Source: Alphaproteobacteria bacterium
GTDB taxonomy: Bacteria; Pseudomonadota; Alphaproteobacteria; UBA828
Length of the DNA: 64,000 nt
Assembly: GCA_963667785.2 (NCBI GenBank)
Contig: CAXXMU010000002.1
Location: 32,001-96,000 of the forward strand
Reading direction: 5' to 3'
Part shown: positions 1-64,000 of the stretch, piece after piece
Numbering within the stretch: position 1 is the first letter of the stretch
Layout: every line of letters starts with the position of its first letter
Translations under genes and position numbers: made by a program
The notes under the pieces: model-generated
What the model saw: the letters and a program-made list of their open reading frames with translations, nothing else
What the model was told of the DNA's origin: nothing
The model's database searches: none

Positions 1-482
1 CGCTCCATCCCTACCCCGCCATCACCATGTCGGTGTGCAACCTGCGGCCCGAGAGCCGCGGGAGCAGCCACGTGACCACCGCCGATCTCGATGCGCAGCC
101 CGAGATCAGGCCGAACTACCTGTCGGCCGCCCACGACCGCCGCATCGCGGTCCTCTCCGTCCACCAGGTGCGCAGGATCATGACGGCGCAGGCTCTGAAG
201 CCCTACGCGCCCGAGGAGCTGCTGCCCGGGCCCGAGGTCGAGTCCGACGAGGACCTGGTGAGGGAGGTGGGCAACATCGCGACCACGATCTTCCACCCGG
301 TGGGCACCTGCAGGATGGGGCAGGACGCGGACGCCGTGGTGGACGACGCGCTCAGGGTGCGCGGGCTCGGTGGGCTGCGCGTGGTGGACGCCTCGATCAT
401 GCCGCGCATCACCTCGGGCAACACGGCCTCGCCCGTCATCATGATCGCGGAGAAGGCCGCCGACCTGATCCGGGCCGGGTGA
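1..482 (+). CDS. GMC oxidoreductase (choline dehydrogenase-like), C-terminal part, truncated by window edge
   Basis: Motifs RPESRG, TIFHPVGTCRMG, LRVVDASIMP, GNT..PVIMIAEK. The frame is open to the left edge. Confidence 0.9.
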   Translation, partial: LHPYPAITMSVCNLRPESRGSSHVTTADLDAQPEIRPNYLSAAHDRRIAVLSVHQVRRIMTAQALKPYAPEELLPGPEVESDEDLVREVGNIATTIFHPVGTCRMGQDADAVVDDALRVRGLGGLRVVDASIMPRITSGNTASPVIMIAEKAADLIRAG

Positions 483-574
483 CGCAAGATACGCGGCCTT
501 GCGCGTTCTCGGGCGGCCGGGGACAATCGCCTGTGCCCGTGCGGCGATGAATCCACGACGACGACGACCGTCCC

Positions 575-1573
575 ATGAGCGACCAGTCCGACCTCTCCAA
601 GCCGCTGAAGACCTGGAGCCACCTCGCCGGCAAGCGGCGCAGGCCCAGCGAGTACGAGATCGTCTCGACCAACCTGCTCTGGAGCACGGACGATCCGATG
701 CCGTGGGCGCTCTCGCCCGACATCGACATGAACAAGTGGTACCTCCGGTACCGCAACAACTCGCCGCTCAGGCACGACGACTGGGACGCCTTCCGCGATC
801 CCGACGAGGTGGTCTACCGCTCCTACAACGTCATGCAGGACGGGAACGAGACCTATGTCGACGGCCTGCTGCGCGATCACGCGAAGAACGACCACGACGC
901 CGGCCTGGGTGCCGACTGGGTGGCGGCGCTGGCCAGGCTCTACACGCCCACGCGCTACCCCCTCCACTGCCTGCAGATGGGCTCCGCCTATCTGGTGCAG
1001 ATCGTGCCGTCGAGCACGATCGAGAACTGCGCCATGTTCCAGGCGGCCGACCAGCTCCGCTGGGTCTCGCGCGTCGCCTACCGCACGCGCGAGCTCGCCA
1101 ACGGCCACGGGGACGCCGGCTTCGTCAGCGGCGAGCGCGCGGCCTGGGAGGAGGACGCCTGCTGGCAGGGATTCCGCGAGCTGCTGGAGCGTGTGCTCGC
1201 GGCCTACGACTGGGCCGAGCACTTCACGGCGCTGAACGTCGTGGCCAAGCCCGCCTTCGACGAGGCGTGCATCCGCCAGCTCGGGCGATCGGCGCGACGC
1301 AATCGGGACACGCTGCTGGCCCAGATGCTCGATGCGCAGTGGTCCGACAGCGAGCGCTCCAGGCGCTGGAGCGCCGCGCTGGTCGAGTTCGCGCGCGAGA
1401 GCGGGGCAGAGGGCAACGCCGCCCTGATGGCGGACTGGGTCGCCAGGTGGGCGCCCCTCGGCGACGCTGCCATCGAGGCCTACTGCGCCGTGCTGCCCGA
1501 CAACCCGGACGCGGCCGACGAGGCGAAGGGAGCCGCCCGCGCCTTCCGCGCCTCGCTCGGATTCGCGGCCTGA
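575..1573 (+). CDS. tmoE: Soluble diiron (toluene/alkene) monooxygenase hydroxylase beta subunit, TmoE/TouE-like
   Basis: N-terminus KPLKTWSHLA..RRRPSEYEIVS, then W.LSPD..MN.WY..YRN.SPL.HDDWDAF.DPD.VVYRSYN.MQDG.E.YV, closely resembling toluene-4-monooxygenase subunit E. Confidence 0.85.
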   Translation: MSDQSDLSKPLKTWSHLAGKRRRPSEYEIVSTNLLWSTDDPMPWALSPDIDMNKWYLRYRNNSPLRHDDWDAFRDPDEVVYRSYNVMQDGNETYVDGLLRDHAKNDHDAGLGADWVAALARLYTPTRYPLHCLQMGSAYLVQIVPSSTIENCAMFQAADQLRWVSRVAYRTRELANGHGDAGFVSGERAAWEEDACWQGFRELLERVLAAYDWAEHFTALNVVAKPAFDEACIRQLGRSARRNRDTLLAQMLDAQWSDSERSRRWSAALVEFARESGAEGNAALMADWVARWAPLGDAAIEAYCAVLPDNPDAADEAKGAARAFRASLGFAA

Positions 1574-1610
1574 GGCGCGCCGGCGCCGGCAGCTCTTTCG
1601 GAGGGATGAC

Positions 1611-2810
1611 ATGCGCAAGGTGGTGATCGGCGGGACCGGCATGACCCGGTTCGGCAAGTTCCTGGAGACGAACCTGCGCGCGCTCGCCGCCGAGGCTGCG
1701 GCCGGCGCGCTGGCGGATGCGGACGCGACCGCCGACGAGGTCGGCATGGTCTTCTTCGGCAATGCCGCGGGCGGGCTGCTGGGGGCGCAGGAATGCGTGC
1801 GCGGGCAGGTCGCGCTGCGCCACGCGGGGCTCCTAGGCAAGCCGATCGTCAACGTCGAGAACGCCTGCGCCTCGTCCTCCACCGCCTTCCATCTGGCGGT
1901 GCTCGCGGTCGGCTCCGGGCAGTGCGACGTGGCACTCGCCGTGGGCGCCGAGAAGATGAGCAACGAGGACAGGAGCGTGCCGATCAAGGCGCTGGAGGCG
2001 GCGGCCGATCGCGACGAGTTCGAGGCGTTGAAGGCGCGGATCTCCCCCGGCGGCGCCGGCACGGGCTCGGTCTTCATGGACCTCTACTCGAGCCTCGCCA
2101 GGGACTATGCGGAGCGCACAGGCGCCACGGCCGCCGACTTCGCCCGGGTCTCGGTCAAGCAGCGCCGGGCCGGCGCGCTCAACGAGAAGGCCCAGTTCCA
2201 GGAGGAGGTCAGCATCGACGACGTGCTGGAAAGCCGCATGATCGCGGAGCCGCTGACGCTCATGATGTGCTCGTCCATCGGCGACGGCGCCGCCGCGCTG
2301 GTGCTGATGAGCGAGGAGGTCGCCGCGCGCAAGGCGGTCCACCCGGTGAGGGTGCTGGCGAGCGAGCTGCGCTCCGGCCAGGGCGACGACCCGGAGGCGC
2401 CGCCGGTGGCCGAGGCCGCCGCACGGGCCGCCTACGAGAGCGCCGGCCTCGGGCCGGAGGACTTGAGCGTCGCCGAGATCCACGATGCCGCGGCGCCGGC
2501 CGAGCTGATGCTCTCCGAGCAGCTCGGCTTCTGCCGTCCGGGCGATGCGGTGGGCCTGCTGCGGGACGGCGTGACCGCGTTGGGTGGGCGCATGCCGATC
2601 AACCCGAGCGGCGGCCTCATCAGCAAGGGGCACCCCATCGGCGCGACCGGGGCGGCCCAGCTCGTGGAGCTCGCCGACCAGATGCGCGGCCGCTCGGGCG
2701 CGCGCCAGCGCGACGGCGCTTCCGTGGGCCTCGCCGAGAACGCCGGCGGCTGGATCGGCGCGGATGCGGCCGCCGCCTGCGTCACCATCCTCGGCTCCGC
2801 CCGGCACTGA
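1611..2810 (+). CDS. Thiolase family protein (SCP2/lipid-transfer type)
   Basis: GMTRFGK, VENACASSS, EIHDA, INPSGGLISKGHPIGATG. GGAGGG RBS upstream. Confidence 0.9.
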   Translation: MRKVVIGGTGMTRFGKFLETNLRALAAEAAAGALADADATADEVGMVFFGNAAGGLLGAQECVRGQVALRHAGLLGKPIVNVENACASSSTAFHLAVLAVGSGQCDVALAVGAEKMSNEDRSVPIKALEAAADRDEFEALKARISPGGAGTGSVFMDLYSSLARDYAERTGATAADFARVSVKQRRAGALNEKAQFQEEVSIDDVLESRMIAEPLTLMMCSSIGDGAAALVLMSEEVAARKAVHPVRVLASELRSGQGDDPEAPPVAEAAARAAYESAGLGPEDLSVAEIHDAAAPAELMLSEQLGFCRPGDAVGLLRDGVTALGGRMPINPSGGLISKGHPIGATGAAQLVELADQMRGRSGARQRDGASVGLAENAGGWIGADAAAACVTILGSARH

Positions 2811-2922
2811 GCGGCTGGAAGGAACCGGGCGGCAAGCCCGGACGGCGCGACTGCGCCGCGCGGAAACGCGCGCATGAGCGCGCGATGCGCCTGAGGGATA
2901 AGCAAAGAGCAAGGAGGGAGGC

Positions 2923-3705
2923 ATGAGCGAGAGCGCCGTGCTGGTCGAGACCGCGGGTAGCGCGGGGGTCATCACCATCAACCGGCCGGAGCGGCTGAAC
3001 GCGCTCGACCTCCCCACCTGCGCCGCCCTCGACGACGCCGTGAGCCAGGTGGAGGCCGACGAGGCGGTGCGGGTGGTGGTGCTCACCGGCGCGGGCCGCG
3101 CCTTCGTGGCCGGCGGCGATATCGCCGATCTCGATTCGCGCCGGGGCCTCGCCCACTACGAAGAGTTCGCCGAGCGGATTCACCGGCTGTTCCGCCGCAT
3201 CGAGACCCTGGGCAAGCCCACCATCGCGGCCGTCAACGGCTTCGCCCTGGGCGGGGGTGCGGAGCTGATGCTCTCTACCGACATCAGGCTGCTCGCGGCG
3301 ACCGCGAAGATCGGCGTGCCCGAGATCAACCTCGGCCTCTTTCCCGGCGCCGGCGGCAGCCAGCGCCTGATCCGCCAGATTCCCCTCTGCCGCGCCAAGG
3401 AGCTGATGTTCACCGGCGCGCCCATCGGCGCCGACGAGGCGGTGGCGCTCGGGCTCGCCAATCGCGTCGTCGCGCCCGAGAGCCTGATGGACGACGCGCT
3501 GGCGCTCGCCGAGGCGATCGCCGAGAAGTCGCCGCTGGTGCTGCGCCTGCTCAAGCGCACCATCGACGCCGGCGCCGACATGCCGCTCGAGGCGGCGCTC
3601 GCCCACGAGCAGGCCATGATCTCGCTGGTGCTCGACAGCGAGGACGCGCACGAGGGCTGCCGCGCCTTCCTGGAGAAGCGCAAGGCGAGCTTCAGGGGCG
3701 CCTGA
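2923..3705 (+). CDS. Enoyl-CoA hydratase/isomerase
   Basis: INRPERLNAL, AFVAGGDI, VNGFALGGGAEL and PEINLG with both catalytic Glu. Strong RBS. Confidence 0.92.
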   Translation: MSESAVLVETAGSAGVITINRPERLNALDLPTCAALDDAVSQVEADEAVRVVVLTGAGRAFVAGGDIADLDSRRGLAHYEEFAERIHRLFRRIETLGKPTIAAVNGFALGGGAELMLSTDIRLLAATAKIGVPEINLGLFPGAGGSQRLIRQIPLCRAKELMFTGAPIGADEAVALGLANRVVAPESLMDDALALAEAIAEKSPLVLRLLKRTIDAGADMPLEAALAHEQAMISLVLDSEDAHEGCRAFLEKRKASFRGA

Positions 3706-3708
3706 GCC

Positions 3709-4881
3709 GTGGAGGTCCGGCTCAGCGAAGAGCAGGCGCTGATGCTCGAGACCGCGCGTCGCGTCGGCGCCGACTTCGGGCTCGACTACTGGCGCGATCT
3801 GGACGAGCGGGGCGCCTACCCCGGCGAGATGTGGCAGGCGATCTGCGACGCCGGCTTCGGCGGCATCGCGCTGCCGGAGGAGCACGGCGGCGCCGGGCTC
3901 GGCATGCTCGACCTGGCGCTGGTGATCGAGGCGCTGTGCGAGGCGGGCGCGGGCGCGACGCTCGCCCAGATTTTCATGGTGAACCCCATCTTCGGCGGCG
4001 TCGCCATCGCCCGCTACGGCTCGGAGGCCATGCGCCGCGCCCTGCTGCCGCCGCTGATCGCCGGCGACATCCAGTGCTGCATGGCGCTCACCGAGCCCGA
4101 TGCCGGCACGAATTCTCTGGAACTCCGCACCTTCGCCGAGGCTCACGGCAACGGCTGGCGGCTCAACGGCCGCAAGATCTGGATCTCGGCGGTGCCGACG
4201 GCGGACAAGATGCTGGTCGTCGCCCGCAGCAGGAAGGTCGAGGACTCCGCGCGCCGCACCGACGGCATCTCGCTCTTCCTCATCGACGTCGAGCGCGAGG
4301 GGCTGACCCATTCCACCATCGAGAAGGCCGGCACCCACTGCGTGCCGGCGAGCAACGTCTACTTCGAGAACACGCCGGTCGCGGGCGACGAGCTGATCGG
4401 CACGCTGCACGGCGGCTGGCGGGAGCTGCTGGACGTGCTCAACACCGAGCGCATCGTCACCACCGCCGGCCTCGTCGGCGCGGTGCGGCTCGCGCTGCGG
4501 CTCGCGGTCGACTACGCCAACGAGCGCCGCGTCTTCGGCGAGCGGCCGATCTCGTCGTACCAGGGCCTCCAGTTTCCGCTGGCGCAGGCCAAGGCGGAGA
4601 TCGAGTGCGCCGCGGCCATGAACCTACGGGCCGCCGCGCTCCACGACGCCGGCGAGCCCTACGGCTCGGAGGCCAACATGGCGAAGCTCATCGCCGCCCA
4701 GGCCGCGGCCGAGGGCCTCGAGCGCGCCATGCAGACCATGGGCGGCATGGGCTACGCGAAGGAGATGCACCTCGAGCGCCTCTGGCGGGACGCGCGCCTC
4801 TTCCGCTTCGCGCCGATCTCGGAGGAGATGATCCTCAACTACATCGCCGTGCACGATCTCGGCATGGCGCGGGGGTACTAA
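3709..4881 (+). CDS. Acyl-CoA dehydrogenase
   Basis: ALTEPDAGTN, LNGRKIWIS, R.VFG..I..YQG, MQTMGGMGY, LERLWRDAR. GTG start. Confidence 0.92.
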   Translation: MEVRLSEEQALMLETARRVGADFGLDYWRDLDERGAYPGEMWQAICDAGFGGIALPEEHGGAGLGMLDLALVIEALCEAGAGATLAQIFMVNPIFGGVAIARYGSEAMRRALLPPLIAGDIQCCMALTEPDAGTNSLELRTFAEAHGNGWRLNGRKIWISAVPTADKMLVVARSRKVEDSARRTDGISLFLIDVEREGLTHSTIEKAGTHCVPASNVYFENTPVAGDELIGTLHGGWRELLDVLNTERIVTTAGLVGAVRLALRLAVDYANERRVFGERPISSYQGLQFPLAQAKAEIECAAAMNLRAAALHDAGEPYGSEANMAKLIAAQAAAEGLERAMQTMGGMGYAKEMHLERLWRDARLFRFAPISEEMILNYIAVHDLGMARGY

Positions 4882-4982
4882 GCGGGATAGGAGCGGCGGC
4901 GCGGCGCCGCGGCTGCGCCCTACCGATACTTGGCGAGAAAGGCGCCGCCGTCCGGGCGGTCAATTTGCAGAGCCCTCCCGTG

Positions 4983-5281
4983 CCAGCCCGGATTTCTCGC
5001 CACTGTCACGGCCTGCGTCGCGCCCAGGCGTTCGCTTCACAAGGAGCGAGCCGAAAAGCGTAGCGGGGACTACGGTTGAGGCTCGCGACGCGGTGGGCGG
5101 GCGCCTGGGCGTGACCCAAAGGGCGACGCCCCCCGCCCGACAGGGTGCGTCAAGACGCTTGCCCGATGCCCCACGTCGCGCCGAAGGCGCGCGTACCCGC
5201 GCTACGCGCTGCGCGCCTTTCCTACCCTGTCGGGCGGGGGACGCCGCGCAGACCATGACAGTGGCGAGAATTCCGGGCTAG
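4983..5281. mobile_element. MITE-like ~300-bp element with ~35-bp terminal inverted repeats and nested internal inverted repeats
   Basis: Left CCAGCCCGGATTTCTCGCCACTGTCACGGCCTGCG matches the reverse complement of the right end, CTAGCCCGGAATTCTCGCCACTGTCATGGTCTGCG, at 31/35. Internal perfect 17-bp IR at 5130-5146 / 5224-5240. Confidence 0.7.
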
Positions 5282-5331
5282 TCTCCCGCGCCCGGCGCGG
5301 GCAGGGAGCGCAAACCGAGGACGGGGCGGAG

Positions 5332-6531
5332 ATGACGCAGCGGGGGAGCGGGCGGCTGGGCGCCGCCGACGTCGTGGTGGTCGGCGCGGGCATCATGGGG
5401 GCGAGCATCGCCTATCAGCTCGCCCGAAAATCCGACCGCAGGGTCGTGGTGATCGACGAGCGGCCGCCCGTCGGCGGCATGTCGGGGCGCACCTTCGGCC
5501 AGATCCGCCAGCACTACTCCAACGCGCTGATGGTCGAGATGGCGATCCGGGGCTTCGAGGTGCTGAACGACTGGGAGGCGGAGGTCGGCGTCGGCGATCC
5601 CGGCTACGTGAAGCTCGGCTACCTGCTGCTGGTGGTCGAGGCGCAGGTGGAGGCCTGCAAGCGCAACGTCGACCTCGGCCGCCAGCTCGGCGTCGACACG
5701 CGCTTCGCCAGCCCCGACGAGATCAAGGCCATCGAGCCCGCGCTCGTCACCGACGACCTCGCCGGCGGCGCCTGGGAGCCGAACGGCGGCTACATCGACG
5801 TGACGCGCATGGTGCTGAGCTGGCTGGGCGCAGCACAGGCGGCGGGCGCCGTGCTCCATTCCGGGCTCCGGGTGGAGGGGATCGCCACGAAGGACGGCCG
5901 GGTCGCCGGCGTCGATACCGCCGCGGGCCGCATCGAGGCGCCGGTGGTGGTGGCCGCCGCCGGCGCCTGGACCGGCGACCTGCTCGGCCCGCTCGGGATC
6001 GAGGCGCCGATCGAGGGGCGCCGCCTCGACATGGCCTATCTCGAGCAGCCGCCGGGCCGGCCCACGATCCGCACCTGCATCACCGACGGCAACTCCAACG
6101 TCGTGATGCGGCCCGACATGGGGCCCTACCTGCTGGCCGTCGCCTATCCCAACGAGATGCCCGAGGTGGCCGACCCCGCCGCGCCCGCGCCGGCGGAAGA
6201 CGAGGCGCTGCACCGGACCCGCCTCGACAGGGCGCTCGCCGAGCGGCTGCCGGACTTCGTCGATGCCAAGGTCGTGCGCACGGTCTCGGGCGCCTACGAC
6301 ATCACGCCCGACTTCCATCCCATCCTCGGCTGGGCGCCGGGGCTGGAGGGGCTCTATCTCGCCGCCGGCTTCTCCGGCCACGGGCTGAAGCTCTCGCCGG
6401 CGGTCGGCGAATGCGTCGCCGCCGCGGTGCTGGAGGCCGAGCCGCCCTTCGACATCCGCCCGCTCAGGCCCACGCGCTTCGCCGAGGGCGAGCCCATGTA
6501 CCTCGCCTACGGGCCGTCGGCGCGCGCCTGA
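5332..6531 (+). CDS. FAD-dependent oxidoreductase (sarcosine oxidase beta / DAO family)
   Basis: VVVGAGIMG Rossmann motif, YDITPDFHPILG, GFSGHGLKLSPAVG. Confidence 0.9.
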   Translation: MTQRGSGRLGAADVVVVGAGIMGASIAYQLARKSDRRVVVIDERPPVGGMSGRTFGQIRQHYSNALMVEMAIRGFEVLNDWEAEVGVGDPGYVKLGYLLLVVEAQVEACKRNVDLGRQLGVDTRFASPDEIKAIEPALVTDDLAGGAWEPNGGYIDVTRMVLSWLGAAQAAGAVLHSGLRVEGIATKDGRVAGVDTAAGRIEAPVVVAAAGAWTGDLLGPLGIEAPIEGRRLDMAYLEQPPGRPTIRTCITDGNSNVVMRPDMGPYLLAVAYPNEMPEVADPAAPAPAEDEALHRTRLDRALAERLPDFVDAKVVRTVSGAYDITPDFHPILGWAPGLEGLYLAAGFSGHGLKLSPAVGECVAAAVLEAEPPFDIRPLRPTRFAEGEPMYLAYGPSARA

Positions 6532-6570
6532 GCGCGCCGGGTCATCGGCCGGGAAGGGGGGAGGCGGTGC

Positions 6571-6943
6571 CTACGGGTCGCGGCTGAGCCCGCGCTCCTC
6601 CAGCGCGTCGAGGTAGGTGCGCCAGATGGTGTCGCGGTTCTCCGCCAGGTGGCGAAGATAGGTCCAGGTATAGATGCCGGTGGTGTGCAGGTCGTCGAAG
6701 TGCAGGCGCACCGCGTAGTTGCCCACGGGCTCGATGAGGGTGATGCCGACATGACGTCGGCCGGGAACGATGGTCTTGCCCTCGCCGTGGCCTCTCACCT
6801 CGGCGGACGGGCTCTCGACCCTGCAGCAGCTCGGCCGGGAGGCTGCACTTGAGGTCGTCGTCGAAATCGATCTCGAGGGTCTTCTCCGCGCTCAGGTAGC
6901 GGAGCTCGACCGGCCAGGCGCCGGTCTCGAACGGCGCGCTCAC
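6571..6943 (-). pseudogene. DUF971 / GBBH-like N-terminal domain protein with a +1 frameshift near 6824 (possible sequencing error)
   Basis: WPVELR..LEIDFDD..SLPAELL continues in another frame as RVESPSAEVRGHG..PVGNYAVRLHFDDLHTTGIYTW. There is one extra base in GAGCTGCTG-C-AGGGTC. The GTG start overlaps the Trm112 stop. Confidence 0.8.
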
Positions 6944-7140
6944 CGGGTCTCGTCCTCCTCCAGCGCCCGCGCCTCGTCGGGCAGCATGATGGGGATGCCG
7001 TCGCGGATGGGGAAGGCGAGCCGCGCCCGGTCGCTGATCAGCTCCTGCCGCTCGGCATCGTAGCGGAGCGATTCCTTGGTGATCGGGCAGACGAGGATCT
7101 CCAGCAGCTTGCGGTCGACCGTGGCCGGCTCGTCCGTCAT
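6940..7140 (-). CDS. Trm112 / UPF0434 (YcaR-like) family protein
   Basis: [17 protein letters not shown]...[27 protein letters not shown]. Confidence 0.9.
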
Positions 7141-7154
7141 CGGCGCGCCCTCCC

Positions 7155-7820
7155 TCACTGCATCCGCTGCTGCGGCCCGGCCGGATCGTGAGCCGCCATC
7201 TCGAACAGCGCCTGCATCATGGCCACCCGCTCGCCCTCGCCCTCGCATTCGAGCAGCGCCTGCTTCTCGCTCGGCTCGAAGGGGCAGGCCATGGCGAGGC
7301 AGACGGCGAGCGCGTCGTCGTCGGCCCGTTCGATCGCGTCCCAGTCGGCGGTGAGGTTCTGGCGCTCGAAATAGGACCTGAGCGCGGGCAGCAGGCGCTC
7401 GCGGTCGATGGCGAGCGGCGGCGGCTCCGGCAGGTCGCCGGCGAAACGGCCGTAGTCGGCGTAGACGCGCCGGTAGAGCAGGCCGTCCATCTCCAGCTCG
7501 CGCGCGATGGCGAAGCGGCAGACGCCCGTGAGCGTGATCAGGAAGCGGTTGTCCGGCGTCTCGGAGTAGGACGTGATGCGGCCGACGCAGCCGACGGGAT
7601 AGACCTCGGGTGCATCGAGCCTGGCCTCGGGATCGGCCGGCTGGATCATGCCGATCATCCGGTGCGAAGCCATCGCGTCCTGGGTCATCTGCAGGTAACG
7701 GGGCTCGAAGATGTTGAGCGGCAGCCGCCCGCGCGGCAGCAGCATCACGCCGGGCAGCGGGAAGATCGGGATGACGCGCGGCAGATCGTCGATGCCGTTC
7801 GTCTCGTCGCCGGCGCTCAC
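7155..7820 (-). CDS. LON peptidase substrate-binding domain protein
   Basis: [41 protein letters not shown] start at 7820 with GAGGG RBS. Confidence 0.9.
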
Positions 7821-7828
7821 GGCGTCCC

Positions 7829-8733
7829 TCAGGAGAACAGGATCGAGGAGAGCTTGCGGCGCCCCGCGACGGTGAGCGGGTCGGCGTGGCCGAGCGCCTC
7901 GAACAGCGTGACCAGCTGCTGCCGTGCGGCCTGCTCGTTCCACTCCCGGTCGCGGCGGACGATCTCGATGAGCTCGTCGATGGCCTGCTCGCCCCGCCCG
8001 GCAGCGTGATGGGCCATGGCGAGGTCGAAGCGGGCCTGGTGATCGTCCGGGTCCGCAGCGAGCCGGGCCTGAAGCGCGGCCGTATCGCCATCGGTTTCGC
8101 CTGCCTGCTCGGCAAGCGAGAGCGCCGATATCGCACCTTCGACCTCGGCATCCTTGAGGGCTTCTGCGTCCAGCCCGTCCACCAGCTCGCGCGCCTCGGC
8201 GAGGTCGCCGGCGGCGACGAGGCAGCGCACCAGGCCTGCGATCGCCGCCGTCTCGCCCGGCACCTGGCGCAGGATCTGGCTGTAGATGTTCGACGCGCTG
8301 GCGTGGTCACCCGCCTCCAGCGCCTCTTCGCCTGCTCCAGCGCCTGCTCGAGCGGCGAGGGGCCCATCGGGCCGACCAGCCGCTCCACGAAGCGCTTGAT
8401 CTGGCTCTCGGGCTGGGCGCCCATGAAGCCATCGACCGGCTGGCCCCGATCGAAGGCGAAGACCGCCGGAATCGACTGGATGCGGAGCTGCTGGGCGATC
8501 TCCGGGTTCTCGTCGATGTTGATCTTCACCAGCGCGACCTTGCCGCCGGCATCGCGCACCGTCCTCTCCAGGATCGGCGCGAGCTGCTTGCAGGGGCCGC
8601 ACCAGGGTGCCCAGAAATCGACGATCACCGGGGTCTGGTGCGACGCTTCGATCACGTCGGCGGCGAAGCTCTGGGTGGTCGCGTCCTTCGGCCCTGCCGC
8701 GCCGCCGGCCGCCTGGCCGATGAGGGGATCCAT
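7829..8733 (-). pseudogene. cnoX: Thioredoxin-TPR co-chaperone CnoX/YbbN with a -1 frameshift near 8328 (possible sequencing error)
   Basis: [14 protein letters not shown] thioredoxin domain in one frame. The TPR half ([43 protein letters not shown]) is in another frame, switching at GCGAAGAGGCG. Confidence 0.85.
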
Positions 8734-8776
8734 GCCCGATTGCTCCCGGCTGGAGAGGGTGCCGTGCAGGGGCCCT

Positions 8777-8805
8777 ACATGGCAGCTTGCGCCGGGCCTT
8801 GCAAG
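8777..8805 (-). promoter_or_regulatory. Candidate RpoH (sigma32) promoter for the cnoX operon
   Basis: Minus-strand CTTGCA-N16-GCCATGT resembles the alphaproteobacterial RpoH consensus CTTGAA-N16-CCTATAT, and cnoX/ybbN is a heat-shock gene. Confidence 0.35.
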
Positions 8806-8895
8806 CCTGCCCCGGGCCTGCGCGCGACGCGGGCCGGCGGAGAGGAGAGGGGCGCGCCGCGGCCCGGTGAGCCGTTCGGCGCGCCCCTGCGGACG

Positions 8896-9393
8896 CTACT
8901 TGATCATGGAAAAGATAATGGCGGGCACCAGCGGCTCGCCGGCCGGCTGGATCGCTTCGATGCAAATGTTGGCGTCCGGATTGCTGGCGGACATCATCAC
9001 TTCCAGCACGTCGCCCGCAGCCATCGGGACGATGCCCTGCGAGATGATGACGTCCTTGGCCAGGCTGCCCTCGTCCTGGCAGAGCTGCACGTTGGAGTTG
9101 GCGACGTCCGCGCCGTTGATGCGCAGCCAGAGGTCGAAGCACCCGTAGGGCCCCGATCCCTCGCGGCCCACCTGGGGCGCGGCGACGATCAGATAGGGCC
9201 CGGCTTCGCCCACGGTGACCTGGTTGTTCGCCATGGCGACGCCCTCGGCCGCATCGATGATGTCCATCGCCACCACCTCGGGCGCGGTGCCCGGGCACTG
9301 GGTCACGGAAGAGGACGCCTGCAGAAATTGTCCGGCGTTCGCGACACCTGCCGAGGCGACGAGAACGACCAGCGTCAAGACGAGCTTTCTCAT
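8896..9393 (-). CDS. Secreted hypothetical protein, probable C1q/TNF-like beta-sandwich
   Basis: Signal peptide MRKLVLTLVVLVASAGVANA. Beta-rich pattern VTV..AGPYLI, LWLRING, GDVLEV. Four Cys. Confidence 0.6.
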   Translation of the reverse strand: MRKLVLTLVVLVASAGVANAGQFLQASSSVTQCPGTAPEVVAMDIIDAAEGVAMANNQVTVGEAGPYLIVAAPQVGREGSGPYGCFDLWLRINGADVANSNVQLCQDEGSLAKDVIISQGIVPMAAGDVLEVMMSASNPDANICIEAIQPAGEPLVPAIIFSMIK

Positions 9394-9570
9394 GGCTTGG
9401 ATCCTCACTGCTTCCTCGTGACTTCATTCCTCCCTGATTGGCTCGGCCGCTCCCTGCCGGCCGGCGGCAGTCAGTGTAGGGGGCGCGGGCGGCTCCGACA
9501 AACGGGAGCATGCGCGCTCCAGGGCCGTCGCCTGACCGGTGCTCGCGGCGGTGCTCGCGGCGAATTGCCG

Positions 9571-9599
9571 TTGACAGCCCCAGGGTTCCATCACACGAT
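9571..9599 (+). promoter_or_regulatory. Candidate sigma70 promoter of the pot operon
   Basis: TTGACA-N17-CACGAT, preceded by a tandem 12-bp repeat (GGTGCTCGCGGC x2, 9538-9561). Confidence 0.5.
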
Positions 9600-9758
9600 C
9601 ATTCGGCCATCGCGAACTCAGTGGCCGAACAGGGAGAGTATGAAGGCTGGACTGCCGTAGAATGTCGGGGAGTTACGGCTGCAATAGAACTGTTTGTTGC
9701 CGGAAATCCGCCGTCGGCATCGCCGGAATTCACGCTCTCCATAGCAGGAGAAGAAGGG

Positions 9759-10871
9759 ATAAATAACCGGCCACATATTGTACGGTTCGACCGCGTACAA
9801 AAGAGCTACGACGGCGAAACCCTGGTCGTGAAGGATCTCAATCTGAGCATCGAGACCGGGGAATTCCTCACCATGCTCGGGCCGTCGGGCTCCGGCAAGA
9901 CCACCTGCCTGATGATGCTCGCCGGCTTCGAGCCGGCCACCCACGGCGAGATCTATCTCAACGATCGCCCGGTCAACAAGGTTGCGCCGCACCGGCGCAA
10001 CATCGGCATGGTCTTTCAGGATTACGCGCTTTTTCCGCACATGACGGTGTCGGAGAATCTGGCGTTTCCCCTGCGGGTTCGCAGGACGTCGAAGGCGGAC
10101 ACCGAAGCGAAGGTCAAGCGGGCGCTCGAGATGGTCCGCCTGCCCGCCTTCGGCAACCGGCGGCCGGCGCAGCTATCCGGCGGCCAGCAGCAGCGCGTCG
10201 CGGTGGCCCGCGCGCTGGTCTTCGAGCCCGACCTGGTGCTGATGGACGAGCCGCTCGGCGCATTGGACAAGAACCTGCGCGAGGAGATGCAGTACGAAAT
10301 CAAGCACATTCACGAGCAGCTCGGCGTCACCGTTGTTTACGTGACCCACGATCAGTCGGAAGCGCTGACGATGTCGAACCGCATCGCGGTTTTCGACGAT
10401 GGCGTGATCCAGCAATTAGCGAGCCCCAGCGCACTGTACGAGGAGCCGGAAAATTGCTTCGTCGCCCAGTTTATCGGCGAGAACAATCGGCTGTACGGCA
10501 AAGTCACGTCCGTAGAGGGCTCGTATTGTCGTGTCGCTCTGGACGGTGGCGGCACCGTTTTCGCCCGCAAGATAAAGTGCGAGGGAGAGGGGGCGCGAAC
10601 GACCCTCTCGCTGCGTCCCGAGCGGGTCGTGATTGCGCCGGCGGAGGACGGTACCGACAACTCCATCGTCGGCCGCGTTCAGGAGCTCATTTACCTGGGC
10701 GATCACATTCGGGCGCGGTTGGCGGTTGCCGGCAACGACGAGTTCGTCGTGAAGATTCCGAACACGGAGAGGCAGGTCGACCTCCGCGAAGGCATGGACG
10801 TCGATCTCGGCTGGGCCGCCGACGATTGCCGGGCGCTCGACGCGCCGGGAGAGGGAGCCCAAGCCGGATAG
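9759..10871 (+). CDS. potA: Polyamine-type ABC transporter ATP-binding protein (start uncertain, probably ATA at 9759)
   Basis: GPSGSGKT, LSGGQQQR, LMDEP, VYVTHDQ, C-terminal TOBE-like region. AGGAG lies 8 nt upstream of an in-frame ATA. Confidence 0.85.
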   Translation: MNNRPHIVRFDRVQKSYDGETLVVKDLNLSIETGEFLTMLGPSGSGKTTCLMMLAGFEPATHGEIYLNDRPVNKVAPHRRNIGMVFQDYALFPHMTVSENLAFPLRVRRTSKADTEAKVKRALEMVRLPAFGNRRPAQLSGGQQQRVAVARALVFEPDLVLMDEPLGALDKNLREEMQYEIKHIHEQLGVTVVYVTHDQSEALTMSNRIAVFDDGVIQQLASPSALYEEPENCFVAQFIGENNRLYGKVTSVEGSYCRVALDGGGTVFARKIKCEGEGARTTLSLRPERVVIAPAEDGTDNSIVGRVQELIYLGDHIRARLAVAGNDEFVVKIPNTERQVDLREGMDVDLGWAADDCRALDAPGEGAQAG

Positions 10872-10962
10872 CGAAGCAAGAGAGATCAAGAGTGTCGGGA
10901 CGGCTCGACACGAACCTTGAGAACCCGCCGGCGTCGCCGGCCAACAAGGAGGAGATAGGACA

Positions 10963-12066
10963 ATGAGATGGCTGTTGAGCACAACGGTGGTTGCGGCAGG
11001 CATGGCACTTGCCGCCGGCAGCGCCCAGGCGGTGGACCTCACGATCGTGTCGTGGGGCGGCGCCTATACGGCGAGCCAGCAAAAGGCCTACCACGACCCC
11101 TACATGGCGGCGAATCCCGACGTCAACATCATCAATGACGACAACGCGGCGGAGGGCCTGGCGAAGGTGAGGGCGCAGGTCGAGTCCGGCAACGTCACCT
11201 GGGACATCGTCGACATGGTCGCGGCCGACGCGATTACCGCGTGCGACGAAGGCCTGATCATGGAGATCGATCCGGACACCTGGCTCGCAGCGGCACCCGA
11301 CGGAACGCCCGCGTCGGAGGACTTCTTCGCCGGCACGCTCTCGCCGGGGGGCACCAACTGCTTCATCCCGCAGATCGTCTATTCCACCACCTTCGGCTAT
11401 CGCACGGACGCCTTCGAGGGTGACCAGCCCTCCACGATCGCCGACGTGTTCGATATCGAGAAGTATCCCGGCAAGCGCTCGCTGGAGCGCCGGCCCATCA
11501 ACAATCTCGAATGGGCCTTGCTGGCCGATGGTGTCGCGCCGGCCGACGTCTACGGCATGCTCAGCACGGACGAGGGCGTGGCACGGGCCCTGGCCAAGCT
11601 GGATACCATCAAGGACCAGGTGGTCTGGTGGACCAAGGGCGCCCAGCCGCCGCAGCTTCTGGCGGACGGCGAGGTGGTGATCGCCTCTGCCTATAACGGC
11701 CGCCTCTTCTCGGCCATCGCCGAGAAGAACCAGCCCATCGCCATGCTGTGGGATCGCCAGGTGTTCGATCTCGACGGCTGGGTCGTGCCGATGGGCGTGA
11801 AGGATCTCGACGCGGTGAAGGCGTATCTCCACTACGCCACCGACACGCAGCGTCTGGCCGACCAGGCGAAGTTCATCTCCTACGGTCCGGCGCGCTACTC
11901 GTCGGCGCCGCTGGTGGGCAATCACGCCGATCTCGGCATCGACATGAAGCCCCACATGCCGACCGATCCCAACAACGCCAAGACCCTCTTCGACTTCGAC
12001 TACGTCTGGTGGGCGGACCACCGGGCGGAGCTCGACGAGGTGTTCAACACATGGCTCGCCAAGTAG
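10963..12066 (+). CDS. Polyamine-type ABC transporter substrate-binding protein (PotD/PotF family)
   Basis: Signal peptide, SWGGAY..SQ, VTWDIVD, QLLADGEV. AAGGAGG RBS. Confidence 0.9.
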   Translation: MRWLLSTTVVAAGMALAAGSAQAVDLTIVSWGGAYTASQQKAYHDPYMAANPDVNIINDDNAAEGLAKVRAQVESGNVTWDIVDMVAADAITACDEGLIMEIDPDTWLAAAPDGTPASEDFFAGTLSPGGTNCFIPQIVYSTTFGYRTDAFEGDQPSTIADVFDIEKYPGKRSLERRPINNLEWALLADGVAPADVYGMLSTDEGVARALAKLDTIKDQVVWWTKGAQPPQLLADGEVVIASAYNGRLFSAIAEKNQPIAMLWDRQVFDLDGWVVPMGVKDLDAVKAYLHYATDTQRLADQAKFISYGPARYSSAPLVGNHADLGIDMKPHMPTDPNNAKTLFDFDYVWWADHRAELDEVFNTWLAK

Positions 12067-12084
12067 CAGCCTGTTAGCGGGGCG

Positions 12085-12126
12085 AGGGACGGGGTGCCTC
12101 CGGGCAGCCCGTCCCTTCCCCTTTTC
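12085..12126 (+). terminator. GC hairpin plus pyrimidine tract after the substrate-binding gene (attenuator or mRNA stabiliser)
   Basis: AGGGACGGG-GTGCC-TCCG-GGCAG-CCCGTCCCT followed by TCCCCTTTT. Confidence 0.55.
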
Positions 12127-12158
12127 TAGGGCAGCGGGGGAGGGCAGGTTCGGCTCCG

Positions 12159-13421
12159 ATGGCGACAGGCGCCGACAGCATCATCCGAACCGCCGACGGC
12201 GTGCCGCTCAAGACGAGCCTGCGGCGGGCGACGGCCCGCAGGCGCGTCCGTACATTCCTGCTGGTCGTGCCCATTCTGGCGTTCTTGCTGATCACCTTCG
12301 TTTTCCCGGTGATCGACATGCTGTTCCGGAGCGTCGATAACCAGATCGTTTCGTCCGTCCTTCCCCGCACCACGCTGGCCATTCAAAGCTGGGATCCCGC
12401 GAGCGAGGAGCTGCCTCCGGACTTCGTGTACGAAGCCCTGGTACTGGACGTTCAGGACTCCTTCGAAGACAAGACGTTGGGCCGCGCCGGGCGGCGCCTG
12501 AACTACGAACAGTCCGGCGTGATGAGCCTGTTCCGGAAATCGGGACGACGAGCGAAACGCATCACCGAAGCCCCCTTCAAGGACCAGGTCATCGCGATCG
12601 ATAATCGATGGGCGGATCTGGAAATCTGGCAGCTCATTCACCAGGAATCGAGCAACGTCACCGCAAGCTACTTTCTGTCGGCGATCGACCTTCAGATCGA
12701 CTACAAGGGCGAGATTTCCTGGAAGGCGGAAGAACGACGAATATACCTGTTTCTGTTCTATCGCACGTTGTGGATGAGCGCGCTCATTACGGTATTCTGC
12801 CTGCTTCTCGGCTACCCGATTGCCTTCCTTCTGGCCACGTTACCGTCGCGACACAGCAATCTTTTGCTCGTACTCGTTCTGCTTCCGTTCTGGACCTCCT
12901 TGCTGGTCCGAACGACCGCGTGGATTGCGCTGCTTCAATCCGAGGGCGTCCTGAACGACCTGATGGTGTTCCTGGGCATCATTTCCGAAGACGGTCGCCT
13001 GCAGATGATTCACAACAAGTTCGGTACGTTCGTGGCTATGACGCACATTCTTCTACCCTTCATGATCCTGCCGCTTTACTCGGTGATGAAGACAATTCCG
13101 TCGTCCTACATGCGCGCTGCACGCTCGCTCGGCGCCTCGCCCTTTACCGGCTTCGTCAAGGTCTACATGCCGAATACCGTGCCGGGAATCGGCGCGGGCT
13201 GCATCCTGGTCTTCATCCTGTCCATCGGCTACTACATCACGCCGGCGCTGGTCGGCGGACGAACCGGTACCTTCATTTCGAACATCATCGCCCTTCATAT
13301 CGGCGAGACGTTGAACTGGGGCCTGGCCGCGGCGCTGGGCGTGATTTTGCTGGCGCTCGTCCTGTTGCTTTACTTCCTCTATGACCGGATCGTCGGCGTC
13401 AACAACATGAAGCTCGGGTAG
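12159..13421 (+). CDS. potB: ABC transporter permease (PotB family)
   Basis: LLPFWTSLLVRT.AW, LPFMILPLY, AARSLGA, P.TVPGI.AG, YYITPALVGG. Confidence 0.88.
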   Translation: MATGADSIIRTADGVPLKTSLRRATARRRVRTFLLVVPILAFLLITFVFPVIDMLFRSVDNQIVSSVLPRTTLAIQSWDPASEELPPDFVYEALVLDVQDSFEDKTLGRAGRRLNYEQSGVMSLFRKSGRRAKRITEAPFKDQVIAIDNRWADLEIWQLIHQESSNVTASYFLSAIDLQIDYKGEISWKAEERRIYLFLFYRTLWMSALITVFCLLLGYPIAFLLATLPSRHSNLLLVLVLLPFWTSLLVRTTAWIALLQSEGVLNDLMVFLGIISEDGRLQMIHNKFGTFVAMTHILLPFMILPLYSVMKTIPSSYMRAARSLGASPFTGFVKVYMPNTVPGIGAGCILVFILSIGYYITPALVGGRTGTFISNIIALHIGETLNWGLAAALGVILLALVLLLYFLYDRIVGVNNMKLG

Positions 13422-13426
13422 AGCCG

Positions 13427-14275
13427 ATGCCGCCGCCGCTGCACGCGACTCACTCGGAACGGGTCTGGTACTACGCGTTTCGAGTCATCTGCGTGCTGAT
13501 CTTCATCTTCCTGGTCGGTCCGATTTTCGTCATCGTTCCGCTCAGCTTCAACGAGCTTCCCTACTTCACCTTCACGCCGGAAATGCTCTCGTTCGATCCG
13601 GCGGGCTACAGCACGAAATGGTATCAGGAGTTCTTCACCGAGGACTCGTGGCAACGAGCCGTACAGAACAGCTTTCTCATAGCGGTATTCGCCACGCTTA
13701 TTTCCACCTTCCTCGGCACGCTCGCGGCGCTCGGGCTGAGCCGGCCCGAAATGCCCTTCCGCAAGACCATCATGGCGCTGCTGATATCGCCGATGATCGT
13801 GCCGCTCATCATCTCGGCGGCGGGGATGTACTTCTTCTACGCCCGCATCGGCCTCGCTTCGACCCATGTCGGCGTCATCCTCGCCCACGCGGCTTTGGGT
13901 ATTCCGTTCGTCATCATCACGGTGACGGCGACGCTGGTCGGCTTCGACCACTCCCTCACCCGCGCGGCGTCCAGCCTCGGCTCGAGCCCTACCCGGACCT
14001 TCTTCGTGGTGATCGTGCCGCTGATCCTGCCCGGCGTCATATCGGGCGCGCTGCTGGCCTTCATCACCTCCTTCGACGAGGTTGTCGTGGTCCTCTTCGT
14101 CGGCTCGGTCGAGCAGCGAACGATTCCCTGGAAGATGTTCTCAGGGATACGGGAAGAAATTCGTCCGACCATTCTCGCCGTCGCCACTCTGCTCGTGATC
14201 GTGTCGATCCTCTTGCTGACGATGGTGGAGCTGCTGCGACGGCGCAGCGAGCGGCTACGCGGAATCCGCGGCTGA
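13427..14275 (+). CDS. potC: ABC transporter permease (PotC family)
   Basis: IVPLSFN, YS.KWY, SPMIVP.II, AA.SLG, AFITSFDEVV. Confidence 0.88.
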   Translation: MPPPLHATHSERVWYYAFRVICVLIFIFLVGPIFVIVPLSFNELPYFTFTPEMLSFDPAGYSTKWYQEFFTEDSWQRAVQNSFLIAVFATLISTFLGTLAALGLSRPEMPFRKTIMALLISPMIVPLIISAAGMYFFYARIGLASTHVGVILAHAALGIPFVIITVTATLVGFDHSLTRAASSLGSSPTRTFFVVIVPLILPGVISGALLAFITSFDEVVVVLFVGSVEQRTIPWKMFSGIREEIRPTILAVATLLVIVSILLLTMVELLRRRSERLRGIRG

Positions 14276-14304
14276 CGTGGCCCGGCCGCGCCGGGCATCT
14301 TGGG

Positions 14305-14538
14305 CTACGGCACAGTCCGACCGGACGAGACCATACCCAGTCGCCACACGTTCTCACCTTACTGTGCGGTGCCTGCCGGAACCCCCCACCTCTCCCCGGC
14401 CCTCTCCTCCCTGGCAGGGAGGAGAGAGAGACAAGGCTCGCGCCGCTTTCGTTCCCCCTCCTCCTGGGAGGAGGGGGACAGGGGGAGGTGGGAGTCGTTC
14501 GGCCTGTCGTGACCCGGTATGGTCGGATAACGGGCTAG
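14305..14538. repeat. Intergenic palindromic repeat, family A copy 1 (reverse orientation)
   Basis: Its reverse complement aligns with 26724-26937 and 62327-62552: TTATCCGACCATAC..CTCCCACCTCCCCCTGTCCCCCTCC..GGAGGGGGAACG..GGAGAGGGCCGGGG.GAGGTGGGGG..CACCGCAC. Confidence 0.85.
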
Positions 14539-15425
14539 GCGGGGCCGGGGCGGTCGATCAGGGTCGCGATCACCGGGTGGTAGCGCGCGCCGAGCCCGCT
14601 CTCGATGGCCTCGGCGAACAGCGCCTTGACCAGCGCCGCGCCCTCGGCGTCGATGCCGGCGTCGGCCGCGAGAGCGAGCGCGTAGTCGAGGTCCTTCATC
14701 GCGTAAGAGACGGGGAAGGCGCCCTCGGGGAAGCGCTCTTCGAGGATCGCCTTCATGCCGTGGTTGCGCAGCGCGAAGCTGTCGCCCGAGCTGCGGCTCA
14801 CCGCCTCCATGAAGGTCGCGGGCTCGATCCCCTGGCGGCGCGCGATGGCGAGCGCTTCGGCCAGCGCACGCACGTTCTGGAACAGGATCATGTTGTTCAG
14901 GACCTTCACCGCCTGCCCGGTGCCGGCCGGGCCGCAGTGGGTGACGTCCGTCGCGACATGGCACAGCAGCGGCCGCAGCCGCGCCACCAGCGCCGCATCG
15001 CCCCCCACCATGATGCTGAGGGTTCCCTCGATCGCGGCCTGGCGCGTGCGCGCGACGGGGGCATCGGCGAAGGCGATGCCGCGTGCGGCGAAGGCGCCCT
15101 CGAGCTCGCGGGCGAGCGCCGGCGGGGCGGTGCTGGTGTCGACGACGGTGCGCCCCTCCGGCAGGTGCCGGATCAGACCGTCGTCGCCGAGGCAGACCGC
15201 CCGCACCTCCCGGCCGGAGGGGAGGGAGAGGAAGATCAGGTCGGCCGCCTCGGCGAGCGCGGCGACGCCGGGCGCGATGCCGGCACCGTCGGCGGCGAGC
15301 CGTTCCAGCGGCGCCGGGTCGAGGTCGCAGGCCGTGACCGGGCCGTCGTGCTTGCGCACGAGGTTGCGGCACATGGGCTCGCCCATGACGCCTGTGCCGA
15401 TGAAGCCGATGCGCTCGCCGCTCAT
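14535..15425 (-). CDS. NAD(P)-dependent 3-hydroxyisobutyrate/tartronate semialdehyde dehydrogenase family
   Basis: IGFIGTGVMGEPM, DAPV, GTLSIMVGG, G.GQAVKVLNN, KDL. ATGA overlap with tcuA. Confidence 0.9.
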   Translation of the reverse strand: MSGERIGFIGTGVMGEPMCRNLVRKHDGPVTACDLDPAPLERLAADGAGIAPGVAALAEAADLIFLSLPSGREVRAVCLGDDGLIRHLPEGRTVVDTSTAPPALARELEGAFAARGIAFADAPVARTRQAAIEGTLSIMVGGDAALVARLRPLLCHVATDVTHCGPAGTGQAVKVLNNMILFQNVRALAEALAIARRQGIEPATFMEAVSRSSGDSFALRNHGMKAILEERFPEGAFPVSYAMKDLDYALALAADAGIDAEGAALVKALFAEAIESGLGARYHPVIATLIDRPGPA

Positions 15426-16924
15426 GCGCCCTCGCCGTCCGTTGCGAAGCGGGCGGCACCGGCGCCGGCGAGGCGGCCGAAGACCGCGCCCGAGACCAGG
15501 CCCGTGCCGCCCGGATAGTTGCCGTAGTAGAGCCCTCCCACCAGCTCGCCCGCTGCGAAGAGGCCGGGGATCGGCGCGCCCGAGACCGCCTGCACCCGCG
15601 CCTCCGGGTCGATGGCGAGCCCGCCGAAGGTGAACGTGATGCCGCAGGTGACGGCATAAGCCTCGAAGGGCGGGGTCTCGATGCGGTTGGCCCAGTTGGA
15701 CTTGGGTGGCGCGAGCCCGCGCGTGCCGCGGCCGTCCTTGACCGTCGGCTCGAAGGGAACCTCCGTCATCACGGCCTCGTTGTAGGCCCGCACGGTCTGG
15801 AGGAAGCGGGCGCCGTCGATGCCCTCCATCCGCGCCGCGAGGTCCTCCAGCGTGCCGGCCTTTGCCTTTGTCACTTGGCGGATGCGGTACTCGTCGCGCA
15901 GCAGGTGGGTCACGCTCGCGTCGAAGACCTGCCACGCCACCTGGCCGGGCTGCTCCAGGATGCGGCGGCCGTAGGCGGCGTAGGTGTAGTTCCGAAAATC
16001 CGCGCCCTCGTCGACGAAGCGCTCGCCCGCCGCGTTGACGACGATCGAGAAGGGATAGCTGTGCTTCTGGAAGCCGTCGCCCACGGCGAGGTCGCCGAAG
16101 TCCGGCGCGTTCCGGTCCCAGGCGACCGCGTGGCAGCCCGACCAGTTGCCGGCCGGCATGGCGCCCGCCTCCAGCGCCATGCGGATGCCGTCGCCCTGGT
16201 TGAAGCGGGTTCCGCGCACCTTGGCGAGGTCCCAGCCCGGCCCCAGATAGCGCGCCCGCCAGGCGGCGTTGGCCTCGAAGCCGCCGCAGGCGAGCACCAC
16301 GGCGCGGGCCCGCACGTCCGCGCTGCGGCCGGCGATCCGCGCCCGCACGCCCTGCACGCCGGCGTCACCGGTCAGCAGGGAGAGCGCCTGCGCCCGGTAG
16401 TGGACGGCGACGCCCGTCTTCGCCGCCGCCTCGTAGAGCGCCGCGACGAGGCCCGGCCCGCCGCCCCAGGCCTCCACCGCGAGCCCGCCCCAGAAGCGGA
16501 AGCGCCCCTCGCTCCGGAAGGCCTGGCGGCCGTAGCTCGGCTGGAAGCGCACGCCGTTCGCGCGCAGCCAGAGCAGGGTCGGGTGGCTGCGGGTGACGAG
16601 CTGCTCGACCAGGTCCGGGTTGGCGCGGTAGTGCGTCAGCCGCGCCATGTCGTCGTAGTAGTCGTCCGCGGTGTAGGCGCCGAAATCGGTCTCCGCCAGC
16701 TCGCGCTCGGAGAGGTCGGGCATCAGCGCGGCGAGCGCGTCCGGCCCGTCGAAGACCACCCGCATGGCGCCGGCGGTATAGGTGCTGTTGCCGCCGCGCT
16801 CCTCCTCGGGCGCGGTCTCCAGCAGCCGCACCTGCGCGCCGGCCTCGGCCGCGGCGAGCGCGGCTGCGAGGGCGGCGTTGCCGCCGCCCACGACCACCAC
16901 GTCGGCCGTCAACGCGTCGCTCAT
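15422..16924 (-). CDS. tcuA: FAD-dependent tricarballylate dehydrogenase TcuA-like
   Basis: VVGGGNAAL.AA, RGGNS.YT.G.MR, GGFEAN, GERFVDEGADF..YTYA..G, GITFTFGG, NYPGG.GL..GAVFG. Confidence 0.8.
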   Translation of the reverse strand: MSDALTADVVVVGGGNAALAAALAAAEAGAQVRLLETAPEEERGGNSTYTAGAMRVVFDGPDALAALMPDLSERELAETDFGAYTADDYYDDMARLTHYRANPDLVEQLVTRSHPTLLWLRANGVRFQPSYGRQAFRSEGRFRFWGGLAVEAWGGGPGLVAALYEAAAKTGVAVHYRAQALSLLTGDAGVQGVRARIAGRSADVRARAVVLACGGFEANAAWRARYLGPGWDLAKVRGTRFNQGDGIRMALEAGAMPAGNWSGCHAVAWDRNAPDFGDLAVGDGFQKHSYPFSIVVNAAGERFVDEGADFRNYTYAAYGRRILEQPGQVAWQVFDASVTHLLRDEYRIRQVTKAKAGTLEDLAARMEGIDGARFLQTVRAYNEAVMTEVPFEPTVKDGRGTRGLAPPKSNWANRIETPPFEAYAVTCGITFTFGGLAIDPEARVQAVSGAPIPGLFAAGELVGGLYYGNYPGGTGLVSGAVFGRLAGAGAARFATDGEGA

Positions 16925-17028
16925 CCTGCCTCTGCCACCCTTGCCGCCCGGCCGCGCTCGGAGCGGGCCATGGGCCTTGCGCGAGGGGGCAGTGTACTAT
17001 CTCCGCGGCCACGTGCAGGGAGGAACGC

Positions 17029-19080
17029 ATGAGCGCAGCAACGGTCGAGGAAGCGACGTCCGCATCCGGGCTCCGTCTGGTCTGGGAGCCGCTGGAGATC
17101 GGCTCCACGCGGGTCAAGAACCGCATCATGATGACCGCGCAGACCACGCTCTACGGCAGGGACAACGTCCTCGGCGACCGTCACATCGAGTTCTTCCGCG
17201 AGCGCGCGAAGGGGGGCGCGGCGCTCTTCATCACCGAGCAGCAGGCCGGCCACCGGATCAGCAAGGGCTCGTTCTTCGAGGGCTGCTCCGCCTGGGAGAA
17301 GCGCGCCATTCCGCAATACGCGAAGCTCGCCGACGCGGTGCACGAGCACGGCGCGCGGCAGTTCATCCAGCTCTTCGGCTGCGGCGTGCACGACAAGGGC
17401 ACCATGATCATGGACGAGTGGCACCCGCTCTGGGGCGTCTCCAAGCTGCCCTCGATCGTGCACAACGAGATTCCGCTGGTCATGGAGCAGGAGCACATCG
17501 ACGACGTGGTCAGGGAGTTCGGCGAGTCCGCGCTCAACGTGATGGTCTCCGGCTGCGACGGGGTCGAGCTTCACGCCGCGCACAGCTACCTGCTGGGCCA
17601 GTTCCTGAGCCCCGCCTACAACGACCGCACCGATGCCTACGGCGGCTCGGTGCGCAAGCGCTGCCAGATCGTCCTCGAGATCGGCGAATCGGTGCGCGCG
17701 CGCGTCGGCAGCGACTTCACGGTCGGCGTCCGCCTCTCCTTCGACGAGTTCCTGGGCGAGGCCGGGATCACGCCGGACCAGGCCGAGGAGCAGCTCGACG
17801 TGCTCTCGTCGAGCGGCCTCTTCGACTTCTTCAACATCTCGGGCGGCGCCTATCACACGCTGCACCATGCGGTCGCGCCGATGAACGTGGAAGGAGGCTT
17901 CATGATCCCCTTCGCCAGGCGGGCCAAGGCTGTGGTGGGCAACCGGGCCAAGGTGTTCACCGTCGGCCGCATCATCGACCTGCACCAGGCGGAGCGGGCG
18001 CTCGCTGACGGCGCCACCGACATGGTCGCGATGACCCGCGCGCAGATGGCCGAGCCGCACCTGGTGAGGAAGACCCGCGAGGGCCGCGAGAAGGAGATCC
18101 GCCGCTGCATGGGCGCCAACGAATGTGTCGCGCGCCTCTTCGACAACCGGCAGGTCACCTGCGCCGTTAACCCGAGCGTCGGCCGCGAGGCCCGCTGGGG
18201 CAGCGGCACGCTGCAGCCCGTCGCACCGGCGGACGCGAAGTCGATCGTCGTCGTGGGCGGCGGCATCGCCGGGATGAAGACGGCCGCCGTCGCCGGCAGC
18301 CGCGGCCATCGGGTCCGGCTGCTGGAGCGCGAGGATCGCCTCGGCGGCCATCTCAACCTGCTGCTGCGGCTGCCCACGCGCAAGGAATGGGGAATCGCCA
18401 TCGACAATCTGGCGCGCGCCATGGAGGTCGCGGGCGTGGACGTGAGGCTCGGCACCGACGCGACGGCCGACCTGATCGAGCGCGAGGAGCCCGACGCGGT
18501 GGTCGTCGCCACCGGCGCCCGCTGGGACTGCGACGGCCGCAGCCAGTTCCGCCCCGGCAGCCCGCGGCTCGCCGGCACGGAGCAGGAGAACGTCGTCGAC
18601 GTCGGCACGGCGACGGAACGGACGCTCGCCGACGCGGGCGCGCTCGGCAGGCGCGTCGTGATCCTGGAAGAGACCGGCTTCTACCTGCCGCTCGGCCTCG
18701 CCGAGATCCTGGCCGAGGCCGGTGCTGAGGTGGAGATCGTGACGCCCCGCGCCATGGTGGGCGAGGATGCCATGCGCACCCTCGATCTCTCGTTCGTGAT
18801 GCCGCGCCTGGAGGCGGCCGGCGTCGCGCGCAGCGCGCACACGAACGTCGACAGGATCGAGGGCGATGCGGTCCACGTCCGCTCGGTCTGGGGCGGGCAG
18901 GTGCGCGTCATCGAGGGCGTGGACACGGTCGTCGTCTCGATGCTGCGCTCGCCCGAGGACGCGCTCTACCGGGCGCTGCAGGGGCGCATCGGCGCGCTGC
19001 ACCGCGTCGGCGACGCGCTCGCGCCCCGCCGCCCGATCCAGTCCATGTACGAGGGCGAGGAGCTCGGCCGCGCGCTGTAG
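17029..19080 (+). CDS. NADH:flavin oxidoreductase (OYE barrel + Fe-S + FAD domain, FadH/TMADH-like)
   Basis: KNRI, ERAKGG, GVELHAAHSYLLGQFLSP..N.RTD.YGG, C..NPSVG, VVGGGIAG. Confidence 0.9.
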   Translation: MSAATVEEATSASGLRLVWEPLEIGSTRVKNRIMMTAQTTLYGRDNVLGDRHIEFFRERAKGGAALFITEQQAGHRISKGSFFEGCSAWEKRAIPQYAKLADAVHEHGARQFIQLFGCGVHDKGTMIMDEWHPLWGVSKLPSIVHNEIPLVMEQEHIDDVVREFGESALNVMVSGCDGVELHAAHSYLLGQFLSPAYNDRTDAYGGSVRKRCQIVLEIGESVRARVGSDFTVGVRLSFDEFLGEAGITPDQAEEQLDVLSSSGLFDFFNISGGAYHTLHHAVAPMNVEGGFMIPFARRAKAVVGNRAKVFTVGRIIDLHQAERALADGATDMVAMTRAQMAEPHLVRKTREGREKEIRRCMGANECVARLFDNRQVTCAVNPSVGREARWGSGTLQPVAPADAKSIVVVGGGIAGMKTAAVAGSRGHRVRLLEREDRLGGHLNLLLRLPTRKEWGIAIDNLARAMEVAGVDVRLGTDATADLIEREEPDAVVVATGARWDCDGRSQFRPGSPRLAGTEQENVVDVGTATERTLADAGALGRRVVILEETGFYLPLGLAEILAEAGAEVEIVTPRAMVGEDAMRTLDLSFVMPRLEAAGVARSAHTNVDRIEGDAVHVRSVWGGQVRVIEGVDTVVVSMLRSPEDALYRALQGRIGALHRVGDALAPRRPIQSMYEGEELGRAL

Positions 19081-19227
19081 AGCGTATCCGTCTTCGACGG
19101 ATACGCGACAGGCCGCGACTGCGGCCCGCCGCTTATGCGGCGCGCCCGCGCAGGCGCCGGCCGCAGGCCGGCTGCCGTGAGCGACAAAGAGGCTGGAGCG
19201 TTTCCGTGTAAAGCGGACACGCTCTAG
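19078..19227. repeat. Short TAGAGC...GCTCTA-ended inverted-repeat element (~150 bp) with terminal hairpins
   Basis: TAGAGCGTATCCG (19078-19090) matches the reverse complement of CGGACACGCTCTA (19214-19226) at 12/13. Perfect hairpin GCGTATCCGTC-TTC-GACGGATACGC at 19082-19106. Confidence 0.7.
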
Positions 19228-19254
19228 GGTTTGGGGGCCGGCCCGCTCGCACCG

Positions 19255-20787
19255 CTACTCCGAGGCCCGCTGCTTCAGCCGCTTCTCCAGCGTGCCGCAG
19301 AGGGTGCGCAGGACCTCGAGCCGGGCGTGCCGCTTGTTGTTGCCGGGGACCAGGGTCCACGGCGCGTCGCGGGTGCTCGTGCTCGCGATCATGTCGTTGG
19401 CGGCGTCCTCGTAGGCCTCCCACTTGGCGCGGTTGCGCCAGTCCTCGTCGGTGAGCTTCCAGGACTTGTAGGGATTGTCGCGGCGCAGCAGGAAGCGGCG
19501 CTCCTGCTCGTCCTTGTCGATGTGGAGCCAGAACTTCATGAGCAGCGTGCCGTGGCTGGTGAGCTGCTCCTCGAAGTCCCTGATCTCGGCGTAGGCCCGC
19601 TGCCATTCCGCCGTGGTGGCGAAGGATTCCACCCGCTCGACCAGGACCCGGCCATACCAGCTGCGGTCGAAGACCGCGACCTGCCCGGCCTCGGGCATGC
19701 GGCGCCAGAAGCGCCAGAGATAGTGATGGGCGCGCTCCTCGTCGCTGGGCGCGCTCACCTGATGCACGCGGTAGCTGCGGGCGTCCAGCGCCGAGACCAT
19801 GCGTCGGATCGCGCCGCCCTTGCCGCCGGCGTCCCAGCCCTCGAAGACAAGCACGACCGAGAGCCCGTGCAGGAGGTTCTGGGCGGCGAGCCAGTAGAGA
19901 TGGCTCCTGAGACGCGCGAGCGACTTGTCGTAGACCTTGCGGCCGACGGCGTGCCGCTGGTCTATGGTCGACAGCGGCTTGATATCCTTCACCGTCGCGC
20001 CGACCACGGCCGGGCTCTTGGCCGGCGCGCGGGCGCGGTAGCCCGCATCCGGCGGCGGCCGGCCGGCGAGCCGCGCATCGAGCGCCCGCTGCACCATGCC
20101 CAGCACCGTGAGCGAGCGGTAGCGCGCATGGCGGCCGTCGACCGCGAACCACGGCGCCTCCGCGGTGCTGGTGCGGTTGATGATATGCTCGGCCGCGTCG
20201 ACGAACTGCTCGTAGCGGTGCCAGTTGCGCCAGTCCCACTGCGAGATCCGCCAGTGGTCGCGCGGATGCTTCTGGAGCGATTCCAGGCGCTTCTGCTGCG
20301 CCACGCGATCGAGGTGCATCCAGAACTTGAGGATCAGCGCGCCGTCGTCGGCGAGTGTGCGCTCGAACGCCGCGATGCGCGCGAGCCGCCGCTCGAGCGC
20401 GCCCTTGCCGATGCGTCCGTAGGCGCGGTCCACCAGCGGCGCGGAGTACCAGGCGCTGAGGAAGAGCCCGAAGCGTCCGCGCGCCGGCAGGTCGCGCCAG
20501 TAGCGCCAGAACTCGGGCCGCTGGCCTTCCTCCTCGGTCAGCCGGTCGTAGGCGTGGGTGACGATGCTGCGTGGGTCGAGCCACTCGGTGAGCAGGTTGA
20601 CCGTCTCGCCCTTGCCGCCGCCGTCGACTCCGGCGAACAGGATGACGACCGGGAAGTCCGCCTTCGCCAGCGCGCGCTGGGCCTCGACCAGCTTGACCCT
20701 GAGCGCCGTGCCCTTCTCCTCGAACGCAGACTTGGAGACCTCGCGCGTCCGCTCGCTCTCCACCTCTTCGAATACCCGACCGCCCAT
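19255..20787 (-). CDS. pap: Polyphosphate:AMP phosphotransferase (two-domain PPK2)
   Basis: Tandem PPK2 domains: AGVDGGGKG..LILKFWMH and FEGWDAGGKGG..FDRSWY.RVLVERV..KFWLHI..EQ..RF. Confidence 0.9.
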   Translation of the reverse strand: MGGRVFEEVESERTREVSKSAFEEKGTALRVKLVEAQRALAKADFPVVILFAGVDGGGKGETVNLLTEWLDPRSIVTHAYDRLTEEEGQRPEFWRYWRDLPARGRFGLFLSAWYSAPLVDRAYGRIGKGALERRLARIAAFERTLADDGALILKFWMHLDRVAQQKRLESLQKHPRDHWRISQWDWRNWHRYEQFVDAAEHIINRTSTAEAPWFAVDGRHARYRSLTVLGMVQRALDARLAGRPPPDAGYRARAPAKSPAVVGATVKDIKPLSTIDQRHAVGRKVYDKSLARLRSHLYWLAAQNLLHGLSVVLVFEGWDAGGKGGAIRRMVSALDARSYRVHQVSAPSDEERAHHYLWRFWRRMPEAGQVAVFDRSWYGRVLVERVESFATTAEWQRAYAEIRDFEEQLTSHGTLLMKFWLHIDKDEQERRFLLRRDNPYKSWKLTDEDWRNRAKWEAYEDAANDMIASTSTRDAPWTLVPGNNKRHARLEVLRTLCGTLEKRLKQRASE

Positions 20788-20827
20788 GGTCCCCCCTGTC
20801 GCGGCCCTCTCTCGTCCGCTCGCCAGG

Positions 20828-21274
20828 CTAGGAAGCCTCCTCTTCGGACGTCTTCTTGGTCAGCGTGATGACGTTTCGGTCGTCCCGCCGCCGGTAGTCA
20901 ACGCCGTCCATCATCTGTTGCACGAGGAAGAGTCCGAGCCCGCCGAGCGAGCGCTCCTCGAGCGAGGCGTCGATGTTCGGGTCCGTCTCCTGCGACGAAT
21001 CGAAGGGCCGGCCGTCGTCCTCGATCACCACCATGAGCGTGTCGCCGTCGAGCCGGAGCGTGAGGCCGATCAGGTGCGCGTCCTCGTCGTCGTAGCCGTA
21101 GCTGATGGTGTTGGTGAGGATCTCGTCGATGGAGAGGTTGACCGCGTAGGCGATCTGCGGCGAGAGCGCCTGCGCCGCGCAGTACTCGTCGATCCGCTCG
21201 GCGGCGCGGACGATCTCCTGCAGATCGTTGGCGAGCGAGAGCTCAAGCGCGTCGTCGTTCACGGCCTCGTCCAT
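20828..21274 (-). CDS. RsbW-like anti-sigma factor / Ser-Thr kinase (HATPase_c_2)
   Basis: L.IDEILTN.I.YGY, IEDDGRPFD, GGLGLFLV..MMD.V.Y. Confidence 0.85.
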   Translation of the reverse strand: MDEAVNDDALELSLANDLQEIVRAAERIDEYCAAQALSPQIAYAVNLSIDEILTNTISYGYDDEDAHLIGLTLRLDGDTLMVVIEDDGRPFDSSQETDPNIDASLEERSLGGLGLFLVQQMMDGVDYRRRDDRNVITLTKKTSEEEAS

Positions 21275-21509
21275 TCGTCGCGTGCGTCGCCCGCCCCACC
21301 CGCCGTCCGTCCGGGCGTGCCGCAGACGACCGGCGCGCGGGTCGACGCGCATCGGGCGATACTAATGGCCCATTCGCGTTGCCGTGCCAATCGGTTTCCG
21401 CCGCCGCCAGCGAGCCGCCCCTTGATCGCGCCCCTGCCGCCGCGCACACTTGGGGGAGCGAACCGGCCGGGCGGGCACACGCGCGGTCGCAATGGGGAGG
21501 ATCGACCGA

Positions 21510-22856
21510 ATGTCCAACGACGCCGAAGCCTTGCTGCTCGATCGCGATCGCGCGCACCTGCTTCATCCGCTGCACAGCCAGGCAACCCATGCCACCGGCA
21601 AGGTCTGGGTCGGCGGGGAGGGGGCCTTCCTCGTCGATGCCAACGGGGATCGGTACATCGACGGCCTGTCGGGCCTCTGGAACAACACCGCCGGCAACGG
21701 CTGCAAGGAGCTGGTCGAGGCCGGCAGCAGGCAGCTCGCGGAGATGGCCTACGCCTCCGGCTACGCCGGCAGCTCCAACCCGCGGGCGATCGAGCTGGCG
21801 GAGAAGCTTGCCCGGATCACCTACCCGAACATCAACCACTTCTATTTCACCTCGGGCGGCGGCGAGGCGACCGACAGCAACATCAAGATGGCCCGCTACT
21901 ACTGGAAGCTGAAGGGGAGGCCGGAGAAGACCAAGGTCATCTCCCGCATCTGGGGCTATCACGGCGTCACGCTCGCCGCCATGTGCGCGACGGGCATGAG
22001 CATCTACTGGCCCATGTTCGAGCCGCGCATGCCGGGCTTCGTCCACATTCCGAGCCCCTATCCCTATCGCTACGAGGCGCCCGACGGCGCGGAGAGCCAG
22101 GGCATCGCCGCAGCCGACGAGCTGGAGAAGGCGATCCTCGCGGAGGGGCCGGAGACGGTCGCGATGTTCATCGCCGAGCCGGTGCAGGGCGGCGGCGGCG
22201 TGATCCCGCCCCAGCCGGACTACTTCCCGCGCATCCGCGAGATCTGCACGAAGTACGACGTACTGATGGTCTCGGACGAGGTCATCACCGGCTTCGGCCG
22301 GACCGGCCGGATGTTCGGCCTGCAGCACTGGGGCGTCGAGCCCGACATGATCCAGTTCGCCAAGGCCATCACGTCGGGCTACTTCTCGCTCGGCGGCATC
22401 GGCATCAGCGACGAGATCGCCACCACGATGCACGAGAGCGGCAAGCCCTGGATGCACGCCTACACCTACAGCGCGCATCCCACCGGCTGCGCCATCGGCT
22501 GCGCCATGATCGACCTGATCGAGCGGGAGGATTTCCCGGCGCAGGCGGCGGCCAAGGGCAAGCGCCTGCTGGTCGGGCTCAAGGACGCGCTGGCCGACCA
22601 TCCCAATGTCGGCGACATCCGCGGCCTCGGCCTCATGTGCGCCGTCGAGTACGTCAAGGATCGCGCGACGAAGGAGAGCTTCGATCCCGCCGACGGGGTC
22701 GCCGCGAGGATCAATGCCGAGGCGGTGTCGCGCGGGCTGTTCAGCCGCTTCCGGCCGGACGTCTACATGGTGGCGCCGCCGATCGTCATCGACGACGAGA
22801 CCGTCGATCGGATGGTGGAGATCACCGCTGAGTCGACCCGCGCCGTCCTCGGTTGA
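21510..22856 (+). CDS. Class III (omega-amino acid) aminotransferase
   Basis: DGLSGLW, SGGGEA.D, YHG, EPVQG.GG, DEVITGFGRTG, FAKAITSGY, RGLGLM. GGGAGG RBS. Confidence 0.92.
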   Translation: MSNDAEALLLDRDRAHLLHPLHSQATHATGKVWVGGEGAFLVDANGDRYIDGLSGLWNNTAGNGCKELVEAGSRQLAEMAYASGYAGSSNPRAIELAEKLARITYPNINHFYFTSGGGEATDSNIKMARYYWKLKGRPEKTKVISRIWGYHGVTLAAMCATGMSIYWPMFEPRMPGFVHIPSPYPYRYEAPDGAESQGIAAADELEKAILAEGPETVAMFIAEPVQGGGGVIPPQPDYFPRIREICTKYDVLMVSDEVITGFGRTGRMFGLQHWGVEPDMIQFAKAITSGYFSLGGIGISDEIATTMHESGKPWMHAYTYSAHPTGCAIGCAMIDLIEREDFPAQAAAKGKRLLVGLKDALADHPNVGDIRGLGLMCAVEYVKDRATKESFDPADGVAARINAEAVSRGLFSRFRPDVYMVAPPIVIDDETVDRMVEITAESTRAVLG

Positions 22857-22872
22857 GAGCGGCGGGCAGGCC

Positions 22873-24204
22873 GTGGCGGGGCGGGAGAGCTCAGGTTCAC
22901 GGCCCGCCGTCGACTGGCAGGCGCCGGACTATCTGGACGCGGCGGCCCTGGACCGCGAGCTGCGCCGGGTCGCGGGCGTCTGCCACACCTGCCGCCGCTG
23001 CGTCGATCTCTGCGAGAGCTTCCCGCGGCTCTTCGATCTGATCGACGGCGCGGGCGGCGCCGACGCGGTGACGGGCGCCGGCTTCGAGAGCGTGGGCGCG
23101 GCCTGCACGCTCTGCGACATGTGTCACCCGGTCTGCCCCTACACGGCGCCGCACGTCCACGCCGTGGACTTTCCCGCCCTGATGGCGCGGCAGAGGGCGC
23201 GCGCCAGGTCCGACGGCCGGGTGGGTGTCACGGAGCACGCGCTGGGCGAGACCGACCGCAACGGCCGGCTGCTGGGGGCGATCGCCCCGCTCGCCAACTG
23301 GGCGGCGCGGTGCGGCAACAGGCTGACGCGGCCGCTCATGGAGGCGCTCGCCGGCATCCACCGCGATGCGGTGCTGCCGCGCTTTCACGCCCGCCGCTTC
23401 AGCCGGCAGGCCGCAGCCGCCCCGCCGCCGGTCGATGCGGGCGCGCCGGCCGCCGGGCGCAAGGCGGTGCTCTACGCCACCTGCTTCGTCGAATACAACA
23501 ATCCGGCGATCGGCCATGCCGCCCAAGGTGTGCTCGCGCGGAACGGGGTCGAGACCCGCATCGTCTACGACGAGTGCTGCGGCATGCCGCAGCTCGAGCG
23601 GGGCGATATCGCCGGGGTCTGCCGCCGCGCCCGGCGTGCCGCCGCCGCGCTGGTGCCGTGGATCGAGCGCGGCTGGGAGGTGATCGCGCCGGTTCCCTCC
23701 TGCGCGCTGATGATGAAGACGACCTGGCCGCAATACCTGCCGGAGGAGCCGGCCGTGACCCGCCTCGCCAGGCACACGAGCGACATCTCCGAGTACGTCG
23801 TGGGCATCGCCCGCAACGAGGGCCTCGCCCCCGGCATGGCGCCGCTCGCCGGCGACGTCGCGCTGCACCAGGCCTGCCACGCGCGCGCCCAGGACGTCGG
23901 CGCCAAGGCCGCGGTCATGCTGCGCATGATCCCCGGCTGCAATGTGATGATGATGCAGCGCTGCGCCGGCCACGGCGGCACCTGGGGCGTGATGAAGGGA
24001 AATTTCGAGACCGGCATGAAGGTGGGCGAGCCGGTCATCCGCCAGGCGGCCGAGAGCGGCCGCAGGTACCTCGCCTCCGAGTGTCCGCTCGCCGGCGACC
24101 ACATCGTGCAGGGGATGGAGCGCATCGGCGCGGGTGGCGCCACGCCCGCGCGCGCCCATCACCCGATCGAGCTCGTGGCGATGAGCTATGGCATCGACGT
24201 CTGA
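22873..24204 (+). CDS. Fe-S oxidoreductase, GlpC/heterodisulfide-reductase-like (two 4Fe-4S motifs + CCG domains)
   Basis: CHTCRRCVDLC, CTLCDMCHPVCP, ECCGMP, PSC, HQACH, RCAGHGGTWG, SECP. GTG start inferred. Confidence 0.82.
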   Translation: MAGRESSGSRPAVDWQAPDYLDAAALDRELRRVAGVCHTCRRCVDLCESFPRLFDLIDGAGGADAVTGAGFESVGAACTLCDMCHPVCPYTAPHVHAVDFPALMARQRARARSDGRVGVTEHALGETDRNGRLLGAIAPLANWAARCGNRLTRPLMEALAGIHRDAVLPRFHARRFSRQAAAAPPPVDAGAPAAGRKAVLYATCFVEYNNPAIGHAAQGVLARNGVETRIVYDECCGMPQLERGDIAGVCRRARRAAAALVPWIERGWEVIAPVPSCALMMKTTWPQYLPEEPAVTRLARHTSDISEYVVGIARNEGLAPGMAPLAGDVALHQACHARAQDVGAKAAVMLRMIPGCNVMMMQRCAGHGGTWGVMKGNFETGMKVGEPVIRQAAESGRRYLASECPLAGDHIVQGMERIGAGGATPARAHHPIELVAMSYGIDV

Positions 24205-24619
24205 CGCGCCTCTCGACGCCCACGCGCTGGCGACGCTCGCGGCGATGGCGCGGGTGCTCTATCCCCATGACTTCTTGGAGGACGCCACGTACCGCCGGGT
24301 CGTCGACATCGTCGTGGCTGGCGCGGATGCGGCGCAGCGCGCCCTGCTGGCCGACGGTGCCGCCGCGCTGGACGAGGCCGGGGACGGCCGCTTCGTCGAG
24401 CGCGGGGAGAAGGAGCGGCTCGCGGCGGTCGAGGCGCTGCAGGACCGGCCCTTCTTCGAGATTGTGCGCGCGGGCACGGCACGCCACCTCTATGACGACC
24501 GTTCGCTCTGGCCCCGCTTCGGCTACGAGGGGGCGTCGTTTCACCTGGGCGGCTACATCGAGCGGGGCTACGACGACATCGACTGGATCGCCGACGAGGA
24601 GCTGGAGGCGGACCGGTGA
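24188..24619 (+). CDS. Gluconate 2-dehydrogenase subunit 3-like small subunit
   Basis: LYPHD...D..Y, FF..VR...LY....W..FGYEG.S..GGYI.RGYDDIDW. Overlaps the downstream GMC gene. Confidence 0.75.
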   Translation: MASTSDAPLDAHALATLAAMARVLYPHDFLEDATYRRVVDIVVAGADAAQRALLADGAAALDEAGDGRFVERGEKERLAAVEALQDRPFFEIVRAGTARHLYDDRSLWPRFGYEGASFHLGGYIERGYDDIDWIADEELEADR

Positions 24620-26220
24620 GCGCGCTCCATCTCGATGACGACGACGTCCCCGCCGTCACCTACGACCTCGACGACGACAGTGTCGTGGTCATCATCGGCT
24701 CGGGCGCGGGCGGCGGGACCGTCGCCGACGAGCTGACCCGGCGGGGGATCGACGTGGTCGTCATCGAGGCCGGCCCCCGCTTCGGGACGAGCGACATCGT
24801 CAACGACGAATGGGCGATGTACGACCGCCTCACCTGGAAGGACGAGCGCGCCTGCACCGGCGCCTCGCCCATCGCCCGCGACTATCCCACCGCGCCGACC
24901 TGGACCTGCAAGGGGCTGGGCGGCACCACCCTCCACTGGGCGGCCATGTGCCCGCGCCCGCGGCCTTACGAGCTCAAGGTGCGCACGACCTACGGCGAGG
25001 TCGACGGCGCGGCGCTGGAGGACTGGCCGTTCGACTTCGACGAGCTGGAGCCCTTCCTGCGCGAGGCCGAGAGCAAGATGGGCGTCACCGGCCGGGGCGG
25101 GCTCGCGCTGCAGCGCGGCTCCAACAACTACCGGGTGATGGCGCTCGGCGCGAAGCGCATTGGCTATCGCGACTACGGCCCCAACAACGTGGCCATCAAC
25201 GTGGTGCCCCGCGACGGCCGCAACGCCTGCGACCAGATCGGCTTCTGCATGCAGGGCTGCAAGTCCGGCGGCAAGTGGTCCACCTTCGTCTCCGAGCTGC
25301 CGCGCGCAGAGGCGACCGGCCGCTGCGAGATCCGCACCCGCTGCATGGCGCTCCGCATCGAGCACGACCGCGCGGGCCGCGCCAGCGGCGTCCTCTATGC
25401 CGACGCGGCCGGGCGTCATCACCTGCAGAAGGCGCGGCTCGTCTGCGTCGCGGCCAACTCGATCGAGACCGCGCGGCTGCTGCTCAACTCGGAATCGAGC
25501 GCCTGGCCCGACGGCCTCGCCAACGGCTCGGGCGCGGTCGGCAAGCACTACATGCGCCACACCACGGCCTACATGTACGCCGAGTTCCCGAGGCCGGTGC
25601 GGATGTATCGCGGCATGGTCTGCTCCGGCATCATCAAGGACGAGGCGCGGCACGATCCCGCGCGGGGCTTCGCCGGCGGCTTCTTCTACGGCACCATCGG
25701 CCTCGGCCTGCCCTTCTTCGCGGCCTTCCTCAGTCCGGGGCGCTGGGGCCGCGACTACACCCGCTGGATCGAGGCCTACGAGCGCATCGGCGGCCTCTTC
25801 ATGAACGGCGAGGACATGGCCATCGCCAGCAACCGGGTGACGCTGCATCCCGATAAGCGCGACGCCCACGGCCTGCCGATCCCCAGCCTCCACCTCGACG
25901 ACCACCCCAACGACCTCGCCATGAAGCGCTACGGCTACCGCAACGGCATCGCGTTGCTGGAGGCGGCGGGCGCGCTGCGGGTCTTCTGCTCGCCGCCGCT
26001 GCCGGTCTCGCACAATCTCGGCACCTGCCGCATGAGCGCCGACCCGGGCGCCGGCGTGGTCGACCGCTGGGGCCGGAGCCACGAGATCCCCAACCTCTTC
26101 GTCTCCGACGGCAGCCAGTTCACCTCGTCGATCGCGGGCAACCCGACGCTCACCATCGTCGCGCTTGCGCTGCGCCAGGCGGGCGAGATCGCCCGCATGA
26201 TGGGCCGCGGCGAGGTCTGA
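24616..26220 (+). CDS. GMC oxidoreductase large subunit
   Basis: IIGSGAGGG, LGGTTLHW, C.Q.GFCMQGC, ETARLLLNS, HNLGTCRM, NLFVSDGS, NPTLTI.ALA. Confidence 0.92.
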   Translation: MSALHLDDDDVPAVTYDLDDDSVVVIIGSGAGGGTVADELTRRGIDVVVIEAGPRFGTSDIVNDEWAMYDRLTWKDERACTGASPIARDYPTAPTWTCKGLGGTTLHWAAMCPRPRPYELKVRTTYGEVDGAALEDWPFDFDELEPFLREAESKMGVTGRGGLALQRGSNNYRVMALGAKRIGYRDYGPNNVAINVVPRDGRNACDQIGFCMQGCKSGGKWSTFVSELPRAEATGRCEIRTRCMALRIEHDRAGRASGVLYADAAGRHHLQKARLVCVAANSIETARLLLNSESSAWPDGLANGSGAVGKHYMRHTTAYMYAEFPRPVRMYRGMVCSGIIKDEARHDPARGFAGGFFYGTIGLGLPFFAAFLSPGRWGRDYTRWIEAYERIGGLFMNGEDMAIASNRVTLHPDKRDAHGLPIPSLHLDDHPNDLAMKRYGYRNGIALLEAAGALRVFCSPPLPVSHNLGTCRMSADPGAGVVDRWGRSHEIPNLFVSDGSQFTSSIAGNPTLTIVALALRQAGEIARMMGRGEV

Positions 26221-26321
26221 GCGCCGCCACCCGCCACCACCCGCAAGCGCCGCACTGGCCGCGTCAGGCCATTCGGGCTATCCCGGCACGAGACGCACAC
26301 GCAGCATCATGGGAGGAGAGC

Positions 26322-26726
26322 ATGGCGACGGTGCCGCTGGTGGAGTACGACGACGCCCCGCCCGAGGTCCGCGCGGTCTACGACGACATCATGGAGACCC
26401 GCAAGACCGACTGGATCAACAACTTCTGGAAGGTGCTGGCCAACGACCCGCCGACGCTGGCGCGCACCTGGGAGAGCATCAAGCAGGTGATGGGGCCCGG
26501 TGCCCTCGACCCGCTGACCAAGGAGCTGATCTACGTCGCGGTCAGCGCGACCAACGGCTGCGAGTACTGCATCCGCTCCCACACCGCCGGCGCCAGGCGC
26601 CAGGGGATGACCGACGCCATGCTGGCCGAGCTCATGGCCGTCGTCGGCATGGCGAACGAGACCAATACGCTGGCCAACGGCTATGCCGTCGATGTCGACG
26701 CCGCGTTCCTGGGCGGCGGGAAATAG
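26322..26726 (+). CDS. Carboxymuconolactone decarboxylase / AhpD-like protein
   Basis: LDPLTKELIYVAVS.TNGCEYCI.SH. GGAGGAG RBS. Confidence 0.88.
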   Translation: MATVPLVEYDDAPPEVRAVYDDIMETRKTDWINNFWKVLANDPPTLARTWESIKQVMGPGALDPLTKELIYVAVSATNGCEYCIRSHTAGARRQGMTDAMLAELMAVVGMANETNTLANGYAVDVDAAFLGGGK

Positions 26727-26937
26727 GGCACGGCCTCTCCTCAGCTTGAGTCTCCCACCTCCCCCTGTCCCCCTCCTCCCAGGAGGAGGGGGAACGAAAG
26801 CGGCGCCGCCCCTTCTCCCTCTCCTCCCCGCCGGGGAGGAGAGGGCCGGGGAGAGGTGGGGGAGTCACGGGCGGCACCGCACGAGGATTGGGCACCCGCG
26901 GCGGCTGGCTGCGATCGTGTCCGAACGAAAGGGGTTA
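26724..26937. repeat. Intergenic palindromic repeat, family A copy 2
   Basis: Shares the double-hairpin core with copies 1 and 3, and the right end (GATTGGGCACCCGC..GCTGCGATCGTGTC.GAACGAAA) with copy 3. Confidence 0.85.
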
Positions 26938-28980
26938 ACTCTCCGCTATGCGCAGGAAGCCGTGGTCGTCGACGGCGAGCGTCTGGCCGGGCTGGACCAC
27001 GGTGGTGGACGAGCGCTCCTCGATGACGAGCGGGCCGGCGGCACTGAAGCCGGGGGGCAGCAGGTCGCGCTCGTAGACGGCCGCCTCGTGCCGGCCGTCG
27101 TCGCCGAAATCGACCTCGCGGCTCCCCTTGAGCGCGCGCGCGGGCGAGCGGCCGTCCGCCCCGATCGGCTGGACGGTGGGGCGCGCGACCTCAGCCTGCG
27201 CGGTCAGGCGGAAGGTCACGAACTCGACCGGCGTGTCGTCCAGCCGGTAGGCATAGGTGCGGGCGTGGGCGGCGTGGAAGGCGGCGACGATCTCTTCCAC
27301 CGTCGCGCGCTCGGCGTCGATGGCGCCGACCGTCACGGGGTGCTCCTGCCCCTCGTAGCGGAGGTCGATCTGCAGCGCGTGCTCGAGGCGCGCGGCGCCA
27401 AGGCCGGCATCGGCGAAGTAGCGCTCGGCCTCGGCTAGGAGCGCATCGCGCAGGCGCCTGATCTCGTCCATCGTGATCGCGCCGGCGGGCTTTGGCGCCG
27501 TGCGCACGAAATCCTGGCGCGGGCGCATGGCGAGCATGCCCCAGGCCGAGAAGAGCCCTGGGTGGCGCGGCACGACGATCTCCTTGACCCCGAGCTCGCG
27601 GCCGAGCGCGGCCCCGTGCATCGGCCCGCCGCCGCCGCCGACCACCAGCGCGAAGTCGCGCGGGTCGTGGCCGCGCTCGATGGAGACGAGCTTCAGCGCG
27701 TCGATCATGGTGGCCTCGGCCAGGCGGACGACGGCGTTCGCTGCCGCCTCCGTCGTGCAGCCCAGGCCGTCCGCGACGGTGGAGAGGGCCTCGTGGGCGC
27801 GGCCGATGTCGAGGTCGAAGCGGCCGGCGGCGAAGTAGGCCGGGTTGAGCGCGCCGGCGATCAGCTTCGCGTCCGTCACCGTGGGCGCCGTCCCGCCGCG
27901 GCCGTAGCAGGCGGGCCCCGGATCGGCGCCGGCGCTGGCCGGCCCGATGCGCAGCCCGCCCGCCTCGTCGAACCAGGCGATCGAGCCGCCGCCGGCGCCG
28001 ATCTCCACGATATCCACGACGGGCACCCGGATCGGGAACCCCGGCTCGCGGTGGGAGGCGCCGTGGGCGTGCTCGGTCGTCACGCGCGCCTCGCCGCCCT
28101 CGATGGTGGAGCACTTGGCGGTCGTGCCGCCGACGTCGAGATAGATCAGATCGTCCCGGCCGGAGAGCGCGCCCACCAGTGCGGCGCCGCTGACACCTGC
28201 GGCGGGTCCCGATTCGAGCAGCGTGATCGGGTGGGCCTTGGCCCAGGCGAAGCTGGTGGTCCCGCCGTTCGACTGAACCGCCATCAGCGGCGCGTCGATG
28301 CCCCGGCCGCGCAGCGCCTGCTCGAGGGACTCGAGATAGCGGCGGACGATGGGCTGGACGTAGGCGTTGAGCACGATCGTGCTGGCGCGCTCGTACTCGC
28401 GCCATTCCCGAGTGATTTCGTGGGAGGCGCTGACCGCGACGCCCGGCAGCTGGGCGCGCAGGTATTCGGTGCAGGCGCTCTCGTGCGCGGGCTCGGCGTA
28501 GCTGTTGACCAGCATGATCGCGACCGCCTCGATCCCCGCCCGGCGGCAGTCCTCGATCACCGGGTCGAGGTCCTCCAGCCGGAGCGGCTCGATCTCCCGG
28601 CCGCCCGGATCGAGCCTGCCGCGCACCTCGTAGCGGTGGCGCCGCGGCACGAAGGGCCGGGGCTTGCGGTAGCGGATGTTGAACATGTCGGGCCGGTTGG
28701 CCCGGCCGAGCTCCAGCACGTCGCGGAAGCCCTCGGTATTGACGAGCGCCGTCCGCGCCCCGGTGCGCTCGGTGATCGCGTTCACCACCGTCGTGCCGCC
28801 ATGGATGAAGTAATCGACCGTCTCCGGCGCGATGCCGGATCGTTCGACCGCCTCGAGCACGCCCTGCTCAAGCGCGCCCGGCGTGGTCAGCACCTTGGTC
28901 GAGGTGAGGCCGCCCGCGCTCTCGTCGAAGAACACGAGGTCGGTGAAGGTGCCGCCGATATCAACCGCGAGACGGCCCAT
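26935..28980 (-). CDS. Hydantoinase/oxoprolinase subunit A (ATP-binding)
   Basis: DIGGTFTD, HG.T...NA..E, REYER.ST, ESGPAAG, DVGGTT, IGAGGGSI, SAGADPGPACY. Confidence 0.92.
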   Translation of the reverse strand: MGRLAVDIGGTFTDLVFFDESAGGLTSTKVLTTPGALEQGVLEAVERSGIAPETVDYFIHGGTTVVNAITERTGARTALVNTEGFRDVLELGRANRPDMFNIRYRKPRPFVPRRHRYEVRGRLDPGGREIEPLRLEDLDPVIEDCRRAGIEAVAIMLVNSYAEPAHESACTEYLRAQLPGVAVSASHEITREWREYERASTIVLNAYVQPIVRRYLESLEQALRGRGIDAPLMAVQSNGGTTSFAWAKAHPITLLESGPAAGVSGAALVGALSGRDDLIYLDVGGTTAKCSTIEGGEARVTTEHAHGASHREPGFPIRVPVVDIVEIGAGGGSIAWFDEAGGLRIGPASAGADPGPACYGRGGTAPTVTDAKLIAGALNPAYFAAGRFDLDIGRAHEALSTVADGLGCTTEAAANAVVRLAEATMIDALKLVSIERGHDPRDFALVVGGGGGPMHGAALGRELGVKEIVVPRHPGLFSAWGMLAMRPRQDFVRTAPKPAGAITMDEIRRLRDALLAEAERYFADAGLGAARLEHALQIDLRYEGQEHPVTVGAIDAERATVEEIVAAFHAAHARTYAYRLDDTPVEFVTFRLTAQAEVARPTVQPIGADGRSPARALKGSREVDFGDDGRHEAAVYERDLLPPGFSAAGPLVIEERSSTTVVQPGQTLAVDDHGFLRIAES

Positions 28981-30703
28981 GCGCTCCCGCTCGCCGACGG
29001 CGGCAGGCCTCCGTCGCGGCCCCATCGAGGGCGCCGTCCGCGTCGATGACGACGCCGTAGTCGGCGCGCGCCGCCGCTGCGCCGACGTAGCCGTCGAGCA
29101 CGTCGTCGAGAACCGCCTCGGCGGGGCGGGCGAGGGGGTCTCCGTAGCCGCCGCCACCGCCGGTCACGATGCGCACGCGGTCGCCGCGCGCGAGCGCACC
29201 CTTCTGGGTGCGCCCGTAACGCTCCGCCGCGCCGTTCCGCACGATCTCGTAGCCGTTGCAGGAGCCGGGGCCGCCGCCGGCCATGCCCCAGGGCCGCTCG
29301 GCGTTGCGCCCCATGCCGCCATAGACGAAGGCGTCGTCGCCCAGGATCTCGTACTCGCGGATCGCGCCGAATCCCCCGCGCCAGCGGCCGGCGCCGGCGC
29401 CGGCCTCGGTATTGAGCGCGTAGCGGTGCATCCGCAGCGGCGCGCGCGCCTCCAGCAGCTCGAGCGAGTAGTTGTATAGATCGCCCTGCGGGGCGGCCGG
29501 CAGCACGCTGGTCCCATCGGCGCCGGCTGCTGCGCCGAAACCACCGGCGGATGCTTCGATGTGCACGAACTGCTCGCCGGTGCCGGGCCACCGGGCGCCC
29601 AGCAGCACGACGCAGATGCTCATGTAGCTGCCGGCCGTGAGCCGCTCGGGCACCAGCGGGGCCATCGCCTTCCAGACCAGCTCCGCGCCCTGCGCCATCG
29701 GCTCGTAGAACCAGCCCATCGCCGCCGGCGCGCGGGCGTTAAAGACCGAGCCTTCCGGCGCGGTCACCCGGAGCGGGCGATACCAGCCCTCGTTGGACGG
29801 CCCGTGAGGGTCGACGATCGCCTTGAACACCACCTTGACGCCGCAGAGCAGCATCTCCAGCGAGCAGTTCATCGGGCCGGGAAGCTGGTCGCAGGAGCCG
29901 GCGAAATCGAACTCGATCTCGTCGCCCGCGATCGTCATGCGCATGTGCACCGGGTACTGGGTGTCGCTGAAGCCGTCGCCGTCGATGAAGTCGTCGGCCT
30001 CGTAGACGCCGTCCGGCAGGGCCGCCACCGCCGCGCGGGCGAGCCGTTCGCTGGTATCGAGCACGTGGTCGAAGGCGGCCAGCACGGCGTCGGCACCGTA
30101 CTTCGCGACCGCCTCGCGGAGCCGGGTCTCGCCGATCCTGAGCGCGGCCACCTGCGCGTTGAGGTCGCCGAGCGACATCCGCGGCAGGCGGACATTGGCC
30201 GCGATCAGCTCGACAAGCTCCTCCTGCCGCTCGCCGGCGCGGTAGAGCCGCATGATCGGGAAGCGGATGCCCTCCTGGTAGATCTCGACGGCGTCCGGCG
30301 AGAGCGAGCCCGGCGCCATGCCGCCCACCTCGGTCCAGTGGGCGTAGGAGCTGGCGAAGGCGATCAGCCTGTCTTCCTCGAAGATCGGCGCGACGAGCAG
30401 CACGTCGTTCAGGTGCGAGCCGCCGAGATAGGGGTCGTTGGTCATGAAGACGTCGCCGGGGCGGATGGTATCGCCGTACTTCGCGGCAATCGCGTTGATC
30501 TGCGGCCCGAACAGCGCCGAGAAGGCGGCCACCCCGTGCGAGCCGGCGATCAGCCGGCCGCGCGCATCGGAGATGCCGCAGCCGAAGTCGTAGACCTCGT
30601 AGATGACCGGGCTCATCGCGCTGCGCGCGAGCACGACGCCCATCTCGCGCGCGAGGGCCTCGAGCTTGCCCCGGATGATCTGCAGCGTGACCGCATCGGC
30701 CAT
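28961..30703 (-). CDS. Hydantoinase B/oxoprolinase subunit
   Basis: S.MSP.I.E..D, NDPYLGGSHLND, H..EVGG..PGS, YQEG, GAGRWRGG.G, TGGGGGYG.P. Confidence 0.9.
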   Translation of the reverse strand: MADAVTLQIIRGKLEALAREMGVVLARSAMSPVIYEVYDFGCGISDARGRLIAGSHGVAAFSALFGPQINAIAAKYGDTIRPGDVFMTNDPYLGGSHLNDVLLVAPIFEEDRLIAFASSYAHWTEVGGMAPGSLSPDAVEIYQEGIRFPIMRLYRAGERQEELVELIAANVRLPRMSLGDLNAQVAALRIGETRLREAVAKYGADAVLAAFDHVLDTSERLARAAVAALPDGVYEADDFIDGDGFSDTQYPVHMRMTIAGDEIEFDFAGSCDQLPGPMNCSLEMLLCGVKVVFKAIVDPHGPSNEGWYRPLRVTAPEGSVFNARAPAAMGWFYEPMAQGAELVWKAMAPLVPERLTAGSYMSICVVLLGARWPGTGEQFVHIEASAGGFGAAAGADGTSVLPAAPQGDLYNYSLELLEARAPLRMHRYALNTEAGAGAGRWRGGFGAIREYEILGDDAFVYGGMGRNAERPWGMAGGGPGSCNGYEIVRNGAAERYGRTQKGALARGDRVRIVTGGGGGYGDPLARPAEAVLDDVLDGYVGAAAARADYGVVIDADGALDGAATEACRRRRAGAHGPSRG

Positions 30704-30744
30704 GGGCGGATCATAGCACCGCGCCACGCCCGAGGCGTTCTGGA

Positions 30745-32376
30745 CTAGGGAGCCGCCAGCGCGCCGTCGTCGCGATCCCGGGCGGCCCTCTCGGGCGAAC
30801 GCCGGCCGGCCTCGCCATAGCCCGCGCCGCCGCCGGTGCTCATCACCACGAGGTCGCCCTTCGCCAGCCGGAAGCTCGTCTTCGAGCCGAGCGCGATCCG
30901 CTCGTTGCCGCGCAGCACGCAGACCGACGCGGCGCCGCCGTCCTCGCCGCCGAAGAGCCCCTCGGGCGGGATCGCGAAGCGGTCGGAGTAGGACTGGTAC
31001 TCGACATCGTCGGCCAGCACCTCGTAGACGCGCCGGATTCCGAGCCCGCCGCGCTGCTCGCCGCCGCCGCCCGAGCCCAGCACGAGCGCGTACTCCACCA
31101 CCCGGAAGAACCGGTGCTCCATGTCGATGGCTTCGATGGGAATGTTCGAGCAGTTCGAGAGCGGGCTGTCCACCGCATCGCAGCCGTCGCCCAGCGCGCT
31201 CGCGCCATAGCCGCCGCCGAATATCTCGAGATAGATGCCGTAGCCCCCCTCGCCGAGGTGCGAGAGGCAGGTGGCGTGGGTGGAATCGAAGCCGGCCGCC
31301 ATCACCCGCTCGGGCACCGCCTCGGCCAGCGCCTTCATCACCGCGTTGTAGGCGCGGTAGGCCGACAGCATGCGGGCGCGCACCGGCGCAGGGGGGCGGG
31401 GATTGAGCATCGAGCCGTAGGGTGCTGCGATGCTGATCGGCCGCTTCGAGCCTTCGTTGAAGGGAATGTCGGGGCTCGTGAGCACCGACTTGATGCAGGA
31501 GAGCCCCGCCGCGATGGTCGACGCGAAGGGGCAGTTCACGTTGGTCCGGACCTGATCGCAGGTTCCCGCGTAGTCGACGGAGACGCTGTCGCCGGCGATC
31601 TCCACCCGCGCGCGGACCACCAGCGGCTCGTCGTTCACCCCGTCGCCGTCGAGCTGATCCTCGCCGTGGTAGACGCCGTCCGGCGCCGCGGCGATGGCGG
31701 CACGCATGCGCTGCTCCGAATAGTCGAGCAGCGCGGCCATCGCCTCCGTCACCGCGTCCGCCCCGAACTTCTCGCAGAGCTCCGTCACGCGCCGCGCGCC
31801 CACCCCGTTCGCCGCGAACTGCGCGTTGCAGTCGCCGATGGTCTTCTCCGGCACGCGCACGTTCGCGCGCACCAGGCGCTCGAGCGGGCCGCCGTTCCAG
31901 TCGCGGTTCACGTTGTAGCGGCTCGGCGGGAAGATGAGGCCTTCCTGGTGGACGTCGCCGGCGGCCATGTTGAGCCCCGGCGCCCCGCCGCCGAGGTCGA
32001 GGTGGTGGGCGACGGTGGCGCTGAAGCCGACGAGCCGGTCGTGGAAGAAGATGGGCGTGAAGATGAACACGTCGGGGACGTGCTGCCCGCCGTGGTAGGG
32101 GTCGTTGTTGATGTAGAAGTCGCCGGGCTCCAGCGTCTCTGGCGGATGGAGCTCGGCGCAGGGCCGGAAGGTGGTGCCGATGGGGCCGAGCTGCATCGCG
32201 ATCAGCTCGGCCTGGCTGACGACGTTGCCCTTCGCATCGAGCAGCGCGGCCGAGCAGTCGTTCGCCTCGCGCACGATCGGCGAGTAGGCCGAGCGCACGA
32301 GCTTGATCCCCATTTCCTTCGCGGCCGCGACCAGCGCCTGGGAGATGATCGCCTGGTCGACCCGGTCGAGCGCCAT
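30745..32376 (-). CDS. Hydantoinase B/oxoprolinase subunit
   Basis: RSAYSPIVREA.D, NDPYHGG.H.PD, HHLDLGG, QEG, G..RGG.G, TGGGAGYG. Confidence 0.9.
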   Translation of the reverse strand: MALDRVDQAIISQALVAAAKEMGIKLVRSAYSPIVREANDCSAALLDAKGNVVSQAELIAMQLGPIGTTFRPCAELHPPETLEPGDFYINNDPYHGGQHVPDVFIFTPIFFHDRLVGFSATVAHHLDLGGGAPGLNMAAGDVHQEGLIFPPSRYNVNRDWNGGPLERLVRANVRVPEKTIGDCNAQFAANGVGARRVTELCEKFGADAVTEAMAALLDYSEQRMRAAIAAAPDGVYHGEDQLDGDGVNDEPLVVRARVEIAGDSVSVDYAGTCDQVRTNVNCPFASTIAAGLSCIKSVLTSPDIPFNEGSKRPISIAAPYGSMLNPRPPAPVRARMLSAYRAYNAVMKALAEAVPERVMAAGFDSTHATCLSHLGEGGYGIYLEIFGGGYGASALGDGCDAVDSPLSNCSNIPIEAIDMEHRFFRVVEYALVLGSGGGGEQRGGLGIRRVYEVLADDVEYQSYSDRFAIPPEGLFGGEDGGAASVCVLRGNERIALGSKTSFRLAKGDLVVMSTGGGAGYGEAGRRSPERAARDRDDGALAAP

Positions 32377-32387
32377 GGTCTCCCGCC

Positions 32388-34409
32388 TCAGTGCGTCAGG
32401 ATGACATTGTTATGCGCGTCCATGCGCGCGCGCCAGCCCGGCGGCACGTAGGCGGTGGAGGTCTCGTCCGCGATGAGCAAGGGCCCGTCGCCCTCGCCCG
32501 CCTCCATCAGCGCGCTGCGGTTGATGCGGCGGGCCGGCCGGCACGCGCCGCCGTCAAAGATCGTGACGTCGGCCGCATGCGGCGCGGCGTCGGTGTCGGC
32601 GAGGCGGGGGACGGCCGGCGGCGGCGAAGCGATCCCCAGCCGGAAGGAGACGATCTCCGGGCGGTTGGTCCGCGAATCGTCGAACTCGAAGATCCGGTGG
32701 TGCGCCTCGTTGAAGCGCTCGCGCAGCAGGCCGGCGTCGAGACCCGCGATCTCGTCGGCGTCGAGCGCGACCGGGACCTCGAAGGCCTGCCCCACGTAGC
32801 GCATCTCGAGCGTGTGGGTGTAGCGCAGCCCGCCCGCGAGCCCGAGCGCCGCAAAGGCCGAGTCCGCGTCCTGCCGCATGGCGGCGAACTGCGCGCGCAC
32901 GCGCGCCGCCGCGCCATCCTCGTCGATGGCGATGCGCACCGTGCGGCTCTCGTAGCGGACGAAGTCCGAGGCGACGAGGCCGAAGGCCGACAGCACGCCG
33001 GCCGCGGGCGGGACGACGATGGTCGAGATGCCGAGCACCTCGGCGACCCGTGCGGCATGCAGCGGGCCAGCGCCGCCGAAGGGCACGAGCACGTAGTCGC
33101 GCGGGTCGCGGCCGCGCTCCGTCGAGACGAGCTGGATCGCGCGCACGATGTTGTGCTCGGCGACCCGTATCGCGTCGTCCGCGACCTGCTCGACGCTGCG
33201 CTCGAAGTGGGCGGCCAGTGCGGCGAAGGCCTCGCGGGCGAGCGTGGGGTCGACGTCCATGCGCCCGCCGAGGAAGGTGTCGGCGAGCACGCTGCCGCGC
33301 ACGAGGTGGGCGTCGGTGATGGTGGGCTCGGCGCCGCCCCGCCGGTAGCAGGCGGGGCCGGGATCGGCGCCGGCCGAGCGCGGGCCGACCCGCATCATGC
33401 CGCCGTCGTCGCGCCAGACGATCGAGCCGCCGCCCGCGCCCACCGTCACGATGTCGAGCACGGGAATGCGGATGGGGAGGCCGTCGATCTCCGCGTCGCT
33501 GGTCAGCACCGGCGTCCCGTCCTGCACCAGGCAGACGTCGGTGCTCGTGCCCCCCATGTCGAAGGTGATGAGGTCGCGATGGCCCGAGCGCCCCGCCTGC
33601 CGGATCGCGCCCATCACGCCCGCCGCCGGTCCCGAGTAGAGCGCGGTGATGGCGTTGCCCGCCATGCCGCTCGCGGGCAGCCTGCCGCCGTTGGACTGCA
33701 TCAGGCTGAAGCGGCCGCCGAACCCCCGGTCGTCGAGGGCGCGTCCGAACTCGCCCAGGTAGCGGTCGATGACGGGCTGCACGTAGGCCGCGAGCGCGGT
33801 GGTGGACGCGCGCTCGTACTCGCGGAACTCGCGGGTCACGTCGCTCGAGCAGGTGATGCCCGTGCCGGGGAAGCGCTCCGCGACCAGCGCGGCCACCCGT
33901 CGCTCGTGGGCGGGGTTCGCGTAGCTGTTGAGGAGGCAGATCGCGACGGACTCGTAGCCGGCACCCTGCAGCGCCTGTGCGATGCGCTGCCGCGCGGCGG
34001 CGTCGTCCAGCGCGGCGACCACCTCGCCTTCGGGCCCGATGCGCTCCGGCACCTCGAAGGTGTCGCGGCGCGGCACCACCGGCTCGGGCTTCTGGTAGTG
34101 GATGTCGTAGATGGAGCGGCGGCTCTGCCGCTGCAGCGCGAGCAGGTCGCGGAAGCCCTCGGTCGCGAAGAACGCGACCCGCGCTCCCTTGCGCTCGAGC
34201 ACCGCGTTGGTGGCCACGGTCGAGCCGTGCACGAGGTCGCCGGCGCCCTCCAGCGCGAGGCCCGACTCGTCGAGCGCGGCGATGGCCCCGCGGTGGGGCT
34301 CCTGCGGCGTGCTCGGCACCTTGGTGATGCGCACGCCGTCCGCCTCGAACGCGACGAGATCGGTGAAGGTGCCGCCGACCTCGACCCCCACCCTGGTCGG
34401 TCCGCTCAT
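32388..34409 (-). CDS. Hydantoinase/oxoprolinase subunit A
   Basis: EVGGTFTD, HGSTVATNAVLE, REYERASTT, SGPAAG, DMGGTSTD, GAGGGSI, FGGAGPLH. Confidence 0.92.
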   Translation of the reverse strand: MSGPTRVGVEVGGTFTDLVAFEADGVRITKVPSTPQEPHRGAIAALDESGLALEGAGDLVHGSTVATNAVLERKGARVAFFATEGFRDLLALQRQSRRSIYDIHYQKPEPVVPRRDTFEVPERIGPEGEVVAALDDAAARQRIAQALQGAGYESVAICLLNSYANPAHERRVAALVAERFPGTGITCSSDVTREFREYERASTTALAAYVQPVIDRYLGEFGRALDDRGFGGRFSLMQSNGGRLPASGMAGNAITALYSGPAAGVMGAIRQAGRSGHRDLITFDMGGTSTDVCLVQDGTPVLTSDAEIDGLPIRIPVLDIVTVGAGGGSIVWRDDGGMMRVGPRSAGADPGPACYRRGGAEPTITDAHLVRGSVLADTFLGGRMDVDPTLAREAFAALAAHFERSVEQVADDAIRVAEHNIVRAIQLVSTERGRDPRDYVLVPFGGAGPLHAARVAEVLGISTIVVPPAAGVLSAFGLVASDFVRYESRTVRIAIDEDGAAARVRAQFAAMRQDADSAFAALGLAGGLRYTHTLEMRYVGQAFEVPVALDADEIAGLDAGLLRERFNEAHHRIFEFDDSRTNRPEIVSFRLGIASPPPAVPRLADTDAAPHAADVTIFDGGACRPARRINRSALMEAGEGDGPLLIADETSTAYVPPGWRARMDAHNNVILTH

Positions 34410-34569
34410 GGGAATGGCCGTGCCTCTGGACGCTATGCGTCGGCCGGCACCCAGGGGGGAAGCGGCGAGCCGGCGGGGACTTCGACGCGAATGACGGGCA
34501 TCGGCGGGTCTCCTGCTGTCGTCGTCGACGGGTGGCGGGGCGCGAACCTCGGATGGACGGAAACGGGGG

Positions 34570-34613
34570 GCGGAAAAGGAAAGACCGACACGCCTCACCC
34601 GGGAATGTCGGTC
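34570..34613 (-). terminator. Probable terminator downstream of tRNA-Met
   Basis: GACCGACA...TGTCGGTC stem followed on the minus strand by TTTCCTTTT. Confidence 0.5.
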
Positions 34614-34617
34614 TCGG

Positions 34618-34693
34618 TGGTAGCGGGGGAGGGACTCGAACCCCCGACCCATGGATTATGATTCCACTGCTCTACCGACTGAGCTACCCCGCC
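34618..34693 (-). tRNA. tRNA-Met (CAU), elongator type
   Basis: GGCGGGGTAGCTCAGTCGGTAGAGCAGTGGAATCATAATCCATGGGTCGGGGGTTCGAGTCCCTCCCCCGCTACCA: 76 nt, CAT anticodon, encoded CCA, no initiator GGG/CCC anticodon stem. TTGACA upstream at 34734-34739. Confidence 0.95.
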
Positions 34694-34784
34694 CCAGAGC
34701 CGGATGCGCATCGCTATACGCGCCCTCGCCGCCTGTCAAGCGCAGGCTCCTTCCGCCGTCCGGGCGGGCTCCCTCGCCCGTCTG

Positions 34785-35621
34785 TTAGCCGCCCGACTTT
34801 CGACAGAGGATCTCGATCGGCACCGCGCGACGCTCCCTCAGCGCGCGGGCCGAGTTCGCCATCGCATCCTCGGCGAGCGCACCGTGGATCAGGGAGACGG
34901 CGCGGTGCAGCGGCTTTCCGCCGGCCTCGACCGCGGCGCGCGAGCGGGCGCCATAGGCGAGCGCCGCCTCCGTCGTCTCGCGCACGCTCTCGACGGCGAA
35001 GCCCGAGGCCGCGAGGTTCTCGCAGGTCTCGTCCCGGGACGTGAGAAAGCTCGACGCGGCGGTCCGCGCCCACGGCGTCGGGAAGTCCGGCTCGCCGCCG
35101 GGCCCCTGCGCCGCCTCTGACAGCATCAGCCAGGCGCCGGGCCTGAGCACGCGGTGGATCTCCCGATAGAGCGCGCCCTTGTCGGCGATGTTCATCGAGA
35201 CGTTCATCGAGTAGGCGCCGTCGAATTCGGCCTCGCCGTAGGGCATCGCCAGCGCATCGCCCTGCGAGATGGAGACCCGCTCCTCGAGCCCGAGCAGGGC
35301 CGTCAGGTGGCGCGCGACGTCGCAGAACTCGGCGGTCAGATCGATCCCGCTGACCCGGCAGCCGAAGCGACGGGCCATGTAGCGCGCGGGCCCGCCGAGG
35401 CCGCTGCCGATGTCGAGGATGTGATCGGACCCGGTGACGCTGAGCAGGCCGGCCATGTCCTCGGTCGCCTCCAGGCCGCGGCCGTGGAAGTGATCGTAGG
35501 GCGCCAGCGCGTCGAGGGTCGGCCGCCGAGGATCGATCCCGTCCTCCCGCAGCATCGCCTCGAGCCGCGTCAGCAGATCGCCGCTCGTGTAGTGGGCGGA
35601 AATATCGCGTGCATCACTCAC
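34785..35621 (-). CDS. Class I SAM-dependent methyltransferase (sarcosine/dimethylglycine MT-like)
   Basis: DHFHGRG..AT, ILDIGSGLGGPAR, GIDLT, GDAL.MP, RVLRPG. GTG start inferred. Confidence 0.85.
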   Translation of the reverse strand: MSDARDISAHYTSGDLLTRLEAMLREDGIDPRRPTLDALAPYDHFHGRGLEATEDMAGLLSVTGSDHILDIGSGLGGPARYMARRFGCRVSGIDLTAEFCDVARHLTALLGLEERVSISQGDALAMPYGEAEFDGAYSMNVSMNIADKGALYREIHRVLRPGAWLMLSEAAQGPGGEPDFPTPWARTAASSFLTSRDETCENLAASGFAVESVRETTEAALAYGARSRAAVEAGGKPLHRAVSLIHGALAEDAMANSARALRERRAVPIEILCRKSGG

Positions 35622-35775
35622 CGGCCAACCCCTTCCTGCGCGGCCGGCCGCGACGATAGCAGGCCCGGGCCGCCGCTCCCATGCTCGCACCCGGCCTCGC
35701 GCCCAGGCGGCGCCCGCTCGCGCCCGCCCCGCCGACCGCGCGGCTCGGCGCGTGCTAAGGTCCCGCAGCACGGGC

Positions 35776-36726
35776 ATGGTGGGCGAGATGGCGTCTGGCG
35801 GGGCGACGAGCGCGCAGGAACCGGGGACGCCGTCGCGGCGGCATCAGGTGGTGTCGTTCATCCTGCTCATCGTCTGCGGCGGCACCTTCGGGCTGATCTT
35901 CTCGGCCAACAAGATCGCCGTCACCGGCGGCATTCCCTTCTTCGCCTACGTCTTCTGGCAGACCCTCGGCGCGGGCCTCGTCCTGCTGCTGTTCGCCGCC
36001 GTGCGCGGCCGGCGCCCGCGCCTGGGCTGGCCCTACCTGCGGGCCTACTTCGTCATCGGCTTCTTCACCCTCGCCTTTCCCTTCGTTCTCCTGGCCTTCA
36101 TCGCTCCCAAGCTGCCGGCCGGGGTGATCAGCCTGGGCGGCACGCTCAGCCCGACGATCACCTACATCCTGGCGCTGGCGCTGGCGATGGATCGCTTCCG
36201 CTGGCTGCGGATCGCCGGCATCTCGCTCGGCCTCGCGGGCGTCCTGCTGGTGGTGCTGCCGGAGACCAGCCTGCCCGAGCCCGGCATGGCCGGCTGGGTG
36301 CTGCTCAGCCTGCTGGTGCCGGTCAGCTACGCCTCCGGCACGATCGCCGCCGCGCGGCTCGCGCCGGCCGACGGCGACTCGCTCACGATGGGCAGCGGGC
36401 TGCTCTTCGCCTCGGCGATCATGGTCTTCCCCTTCATGGCGGGCAGCGGGCAGTGGTGGTTCTTCTCCGGCCCGATGAGCGACAGCGACTGGGCGCAGAT
36501 CGGCGCCGTCCTGATCAACGCCGCGTTCTTCTATCTGCTGCTGGAGATCGTCAGGCGCGCCGGGCCGGTGTTCTTCTCGACCCAGAACTACGTCGCGACC
36601 CTGGCGGGAATCGGCTGGGGCATCCTGATCCTGGCGGAGAGCCACAGCGCCTACATCTGGGGCGCCCTGGCGCTGCTCTTCGCCGGGCTCTTCCTGGTGA
36701 CGCGCCGCGGCCCGCGCGCAACGTAG
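35776..36726 (+). CDS. DMT/EamA family transporter
   Basis: About ten hydrophobic segments in two repeats, with PAGVISL..L.P, GI.LGLAGV.L, RAGPVF, WG..IL.E. Confidence 0.88.
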   Translation: MVGEMASGGATSAQEPGTPSRRHQVVSFILLIVCGGTFGLIFSANKIAVTGGIPFFAYVFWQTLGAGLVLLLFAAVRGRRPRLGWPYLRAYFVIGFFTLAFPFVLLAFIAPKLPAGVISLGGTLSPTITYILALALAMDRFRWLRIAGISLGLAGVLLVVLPETSLPEPGMAGWVLLSLLVPVSYASGTIAAARLAPADGDSLTMGSGLLFASAIMVFPFMAGSGQWWFFSGPMSDSDWAQIGAVLINAAFFYLLLEIVRRAGPVFFSTQNYVATLAGIGWGILILAESHSAYIWGALALLFAGLFLVTRRGPRAT

Positions 36727-36839
36727 TCCGCCGGCGGTGCCCGCTTCCGACGTCCAGGGCCAGGGGGGCTAGCGGCAGTCCTCCGCCGGGGCGCCGCAGC
36801 CTTCCCTGACGATCAGCGCCGCCGCGGCCTGCCGGCCCA

Positions 36840-38366
36840 TCAGCGTTCCGGCACGCCCCCCTCGGCGACCCGGCGCGCCACGAAATCGTCGAGCTCCTCG
36901 GCGATGGCCGGGTCCAGCCGCGGTGGCTCGTAGTCGGCGAGCAGTTGCTTCCAGATCCTCGTCGCGCGATCCGAGGTCTCGACCGCGCCGTGGTCGCGCC
37001 AGTTCTCGAAGTTGCGCCAGTCCGAGAGCATCGGCCGGTAGAAGGCGGTCTCGTAGCGCGCCATCGTGTGGTTGCAGCCGAAGAAGTGCCCGCCGGGGCC
37101 GACCTCGGCGATGGCGTCGAGGCCCAGCTCCGCCTCGCTCGTTTCCAGGGGCTTCAGGAACTCCTGCATCATCTGGATCATCTCGGCGTCGAGGATGAAC
37201 TTCTCGTAGGAGGCGCAGAGCCCCCCTTCGAGCCAGCCGCACCCGTGGATGATGTAGTTGGCCTGGCCGAGCACGACCGGCCAGAGGGACATCTGCGCCT
37301 CGTAGGCGGCTTGCGCGTCGGCGGCGTTCGAGGCCGTCGCGTTCGAGGAGCGCCAGGGAAAGCTGTAGCGCCGCGCTAGCTGGCCGCTGGCGATGGCCGC
37401 CTTGGCGTATTCTGGCGTGCCGAAGGCGGGCGAGCCGCTCTTCATGTCCACGTTTGAGGTGAAGCTGCCGTAGACCGCCGGCGCGCCGGCGTTGACGCAT
37501 TGCGAGAAGACGATTCCCGCGAGCGCTTCGGCGTTCTGCAGCACCAGCGCGCCGGCGACGTTGACCGGCGCCATCGCGCCCGACAGCGTGAAGGGGGTGT
37601 AGACGACCGGCTGGTTCAGCTCGGCCATCACGATCGCCCCTTCCAGCAGCGCCTTGTCGTAGATCAGCGGCGAGTTGGAATTGACCACCGTGTGAATGGA
37701 CGGCTGGCTCAGCAGGTCCTCACGGCTGACGCCGCGCGCGATGCGCACGATCTCGATGGCGTCCGCCATGCGCTCGCCGCCGATCGCATAGCCGAACTGC
37801 GGCTTGTCGGTGAGGCGAACCGCCGCCGAGAGCGCGTGCAGATGGCGCGTCCGCACCTCAAGATCGCACGGCTCCACCGGATAGCCCGCCAACGCATGCA
37901 ACGCGTTGAGCGCGTGGCTCAGACGGATCAGGTTCTGGTAGTCCTCGAAGTTGCCGGTGATCCGGCCGCGCTCGCGGTCCGACACGTTCGGCGCCGATCC
38001 CACCGTGCCCCAGATCGCACTGTTGCCGCCGAATTCGAGATCGCGGTGGTTCGAGCGGCCGTGCAGGACGAAGCGCGACGGCACGGTCGCGAGCTTCTCC
38101 TCGACGAATGCGGGATCGAAGCGGACGCGCTTGCCGTCCTCGTCCACCGCTGCGCCTGCCTCGCGCAGGATCTCGACCGCGCGCGGGAGCTGGAACTCCA
38201 TGCCGTGGTCGCGCAGCACCCGCAACGAGGCGCGGTGTAGCGCCTCCACCTGATCGTCCGAAATCACCTTCATCGGGGCGTAGGGGTTGCGAACCTGCCC
38301 GAAGGGCGACTGCGCAACGGTGTCTCGAGCGGACGCTCTCCGTTCTCGGGCCCTGCCTCGTCTCAT
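36840..38366 (-). CDS. Trimethylamine methyltransferase (MttB) family, non-pyrrolysine
   Basis: NSNSPL.YD, PFTLSGAMAPV..AGAL...NAE.LAG, VDMKSGSPAFGTPE, HGCGWLEGGL..SYEKF. GGAGGAGG RBS. Confidence 0.92.
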   Translation of the reverse strand: MRRGRARERRASARDTVAQSPFGQVRNPYAPMKVISDDQVEALHRASLRVLRDHGMEFQLPRAVEILREAGAAVDEDGKRVRFDPAFVEEKLATVPSRFVLHGRSNHRDLEFGGNSAIWGTVGSAPNVSDRERGRITGNFEDYQNLIRLSHALNALHALAGYPVEPCDLEVRTRHLHALSAAVRLTDKPQFGYAIGGERMADAIEIVRIARGVSREDLLSQPSIHTVVNSNSPLIYDKALLEGAIVMAELNQPVVYTPFTLSGAMAPVNVAGALVLQNAEALAGIVFSQCVNAGAPAVYGSFTSNVDMKSGSPAFGTPEYAKAAIASGQLARRYSFPWRSSNATASNAADAQAAYEAQMSLWPVVLGQANYIIHGCGWLEGGLCASYEKFILDAEMIQMMQEFLKPLETSEAELGLDAIAEVGPGGHFFGCNHTMARYETAFYRPMLSDWRNFENWRDHGAVETSDRATRIWKQLLADYEPPRLDPAIAEELDDFVARRVAEGGVPER

Positions 38367-38548
38367 GCATTCCTCCTCCAAGGCCTCCGGCGCACGAGCT
38401 ACCGTACGATGCTTCGGGTCCCCCCCGATATCGAAATCTGGCCTCTGTCGCATGTCGGAGGCCGATACTGGCAGCCCCGCAGGGTCGCGGTCGCAGCGTG
38501 CTAAAGTCCCACAGTGAACAGTGCGTCCGGCAGGCCGGGACAGCGACG

Positions 38549-39643
38549 ATGGGCACGAGCACGACCTTCCTGAACGAGCGCGCGTGGCGGTACTTCTGGC
38601 ACCCGGTGTGCACGGTCGCGGAGCTGCGGGCCGCGGCGGCAGACGGGAATCGGCCGCTCGCCGTGACCCTGCTCGGCGAGAGGCTGGCGGTGGCGGAGAT
38701 CGAGGGCCGCATCGCCGCGCTCAAGGACCGCTGCATCCACCGCTCGACGAAGCTCTCGGTGGGGCGCGTCGAGGCCGGCGGGCTGCGCTGCGCCTATCAC
38801 GGATGGCTCTACGGAGCAGACGGGCGCTGCCGCGAGATTCCCTCGATGCCCGACTACGCGATCCCCGACGACTGCAGGGTCGCGGCCCACGATGCGGCAA
38901 TCGAGTACGACCTGGTGTGGGTGCGGCTCGATGCCTCCCTCGATACTCGCATCCCCGGCTGCCCCGCCTTCGGCGATGCCGCGTTTCGCTGCGTGGCGGG
39001 CGAGCCCTACACGTGGCCCACGTCGGCGGCGCGCCGGCTGGAGAACTTCGTCGACCTCGCGCACTTTCCCTTCGTGCACGACGGCACGCTCGGCGACCGG
39101 CGCCAGCCGCTCGTTCCCATCGCCAAGGTCGACCGGCTCAATCGGGAGCTGCGCTTCCGGTTCGTGCCCTCGCCGGAGATGCAGCTCCCCGGCGTCGCGC
39201 TGATGGCGCCCACCGACTATCGCCTCTGGGTGCCGTTCACCGTCAATCTCGAGTTCTTCTTCCCGGACGGAGAGCGCAGCCAGCTCTGGATGTCCGCCTC
39301 CCCGGTGGAATCGGGCGCATGCCGCAGCTTCTGGTTCACCTGCCGGACGGCGGATCGGGACGGGGACGACCAACCGCACCTCGACTTCCAGGCCGTGGTG
39401 CTGAGCGAGGACCTGCCGGTGATCGAGGCGCAGGAGCCGCCCGAGATCCCGGCGCCTGCCGAGGAGTATTCGGTGCGCACCGACAAGGTCTCCATCGCCT
39501 ACCGCAGGTGGCTCAAGGAGCTCTCGAAGGCGGCCGACGAAGGCGCGGATGCGCTGGCCCGCTGCCTCGATTCCGTGCGCATCGAGTCCGACCGGACCTT
39601 CGACGACATGCCGGCCGCCGCGTCCGCTGCGGGCGCGGGCTAG
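38549..39643 (+). CDS. Rieske non-heme iron oxygenase alpha subunit (VanA / N-demethylase-like)
   Basis: WHPV, Rieske motif DRCIHR..LRCAYHGW, Fe site ENFVDLAHFPFVH, later ED. Confidence 0.9.
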   Translation: MGTSTTFLNERAWRYFWHPVCTVAELRAAAADGNRPLAVTLLGERLAVAEIEGRIAALKDRCIHRSTKLSVGRVEAGGLRCAYHGWLYGADGRCREIPSMPDYAIPDDCRVAAHDAAIEYDLVWVRLDASLDTRIPGCPAFGDAAFRCVAGEPYTWPTSAARRLENFVDLAHFPFVHDGTLGDRRQPLVPIAKVDRLNRELRFRFVPSPEMQLPGVALMAPTDYRLWVPFTVNLEFFFPDGERSQLWMSASPVESGACRSFWFTCRTADRDGDDQPHLDFQAVVLSEDLPVIEAQEPPEIPAPAEEYSVRTDKVSIAYRRWLKELSKAADEGADALARCLDSVRIESDRTFDDMPAAASAAGAG

Positions 39644-39687
39644 CCCGCGGCGTCACGGCCGCTGGCACGGAAGGGAGACAACGGCGG

Positions 39688-40008
39688 ATGGGAGGAGTCG
39701 TCTACCACGTGGTCGGGCAGAGGGCCCGTCTCCGCGACGGCGACGTCACGTGCGTGGTCGTCGAGGGAAGGGAGATCGCGCTCTACAGGATCGGCGACGA
39801 GTTCTTCGCGACCGACGACGCCTGCACCCATGCCCACGGCTCGCTCTGCGAGGGATACCTGGAGGGCGAGGAGATCGAGTGTCCGCTTCACGCGGGCCGC
39901 TTCAACGTCCGCACCGGCGAAGCGACTTGCTCGCCGGCCACGGAGGCCCTCGCCACCTACGAGGTGAAACGCGACGGCGAGGACATCCTGATCGGCATTC
40001 CCGCGTGA
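39688..40008 (+). CDS. Rieske-type ferredoxin
   Basis: DD.CTH..GSL.EG..IECPLHAGRF..RTG. Confidence 0.9.
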   Translation: MGGVVYHVVGQRARLRDGDVTCVVVEGREIALYRIGDEFFATDDACTHAHGSLCEGYLEGEEIECPLHAGRFNVRTGEATCSPATEALATYEVKRDGEDILIGIPA

Positions 40009-40070
40009 GCGTGCCTGCGGACCGGCCACCCGCCCACTGTCCGCATGGCCTCCTAACATACTGATCTGAT

Positions 40071-40117
40071 TGGTACGCCCGCCTGGACTCGAACCAGGGA
40101 CCCTCTGATTAAAAGTC
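40071..40117 (-). repeat. att site: exact 47-bp duplicate of the 3' part of tRNA-Lys
   Basis: TGGTACGCCCGCCTGGACTCGAACCAGGGACCCTCTGATTAAAAGTC is identical to 59637-59683. Confidence 0.95.
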
Positions 40118-40683
40118 TTGACATTTTCGTTTTGAATCAAGGGGTTTTCGCAGTTTCGAGCCATTTTTCTCCCACTGAATATCAATGGCTTATCGGCAAA
40201 CTGTAAAACACTTTTCATGGCTGATGGAAAGACGAGAGCGGGCCGGAACGACATGGCGGTAGATACTCTCGTTGGGGGCGCGTTCACGGTCCTCCGCGGT
40301 ATGTCGGATTCCAGCAAGCACTGACCCATAATCGGTCCACTCTACTTTGGTTTGCGCGCCAATGGCGGCGATCCCAGCACGATCGGCCTCAAGGCCAAGG
40401 CACCGGCCTCGAGACCCATCGCGGCGGGCTGGTACGGGAAGTTGCGGATGAATGAAACGGGTGTTTCGGGCGTGCTGACGACTGAGTGGCGTCGCCCCTA
40501 ACGAATGAGGCGCAAAGCACGGTGACTAAGACTAACAAAGGAAACTACAGGCTGGGCGCTCGAGAAGTGGGTGCTTGCGAAACGTGTGCTCATTCCTTGG
40601 TGGGTAAGCGTCTGGCGTAGATCCTTTGCCCGGAAACTGTGGCATAGTGGAGCCTGCCCTGGGGCCACGAAGAGCAGGGGAAA

Positions 40684-40790
40684 CTGGGCGACCGTTTCGA
40701 CGTATCCGGTCGAACCGCGTTCGTCACAGGCGCGAGCCGGGGCCACGACGCAGCGATTTTGCGGCAGCTTGCTAGTTTGGCGTGTCAGTC
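40684..40790 (+). pseudogene. Relic of a short-chain dehydrogenase N-terminus
   Basis: Translates as LGDRFDVSGRTAFVTGASRGHDAAILRQLASLA, a decayed TGxxxGIG motif. No recognisable rest of the gene. Confidence 0.55.
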
Positions 40791-40955
40791 CCAGAATTTG
40801 AACGGGACCACCCATTGGTATCGGGCATTTGCCAACAAGGCGGAGCCGAAGCGCTTTCTGGAAGCTCACTGGGCGAGAGCCATCCCGAAGCGCTTTGGCG
40901 AAGAAGGCCGACGATTCTCGCCCGCGGCCAAGAACTTCGGACGTGAGGGTCGACA

Positions 40956-42086
40956 ATGGTAGGCCGGTTGCAGCGAGCGATTGAAGCCGATGTTCAGTCC
41001 GGCCTCTATGACGGAGCCGCGACGATCGTTGCAGTCGGCGGCGAGATCGCGTTCAACGAGACGATCGGATACGCCGATCGCGCCAACGAGACGCCGCTCC
41101 GCCATGACAGCGTCTTTCCGGTGTTCTCGATTTCGAAGGCACTGACCGCCGTTGCCTTGCTGCAACGCGTCGAACGCGGGGAGGCCAGACTGGATACACC
41201 GGTCTGCGAGGTGATTCCCGAGTTCGGCGTGAAGGGGAAGGCGCGCGCGACGCTCGGGCAGCTTCTCTGTCACACGGCCGGCGTGGCGCCCGGCTTTCCG
41301 GCCGTCCCCGCAGACAAGCAGGGCGATCTCAAGGCGGTGGTTGCCGCCGTCTGCGCCACGCCCGCGGTTTCGGTGCCGGGAGAGGAGGCGAGCTATTCGC
41401 AGATCATGGCGCACGCCGTGGCGGCGGAGTGTGTCCGGAGACTGGACGGAAACGGGCTTCGCTTCCGCGATATCGTGACACGCGACATTTGCGCGCCGCT
41501 CGGCATGGTGGACACGAGCCTCGGCATGCGTGCGGATCTCGCGTCCCGCGGCATTGTCCCCCGCTGCACCGATCGCAGCCCCGGGCTGTTCGATCCGGAC
41601 GCCCTCGTCGCGGCGGCGCAGGACATCATGGACCCTGCGCTCGACCACGAAATGCCCGCTGCCGGCTTCGTCTCGACGCTGAACGACATCTTTGCATTTA
41701 CTGAGGCGCTCCGGTGCGGGGGACGGCGCGACGACGCGCGCGTGCTCTCCCCTGCCATGGTTGCGTTCGCGACCAGGGTTCATACCGGGACCATGGTCAA
41801 CACCCAGTGGCATTTCGCCCGCGAAATGAAGGGCTGGCCCGCGTTCCCGGCCAATCTCGGACTCGGCTTCTTCATCCGTGGCGAGGGCATGATCCCCACG
41901 TACTTCGGGCATCTGTCGAGCCCGGAAACGTTCGGTGCCTTCGGTGCCGGTTCGACCAACATGTGGGTCGATCCGACGCGGGATATGACCATGATCTGCC
42001 TCACGACCGGCATTCTGGAAGAGACGAACAGCGCCGCTCGCTTTCAGCGACTCTCGGACATCGCAATCGCCGAATTCTACGGCTGA
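40956..42086 (+). CDS. Serine hydrolase, beta-lactamase class C / esterase family
   Basis: FSISK (SxxK), LLCHTAG, PG...SYS, PLGM.DT, S.ETFG..G.GS...WVDP. Confidence 0.88.
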   Translation: MVGRLQRAIEADVQSGLYDGAATIVAVGGEIAFNETIGYADRANETPLRHDSVFPVFSISKALTAVALLQRVERGEARLDTPVCEVIPEFGVKGKARATLGQLLCHTAGVAPGFPAVPADKQGDLKAVVAAVCATPAVSVPGEEASYSQIMAHAVAAECVRRLDGNGLRFRDIVTRDICAPLGMVDTSLGMRADLASRGIVPRCTDRSPGLFDPDALVAAAQDIMDPALDHEMPAAGFVSTLNDIFAFTEALRCGGRRDDARVLSPAMVAFATRVHTGTMVNTQWHFAREMKGWPAFPANLGLGFFIRGEGMIPTYFGHLSSPETFGAFGAGSTNMWVDPTRDMTMICLTTGILEETNSAARFQRLSDIAIAEFYG

Positions 42087-42803
42087 CGTGCGCAGACCGA
42101 TGTAAGACGAATGCGGTCGCCGCAGGTGTCGCAGCCAGTCATTTGCTTTGCGAAGATCATCAAGCGGCGCGGCGTTTCGTCGCGCAACGCGCGTTTACTG
42201 CGACACGATCGCCAGAGTACGGCCGAGCGGGAGGCCATTGTCCACGCTCAACAACACGCGAGCGCCGAAGGCGATGTCGGCACCGATCAGGGCAGCTTGC
42301 CGCCCGGACAGGTGAAGTTGATGGAGAGCACCTACCGCGGCGTCGTCTTGCTCGCGACCCTGAAGCGCGACGAAATGTTCCGCGACGGTCGTCACGAAGA
42401 GCACGGTCGAATGCTCGAGGACGCCAGAAAGTCGCAGTCGGAACTGTTCTCCGGCGAGTGAGCGGTCACCGATTGCCGTGCGCTTCGTCGACCGCGGCAG
42501 CAGGATGCTGCAGGACTTGCACGAAGAAGCGGCTCTGAGTATCGACCCAGCGGCGAACATCCGGACCGCGAGAGACCGCCTTGGCGGCATGCCGGGACTG
42601 TCCCACGGATTGTCGGCGTTCTCCTTCCAGCAGCCGTAAGCGGTTTGAAGCTACTTGCGTGCCGACTCGCGATAGCTCCCGGCGGGCCTGCGTTTGCCGA
42701 CGGTTAGCGGAAACCACTCTGACAGGTCTCGTAACCGAAATGCCTGCTGCTACATTCGATGCGTCCAAGCAATGGACGCAACCAACACGGCCTTCGACCA
42801 TGT

Positions 42804-44549
42804 TCATCGCACAGCAATTGAGCGTGCGAACTCGTCCGCCCCCGCGTCCGCCGCACGCCGGAAGGACTGCAACGCGTCGTCCAGCCCGTCTCCAGGGTAT
42901 CGATACTCGTCGGGTACCGAATCGTAGCGTGCCTGGGCTCGTTCAAACGAGGTCTGCCATTGGCTCGTGAATCCCTCCGTCTTCGAAACGCAACCCGAGG
43001 CCGTCTGCTGGATCATCTCCAACTCGCCCCTCAGAAAGCCCAGAAAGTCATGGATCGCGACCTGCTGACGGCTGATCTTCTCGAAGTGATAGCCCATGGC
43101 CGCCAGATAGATCGCCTCGGGAAGCATGTGGGGGTGTTTCTTGGAGACCTTGCCGATGAACTTCGAATAGGCAGGGAGCTGCCTGCGGGAGAGACGACGG
43201 CGAACGATCATGAAGGCTGCATCGATCTCGTTCCTGCTCCTGGGCTTTCGAAGATGCCGGACGGGCTTCAGGTGCCTGAACAGGGTCAGGCAGCGGCTGA
43301 AGTAATTCTCCAGGGTCGGATCGTAGAGTGTGGTTAGCACGCGTTCGTAGCCCTCGATCAAGGTGCCGTAACTCATCTCCGTCCTGAAGTTGAGTGGCAT
43401 GGCACTGGTTCCGAGTGGGGCCTCCAGCAGCCGGTTTTCCGACTTCAGGCGCTCGTACATGTCCGTGCCCTTCAAGGCGGTCAACAAATAGATGGGGGCC
43501 ACAGGAATCCCGGTCTCCTGGACAAATTTTATCTGGGCATCGAACACGCCCTCGTCATCGCTATCCAGACCCAGGATGAACCCGCCCTGGACCTGCATGC
43601 CGTGCTGCTGGATTTTTCGAATGGCGTGGAAGAGGAAGTTCTCCTGGGTTTTGCTGGTGTTTTGCTGCTTCTTGGTCTTGAGCAAGGCCTCGGGGTTGGG
43701 GGTTTCGATGCCGACGAACACGGAATCGAAGCCGGCCTCGATCATGGCATCCATCATCGCGTCCATCAGCGCCAGGTTCGCGCTCGCTTCCGTCATCAGG
43801 GTGAACGGATATCCCTTGGCCTTTTGCCACTCGGCGATCGCCGGCAGCAGGTTCAAGGCATCCCGCTTGTTGCCGATGAAGTTGTCGTCAACCAGAAAAA
43901 CCGGGCCTCGCCAGCCCAGGCGGTAGAGGGAATCAAGCTCCTCCACGACCTGTTCCGGCGACTTGGTGCGGGGCACGCGGCCGTAGAGCTTGATGATGTC
44001 GCAGAATTCGCAGTCGAATGGACATCCCCTGGAGAACTGCACGCTCATCGTGGCGTAGTTCTTCAAGTCGATGAGGTCGAAGCGGGGAACCGGCGTCCGG
44101 GTCACGTCCGGCTTCCGTGTTTCCCGCCAGAATTTCTTGGCCGTGCCGGCTTCCAGGTCCTGCAGGAAATCCGCAAAGATTTCCTCGGCCTCGTCCAGCA
44201 CGAAGTGGTCCACGCCCACGATCTCCTCGTGAAACGTGGTCGGATGAGGTCCCCCTGCAACCACCGGAACGCCTTTTCGGTTGCAACGCTCGATCACCGC
44301 GCGTAGCGACACATGTTGCGTGATCATCGTGGACGTGAACACGTAATCCGCCCACTCAAGGTCGGCGTCCTGCAAGGCGCCCACGTTCATGTCGACCACG
44401 CGGAGCGCATAGCTCGGAGGAAACAACGCGGCGATCGTCAGCAGTCCCAGGGGCGGGTGGGTCGCCTTGACCCCCGTCAGCTCCAGCGCGTGGTCGGCCC
44501 CCCAGTAGGTCGGAGGGTGTTCCGGGTAGACCAGCAGAGCGTTTGGCAC
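42804..44549 (-). CDS. B12-binding radical SAM protein (DUF4070 / HpnP-like), SwfC-like
   Basis: N-terminal PPLGLLTIAAL..VVAGGPH, SRGCPFDCEFC (CX3CX2C), FLVDDNFIGN, VFVGIET, GGFILGLD.D. GTG start with GGAGGAG RBS. Confidence 0.92.
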   Translation of the reverse strand: MPNALLVYPEHPPTYWGADHALELTGVKATHPPLGLLTIAALFPPSYALRVVDMNVGALQDADLEWADYVFTSTMITQHVSLRAVIERCNRKGVPVVAGGPHPTTFHEEIVGVDHFVLDEAEEIFADFLQDLEAGTAKKFWRETRKPDVTRTPVPRFDLIDLKNYATMSVQFSRGCPFDCEFCDIIKLYGRVPRTKSPEQVVEELDSLYRLGWRGPVFLVDDNFIGNKRDALNLLPAIAEWQKAKGYPFTLMTEASANLALMDAMMDAMIEAGFDSVFVGIETPNPEALLKTKKQQNTSKTQENFLFHAIRKIQQHGMQVQGGFILGLDSDDEGVFDAQIKFVQETGIPVAPIYLLTALKGTDMYERLKSENRLLEAPLGTSAMPLNFRTEMSYGTLIEGYERVLTTLYDPTLENYFSRCLTLFRHLKPVRHLRKPRSRNEIDAAFMIVRRRLSRRQLPAYSKFIGKVSKKHPHMLPEAIYLAAMGYHFEKISRQQVAIHDFLGFLRGELEMIQQTASGCVSKTEGFTSQWQTSFERAQARYDSVPDEYRYPGDGLDDALQSFRRAADAGADEFARSIAVR

Positions 44550-44869
44550 GACCGGGTTCTCCTCTCCTCCACCCTCACGTCCGGCGACCAGCTATCGCCG
44601 AGGGCATGTCTTCAGGCGACGTTGGCGAGACCATGTCCAGACTTTACGAATTGGGCCTCAGTGGAAGCCGTTCTTAGCGCTGGCAGGGCTCTCGGTACCA
44701 ACCGCCCGAGTATCGCGATTGAGCAGTCAATCCGCGAGCGAGAGGCGCCCCCTAACGCCTCTCGGAGAGCGCAAAGTAGCAGGAAAGTGTCCTTAGTGCC
44801 CTGCCGAGTACGCACAGGTATACTGAGTCCGCTCGACACACCCATCCCGTGCAACGTTCGGAACAGGCG

Positions 44870-46054
44870 ATGGCACAGGAAACGACAGAGCCCCAAGGTA
44901 GATCCGGCCGTCCCAAGTGGATGGGCTACGCGCAGCTGATCCTGATATTGGCCGCCGTCGGAGTGGCCCTCTACTTCGCACAGGCGCCGAGCCGCGTGGA
45001 GCGCGACCCGATTTCCGACATGGCGCTCGACCAGGCCAAGCCCACCGTCGCCGTGATTCAGTCGGTGCCGACCGAGCAGGCGCTGAGGGTCGACCTGACA
45101 GGAGGGGTCACGCTGCACGGAAACGTCAAGGTCACCTCCGAAGTCGGCGGCCGCGTGGTCTGGGTCTCGCCCAGTTTCCGGAACGGCGGGTCGATCGCCG
45201 CGAACGAGGCCATCATCAAGGTCGATCCGGCGGAGTACGAGCTCGAGCTCGAAGTTGCCGCCGCGAAGGTCGCAAAGGCGGATGCCCGGGTCCAGATCGA
45301 GAAGGCCAAGGCGGAGGAAAGCCTGGCCACTTTCGCACGCGAGAACCCCGGAGCCGACATTCCCGAGCGGGTGCACCGCGCGGCGTACATCGCGAAGGCG
45401 GAAGCCGTGCTCATGGAGGCGCAGGCCGAGATGAAGCTGGCGCAGCTCCGGCTCGACCGAACCGAGATATCCCTTCCGTTCGACGTCCGGGTCGCAGCGG
45501 CGGACATCGATGTCGGCCAGTTTGTCGGCCCCGCCGAGCTGGTCGGCCGTGCCTCGTCATTGGGGTCCGTCTACCGAACCGACGCGCTCCAGGTCAGAGC
45601 GCCCATCGAACAGGAGAGCTTGGCCTATCTCGCGCCGGCCATCGGTCGCTCCGCCACGGTTCGGACTGCGGCAGGAATATACGACGCCGTGGTGGAGCGC
45701 ACGTCCGCAATCATCGGCCCCAAGTCCCGTCTGGCGAGGGTCTTCCTGAAGTTCGCTGCGGCTCACCCGTCGGATACGCTGCCGATGCCCGGCTCGTTCG
45801 TGGAGGTCTCGATCGCAGGGCCTGTGCACGACAACGTGCTCGTGCTGCCGGAATCGGCCATGCAGGATCAGGGCAGCGTCTGGATTGTCGAGGGCGGCGC
45901 GCTGAAGTCCGTCACGCCGCGCACGCTGGGATACGCCGACGGCGGCGTGGTGGTGGAGGCGTTCGAGGTGGGCGAGGGCATCGTCGTCGGCTCCTTGCCG
46001 GGAGCGCGAGAGGGATTGGCCGTCGAGGTCAGCGCCGCGCAGGCGTCGGAATAG
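44870..46054 (+). CDS. RND efflux periplasmic adaptor (MFP)
   Basis: N-terminal TM anchor, EVGGRV..V, helical hairpin, L.RTEI..PF, VGQFV, PGSFVEV.I, LPESA. Confidence 0.9.
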   Translation: MAQETTEPQGRSGRPKWMGYAQLILILAAVGVALYFAQAPSRVERDPISDMALDQAKPTVAVIQSVPTEQALRVDLTGGVTLHGNVKVTSEVGGRVVWVSPSFRNGGSIAANEAIIKVDPAEYELELEVAAAKVAKADARVQIEKAKAEESLATFARENPGADIPERVHRAAYIAKAEAVLMEAQAEMKLAQLRLDRTEISLPFDVRVAAADIDVGQFVGPAELVGRASSLGSVYRTDALQVRAPIEQESLAYLAPAIGRSATVRTAAGIYDAVVERTSAIIGPKSRLARVFLKFAAAHPSDTLPMPGSFVEVSIAGPVHDNVLVLPESAMQDQGSVWIVEGGALKSVTPRTLGYADGGVVVEAFEVGEGIVVGSLPGAREGLAVEVSAAQASE

Positions 46055-46066
46055 CGGAGTCGGGCC

Positions 46067-49000
46067 ATGAGCATGACCGACGCCGGCAGCACCAACGCCG
46101 GGCCCGCGGCGCAGCCAGGCCCGACCGGCCTCACGTCGGGGCTGATCGCCTACTTCGCCGGCAACCGCGTTGCCGCCAACCTGCTGATGATTCTGCTGAT
46201 CGTCGGCGGCGTGCTTTCGGGGCTTCAGCTCATCGTCCAGTACTACCCGGATATCGAGGCGCGGCGGGCCGCCGTTTCGGTGCTGTATCCGGGCGCCGCG
46301 CCCCAGGAAGTCGAGGAGGACATCAACCGCCGCATCGAGGAAGCCGTCGTCGGGCTGCCGGGCGTCGAGCGCGTGGTGTCGACCGCAAGCCAGAGCCTCG
46401 GCAAGGTCACGGTAGAGATGGCGACCTTCGCGGATACCGACGCCGTCTTCAACGACATTCAGAGCGCCATCGACGGCATCGAGAACTTCCCGCCGGTCAG
46501 GGCGGAGCAGCCGGACGTCAGGCTGCTCAAGATCTCCCACGAGGTCATGACGCTGGCGGTCGTCTCGTCCAGTCTTTCCGAGGACGGACTGCGCCTCGCG
46601 GCGGAAGACCTGCGCGACAGGGTGCTGGCGCTGCCGTCGGTCTCTCAGGTGGGGCTGAAAGGCACCCGGGACCGTGAGATCACGATCGAGCTGAGCGAGG
46701 AGGAGCTGCGCCGCCACGGCCTCTCCATCGGCGAAGTGTCCAGAAAGGTCAGGCGGGCGTCCCTCAACCTCACCATGGGCGAGATACGGACGGGCACCGG
46801 CAGCGTGATCCTGCAGACCGTCGCCAAGAGGAGCGTCGGCCAGGATTTCCAGGACATTCCGCTGCTCACGCATAACGATGGCACGATCATGACGCTCGGC
46901 GACGTCGCCAGGATTCGCGACGGGTTCGTGGACGAGGAGGTGGTCACCGAGGTCAACGGCCATCCGGCGGTGCTGGTTCGCATCGATGCGACCGAGGAGC
47001 AGTCCGTCGTCGAGATGGCCGAGGAGATCAGGAATCTGCTCGCGGTCTATAGCCCGCCCGAAGGCGTGAGTGTCAGTATCTGGAACGACAACGCCAGCCC
47101 CATATTCGACCGGCTGCTGGAGATCGTGAAGAACGGGGCGATCGGCACGATCCTGGTGTTCATCAGCCTCGTTCTCGTCTTCGAGCTCCGCATCGCGTTG
47201 TGGATGACCGTCGGCATCCCCTTGTCGTTCGTGGGCTCGTTGCTCTTCTTCGACGCTGCAGACCTAACGCTCAATCTCGGCACGATTTTCGGCTTCTTCC
47301 TCCTGGTGGGCATCGTCGTGGACGATTCCGTCGTGGTCGGCGAAAGCATCGCGGCGGAACGCGAGAAGGGGAAGAATGCGCTCGACGCGGCGGTCTCGGG
47401 CGCGCGGGCCATGGTGGGTCCGCTCACCATCGGCGCCGTCACGACGATTCTGGCCTTCCTGCCATTCCTCTTCATCACGTCGCCCGCGTTCCAGATCGTG
47501 AACGTGTTCCCCTATGTCGCGATCCTCGTCTTGCTCGTCTCGCTGGTTGCGGCGTTCTTCATCCTCCCGGCGCATCTCTCGCACGGGAGGCGCTGGAGCC
47601 TCTCACCGCTGAGCGACGTGCAGACCCAGGTCGGAGGATGGCTGGACGAGGTGCGCGACAGGGTCGTGGCGCCTGCAGCCTCGTGGGCCGTGCGCAACGT
47701 CTGGCTGTCGATCGTCGGCGCACTCCTCGTTCTGGTCGCTGCCGTTCTGCTCCTCGGCTCCGATGCCGTTCGGATCGTCCTCTTCGACGAGAACCTGAGC
47801 AGCACCGACAACGTGCAGGCGGACATCTATCTGCCGGTGGGTGCGCCGTTCGAGGAGACGCTGGCTGCAGCCGACCGCTTCGTCGAGGCAGCGCACAGCC
47901 TCAACGACCGGCTGGAGGGCACCCCCGTCGACGCGGTGAGCATGATCGTCGGCAACATCGAGACAGGGCGGAAAGACGGGGAGAAGCTGAACAGCAGCCA
48001 TCTCGCCTCCGTGCGGCTGCATCTCAGCGACCAGGCCGATCGCAGCGCGAGCCCGCCCGAAGTCGAGCGAGCATGGCGCGAGGCCATCGGTTCCGTGACG
48101 AACCTGGAAAAGGCCGAATTCCGCTCCGGGCGCTTTGCCGCCAGGCCGAGCGTTTCCTACTCGCTCAAGCACGACCATATGGAGACGCTGAGAAGCGCGG
48201 CCGCGGAGCTGAGGGAGGGGATGGCGACCGTGCCGGGCATCTACGGCATCCATGATGACCTGGCGCCGGGCAAGCGCCACTTCGAGATTGAGCTGACCCC
48301 GGCAGGCAAGGCCGCAGGGCTGACGCCGGCACTGATCGGGACGCAGCTGCGCTCCAGCTTCCACGGCGTGGACGTCCAGCGCATCCAGAGGGGCCGCGAG
48401 GAAATCAACGTGGTGGTCAGGTATCCGGCCGAGCGGCGGCGCAGCCTGAGCGAGCTGGCCAGCGAACGGATCCAACGGCCGGGCGGCGGCGAAATCCCGC
48501 TCTCGCTGGTGGCGACGATCACCGAGAAGCGCGAGCCGGCGACGCTGACGCGGATCGACGGCAAGCGGGCGGCGCGCGTCAACGGGCGGGCGGACACTGC
48601 GGTGATCACGCCGATTCAGGCGCGGCAGGAGGTTCGCAACCAGGTCATTCCCGACCTTCTGGAGGCGTATCCCGGCCTTGCCATCGAGGTCGAAGCCGGC
48701 GCGCGGGACGAGAGCGACATGCTCGAGACGCTGGCGGTTCTCGTCCCCATCGTCCTGATCGCGATCTACGCCCTCATCGCGGCCTTCCTGCGCAGCTACT
48801 GGAAGCCGGTGATCGCGGTCGTGGGCATTCCCATCGCGTTCGCAGGCGCGATCGTGAGCCACTGGATACTCGGCTGGGATCTGACCACCATGTCGATCTT
48901 CGGCATGATCGCCGTCGGCGGCGTGGTCGTGAACGACGCCCTCGTGCTGCTGGACCGATACAACACGATCCGGCGGGACAATGCGACGATCCCCGCCATC

Positions 49001-49222
49001 GCCGCCGCAGCGGCCGCGACACGGCAGCGCTTCCGGCCGGTGTTCCTGACCACCCTCACCACGCTGCTGGGACTCTCGCCCCTGCTCTACGAGCGCAGTG
49101 ACGAGCTGGTCGGGTTCGTGCCCTTCGTCGTCAGCATGCTGGGCGGCCTCACGTTCTCCACCCTCTCGATCCTGTTCGTGCTGCCGGCATTAGTGATGAT
49201 CGTCGCGGGTCGTCACGACTAG
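46067..49222 (+). CDS. RND efflux permease (AcrB family)
   Basis: NRVAANLLM, YPGAAP.EVEE, GIVVDDS.VVGE, GVVVNDA.VL, RFRPVFLTTLTT. 1051 aa. Confidence 0.93.
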   Translation: MSMTDAGSTNAGPAAQPGPTGLTSGLIAYFAGNRVAANLLMILLIVGGVLSGLQLIVQYYPDIEARRAAVSVLYPGAAPQEVEEDINRRIEEAVVGLPGVERVVSTASQSLGKVTVEMATFADTDAVFNDIQSAIDGIENFPPVRAEQPDVRLLKISHEVMTLAVVSSSLSEDGLRLAAEDLRDRVLALPSVSQVGLKGTRDREITIELSEEELRRHGLSIGEVSRKVRRASLNLTMGEIRTGTGSVILQTVAKRSVGQDFQDIPLLTHNDGTIMTLGDVARIRDGFVDEEVVTEVNGHPAVLVRIDATEEQSVVEMAEEIRNLLAVYSPPEGVSVSIWNDNASPIFDRLLEIVKNGAIGTILVFISLVLVFELRIALWMTVGIPLSFVGSLLFFDAADLTLNLGTIFGFFLLVGIVVDDSVVVGESIAAEREKGKNALDAAVSGARAMVGPLTIGAVTTILAFLPFLFITSPAFQIVNVFPYVAILVLLVSLVAAFFILPAHLSHGRRWSLSPLSDVQTQVGGWLDEVRDRVVAPAASWAVRNVWLSIVGALLVLVAAVLLLGSDAVRIVLFDENLSSTDNVQADIYLPVGAPFEETLAAADRFVEAAHSLNDRLEGTPVDAVSMIVGNIETGRKDGEKLNSSHLASVRLHLSDQADRSASPPEVERAWREAIGSVTNLEKAEFRSGRFAARPSVSYSLKHDHMETLRSAAAELREGMATVPGIYGIHDDLAPGKRHFEIELTPAGKAAGLTPALIGTQLRSSFHGVDVQRIQRGREEINVVVRYPAERRRSLSELASERIQRPGGGEIPLSLVATITEKREPATLTRIDGKRAARVNGRADTAVITPIQARQEVRNQVIPDLLEAYPGLAIEVEAGARDESDMLETLAVLVPIVLIAIYALIAAFLRSYWKPVIAVVGIPIAFAGAIVSHWILGWDLTTMSIFGMIAVGGVVVNDALVLLDRYNTIRRDNATIPAIAAAAAATRQRFRPVFLTTLTTLLGLSPLLYERSDELVGFVPFVVSMLGGLTFSTLSILFVLPALVMIVAGRHD

Positions 49223-49324
49223 TCGCGTCCCGTCGTGCGATTTGCGGCGGGCAACATGGGCCGCAGAGAGTCGTTTCCCGAATCGCCCGTCGCGATCACC
49301 CTGGATGACTCCAATGTCAACCAC

Positions 49325-49346
49325 TTGATGTCACATGACAAATCAA
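49325..49346. promoter_or_regulatory. Palindromic operator candidate upstream of the PKS
   Basis: TTGA-TGTCA-CA-TGACA-AA-TCAA in an AT-rich intergenic stretch. Confidence 0.35.
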
Positions 49347-49474
49347 ACACCATGCACAGTCGTCGACAACCCACCAAGTGACCTGAAGGCTATGCTATCG
49401 AGGCGCAATGGGCATGCACGCGTGTCCGGCCCGTTCGCGGCCGCTACCGCCGTGCCCGGGCTCCGAGCGACAGC

Positions 49475-52400
49475 ATGACGTCGCAGAGGAGAGAAAGCGA
49501 CGTCGCCATCGTGGGATACGGCCATCGCATGCCCGGCGGCATCCGCTCGGACTCCGATTTCTGGCGCCTACTCACCGAGCGCGAGATCGTCCAGGAGCCG
49601 GTAAGAGATCGTTACGGCAGAGGCCACCTGCCGATCGGGGAATTTTCAGGCCCGGGGCGCCTTGCCAGTCCCTGGGAAGGACTGATCCGCGACAGCGACG
49701 AGCTGCTCTTCGACCGCACGCTGTTCGGAATGTCCCACAACGAAATGATGAAGACGGAACCGCAGGTCAGGATGCTGCTGAACTGCGCGTGGGAGACGAT
49801 CGAGCATGCCGGCTGGGACTTCCATGCGCTGCGCAACAGCCCCACCGGAGTCTTCGTCGGGGCGCAGCTTCCGGCCGTGTCCAACTGGCGGCCCCTGCAT
49901 GGCGTCAACGAGTACTCCGTCACCAGCATCAGCGTGGCCATGTTGGCCAACCGGATCTCGTACCACTTCAACCTCATGGGGTCCTCGATCGCGTACTGCA
50001 CGGCCTGCTCCGCCGGGCTGAGCGCCCTGCATGCGGCGATGAACGCGCTCCTGTGCGGCGACTGCGATCAGGCGCTCGTCGGGTCCGTCACCTACTTGGG
50101 CAGCGCCAGGATGGGCAGCAGCTTCAACCTCATGGGGGTCATCAGCCCGGAAGGCAAGTGCCACTCCTTCGACGCCCAGGCCAACGGCTACATGCGTTCC
50201 GAAGGCGCCTTCGTCTTCGCGCTGAAGCCCCTGGTGGCGGCGGAGCGCGATGGGGACCCAATTCATGCCGTGATCGAGGCGAGCGCGGTCAACGCAGCCG
50301 GCGCGGCGGACGATGCCGTCGGCCTGCCCCCGGGCCGCAACATCACCGCGCCGACCCGTCACGCACAGGTCGAGCTGATGCGCACCGCAGCCGCCCGTGC
50401 CGGGCGCACTGCCGGGGAGTTCGACTACCTCGAAGCCCATGCAACGGGCACCGTGGTGGGCGATCGCATCGAAGGCAACGCCATCGCGGAAGCGTTCAGC
50501 GGCTTCGATCGCGAGGTGCCGCTTCGGGTCTCGAGCGTCAAGAGCAACGTCGGGCATATGGAAGCGGCCGCATTCCATTGCGCGATGCTGAAGGTCGTCC
50601 TGATGATGCAACGGCGCACCTTTGCGCCGACATCGAAGAATCACCTGGTGCCGAATCCCGAGATCGACTTCGACCGCTGCCCGATGCGAGTGCAGACGGA
50701 AGTCGAGCCCTTTCCCGAACATCCCGTCGTCGTCGGTATCAACTCCTTCGGCTTCGGTGGCGCCAACGGGCACTGCGTGGTGCGCGAGTACCGCCCGGCG
50801 CGTCCCCGCATCTGGTCGGTGGCCCTGGCCCCGGAGGCCGGCTACGTCGTTCCCCTGTCGGCGCGCAATGCGAAGTCGCTCGCCCGGACCGCGGGGCAGC
50901 TTCGCGAGATGCTCGACCGGCGGCCTATGGATCTCTACACGCTGGCCGGCAATCTCAGCCGCCGTCGCACCCATTTCTCCACGCGCGCCGCGCTTGCGGT
51001 GCGCGACCTGCAGGAGCTCGAAGAGGGGCTCGATGCCGTTGCGGAGGAACGCGCCCCGGTCGCGACCGTAGAGGAGGGCGAGCCGCGGCTGACGATGGTG
51101 TTCGCCGGACAGGGCACGCAGTGGGCCGGTTGCGGCCGCGCGCTCTACGGCGCCGACCCCGTGTTTCGCCGCGTCATCGACGCGATCGAGGCGCACTGGC
51201 GCGAACATTCGGACGTTTCGCTGCGCGAGGCCTGCTTCTCCGCGCCGCAGTCGGAGCTCGACGAATGCGAGTTGGCTCAGCCCGTGATCTTCATGCTCCA
51301 GTGCGCGCTCGTCGAATTGTTCAAGACCTGGGGGGTCTATCCGGACTGCGTGGTCGGCCACAGCTCCGGCGAGGTGGCCGCGGCCTACGCCTGCGGAGCG
51401 CTTTCCCTGGGAGACGCGACGCGACTGGTCTTCCATCGCGCCACGTTGCAGCAACGCACCGCCGGGTCGGGCCGGATGCTGGCGATCGGCCTTGATCGTT
51501 GCGGCGTCGAGGAGTTGCTGGACACCCTCGATGTTCCCTTCCGGCTCGATGCGAACCGACCGGTCCAGGTCGAGATCGCCTGCGAGAATGCGCCTGCCAA
51601 TACCGTCATTTGCGGCAGCGAAACCGCCTTGCAGCCTGTCATCGAGGAGCTCGACCGGCGCAACCTGCAGAATCGGCTGGTTCCCGGAAACATCGCCTTT
51701 CACTCCCGGGCGATGGACGCCATCCGGGAGGACGTGGCGGCGGCGCTGTCCTTCCTTGATGAGCGCGCCTTCGACCTCGACGTTCCCTTCGTTTCATCGG
51801 TGACCGGCTGCCTCACCGAGCGCCTCGACAGCGCGTACTGGTGGTCGAACATCCGCCAGCCCGTGCGCTTTGCCGCCGCGATGGACATCGTCAAGCGCGA
51901 CCACCGGCCGCACGCGGTGCTCGAGCTTGCGCCGCACTGCGCGCTGCAGCCCGTCATCGCCCAATGCCTGGCCGACGGTGTGTCCACCCCGACCTCGATC
52001 GCGACATTCATGCGCGACGGCGATACGCGCAACGGTTTTCTCGAATCGCTGGGGGCTTTGTTCAGAGCCGGCGTGACCCTCGACTTCGCCTCCCGGTATC
52101 CGCGCCCCGAGCCCCTCCCTCACCTGCTGCCGGGACATCCGAGGGACGAGGAGAAGAAGGCGGATACCACGGCGGACGACGAGTTCCACAATCAGGCAGC
52201 CGAGTACTCTCACGGCCCGCTCGTCGGTCACCGGATCCCGTGCGATCACCTGATGTTCGAGGCGCGTTTCTCTGACCGGGCCTTTCCGTGGGCCGCCGAC
52301 CACGTGGTCCATCACGCGGCGATCATGCCGGCGACGGGCTACATCGAGATGGTTCTCGAGGCGTTCGGCGGGGTGCCGGTGCACTTCGACGTGATCGAGT

Positions 52401-55400
52401 TTCTTCAGCCCTGCCCGGTCCCGAGAACGCCGGTGCGCCTGCAGACGGTGCTACATCCGGTCGCCAATTCCCCGTCCGAATTCACCTTCGTCATCTCCAC
52501 CCGGCCCTACGGCGGGGAAAGCAGGAGCGAGCCGCACTGTCGGGGCAAGGTGCGACTGTTGAGCGACCCGCCGGCGCCAGACACTCCGGGCAGGCTCGAG
52601 GACGTCGACCGCTCCGGCTACGCGCCAGTCGAGAACGGCTCAGGAGACGAACTCTACGAATGCTTCGAGGCAGTGCTGGGCGATACGTACCGCTACGGTC
52701 CCCACTGCAGAAACATCCGGCAGATCCAGCGCCACGTGTCGACCCGGTCCTATCTGGTCGATCTCGAAGTCGACGAAAGCCTGTGGGCCGACGGCCTAGA
52801 GGAGGGGTACGTCTGCTACCCCCCGCTGATCGACGGCGCATTTCAGGCGTTTCTCTACAGCCTGTTGGGTACGTCCGATCACCTGTGCATTCCACGGCGA
52901 ATCGAGCAAATGACGTTTCTCGGCGCGGCGGCGGGACCGCGGCTGACCTGTCTCCTGAGGGATCCTCCGGATCGCGCCCTGGATATCGACGACAAGGGCC
53001 AGTTCAGCCCTTTGGAGGGCGAGCGGCTGTCGGGCAGCATCAGCTTCTACGACCAGTCCAATGGAGCCCTCGTTGCCTACGTCCAGAAATACATCCATTT
53101 CGACTCGAACCTGAAAAGGGGGGACCTGCCCCACAGCAAGCACCGGATCGTCTGGCAGCCCAAGTTCCTGCCGAACGCCCAGGTGTTCGCCGACCGGCTG
53201 CCCGCCGGCGACATCGATCCCGTGGCGTTGATCGCCGCTCTTGAACGGCGCGTTGACGGCGAGGGCCGCGCGTGTCGCATCCTGGAGTTCGCCGGGTGCA
53301 GGGAGCCCGAGCAGACCATGCTCGAGCAGTGCGTCGGGCACCTGTCGAGTGCCGGAGGGCACGGCGAGTTCTGGCTCGTCAGCGACGATGAAGAAACCGC
53401 CGGGAATAACTACGAGGCGTTTCACGCGGCCGACGCCGCTCTGCGATTCGAATGCATCGACCCGGCCGAGCGCCAGGCGATCGGTCTCGACGAGGGTCTG
53501 CTGCGTCCGGGTGCGGTGGAGGTGCTCCTTCTGCATCGCGATACGGCCGCATTCTCCCCCGCCGACTGGGAGTTCTGGAGACGCCTGCTGGTGGCCGGAG
53601 GCCTGGCGCTGGTCTCTCACTCCGAAGGCGACGTACTCGAACCGGGCGCCGGATGGGCCGTCGTTCGCGCCGCGCCGCGCAGCACCCTGCTTCAGGCCCC
53701 GCAGTCGTGGCCGGACTCCCTGAACGCGACGGCTGTTCCGACGCCCCGTTGGGTGGTGGGTGAAGCGCACAGCCCGGCGCAGGACTGGGCCTCCCTGCTC
53801 GACGATCCGGAGGTGTACCCGATCGACTTTCAGCCCCTCGTCTGCGGTGAGGACCACGATATCGAGGAGTGGCCACGGGCGGCGGACGTGCAGGCTGTCG
53901 ACTTCTTCTGTGGTCGTGATCCGCAGGACCCCACCGGCGAGGGGGTGGTGTCGGCTCTCGTCGCCCTCGTCAGGGCACTGGTGTCGTACCGCACCGAGCA
54001 TGCGCATTCCCGGTGCCGCGTCACCGTTGTGACCCAGGGGGCCGCCTTCGATGTTCACGACCCGCGCGGGTGCGGTTTGTGGGGCGCGGTTCGCAGCATG
54101 GCGATCGAGGTGGGCGAGGACGCCGGTATCGACTTCCGTCAGGTGGATCTCGGTGCCGACGACGACCTGAAGACCCTGGCCTCGCTCGCTCGCTGCGATC
54201 TGCGCGATCGGGAGATCGCGGTGCGGGAGGGCCGCCTGTGGGTGCCCCGCATAGAGAGCATTCGTGACCATGCTCCCTGCGTCCCCGCCGGCGACGAAAC
54301 CACCTACCGCCTGTGCCTGGACAACCCGGGGCAGATCGGCGGGTTGCAGATGAAGACGTACGAACCCGCGGCGCTCGGGCCGGGCATGGTGGAGATCGAC
54401 GTGAAGGCAGCGGCGCTCAACTTCCGCGATGTCATGGTGACCTTGGGACTGCTGCCCTCGGCAGCCTACGAACGCTCCGCGCTGGGGCTGGAGGTCGGCA
54501 TGGAAGCAAGTGGAGTCGTGCGCCGGGTCGGCGAGGGTGTGGACCATTGCCTGGCCGGCGACGAGGTGGTTTTCACCAAGGGCGGGTGTATCGCCAATCG
54601 GGCAGTCGTCGACGCCCCCCTTGTGTTTTCCAAGCCCGCCCGCCTCGACATGGAGCAAGCCGCGTCTTCGCTGTCGGTCTACCTCACCGCGTACTATGCC
54701 CTTGTTCACCTGGCTCGGCTCTCCGAAGGTCAGAGTGTCCTCATTCACTCGGCCATGGGCGGCGTGGGGCAGGCCGCCATCGCGCTTGCCAGGCGCGCAG
54801 GGGCCACGATCTACGCAACGGCGGGAAGCGATGCCAAGCGCGAGCGGCTTCTCGAGCTCGGTGCGAGTGCGGCGTTCGATTCGCACAGCGAGAATTGGTA
54901 CGACGAGCTGATGGAAGCGACACGCGGCGAGGGTGTCGACGTGGTGCTGAATTCCCTCGCCGGCCGTCATCTCGCGCTGTGCCTGGAGGCTCTGCGTCCG
55001 GGCGGTTGGCATTGCGAGATTGGGAAGGTCGACATCTACTCCGACAACCCGCTAGGCCTCTACGTCTTCCGCAAGAACCTGCGCTTCGCGGCGGTCGACG
55101 TGGATCGCCTGATGGTCGATGACCCCTGGCTCCTGCGCCGACTCTCAGAGACCTGTCTCGACCTGCTCGAACGGGGCGAACTGCCGCCGTTGCCGATCAC
55201 GGTCTACGACTATGAGGACTACGCCAAGGCCCTGCGCTTGATGACCAGCGGCAAGCATCAGGGGAAGCTGGTGCTCAGGGCCCCGCCGGCCGGCGTTCAT
55301 CCGCGGTTCCCGATCGTCGATCGGCGTCCACTGCTCGACCCCGATGCGACCTACCTCGTGAGCGGCGGCCTCGGCGGATTCGGCCTGTCCCTGCTGCCCT

Positions 55401-56530
55401 ATCTCGTATCAATCGGAGCCCGCCATCTCACGTTGATGGATCGGGACCCCGAGCGCCGCCGCAACGCCGACTGGGTGAGCGAATCGACCGCGCTGCAATA
55501 CATGGACTGGGAGTGCGAGATCGACATCGTCGTTGGCGATGTCGCGATTGCGGCGGACGTTGAGCGCTGCGTCGCCTGCCTGCGCCGGCCGCTCAAGGGC
55601 GTCTTTCACTTCGCCGGTGTGCTCGATGACCGTCTGCTCGACACCATGTCGCGGGACTCCGTGGAGACGGTATTCGCTCCCAAGGCTACCGGCGCGCTGA
55701 ATCTTCACCGGGCGACCGCCGGGCATCCGCTCGACCTCTTCGTCATGGCCTCGTCCACTGCCTCAACCTTCGGCAATCCTGGACAGATCAACTACAGCGC
55801 CGCCAACGCTTACCTCGATGGCCTCGCAGTGTGGCGCCGCAGGCAGGGTTTGCCGGCGCTGTCCTACAACATTGCGGCGGTCGCCGAGGTCGGTATGGCC
55901 TCGCGAAACCACCATGTGCTGCGCATGCTGAGGATGGTCGGCATGCCCCCGGTGAGCGTTCACTTCGCAATCGCCAACCTCGACTACACGCTGCGCAGAC
56001 TGCCCGACAGCGACCACCTGGTGACCGCGCTGTTCAAGCGGGTTCCGTTGACCGTCGACTCTGCGGACTACATGCGCATCGGTCGCCTGATGAGCAACAA
56101 CGATGCGTTCCAGGGTCATTCCGACGACCGACTCACGCTCGAAACCGTGATGACGCAGATTGCCGAGAAGGTCGCCGAGCTATGCGGCCACGATGAAGGC
56201 GACATGGACGAGCCGTTGGCGAGCTTCGGATTCAATTCGATCTCCGTTGCCGAGCTCGTGGCGTATCTTCAGAATCAGTTCAACTTCCAGGTCAGCGCTC
56301 TGGAACTGATGACCACCGCCACCTGCCAGTCCTTGGCGCATGCGATCGTCCACAGAGCGGAACAGCCCGAGGAGGTGGAAGGCGAGACCGATGCGGTGGA
56401 GAGCGCGGACGCGCCTCTCTCCGGGCGGCTCCGCGGACGCCGAAGGCCGTCGGAATTCGCAAGCGTCCTGGAAGATCACTTTCCGCCAGCGCCCGGTGCG
56501 AGCCGAAACGAAATGACGACGGAGTCTTGA
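49475..56530 (+). CDS. Mono-modular highly reducing type I PKS/FAS (KS-AT-DH-pseudoMT-ER-KR-ACP), SwfA-like
   Basis: KS: TACSAG, EAHATGT, KSNVGH, NSFGFGG. AT: GQG.QW, GHSSGE, AFHS. DH: DHVVHHAAIMP, IDGAFQ. ER: LNFRD, LIHSAMGGVG. KR: GGLGGFG, AGVLDD, GQINYSAAN. ACP: GFNS. No TE domain. Confidence 0.95.
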   Translation: MTSQRRESDVAIVGYGHRMPGGIRSDSDFWRLLTEREIVQEPVRDRYGRGHLPIGEFSGPGRLASPWEGLIRDSDELLFDRTLFGMSHNEMMKTEPQVRMLLNCAWETIEHAGWDFHALRNSPTGVFVGAQLPAVSNWRPLHGVNEYSVTSISVAMLANRISYHFNLMGSSIAYCTACSAGLSALHAAMNALLCGDCDQALVGSVTYLGSARMGSSFNLMGVISPEGKCHSFDAQANGYMRSEGAFVFALKPLVAAERDGDPIHAVIEASAVNAAGAADDAVGLPPGRNITAPTRHAQVELMRTAAARAGRTAGEFDYLEAHATGTVVGDRIEGNAIAEAFSGFDREVPLRVSSVKSNVGHMEAAAFHCAMLKVVLMMQRRTFAPTSKNHLVPNPEIDFDRCPMRVQTEVEPFPEHPVVVGINSFGFGGANGHCVVREYRPARPRIWSVALAPEAGYVVPLSARNAKSLARTAGQLREMLDRRPMDLYTLAGNLSRRRTHFSTRAALAVRDLQELEEGLDAVAEERAPVATVEEGEPRLTMVFAGQGTQWAGCGRALYGADPVFRRVIDAIEAHWREHSDVSLREACFSAPQSELDECELAQPVIFMLQCALVELFKTWGVYPDCVVGHSSGEVAAAYACGALSLGDATRLVFHRATLQQRTAGSGRMLAIGLDRCGVEELLDTLDVPFRLDANRPVQVEIACENAPANTVICGSETALQPVIEELDRRNLQNRLVPGNIAFHSRAMDAIREDVAAALSFLDERAFDLDVPFVSSVTGCLTERLDSAYWWSNIRQPVRFAAAMDIVKRDHRPHAVLELAPHCALQPVIAQCLADGVSTPTSIATFMRDGDTRNGFLESLGALFRAGVTLDFASRYPRPEPLPHLLPGHPRDEEKKADTTADDEFHNQAAEYSHGPLVGHRIPCDHLMFEARFSDRAFPWAADHVVHHAAIMPATGYIEMVLEAFGGVPVHFDVIEFLQPCPVPRTPVRLQTVLHPVANSPSEFTFVISTRPYGGESRSEPHCRGKVRLLSDPPAPDTPGRLEDVDRSGYAPVENGSGDELYECFEAVLGDTYRYGPHCRNIRQIQRHVSTRSYLVDLEVDESLWADGLEEGYVCYPPLIDGAFQAFLYSLLGTSDHLCIPRRIEQMTFLGAAAGPRLTCLLRDPPDRALDIDDKGQFSPLEGERLSGSISFYDQSNGALVAYVQKYIHFDSNLKRGDLPHSKHRIVWQPKFLPNAQVFADRLPAGDIDPVALIAALERRVDGEGRACRILEFAGCREPEQTMLEQCVGHLSSAGGHGEFWLVSDDEETAGNNYEAFHAADAALRFECIDPAERQAIGLDEGLLRPGAVEVLLLHRDTAAFSPADWEFWRRLLVAGGLALVSHSEGDVLEPGAGWAVVRAAPRSTLLQAPQSWPDSLNATAVPTPRWVVGEAHSPAQDWASLLDDPEVYPIDFQPLVCGEDHDIEEWPRAADVQAVDFFCGRDPQDPTGEGVVSALVALVRALVSYRTEHAHSRCRVTVVTQGAAFDVHDPRGCGLWGAVRSMAIEVGEDAGIDFRQVDLGADDDLKTLASLARCDLRDREIAVREGRLWVPRIESIRDHAPCVPAGDETTYRLCLDNPGQIGGLQMKTYEPAALGPGMVEIDVKAAALNFRDVMVTLGLLPSAAYERSALGLEVGMEASGVVRRVGEGVDHCLAGDEVVFTKGGCIANRAVVDAPLVFSKPARLDMEQAASSLSVYLTAYYALVHLARLSEGQSVLIHSAMGGVGQAAIALARRAGATIYATAGSDAKRERLLELGASAAFDSHSENWYDELMEATRGEGVDVVLNSLAGRHLALCLEALRPGGWHCEIGKVDIYSDNPLGLYVFRKNLRFAAVDVDRLMVDDPWLLRRLSETCLDLLERGELPPLPITVYDYEDYAKALRLMTSGKHQGKLVLRAPPAGVHPRFPIVDRRPLLDPDATYLVSGGLGGFGLSLLPYLVSIGARHLTLMDRDPERRRNADWVSESTALQYMDWECEIDIVVGDVAIAADVERCVACLRRPLKGVFHFAGVLDDRLLDTMSRDSVETVFAPKATGALNLHRATAGHPLDLFVMASSTASTFGNPGQINYSAANAYLDGLAVWRRRQGLPALSYNIAAVAEVGMASRNHHVLRMLRMVGMPPVSVHFAIANLDYTLRRLPDSDHLVTALFKRVPLTVDSADYMRIGRLMSNNDAFQGHSDDRLTLETVMTQIAEKVAELCGHDEGDMDEPLASFGFNSISVAELVAYLQNQFNFQVSALELMTTATCQSLAHAIVHRAEQPEEVEGETDAVESADAPLSGRLRGRRRPSEFASVLEDHFPPAPGASRNEMTTES

Positions 56531-56790
56531 CCATTCGCCAGCCCGGCCCGGATTCCATACCGACCAGGGCACCGGCACATTACAAAAAACTACATGCCTC
56601 CATGCGGCGCGTTGTCGGGAAGGTGGCACTCATGGATCGGACACGGCCTCCTCCGCAGCGTCGCACCCCTGGTTCTGCAGACCCGAGCATTCCCGGGGTG
56701 CTCGGTTTCCGATCCGCGGCCCAGCAGTCGCAGCCCGCGGCGACCGGGTGGGCTCAGGTTCGGCGCCCCCGGTAGCGAGCGAGACACGAG

Positions 56791-59286
56791 ATGGCTGAAA
56801 CACTCCCCGCTTCCCGCGTGGTGCCCTCCCTTGCTGGTCGCATGCCGATGCAGTGCCAGCGCGACCTCGACGGTTTGCGCAGTTTCATTCATTCCACCAT
56901 CGGGGAGGAATCGCCGGCCGAACCGGTATCTGCAAACGACTTCCGGGAAGTGCTGCTGACCGGCGCCACCGGGTTCGTGGGCCGCTTTCTGTTGCGCGAT
57001 CTCCTGCTGCAAGACGATAGCCTCGTCGTGCATTGCCTGGTCCGCGCGGACGGCGTCGAGCATGGCTTCGCGCGGATACGCGCCGCCCTGGAGCACGCCG
57101 AGATCTGGGACGACGCATTCGGGCCGCGCATCCGGGTCGTGGCCGGGGATATCCGCGCGCCTCGATTGGGTCTGAGCGATGCGAAATTCGACGATCTGTG
57201 CCGACGCATCGACGCGGTCTACCACCTCGCCGCCGACCTCTCCCTCGTGTCGTCCTACGCCTCGATACGCGACGTGAACGCGACCAGTCTTCGCAATGTG
57301 CTCGCGTTGTGCCTGCGAACGCGTTTCAAGCACGTCTTCTACGCTTCCACGATGGCCGTTTTCCCCGAGTACTTCTGCAATTTCTCGAACGAATTCAGTC
57401 GCAGTCGTATCGGACATCACATGCAGCCCGATCTGGCAACTATGAAGAGGCTGTTGCCGCTCGGTTTCCTTGGATACCCGTGGAGCAAGCTCGTTTCCGA
57501 GCAGGTCCTGCTCTTCGCGAACGCGGCCGGACTGCCGGTGGCGATTTTTCGCCTGCCGCAGACGGGGATGTCCAGCACAGGTTTCACGAACGCGAGCGCC
57601 GTCGCGCTCTCCATCTACCTCGCGGCGATACAGATCGAAATGGCTCCCGCCGGCTTCTCCATACAGAGCTGTGCCGAGCCGGTGGATACGCTCACCGAGA
57701 TATGCGCCGCAATCTCGGCGAATCCCGAGCGGCGGTTCACGATCTACCATTGCTGCGATCCGCAACCTCCGCATGACGATTTCGGGCCGGCCGATTTCGG
57801 ACTCTACTTGCGCGAAGTTCCATACGAGACGTTCAAGCGTGCCTGCGAGGCGCTTGGAGAGCGCTCTCCGCTGCACGGGCTGTGGACCCTGCTCGATTTC
57901 TTCGCATCGTACTGGTTCGCGGACGGCGAGGCCCGCGGCGTCGCTCCGGTCGACGATCGCGCCATTCGCGAGGACTGTCCCTTTCCTGTCCGGTGGCCGG
58001 CATTGCTCCTCCGGCATTCGCGCTCCTACGACTGGATACGGCGACAGGGCGATGGGTGGCCCTATCCGGTGCCGAAAGCCCGCCTGGACCTCGACCGCCT
58101 GATGGCGCAGGCCGAGGGTTACGCCGAACGCGTCGGCGTTCCCTTCGACCACACGTTTCCCGCGTGGATGCGTACGGGATTCCAGCGCCTTGTGGAGGTA
58201 CTCAGCGCACCACAGGCCGGATTGCTGGAGGAGAGACGCCCGCATCTCGTCTACGAACTGAACCGCCAGCTTCGCAACAATGCGGCGCTCGCCCGCGAGT
58301 GGCAGCAGCACCCCGAGATCGAGCGCGAGGAGATCGTGCGTCCGGTGTTCATCGTGGGGATCAATCGAACCGGCACCACGTTTCTGCACCGCATGATGGC
58401 GCGCGACGAAAGGTTCTGGACGCTGCGACGCTACGAGCTGTCGGAGCCGGTCCTGTCAAGCGGGGCGTACGATACCGTGGCGCGCACCGCCGGCGACCCG
58501 CGCCGACTTCACGTGAAGGAGGTGCTGGACTCCATTCGGGTCGTGGATCAGTTCGCCGAAATGCACCGCATCGACATCGACGAGCCCGAGGAGGATTTCC
58601 CGATCCTCAGGCAGTCCTTCGCATCCTGGGTCAACGCCGTCGCGTACTACGTGCCGGACTACCGCAGCTGGCTTGCCGCCACCGGTTCGGACAATGCCTA
58701 CGCCTATCACCGTCGCGTCATGCGGCACTTCACCTGGCAGCGCCGGCAGCGCGAGCGCGACGCCCGGAAGGCTTGGTTGTTCAAGATGCCCTTCCATCTC
58801 ATGGAGCTGGAGGCACTGCTCGCGAATTACCCGGATGCGGTTTTCATCCAGACCCATCGCGAGCCCACGCAGTTCATGGGATCGTGGAACAGCCTTGTGG
58901 ACCGGATACGCTCCGTCTCCATCGAGCCGCGCCCGCGGCACGACACCGGTGCCGAGCAGCTGGACCTGATGAGCGGCATGCTCAACGAGGCGATGCGGTT
59001 CCGGGCGTCGTGCCCCGAGCTCGAGGCGCGCTGGGTCGATGTGAACTACCGCGACCTGGTCGAGAACCCGATGGGGGTGGTCAGCGAAATTTACGAACGG
59101 TTCGATTGGCGGCTCGAGCCGGCGGCTACGGCCGAAATGGAGAGTTGGCTCGAACGGCAGGCGGAACAGCGTCGGCAAGAGCCGCCGCATCGATACAACC
59201 TGGAGGACTTCGGCCTCAACACAGAACGGGTCTCAGCCGCATTTGCGCCGTATCGGGAGTTCGTTGGCTCGCGGAAGATTGCGTAG
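56791..59286 (+). CDS. Thioester reductase (R) - sulfotransferase fusion, SwfB-like
   Basis: R domain: VLLTGATGFVG, CLVRA, GDI...LGL, YHLAA, YAST, GYPWSK (YxxxK). ST domain: PVFIVGINRTGTTFLH (PAPS loop), WLFKMP.H, FIQTHREP, V.Y.DLV.NP. Confidence 0.92.
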   Translation: MAETLPASRVVPSLAGRMPMQCQRDLDGLRSFIHSTIGEESPAEPVSANDFREVLLTGATGFVGRFLLRDLLLQDDSLVVHCLVRADGVEHGFARIRAALEHAEIWDDAFGPRIRVVAGDIRAPRLGLSDAKFDDLCRRIDAVYHLAADLSLVSSYASIRDVNATSLRNVLALCLRTRFKHVFYASTMAVFPEYFCNFSNEFSRSRIGHHMQPDLATMKRLLPLGFLGYPWSKLVSEQVLLFANAAGLPVAIFRLPQTGMSSTGFTNASAVALSIYLAAIQIEMAPAGFSIQSCAEPVDTLTEICAAISANPERRFTIYHCCDPQPPHDDFGPADFGLYLREVPYETFKRACEALGERSPLHGLWTLLDFFASYWFADGEARGVAPVDDRAIREDCPFPVRWPALLLRHSRSYDWIRRQGDGWPYPVPKARLDLDRLMAQAEGYAERVGVPFDHTFPAWMRTGFQRLVEVLSAPQAGLLEERRPHLVYELNRQLRNNAALAREWQQHPEIEREEIVRPVFIVGINRTGTTFLHRMMARDERFWTLRRYELSEPVLSSGAYDTVARTAGDPRRLHVKEVLDSIRVVDQFAEMHRIDIDEPEEDFPILRQSFASWVNAVAYYVPDYRSWLAATGSDNAYAYHRRVMRHFTWQRRQRERDARKAWLFKMPFHLMELEALLANYPDAVFIQTHREPTQFMGSWNSLVDRIRSVSIEPRPRHDTGAEQLDLMSGMLNEAMRFRASCPELEARWVDVNYRDLVENPMGVVSEIYERFDWRLEPAATAEMESWLERQAEQRRQEPPHRYNLEDFGLNTERVSAAFAPYREFVGSRKIA

Positions 59287-59355
59287 CCCCATGGCGTATC
59301 GATAGGAGTGGGCGCAGCCGCCGCCCACCGTTCCAGTTCTGGGGGCGATACGGCC

Positions 59356-59529
59356 ATGAGCGTCTGCCCCGGGGTAACACCCAGGATTGTCGGGGTGAAG
59401 TTCCAGGGGATCAGGTCGTCGATGCATGACATGGGGTGCATGTCGACCGACGATCCGGCGCAGGGTGTCGGCGAGATACGCCTGCGGATTGACGTCGCTG
59501 AGTTTGCAGGTGCCGATGAGGCTGGCGCT
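59356..59529 (-). mobile_element. IS66-family transposase (TnpC) C-terminal relic
   Basis: ASLIGTCKLSDVNPQAYLADTLRRIV followed by DMHPMSCIDDLIPWNF, the typical IS66 C-terminus, split by a 4-bp GTCG duplication. Confidence 0.8.
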
Positions 59530-59636
59530 CCGCGCCGAAGGGCGGATCAGGAACAAAAGTGCAAAACCGTTCCCGAAAAAGTGTAAAACAAGATGCAGAA
59601 GTGTTGACCTATTGTTCTCTAAGTTATTGAGTTGAA

Positions 59637-59712
59637 TGGTACGCCCGCCTGGACTCGAACCAGGGACCCTCTGATTAAAAGTCAGATGCTCTACCGCCTG
59701 AGCTACGGGCGC
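59637..59712 (-). tRNA. tRNA-Lys (UUU)
   Basis: GCGCCCGTAGCTCAGGCGGTAGAGCATCTGACTTTTAATCAGAGGGTCCCTGGTTCGAGTCCAGGCGGGCGTACCA: 76 nt, TTT anticodon, encoded CCA. Confidence 0.97.
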
Positions 59713-59725
59713 GCCCTGTCGCGAG

Positions 59726-59754
59726 ACGATAGGGAGGCGCCGGCGGAGGGTCAA
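59726..59754 (-). promoter_or_regulatory. sigma70 promoter of tRNA-Lys
   Basis: Minus-strand TTGACC-N17-TATCGT immediately upstream of the tRNA. Confidence 0.6.
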
Positions 59755-59855
59755 GCGGCCGTCCCCGCCGTATTCCCGTTTCATACCCGCCGCGTTCGCG
59801 CCGCGTCCCTGCCGCCGTTTCGGCCGCCGGGCGGGGGCTGTAGAGTGTCACCGCC

Positions 59856-61031
59856 ATGAACCAGCACGAGAAGCCGGCCCTGCTGCCGACCGGTCTGCGC
59901 GACCTGCTGCCGCCCGACGCGGGCGCCGAGGCCGCGCTTGCCGAGGCGTTGCTCGCGCGCTTCGCGGCCCACGGCTACGAACGGGTCAAGCCGCCGCTGG
60001 TCGAGTTCGAGGACAGCCTGCTGAGCGGCGCCGGCGCCGGGCTCGCCGACCAGACCTTCCGCCTGATGGACCCGGCCTCGCACCGCATGCTGGCGCTCCG
60101 CAGCGACCTCACGCCGCAGATCGCGCGCATCGCGGCCTCCCGCCTCACCCGCAGCCCGAGGCCGCTGCGCCTCAGCTACGCCGGCGAGATCCTGCGGGTG
60201 CGGGGCAGCGAGCTCCGGCCGGAGCGCCAGTTCCGCCAGGTCGGCTTCGAGCTGATCGGCATCGGCGCCGGCGCCGCCTGCGATGCCGAGGTCATCCTGC
60301 TGGCCGCAGATGCGCTCGCCGGCCTCGGGATCGAGGAAGGCCTCTCCGTGGATCTCAACGCGCCGACTCTGGTGGCGTCGCTGCTGGATGACGCAGGTCT
60401 CGACGCCGGCCAGGCGGTGCCGCTACGCGAGGCGCTGGATCGCAAGGACGCGACCGCGGTGGCCGAGGCGGGCGGCGAGGTGGCGGAGCGCCTGCTCTCC
60501 CTGCTGCGCGCCACCGGCCCGGCGGAGACGGCGCTTGATGCGCTCGGGCCGCTCGCGCTCCCCGGCGCGGCGGGGAGGGCGCTGGCCGCGCTGACCGGGA
60601 TCGCGGCGCTGCTGCGCGAGGCGGCGCCGGCGCTCCCCATCACCGTCGACCCGGTGGAATGGCGCGGCTTCGAGTACCACACCGGTACGGGCTTCAGCCT
60701 GTTCGCCGGCGGCGTGCGCACCGAGCTCGGCCGCGGCGGCCGCTATTCGGTGGGCGACACCGGCGCGGACGAGGAGGCCGTCGGCTGCACGCTCTACCTC
60801 GATACGCTGCTGCGCGCCGCGCCCGCGCCCCCGGCGCCCCGCCGGATCTATCTGCCCTACGGCACCGCGCGGGCGGCCGGCGCCGCGCTCCGCGAGGAGG
60901 GCTGGATCACCGTCGCCGGCCTCGCGCCCGCGGACGACCCGGCGGCGGAGGCCGCGCGGCTCGGCTGCGATCACCTCTGGCAGGCCGGCGGCGCACGCCC
61001 GCTCGCCGCTGTGGACGGCGAAGAGGGCTGA
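59856..61031 (+). CDS. hisZ: ATP phosphoribosyltransferase regulatory subunit
   Basis: [62 protein letters not shown]. Lies upstream of purA. Confidence 0.93.
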
Positions 61032-61033
61032 GC

Positions 61034-62326
<1,293 letters not shown>

Positions 62327-62329
<3 letters not shown>

Positions 62330-62552
62330 AGCATTATCCGACCATACGAGGTCACCACGGCTTGACTCCCACCTCCCCCTGTCCCCCTCCCCCAAGGGCG
62401 GAGGGGGAACGCGACGGCGCCGCCTTCTCTCCCTCTCCGCCCTTGGGGGCGGAGAGGGCCGGGGTGAGGTGGGGGAAGCTCGGGCAACACCGCACGAAGA
62501 TTGGGCACCCGCAGCAACTCGCTGCGATCGTGTCTGAACGAAAAGTGCTCTA
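62327..62552. repeat. Intergenic palindromic repeat, family A copy 3 (TAGAGCA...TGCTCTA ends)
   Basis: 7-bp terminal IR TAGAGCA/TGCTCTA. Double-hairpin core shared with 14305-14538 and 26724-26937. Confidence 0.85.
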
Positions 62553-62563
62553 GCCCGGGGAAG

Positions 62564-64000
62564 TCAGGCCAGCGGAAGCGCCGCGCCGTCCGCGCCGAGC
62601 GGGTCGATGGGCGTGGGCGTCGCGGCGGGGATGGCCTCCTCAATCGCCGCAGCCGCCCGCAGCACCGCCGCCTCGCCGCGCGGGGGGCCCAGGATCTGCA
62701 GGCCCACCGGCAGCCCGGACGCGGTGAAGCCCACCGGCACCGAGGCGGAAGGACACGCGGTCAGCGTCAGCACGAAGGTCATGCCCAGCCAGTCGACGTA
62801 GTTGTCGAAGCGGTGGCCCTCGATCTCGTCGACCCAGCGCGTGTCCACGTCGAAGGGCGGCACGATCACGCAGGGGCAGAGCAGCAGCTCGTGGCGCTCG
62901 AAGAAGCGCACGCAGCGCTGGTAGATGACGCCGCGCGCCCGCTCCGCCCGGGCGATCCTGTCGGCGTCGAGCGCGAGGCCCTTCTCGATGTTCCAGATGA
63001 TCTCCGGCTTGAGCGCGTCGCGGTGGGTCTCGAGCAGCTCGCCCTTGTCGGCGGCGAAAAGCGCGGCCCGCAGCACCTGGAAGACGTCGATGGCGCCCGC
63101 GAGGTCCGGGCAGGCGTCCGCGATCTCGACGCCGGCGCCCGCGAGCGTCTCCACCGCGCCGACGCAGAGGGCGGCGACCTCGCGGTCCACCGGCAGCAGG
63201 CCGAGATCGGGACTCCAGCCGACGCGCTGCGGCAGCGCCGCCTGCGCCACCGCGTCCGCAAAACTCTCCGCCGGCGCCTCGATGGACAGCGGGTCCTCGG
63301 GATGGGCGCCGGCCATGGCGTCGAGCATTAGCGCGCAGTCCCGCGCGTCGCGTGCCATGGGGCCGTCCACCATCAGCCCTTCGAAGGGCAGGCGCTTGGG
63401 CCCGTGCGCGACCCGGCCCGGGCTCGGGCGGAAGCCGAAGACGCTGCAGAAGCTCGCGGGGATCCGCAGGCTGCCGCCGAGGTCCGAGCCGGTCGCGAGC
63501 CAGACCTGGCCCACGGCCAGCGCCGTCGACGAGCCGCCGGAGGAGCCGCCACAGGTCTTGTCGGTGTTCCACGGGTTCCGGGTCTTGCCGAAGACCTCGT
63601 TGAAGGTGTTGGCGCCGGCGCCGAACTCGGGCGTGTTGGACTTGCCGATGACGATGGCGCCGCGCGCCTCCAGGGTCTCCACCGCCACGTCGGAGCGCGG
63701 CGGCACGTGGTCGGCGTAGATGGGCGAGCCCCAGGTCGTGCGCACGCCTTCGACCGGCACCAGGTCCTTGACCGCAATGGGCACGCCGCCGAGCCAGCCT
63801 TCGGGGCGTTCCGCGCCCGCTCCGTCCGCCATGATCCGCTCGGCATGGGCGCGCGCCCGCTCGATGCAGAGCGTCGGGATTGCGTTGAGGTGCCCGTCGG
63901 TGGCGGCGATGCGGTCTACGCTCGCCTCCACCAGCTCCAGCGGCGAGACCTCGCGCCGTCGCAGCAGGTCCACGACCTCGGTCGCGCTGAGCCGCCAGAG
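62564..64000 (-). CDS. Amidase (amidase-signature family), start beyond window edge
   Basis: GVPIAVKD, GKSNTPEF, GGSSGGS, GSDLGGSLRIPA, GLPVGLQ. Confidence 0.92.
   Translation of the reverse strand, partial: LWRLSATEVVDLLRRREVSPLELVEASVDRIAATDGHLNAIPTLCIERARAHAERIMADGAGAERPEGWLGGVPIAVKDLVPVEGVRTTWGSPIYADHVPPRSDVAVETLEARGAIVIGKSNTPEFGAGANTFNEVFGKTRNPWNTDKTCGGSSGGSSTALAVGQVWLATGSDLGGSLRIPASFCSVFGFRPSPGRVAHGPKRLPFEGLMVDGPMARDARDCALMLDAMAGAHPEDPLSIEAPAESFADAVAQAALPQRVGWSPDLGLLPVDREVAALCVGAVETLAGAGVEIADACPDLAGAIDVFQVLRAALFAADKGELLETHRDALKPEIIWNIEKGLALDADRIARAERARGVIYQRCVRFFERHELLLCPCVIVPPFDVDTRWVDEIEGHRFDNYVDWLGMTFVLTLTACPSASVPVGFTASGLPVGLQILGPPRGEAAVLRAAAAIEEAIPAATPTPIDPLGADGAALPLA

Follow-up and report, generated by a model that had tools for sequence, protein, structure and literature searches.

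A swf-type gene cassette with an RND/MFP pair in a decayed tRNA-Lys island of an uncultured alphaproteobacterium, with an alkyl sulfate as putative product

The window analyzed here, i.e., the whole stretch of 64,000 nt, covers positions 32,001-96,000 of contig CAXXMU010000002.1 from assembly GCA_963667785.2 (Alphaproteobacteria bacterium, UBA828). Its host is an uncultured high-GC alphaproteobacterium, and the region of interest is a decayed, composite tRNA-Lys island. A 65-nt direct repeat bounds this region (copies at 40053-40117 and 59619-59683, 91% identical), and the last 47 nt of the repeat, which correspond to the 3' 47 nt of the tRNA-Lys gene, are identical between the copies. The six genes that an earlier note on this DNA had placed in the island are all present as intact open reading frames at the same coordinates. 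The features are as follows.

40053-40117, no strand: left direct repeat, consisting of the displaced tRNA-Lys 3' 47 nt and 18 nt of downstream flank
40118-40918, no strand: low-GC non-coding "arm", in which Pfam found no families
40956-42086, plus strand: PF00144 serine hydrolase (E = 1.6e-55) with SISK as SxxK motif
42804-44549, minus strand: swfC, with three Pfam domains (B12-binding, Radical_SAM, DUF4070) and a CX3CX2C motif
42860-59375, no strand: 16.5-kb swf cassette (swfC, MFP, RND, swfA, swfB), also present in the genome G001/G027
44849-46054, plus strand: HlyD-type MFP (HlyD_3), a periplasmic adaptor with a hydrophobic N-terminus as membrane anchor
46067-49222, plus strand: RND permease, full-length ACR_tran (positions 2-1020 of 1021)
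49475-56530, plus strand: swfA, a 2351-aa monomodular, fully reducing type I PKS/FAS with Pfam domains KS-AT-DH-ER-KR-ACP
56791-59286, plus strand: swfB, 831 aa, NAD_binding_4 (thioester reductase, R) and PAPS-type Sulfotransfer_3 (ST) by Pfam/NCBIfam domains
about 59437-59523, minus strand: 29-aa C-terminal remnant of an IS66 transposase (PF13817, E = 1.1e-10)
59637-59712, minus strand: tRNA-Lys (UUU), overlapped by the right direct repeat (59619-59683)

The Pfam domain search found no TE domain in swfA, and the MFP scored 89 bits against TIGR01730, under the cut-off of 94.9. Elsewhere, the host genome encodes APS kinase, two PPTases and CobS, as well as a second, stand-alone PF13469 sulfotransferase.

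GC content is 0.60-0.68 inside the island and 0.69-0.75 outside. In relatives of the genus, the 3' region of tRNA-Lys matches the left repeat at 92-98% identity and the tRNA-Lys/hisZ junction is kept at 81-86%. Repeat bounds and GC drop agree with the tRNA-Lys island proposed in the earlier note, but a family search of the island found no integrase, and the sole mobile-element trace is the IS66 remnant (residues 88-116 of an ORF at 59233-59784, minus strand), which sits between the cassette end and the tRNA. No clean empty site was found in the relatives compared. The arm was probably left behind by an integrative element, as its pieces are dispersed in relatives: one relative carries a match to bases 7-364 (81%), G017 has six copies of another piece, and neither G017 nor G009 has this stretch between its Rieske genes and its hydrolase gene.

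All five SwfA signature motifs named by Della Sala et al. 2013 (PMC3908369) occur in the PKS translation (EPQVR, HATGT, QCALVEL, GHSSGE, IAFH). Since the PKS has every published signature motif, the region almost certainly belongs to the swf (swfA/swfB/swfC) family, which bears out the assignment of the PKS, R-ST and B12 radical SAM trio in the earlier note. Related loci retain HATGT (59/59), IAFH (62/62), GHSSGE (61/62) and QCALVE (52/62), and neither PQQR nor HGTGT was found in any of 59 related loci. Compared by description and motifs, the swf fosmids PS11G3 and PSA11D7 (PMC3908369) match the window in gene trio and domain order, KS/AT signature motifs and the SwfC CX3CX2C motif, with swfC being optional in both; published SwfA and SwfB measure 2361 and 832 aa as compared to 2351 and 831 aa here. 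Integrase genes lie near the PS11G3 cluster (PMC3908369). The window differs from the sponge fosmids by its known host genome, the flanking tRNA-Lys repeats and an RND/MFP pair directly upstream, whereas the terms "efflux", "RND" and "AcrB" occur zero times in PMC3908369. The nearest solved structures to SwfA are mycocerosic acid synthase (MAS; best match, 1.9e-216), Pks16 and animal FAS. MAS and Pks2-type iterative PKSs are likewise fully reducing and monomodular, but SwfA is not a Pks2 member because its score against this best NCBIfam match is 874 bits as compared to a cut-off of 2400.

The host context, offered in the earlier note as added value, is not special, as the R-ST fusion is encoded at 213 loci in species-representative genomes. 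Per-locus counts given here rest on the 80 listed of these 213 swf loci, and all 80 are from MAGs of many phyla. The PKS adjoins R-ST in 73 of the 80, and the other seven loci end within ~2.2 kb upstream. Within the order, swf is limited to the genus of the window (11/49 genomes). RNA evidence consists of contigs of one metatranscriptome, mostly 90-95% alike. No swf product is given in the literature found; papers from 2022 and 2023 still name it unknown, in line with the earlier note, and expression in E. coli BAP1, as described in PMC3908369, did not yield an observed new metabolite.

The cassette (42860-59375) recurs in the same-genus genome G001/G027 at 86-93% nucleotide identity, flanked there by a TrwC relaxase and a tyrosine integrase. 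The last homologous position is 59375 for G001 and 59373 for both L006 and L007. Segment 42860-44554 is inverted relative to G001/G027, where all five genes are co-directional; the divergent orientation of the radical SAM gene, as described in the earlier note, holds for the window genome but not for its nearest relative. In the R-ST tree, the window and the G001/G027 cassette copy group with three Paracoccaceae rows (support 100), and this clade stands apart from another R-ST type (60-63%) that is present in ten genomes of the genus, including a second copy in the nearest relative. Judging from the direct repeat, the GC drop, the mobile-flanked copy in G001/G027, the R-ST tree and the restriction of swf to this genus, the swf and RND/MFP cassette is a horizontally acquired unit.

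An orthologous RND/MFP pair adjoins swf in 17 of the 80 listed loci, in four arrangements and several phyla, a count that is a lower bound on presence because only ~3 kb upstream is visible (the 63 loci without a visible pair were seen for only ~3 kb 5' of the PKS). RND copies adjacent to swf in other loci are 46-91% identical to the one in the window, and RND copies in the genus 82-93%, versus 30% for the best paralogue in the window genome itself. On the 78-row R-ST tree, adjacency has to change state at least 13 times. Within the genus, swf and pump are both present in 11 genomes and both absent from eight; one genome has only a truncated RND (G017) and one only an R-ST fragment. Pump presence or absence hence tracks swf in 19/21 genomes, and 11 of the 13 that hold either hold both, although these counts overstate independence because same-genus genomes are kin. 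These distribution patterns make a functional link of RND/MFP to swf reasonably probable for this lineage. The link is not general: five chromosomes from other phyla that bear swf had no RND/MFP orthologue of >35% identity, and no match lay beside swf. The RND/MFP link of the earlier note has comparative support in a subset of listed loci and in the genus, but the pair is not a general part of swf. We consider it rather unlikely that the pair is only a passenger of the cassette, working in general efflux and not in the handling of the swf product. Its absence from most listed loci and from 5/5 genomes of other phyla is compatible with this proposal, as are the separate location of the pump in seven of those 11 genomes of the genus with both, the truncated RND that G017 keeps without R-ST, and the lack of an outer-membrane factor in the ORF and domain inventory of the island. 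Against a bystander role stand a single orthologue group, far over paralogue level, that recurs beside swf in four arrangements across phyla, the repeated changes in adjacency, and the parallel presence and absence in the genus.

The Mycobacterium tuberculosis sulfolipid-1 (SL-1) locus, which comprises a PKS, the RND-type transporter MmpL8 and a sulfotransferase, shares with the window the logic of a PKS lipid, sulfation and an RND-family transporter. The sulfate of SL-1 is on trehalose and not on the chain, and in the window R-ST takes the place of acyl transfer. Here, SwfA would iterate with malonyl units to form a saturated acyl-ACP; the AT motifs of the SwfA type point to malonyl over methylmalonyl (PMC3908369). 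The R domain of SwfB would then release the chain reductively, most likely to a primary alcohol, and its ST domain would move sulfate from PAPS to yield a long-chain alkyl sulfate. Methylation of an unactivated carbon by SwfC, where present, would be an optional step, and in lineages having the RND/MFP pair the pump would expel the detergent-like anion or shield the cell. A primary alkyl sulfate is our best guess for the putative product, with about an even chance of being correct.

The R domain (residues 45-349) has the SDR fold of MxaA-type terminal thioester reductases, and its nearest solved structure is MxaA itself (1e-39), an alcohol-forming reductase. The ST domain is nearest to 2zq5 (2.7e-36) and 2z6v. 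Cofactor-binding and catalytic positions (Rossmann, Y229/K233, RTGTT-loop, H592, R690 and S698) are invariant in 19 sequences. All 120 best near-length homologues have R fused to ST, and in 22 long proteins, which cover >=96% of the R-ST query, both are joined to PKS as well. In the 3197-aa protein P0124, Pfam identified KS-AT-DH-ER-KR-R-ST in a single chain, whereas its ACP (PF00550) is present only in the precomputed domain list and absent from the Pfam run. The R-ST and PKS fusions fit successive action of R and ST on the same released chain, and they support a predicted order of release by the reductase and then sulfation. Contiguous R-ST is otherwise found only in coccidian FAS, according to PMC3908369, and the coccidian PKS reductase TgTR is reported to convert octanoyl-CoA to octanol in vitro. 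In contrast to TgTR and MxaA-type terminal domains, SwfB is a free-standing R-ST protein, and its activity is predicted.

It is unlikely, although conceivable, that this swf cluster makes something other than a primary alkyl sulfate, because R stops at the aldehyde or ST acts on another acceptor or on a secondary hydroxyl that an incomplete cycle of reduction left in place, with the aldehyde or alcohol then processed elsewhere. The aldehyde or alcohol endpoint of an R domain is not readable from sequence (bioRxiv 10.1101/2023.05.23.541938), iterative PKSs may use reductive domains optionally, and alkyl sulfates are not known as widespread in sponges (both PMC3908369). The stand-alone PF13469 sulfotransferase of the host would also accommodate this proposal. 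Against it stand the consistent R-ST fusion and the relatedness of the R domain to MxaA.

Sulfation could also serve activation only, as a leaving group as in CurM and olefin synthases or by making the alkyl chain transferable, with an alkene, ether or alkylated molecule without sulfate as end product. The CurM precedent is raised in PMC3908369, and this route would explain why sulfated lipids have not been found in sponges, a point also taken from that paper. CurM/olefin synthases and the window indeed have in common a PAPS-type sulfotransferase coupled to PKS chain release. However, the window ST belongs to Sulfotransfer_3, in contrast to those systems, and comes after the reductase, whereas the ST of CurM precedes a thioesterase; Pfam detected no TE after ST, neither here nor in the fused forms. 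Among the six window proteins tested, PKS, R-ST, rSAM and RND/MFP recur, with no further conserved transferase, and we regard a purely activating role as quite improbable.

For SwfC, the balance tips slightly towards a C-methylase, as judged from its domains. It shares the B12-binding, radical SAM and DUF4070 architecture with the hopanoid C-2 methylase HpnP and "HpnP-like" proteins, the activity of the latter being stated as unknown in PMC10697835, and SwfC was nearest to HpnP in the 2013 tree (PMC3908369). Unlike HpnP, the window swfC has no hopanoid context. It reached the cut-off of no curated NCBIfam model, with HpnR and HpnJ scores far under their cut-offs, and its AlphaFold model was of poor quality and was set aside. 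swfC is absent from 32 of the 80 listed swf loci and from 3/5 whole genomes (search at E <= 1e-20).

The PF00144 hydrolase (beta-lactamase/family VIII esterase-like) lies outside the cassette shared with G001/G027 and was found in none of the 80 listed swf loci. Five same-genus genomes (G017, G009, G007, G008, G016) have orthologues at 91-93%, and only one of them has a full swf R-ST gene; G007 and G016 have neither R-ST nor pump, and a full R-ST is also missing from G017 and G008. The hydrolase gene of both G017 and G009 lies ~70 bp from the Rieske genes that form the left flank in the window. It is very likely a resident neighbour gene unrelated to the swf pathway, and neither the dedicated hydrolase of the earlier note nor its statement that every intact gene of the island fits one pathway is supported. 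That all six genes form one dedicated pathway, on a tRNA-Lys island imported as a single unit, is highly improbable given this distribution, even though all six lie between the two tRNA-Lys repeats and GC is also lowered, to 0.62-0.64, in the hydrolase region.

The region is thus a further copy of the known, product-less swf cluster type of sponge bacteria. On balance, we favour an acquired swf cassette with an accessory pump, the hydrolase being excluded and the proposed chemistry being the likeliest reading. The novelty is modest and lies in the recurrent 16.5-kb cassette and in the orthologous RND/MFP pair beside swf in 17 of the 80 listed loci.

Comparison with published motifs and database relatives identifies the PKS, R-ST and radical SAM genes of the window as swf, a known and widespread cluster family without a published product. 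The six genes claimed in an earlier note on this DNA proved to be six intact ORFs at the positions listed here (ORF listing and Pfam scans), and its naming of the trio as swf was confirmed by the domain order and by a match to all published SwfA motifs.

Features of the window (coordinates, strand, description)
40053-40117, left copy of the direct repeat
40956-42086, plus strand, hydrolase
42804-44549, minus strand, swfC (B12 radical SAM)
44849-46054, plus strand, MFP (adaptor)
46067-49222, plus strand, RND permease
49475-56530, plus strand, swfA (PKS)
56791-59286, plus strand, swfB (R-ST)
59619-59683, right copy of the direct repeat
59637-59712, minus strand, tRNA-Lys(UUU) (ARAGORN)

As described in the text of PMC3908369 (Della Sala et al. 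2013), swf is defined by the SwfA domain order KS-AT-DH-ER-KR-ACP without a TE, by the R-ST protein SwfB and, where present, by SwfC, a B12 radical SAM protein that carries CX3CX2C. The same text gives I or V at the second Q of DPQQR and HATGT instead of HGTGT for the swf KS, IAFH and GHSSGE as AT motifs of SwfA, and QCALVEL as its signature. The window PKS (2351 aa) has these six Pfam domains in that order and no TE, and its translation contains EPQVR, HATGT, QCALVEL, GHSSGE and IAFH. Among the PKS genes of related loci, HATGT is kept in 59/59, IAFH in 62/62, GHSSGE in 61/62, QCALVE in 52/62 and PQ[IV]R in 38/59, and the canonical PQQR and HGTGT occur in none of 59. Sizes are alike as well, with 2351 and 831 aa for SwfA and SwfB of the window as compared to 2361 and 832 aa for published swf (table in PMC3908369). 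Loci from Nitrospirota, Latescibacterota, Acidobacteriota and Tectomicrobia, all of them phyla for which swf has been reported, are 55-61% (R-ST) and 61-71% (PKS) identical to the window. The assignment of SwfA is based on motifs and PDB ranking; among solved structures it comes closest to mycocerosic acid synthase (1.9e-216), Pks16 and animal FAS, in agreement with the FAS-like character given in the text of PMC3908369. None of the six window proteins reached the cut-off of an NCBIfam model. Elsewhere in the window's own genome (G000), a second type I PKS region at about G000:C6 930123-939890 is 31-35% identical to SwfA.

SwfB is a fusion of a thioester reductase and a sulfotransferase and starts 260 bp past the swfA stop codon. 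SwfA and SwfB also occur naturally as one protein: 22 long proteins with at least 96% coverage of the R-ST query are single chains of about 2900-3300 aa. For P0124, a fusion of 3197 aa with the source name Williamsia sp. MAG, Pfam places KS-AT-DH-ER-KR-R-ST in one chain, at nearly the same residue positions as in SwfA plus SwfB of the window, with the ACP found only in the precomputed Pfam list and not in the direct Pfam scan. These natural fusions show, at the level of protein architecture, that the R domain would work on the chain held by the ACP of SwfA and that the ST would act next. Two fusion proteins bear source names from Actinomycetota (Williamsia sp., Streptosporangiaceae), and the system therefore reaches, by these names, beyond sponge symbionts. 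Across 19 sequences, the SwfB positions that do not vary include the Rossmann motif, Y229/K233, the RTGTT loop, H592 and R690...S698, and we take them, from the folds, to be catalytic or PAPS-binding sites. The solved structure closest to the R domain carries the database label 'MxaA', presumably an alcohol-forming reductase; those closest to the ST domain, 2zq5 and 2z6v, are labelled 'putative uncharacterized protein', and we take them to be mycobacterial sulfotransferases. The window's genome encodes APS kinase, two PPTases and CobS. Unlike CurM and olefin synthase, in which a TE follows the ST, domain scans found no thioesterase in the PKS, the R-ST or the fused form. At G000:C6:1063662-1064582 (L002:1477-3180, minus strand) lies a stand-alone ORF of 567 aa that contains a Sulfotransfer_3 domain and shares 29% identity with the sulfotransferase half of SwfB.

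SwfC combines B12-binding, radical SAM and DUF4070 domains, with CX3CX2C present. The same layout is described for HpnP and 'HpnP-like' proteins, the latter with no known activity outside the HpnP clade according to the text of PMC10697835. Against curated models, SwfC scored 57 bits for HpnR (cut-off 650) and 54 for HpnJ (cut-off 578), and the PDB yielded weak matches only. An AlphaFold2 model from a 17-row alignment was judged too poor for use (mean pLDDT 61, pTM 0.38). A putative C-methylase is our best guess for SwfC, and no more. The gene is present in 48 of the 80 listed loci (213 loci in all) and missing from three of five whole genomes searched at E <= 1e-20, which matches a swf cluster without swfC described in the text of PMC3908369.

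The R-ST fusion gave 1098 matches among the scored candidates, and among the best 120 identity never falls below 60%, with 119 of near-equal length. A scan of one genome per species contained 213 swf loci; the 80 listed are all from MAGs and span Alphaproteobacteria, Paracoccaceae, Gammaproteobacteria, Nitrospirota, Acidobacteriota, Latescibacterota, Spirochaetia, Gemmatimonadota, Tectimicrobiota and others. Phyla are freely intermixed in a FastTree phylogeny of 78 R-ST rows, from which two of the 80 were left out (best match covering less than 95% of the query). This fits the text of PMC9426513, in which swf-like families are said to 'appear to be independent of bacterial taxonomy'. In the order to which the window belongs, swf is confined to its own genus (11/49 genomes) and falls into two lineages. 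The first comprises ten genomes with an R-ST 60-63% identical to the window; the second, that of the window, is found only in the window and in the same-genus relative G001/G027 (R-ST 95% identity), which holds both types and contributes its second copy to the first lineage. The window type clusters with three Paracoccaceae/Boseongicola MAG rows (support 100) at 86-89% DNA identity.

Part of the PKS/R-ST stretch is contained in 20 sequencing run rows from ten studies. By label alone, sponge metagenome accounts for 10 rows, coral reef metagenome for 2 and coded organism names for 8, which agrees with the sponge-associated origin expected of swf. In the one metatranscriptome, X20, contigs fall in 29 of 30 bins; of the 508 contigs, however, 333 are just 90-95% alike, and DNA is possible in such a library. 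We therefore reject X20 as proof of transcription of this copy; it shows relatives in an RNA library.

The five genes swfC, MFP, RND, swfA and swfB recur in G001/G027, where the DNA is 86-93% identical across window positions 42860-59375. In this sister copy the swfC segment is inverted and all five genes are co-directional; hydrolase and tRNA-Lys are both absent. A 1443-aa TrwC relaxase lies on one side, and genes for a tyrosine integrase, a ResIII helicase and AEP-TOTE (a conflict-system primase) lie on the other.

Surroundings of the sister cassette
L087:7225-11556, minus strand
L003:13447-18209

No tRNA was found within 18 kb on either side. The genes around the sister cassette are those typical of an integrative conjugative or mobilisable element. 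That 42860-59375 is shared amid differing surroundings marks the 16.5-kb cassette as the mobile unit. Its right end (59373-59375) is common to two Paracoccaceae loci. Contigs of the DNA runs X1 and X3 bridge the junctions at 42086, 42860 and 59375, a support that is not independent because one of these runs may be the window's source sample. A search for inverted repeats flanking the inverted swfC segment returned none that is convincing, the sole pair having 22-nt arms that are 77% complementary and intragenic.

In the window, the cassette lies inside a tRNA-Lys island, as the earlier note had claimed. The 65-nt direct repeat that bounds it, at 40053-40117 and 59619-59683, ends in 47 nt that are identical in both copies and make up the 3' end of the tRNA gene, and GC is 0.60-0.68 inside the repeats as compared to 0.69-0.75 outside. 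No integrase family was detected in any island ORF scanned, and the sole vestige of a mobile element, at about 59437-59523, is an IS66 C-terminal remnant of 29 residues. Comparison of the right and left flanks with same-genus genomes gave no clean empty site, synteny being too scrambled, so that we infer insertion from three observations only, namely the direct repeat, the lowered GC and the foreign relatives. Homology with the relatives ends at the tRNA end, and their left-flank genes are elsewhere. The tRNA-Lys/hisZ junction is conserved in the genus, and beyond the tRNA the content differs in every relative. Partial copies of the tRNA-Lys 3' half, 9-26 kb from tRNA-Lys/hisZ in four relatives (G008, G009, G012, G013), suggest that tRNA-Lys is an insertion hot spot occupied by different islands in different species.

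Outside the genes, the spacers 40118-40918 and 42125-42859 have only short dispersed matches in relatives and none elsewhere in their own genome. A 90-nt arm piece (40393-40482) is present in six copies at 74% in the same-genus genome G017 and may be a small repeated element. Promoter and terminator scans remained at chance (1 found against 1.9 expected; 10 against 8.2). Left of the island, at 36840-40008, a minus-strand MttB-family methyltransferase gene is followed by a Rieske/VanA-type oxygenase gene and a small Rieske-domain ORF; these MttB and Rieske genes are at separate places in relatives, and local synteny in the genus is therefore low. A second low-GC stretch (0.60-0.65) at 9510-14275 carries an ABC transporter operon with genes for two permeases, a TOBE-domain ATPase and a solute-binding protein.

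The island is composite, and the proposal that each of its genes serves one pathway fails on the hydrolase. This gene, which encodes a SISK motif, occurs in 0/80 listed swf loci (213 in all), with about 10 kb visible on each side of the R-ST, and it has orthologues at 91-93% in five same-genus genomes. G007 and G016 have neither R-ST nor pump, G017 lacks the R-ST, in G008 the R-ST is just a fragment containing a stop codon, and G009 carries hydrolase and swf on separate contigs. By this distribution, the hydrolase is a resident-type gene inside the repeats and not part of swf. In G017 and G009, the orthologue follows about 70 bp after Rieske-domain genes, whose window counterpart ends at 40008; in the window, 906 bp at 40013-40918, made up of the displaced tRNA-Lys half and the low-GC arm, separate the two. 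This difference may reflect either capture of the hydrolase or loss of the stretch in the relatives. In the corresponding spacer of loci L103/L104, the first 11 nt of the tRNA-Lys repeat are found just upstream of the hydrolase, which may be due to chance or may mark a scar or a secondary attachment site.

The RND permease is full-length and separated by 12 bp from the adjacent adaptor gene, whose product has an N-terminus predicted to be membrane-anchored. Tripartite RND systems have an outer-membrane factor alongside, whereas a third transporter gene is absent between the repeats. The pair had been proposed as the exporter of swf, of which the linkage stands, in 17 of the 80 listed loci (213 in all) and within the genus, but not its generality. 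RND or MFP relatives adjoin swf in four arrangements.

Arrangement of the pump genes relative to swf
upstream, co-directional: 7 loci
downstream, convergent: 5 loci
upstream, divergent: 3 loci
downstream, co-directional: 2 loci

The swf-adjacent RNDs are 46-91% identical to the window RND, as compared to 30% for its best own-genome paralogue, and adjacency requires at least 13 state changes across the 78 rows of the R-ST tree. RND orthologues in the same genus (82-93% identity) track swf. Eleven genomes hold both and eight hold neither (two of the eight are just 62-67% complete); of the other two, one is limited to a truncated RND and one to an R-ST fragment. These genomes of one genus are kin and not independent samples. 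In 7 of the 11 genomes with both, the pump is not adjacent to swf. Five swf-bearing chromosomes from Nitrospirales, Latescibacterota, Spirochaetia, Acidobacteriota and Longimicrobiales had no RND/MFP match above 35% identity. The RND/MFP pair is an accessory of some swf lineages and not a core gene of the family. The words efflux, RND and AcrB are absent from the text of PMC3908369, PMC9426513 and PMC10227082; supplementary Fig. S1 (PMC9426513) and Fig. S13 (PMC10227082), which contain swf loci and lay outside this search, might show pump genes.

G001/G027 carries two swf clusters on one chromosome (L003 and L060), with R-STs 95% and 61% identical to the window. In the second cluster, the convergent RND/MFP DNA is 85% identical to the window and the PKS only 75%, a hint that the pump module may have been exchanged between swf lineages.

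SwfA would iteratively assemble a saturated chain from malonyl units, this choice of unit following the interpretation of the AT motifs in the text of PMC3908369. The chain might then undergo four-electron reduction by the R domain, an outcome described in bioRxiv 10.1101/2023.05.23.541938 as not predictable from sequence. The ST domain would sulfate the product at 1-O, methylation would be optional, and RND/MFP may drive efflux of the resulting detergent-like anion. RND pumps shield bacteria against dodecyl sulfate. This pathway, as drawn in the earlier note, is the one proposed in 2013, when the same alkyl sulfate was already put forward and expression in E. coli gave nothing, according to the text of PMC3908369. 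A literature search that left subscription journals mostly outside its coverage found no swf product and no swf-pump link in print, in line with the earlier statement that the product still awaits identification.

It is tempting to propose that the swf genes and their own RND/MFP constitute a 'make-and-pump' module, self-contained and mobile by horizontal transfer, whose product is an SDS-like alkyl sulfate with optional methyl branches. The module would move between sponge symbionts via conjugative elements and tRNA islands, and its pump would have been shuffled between two swf lineages; we regard this reading as tentative and, taken as a whole, rather doubtful. If true, a bacterial route to a primary alkyl sulfate surfactant would be defined for the first time, and an orphan cluster that is among the most widespread in sponge microbiomes would have its product named.

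The swf family is one of two PKS families that dominate sponge microbiomes and has been without a known product since 2013. The window copy is one of hundreds and leaves the product unsolved. What is new is modest but useful: the mobile cassette, the conjugative-type element in the sister genome, the accessory orthologous efflux pair, the PKS-R-ST fusions and the exclusion of the hydrolase. The comparison defines a minimal mobile cassette, makes the hydrolase dispensable from expression constructs and marks swfC as an optional tailoring gene. The natural SwfA-SwfB fusions, some of them Actinomycetota-named, may be easier objects of study. In some lineages an efflux pair is tied to swf, a hint that the product is exported and active on membranes and that this may be a reason for failed or toxic expression in E. 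coli.
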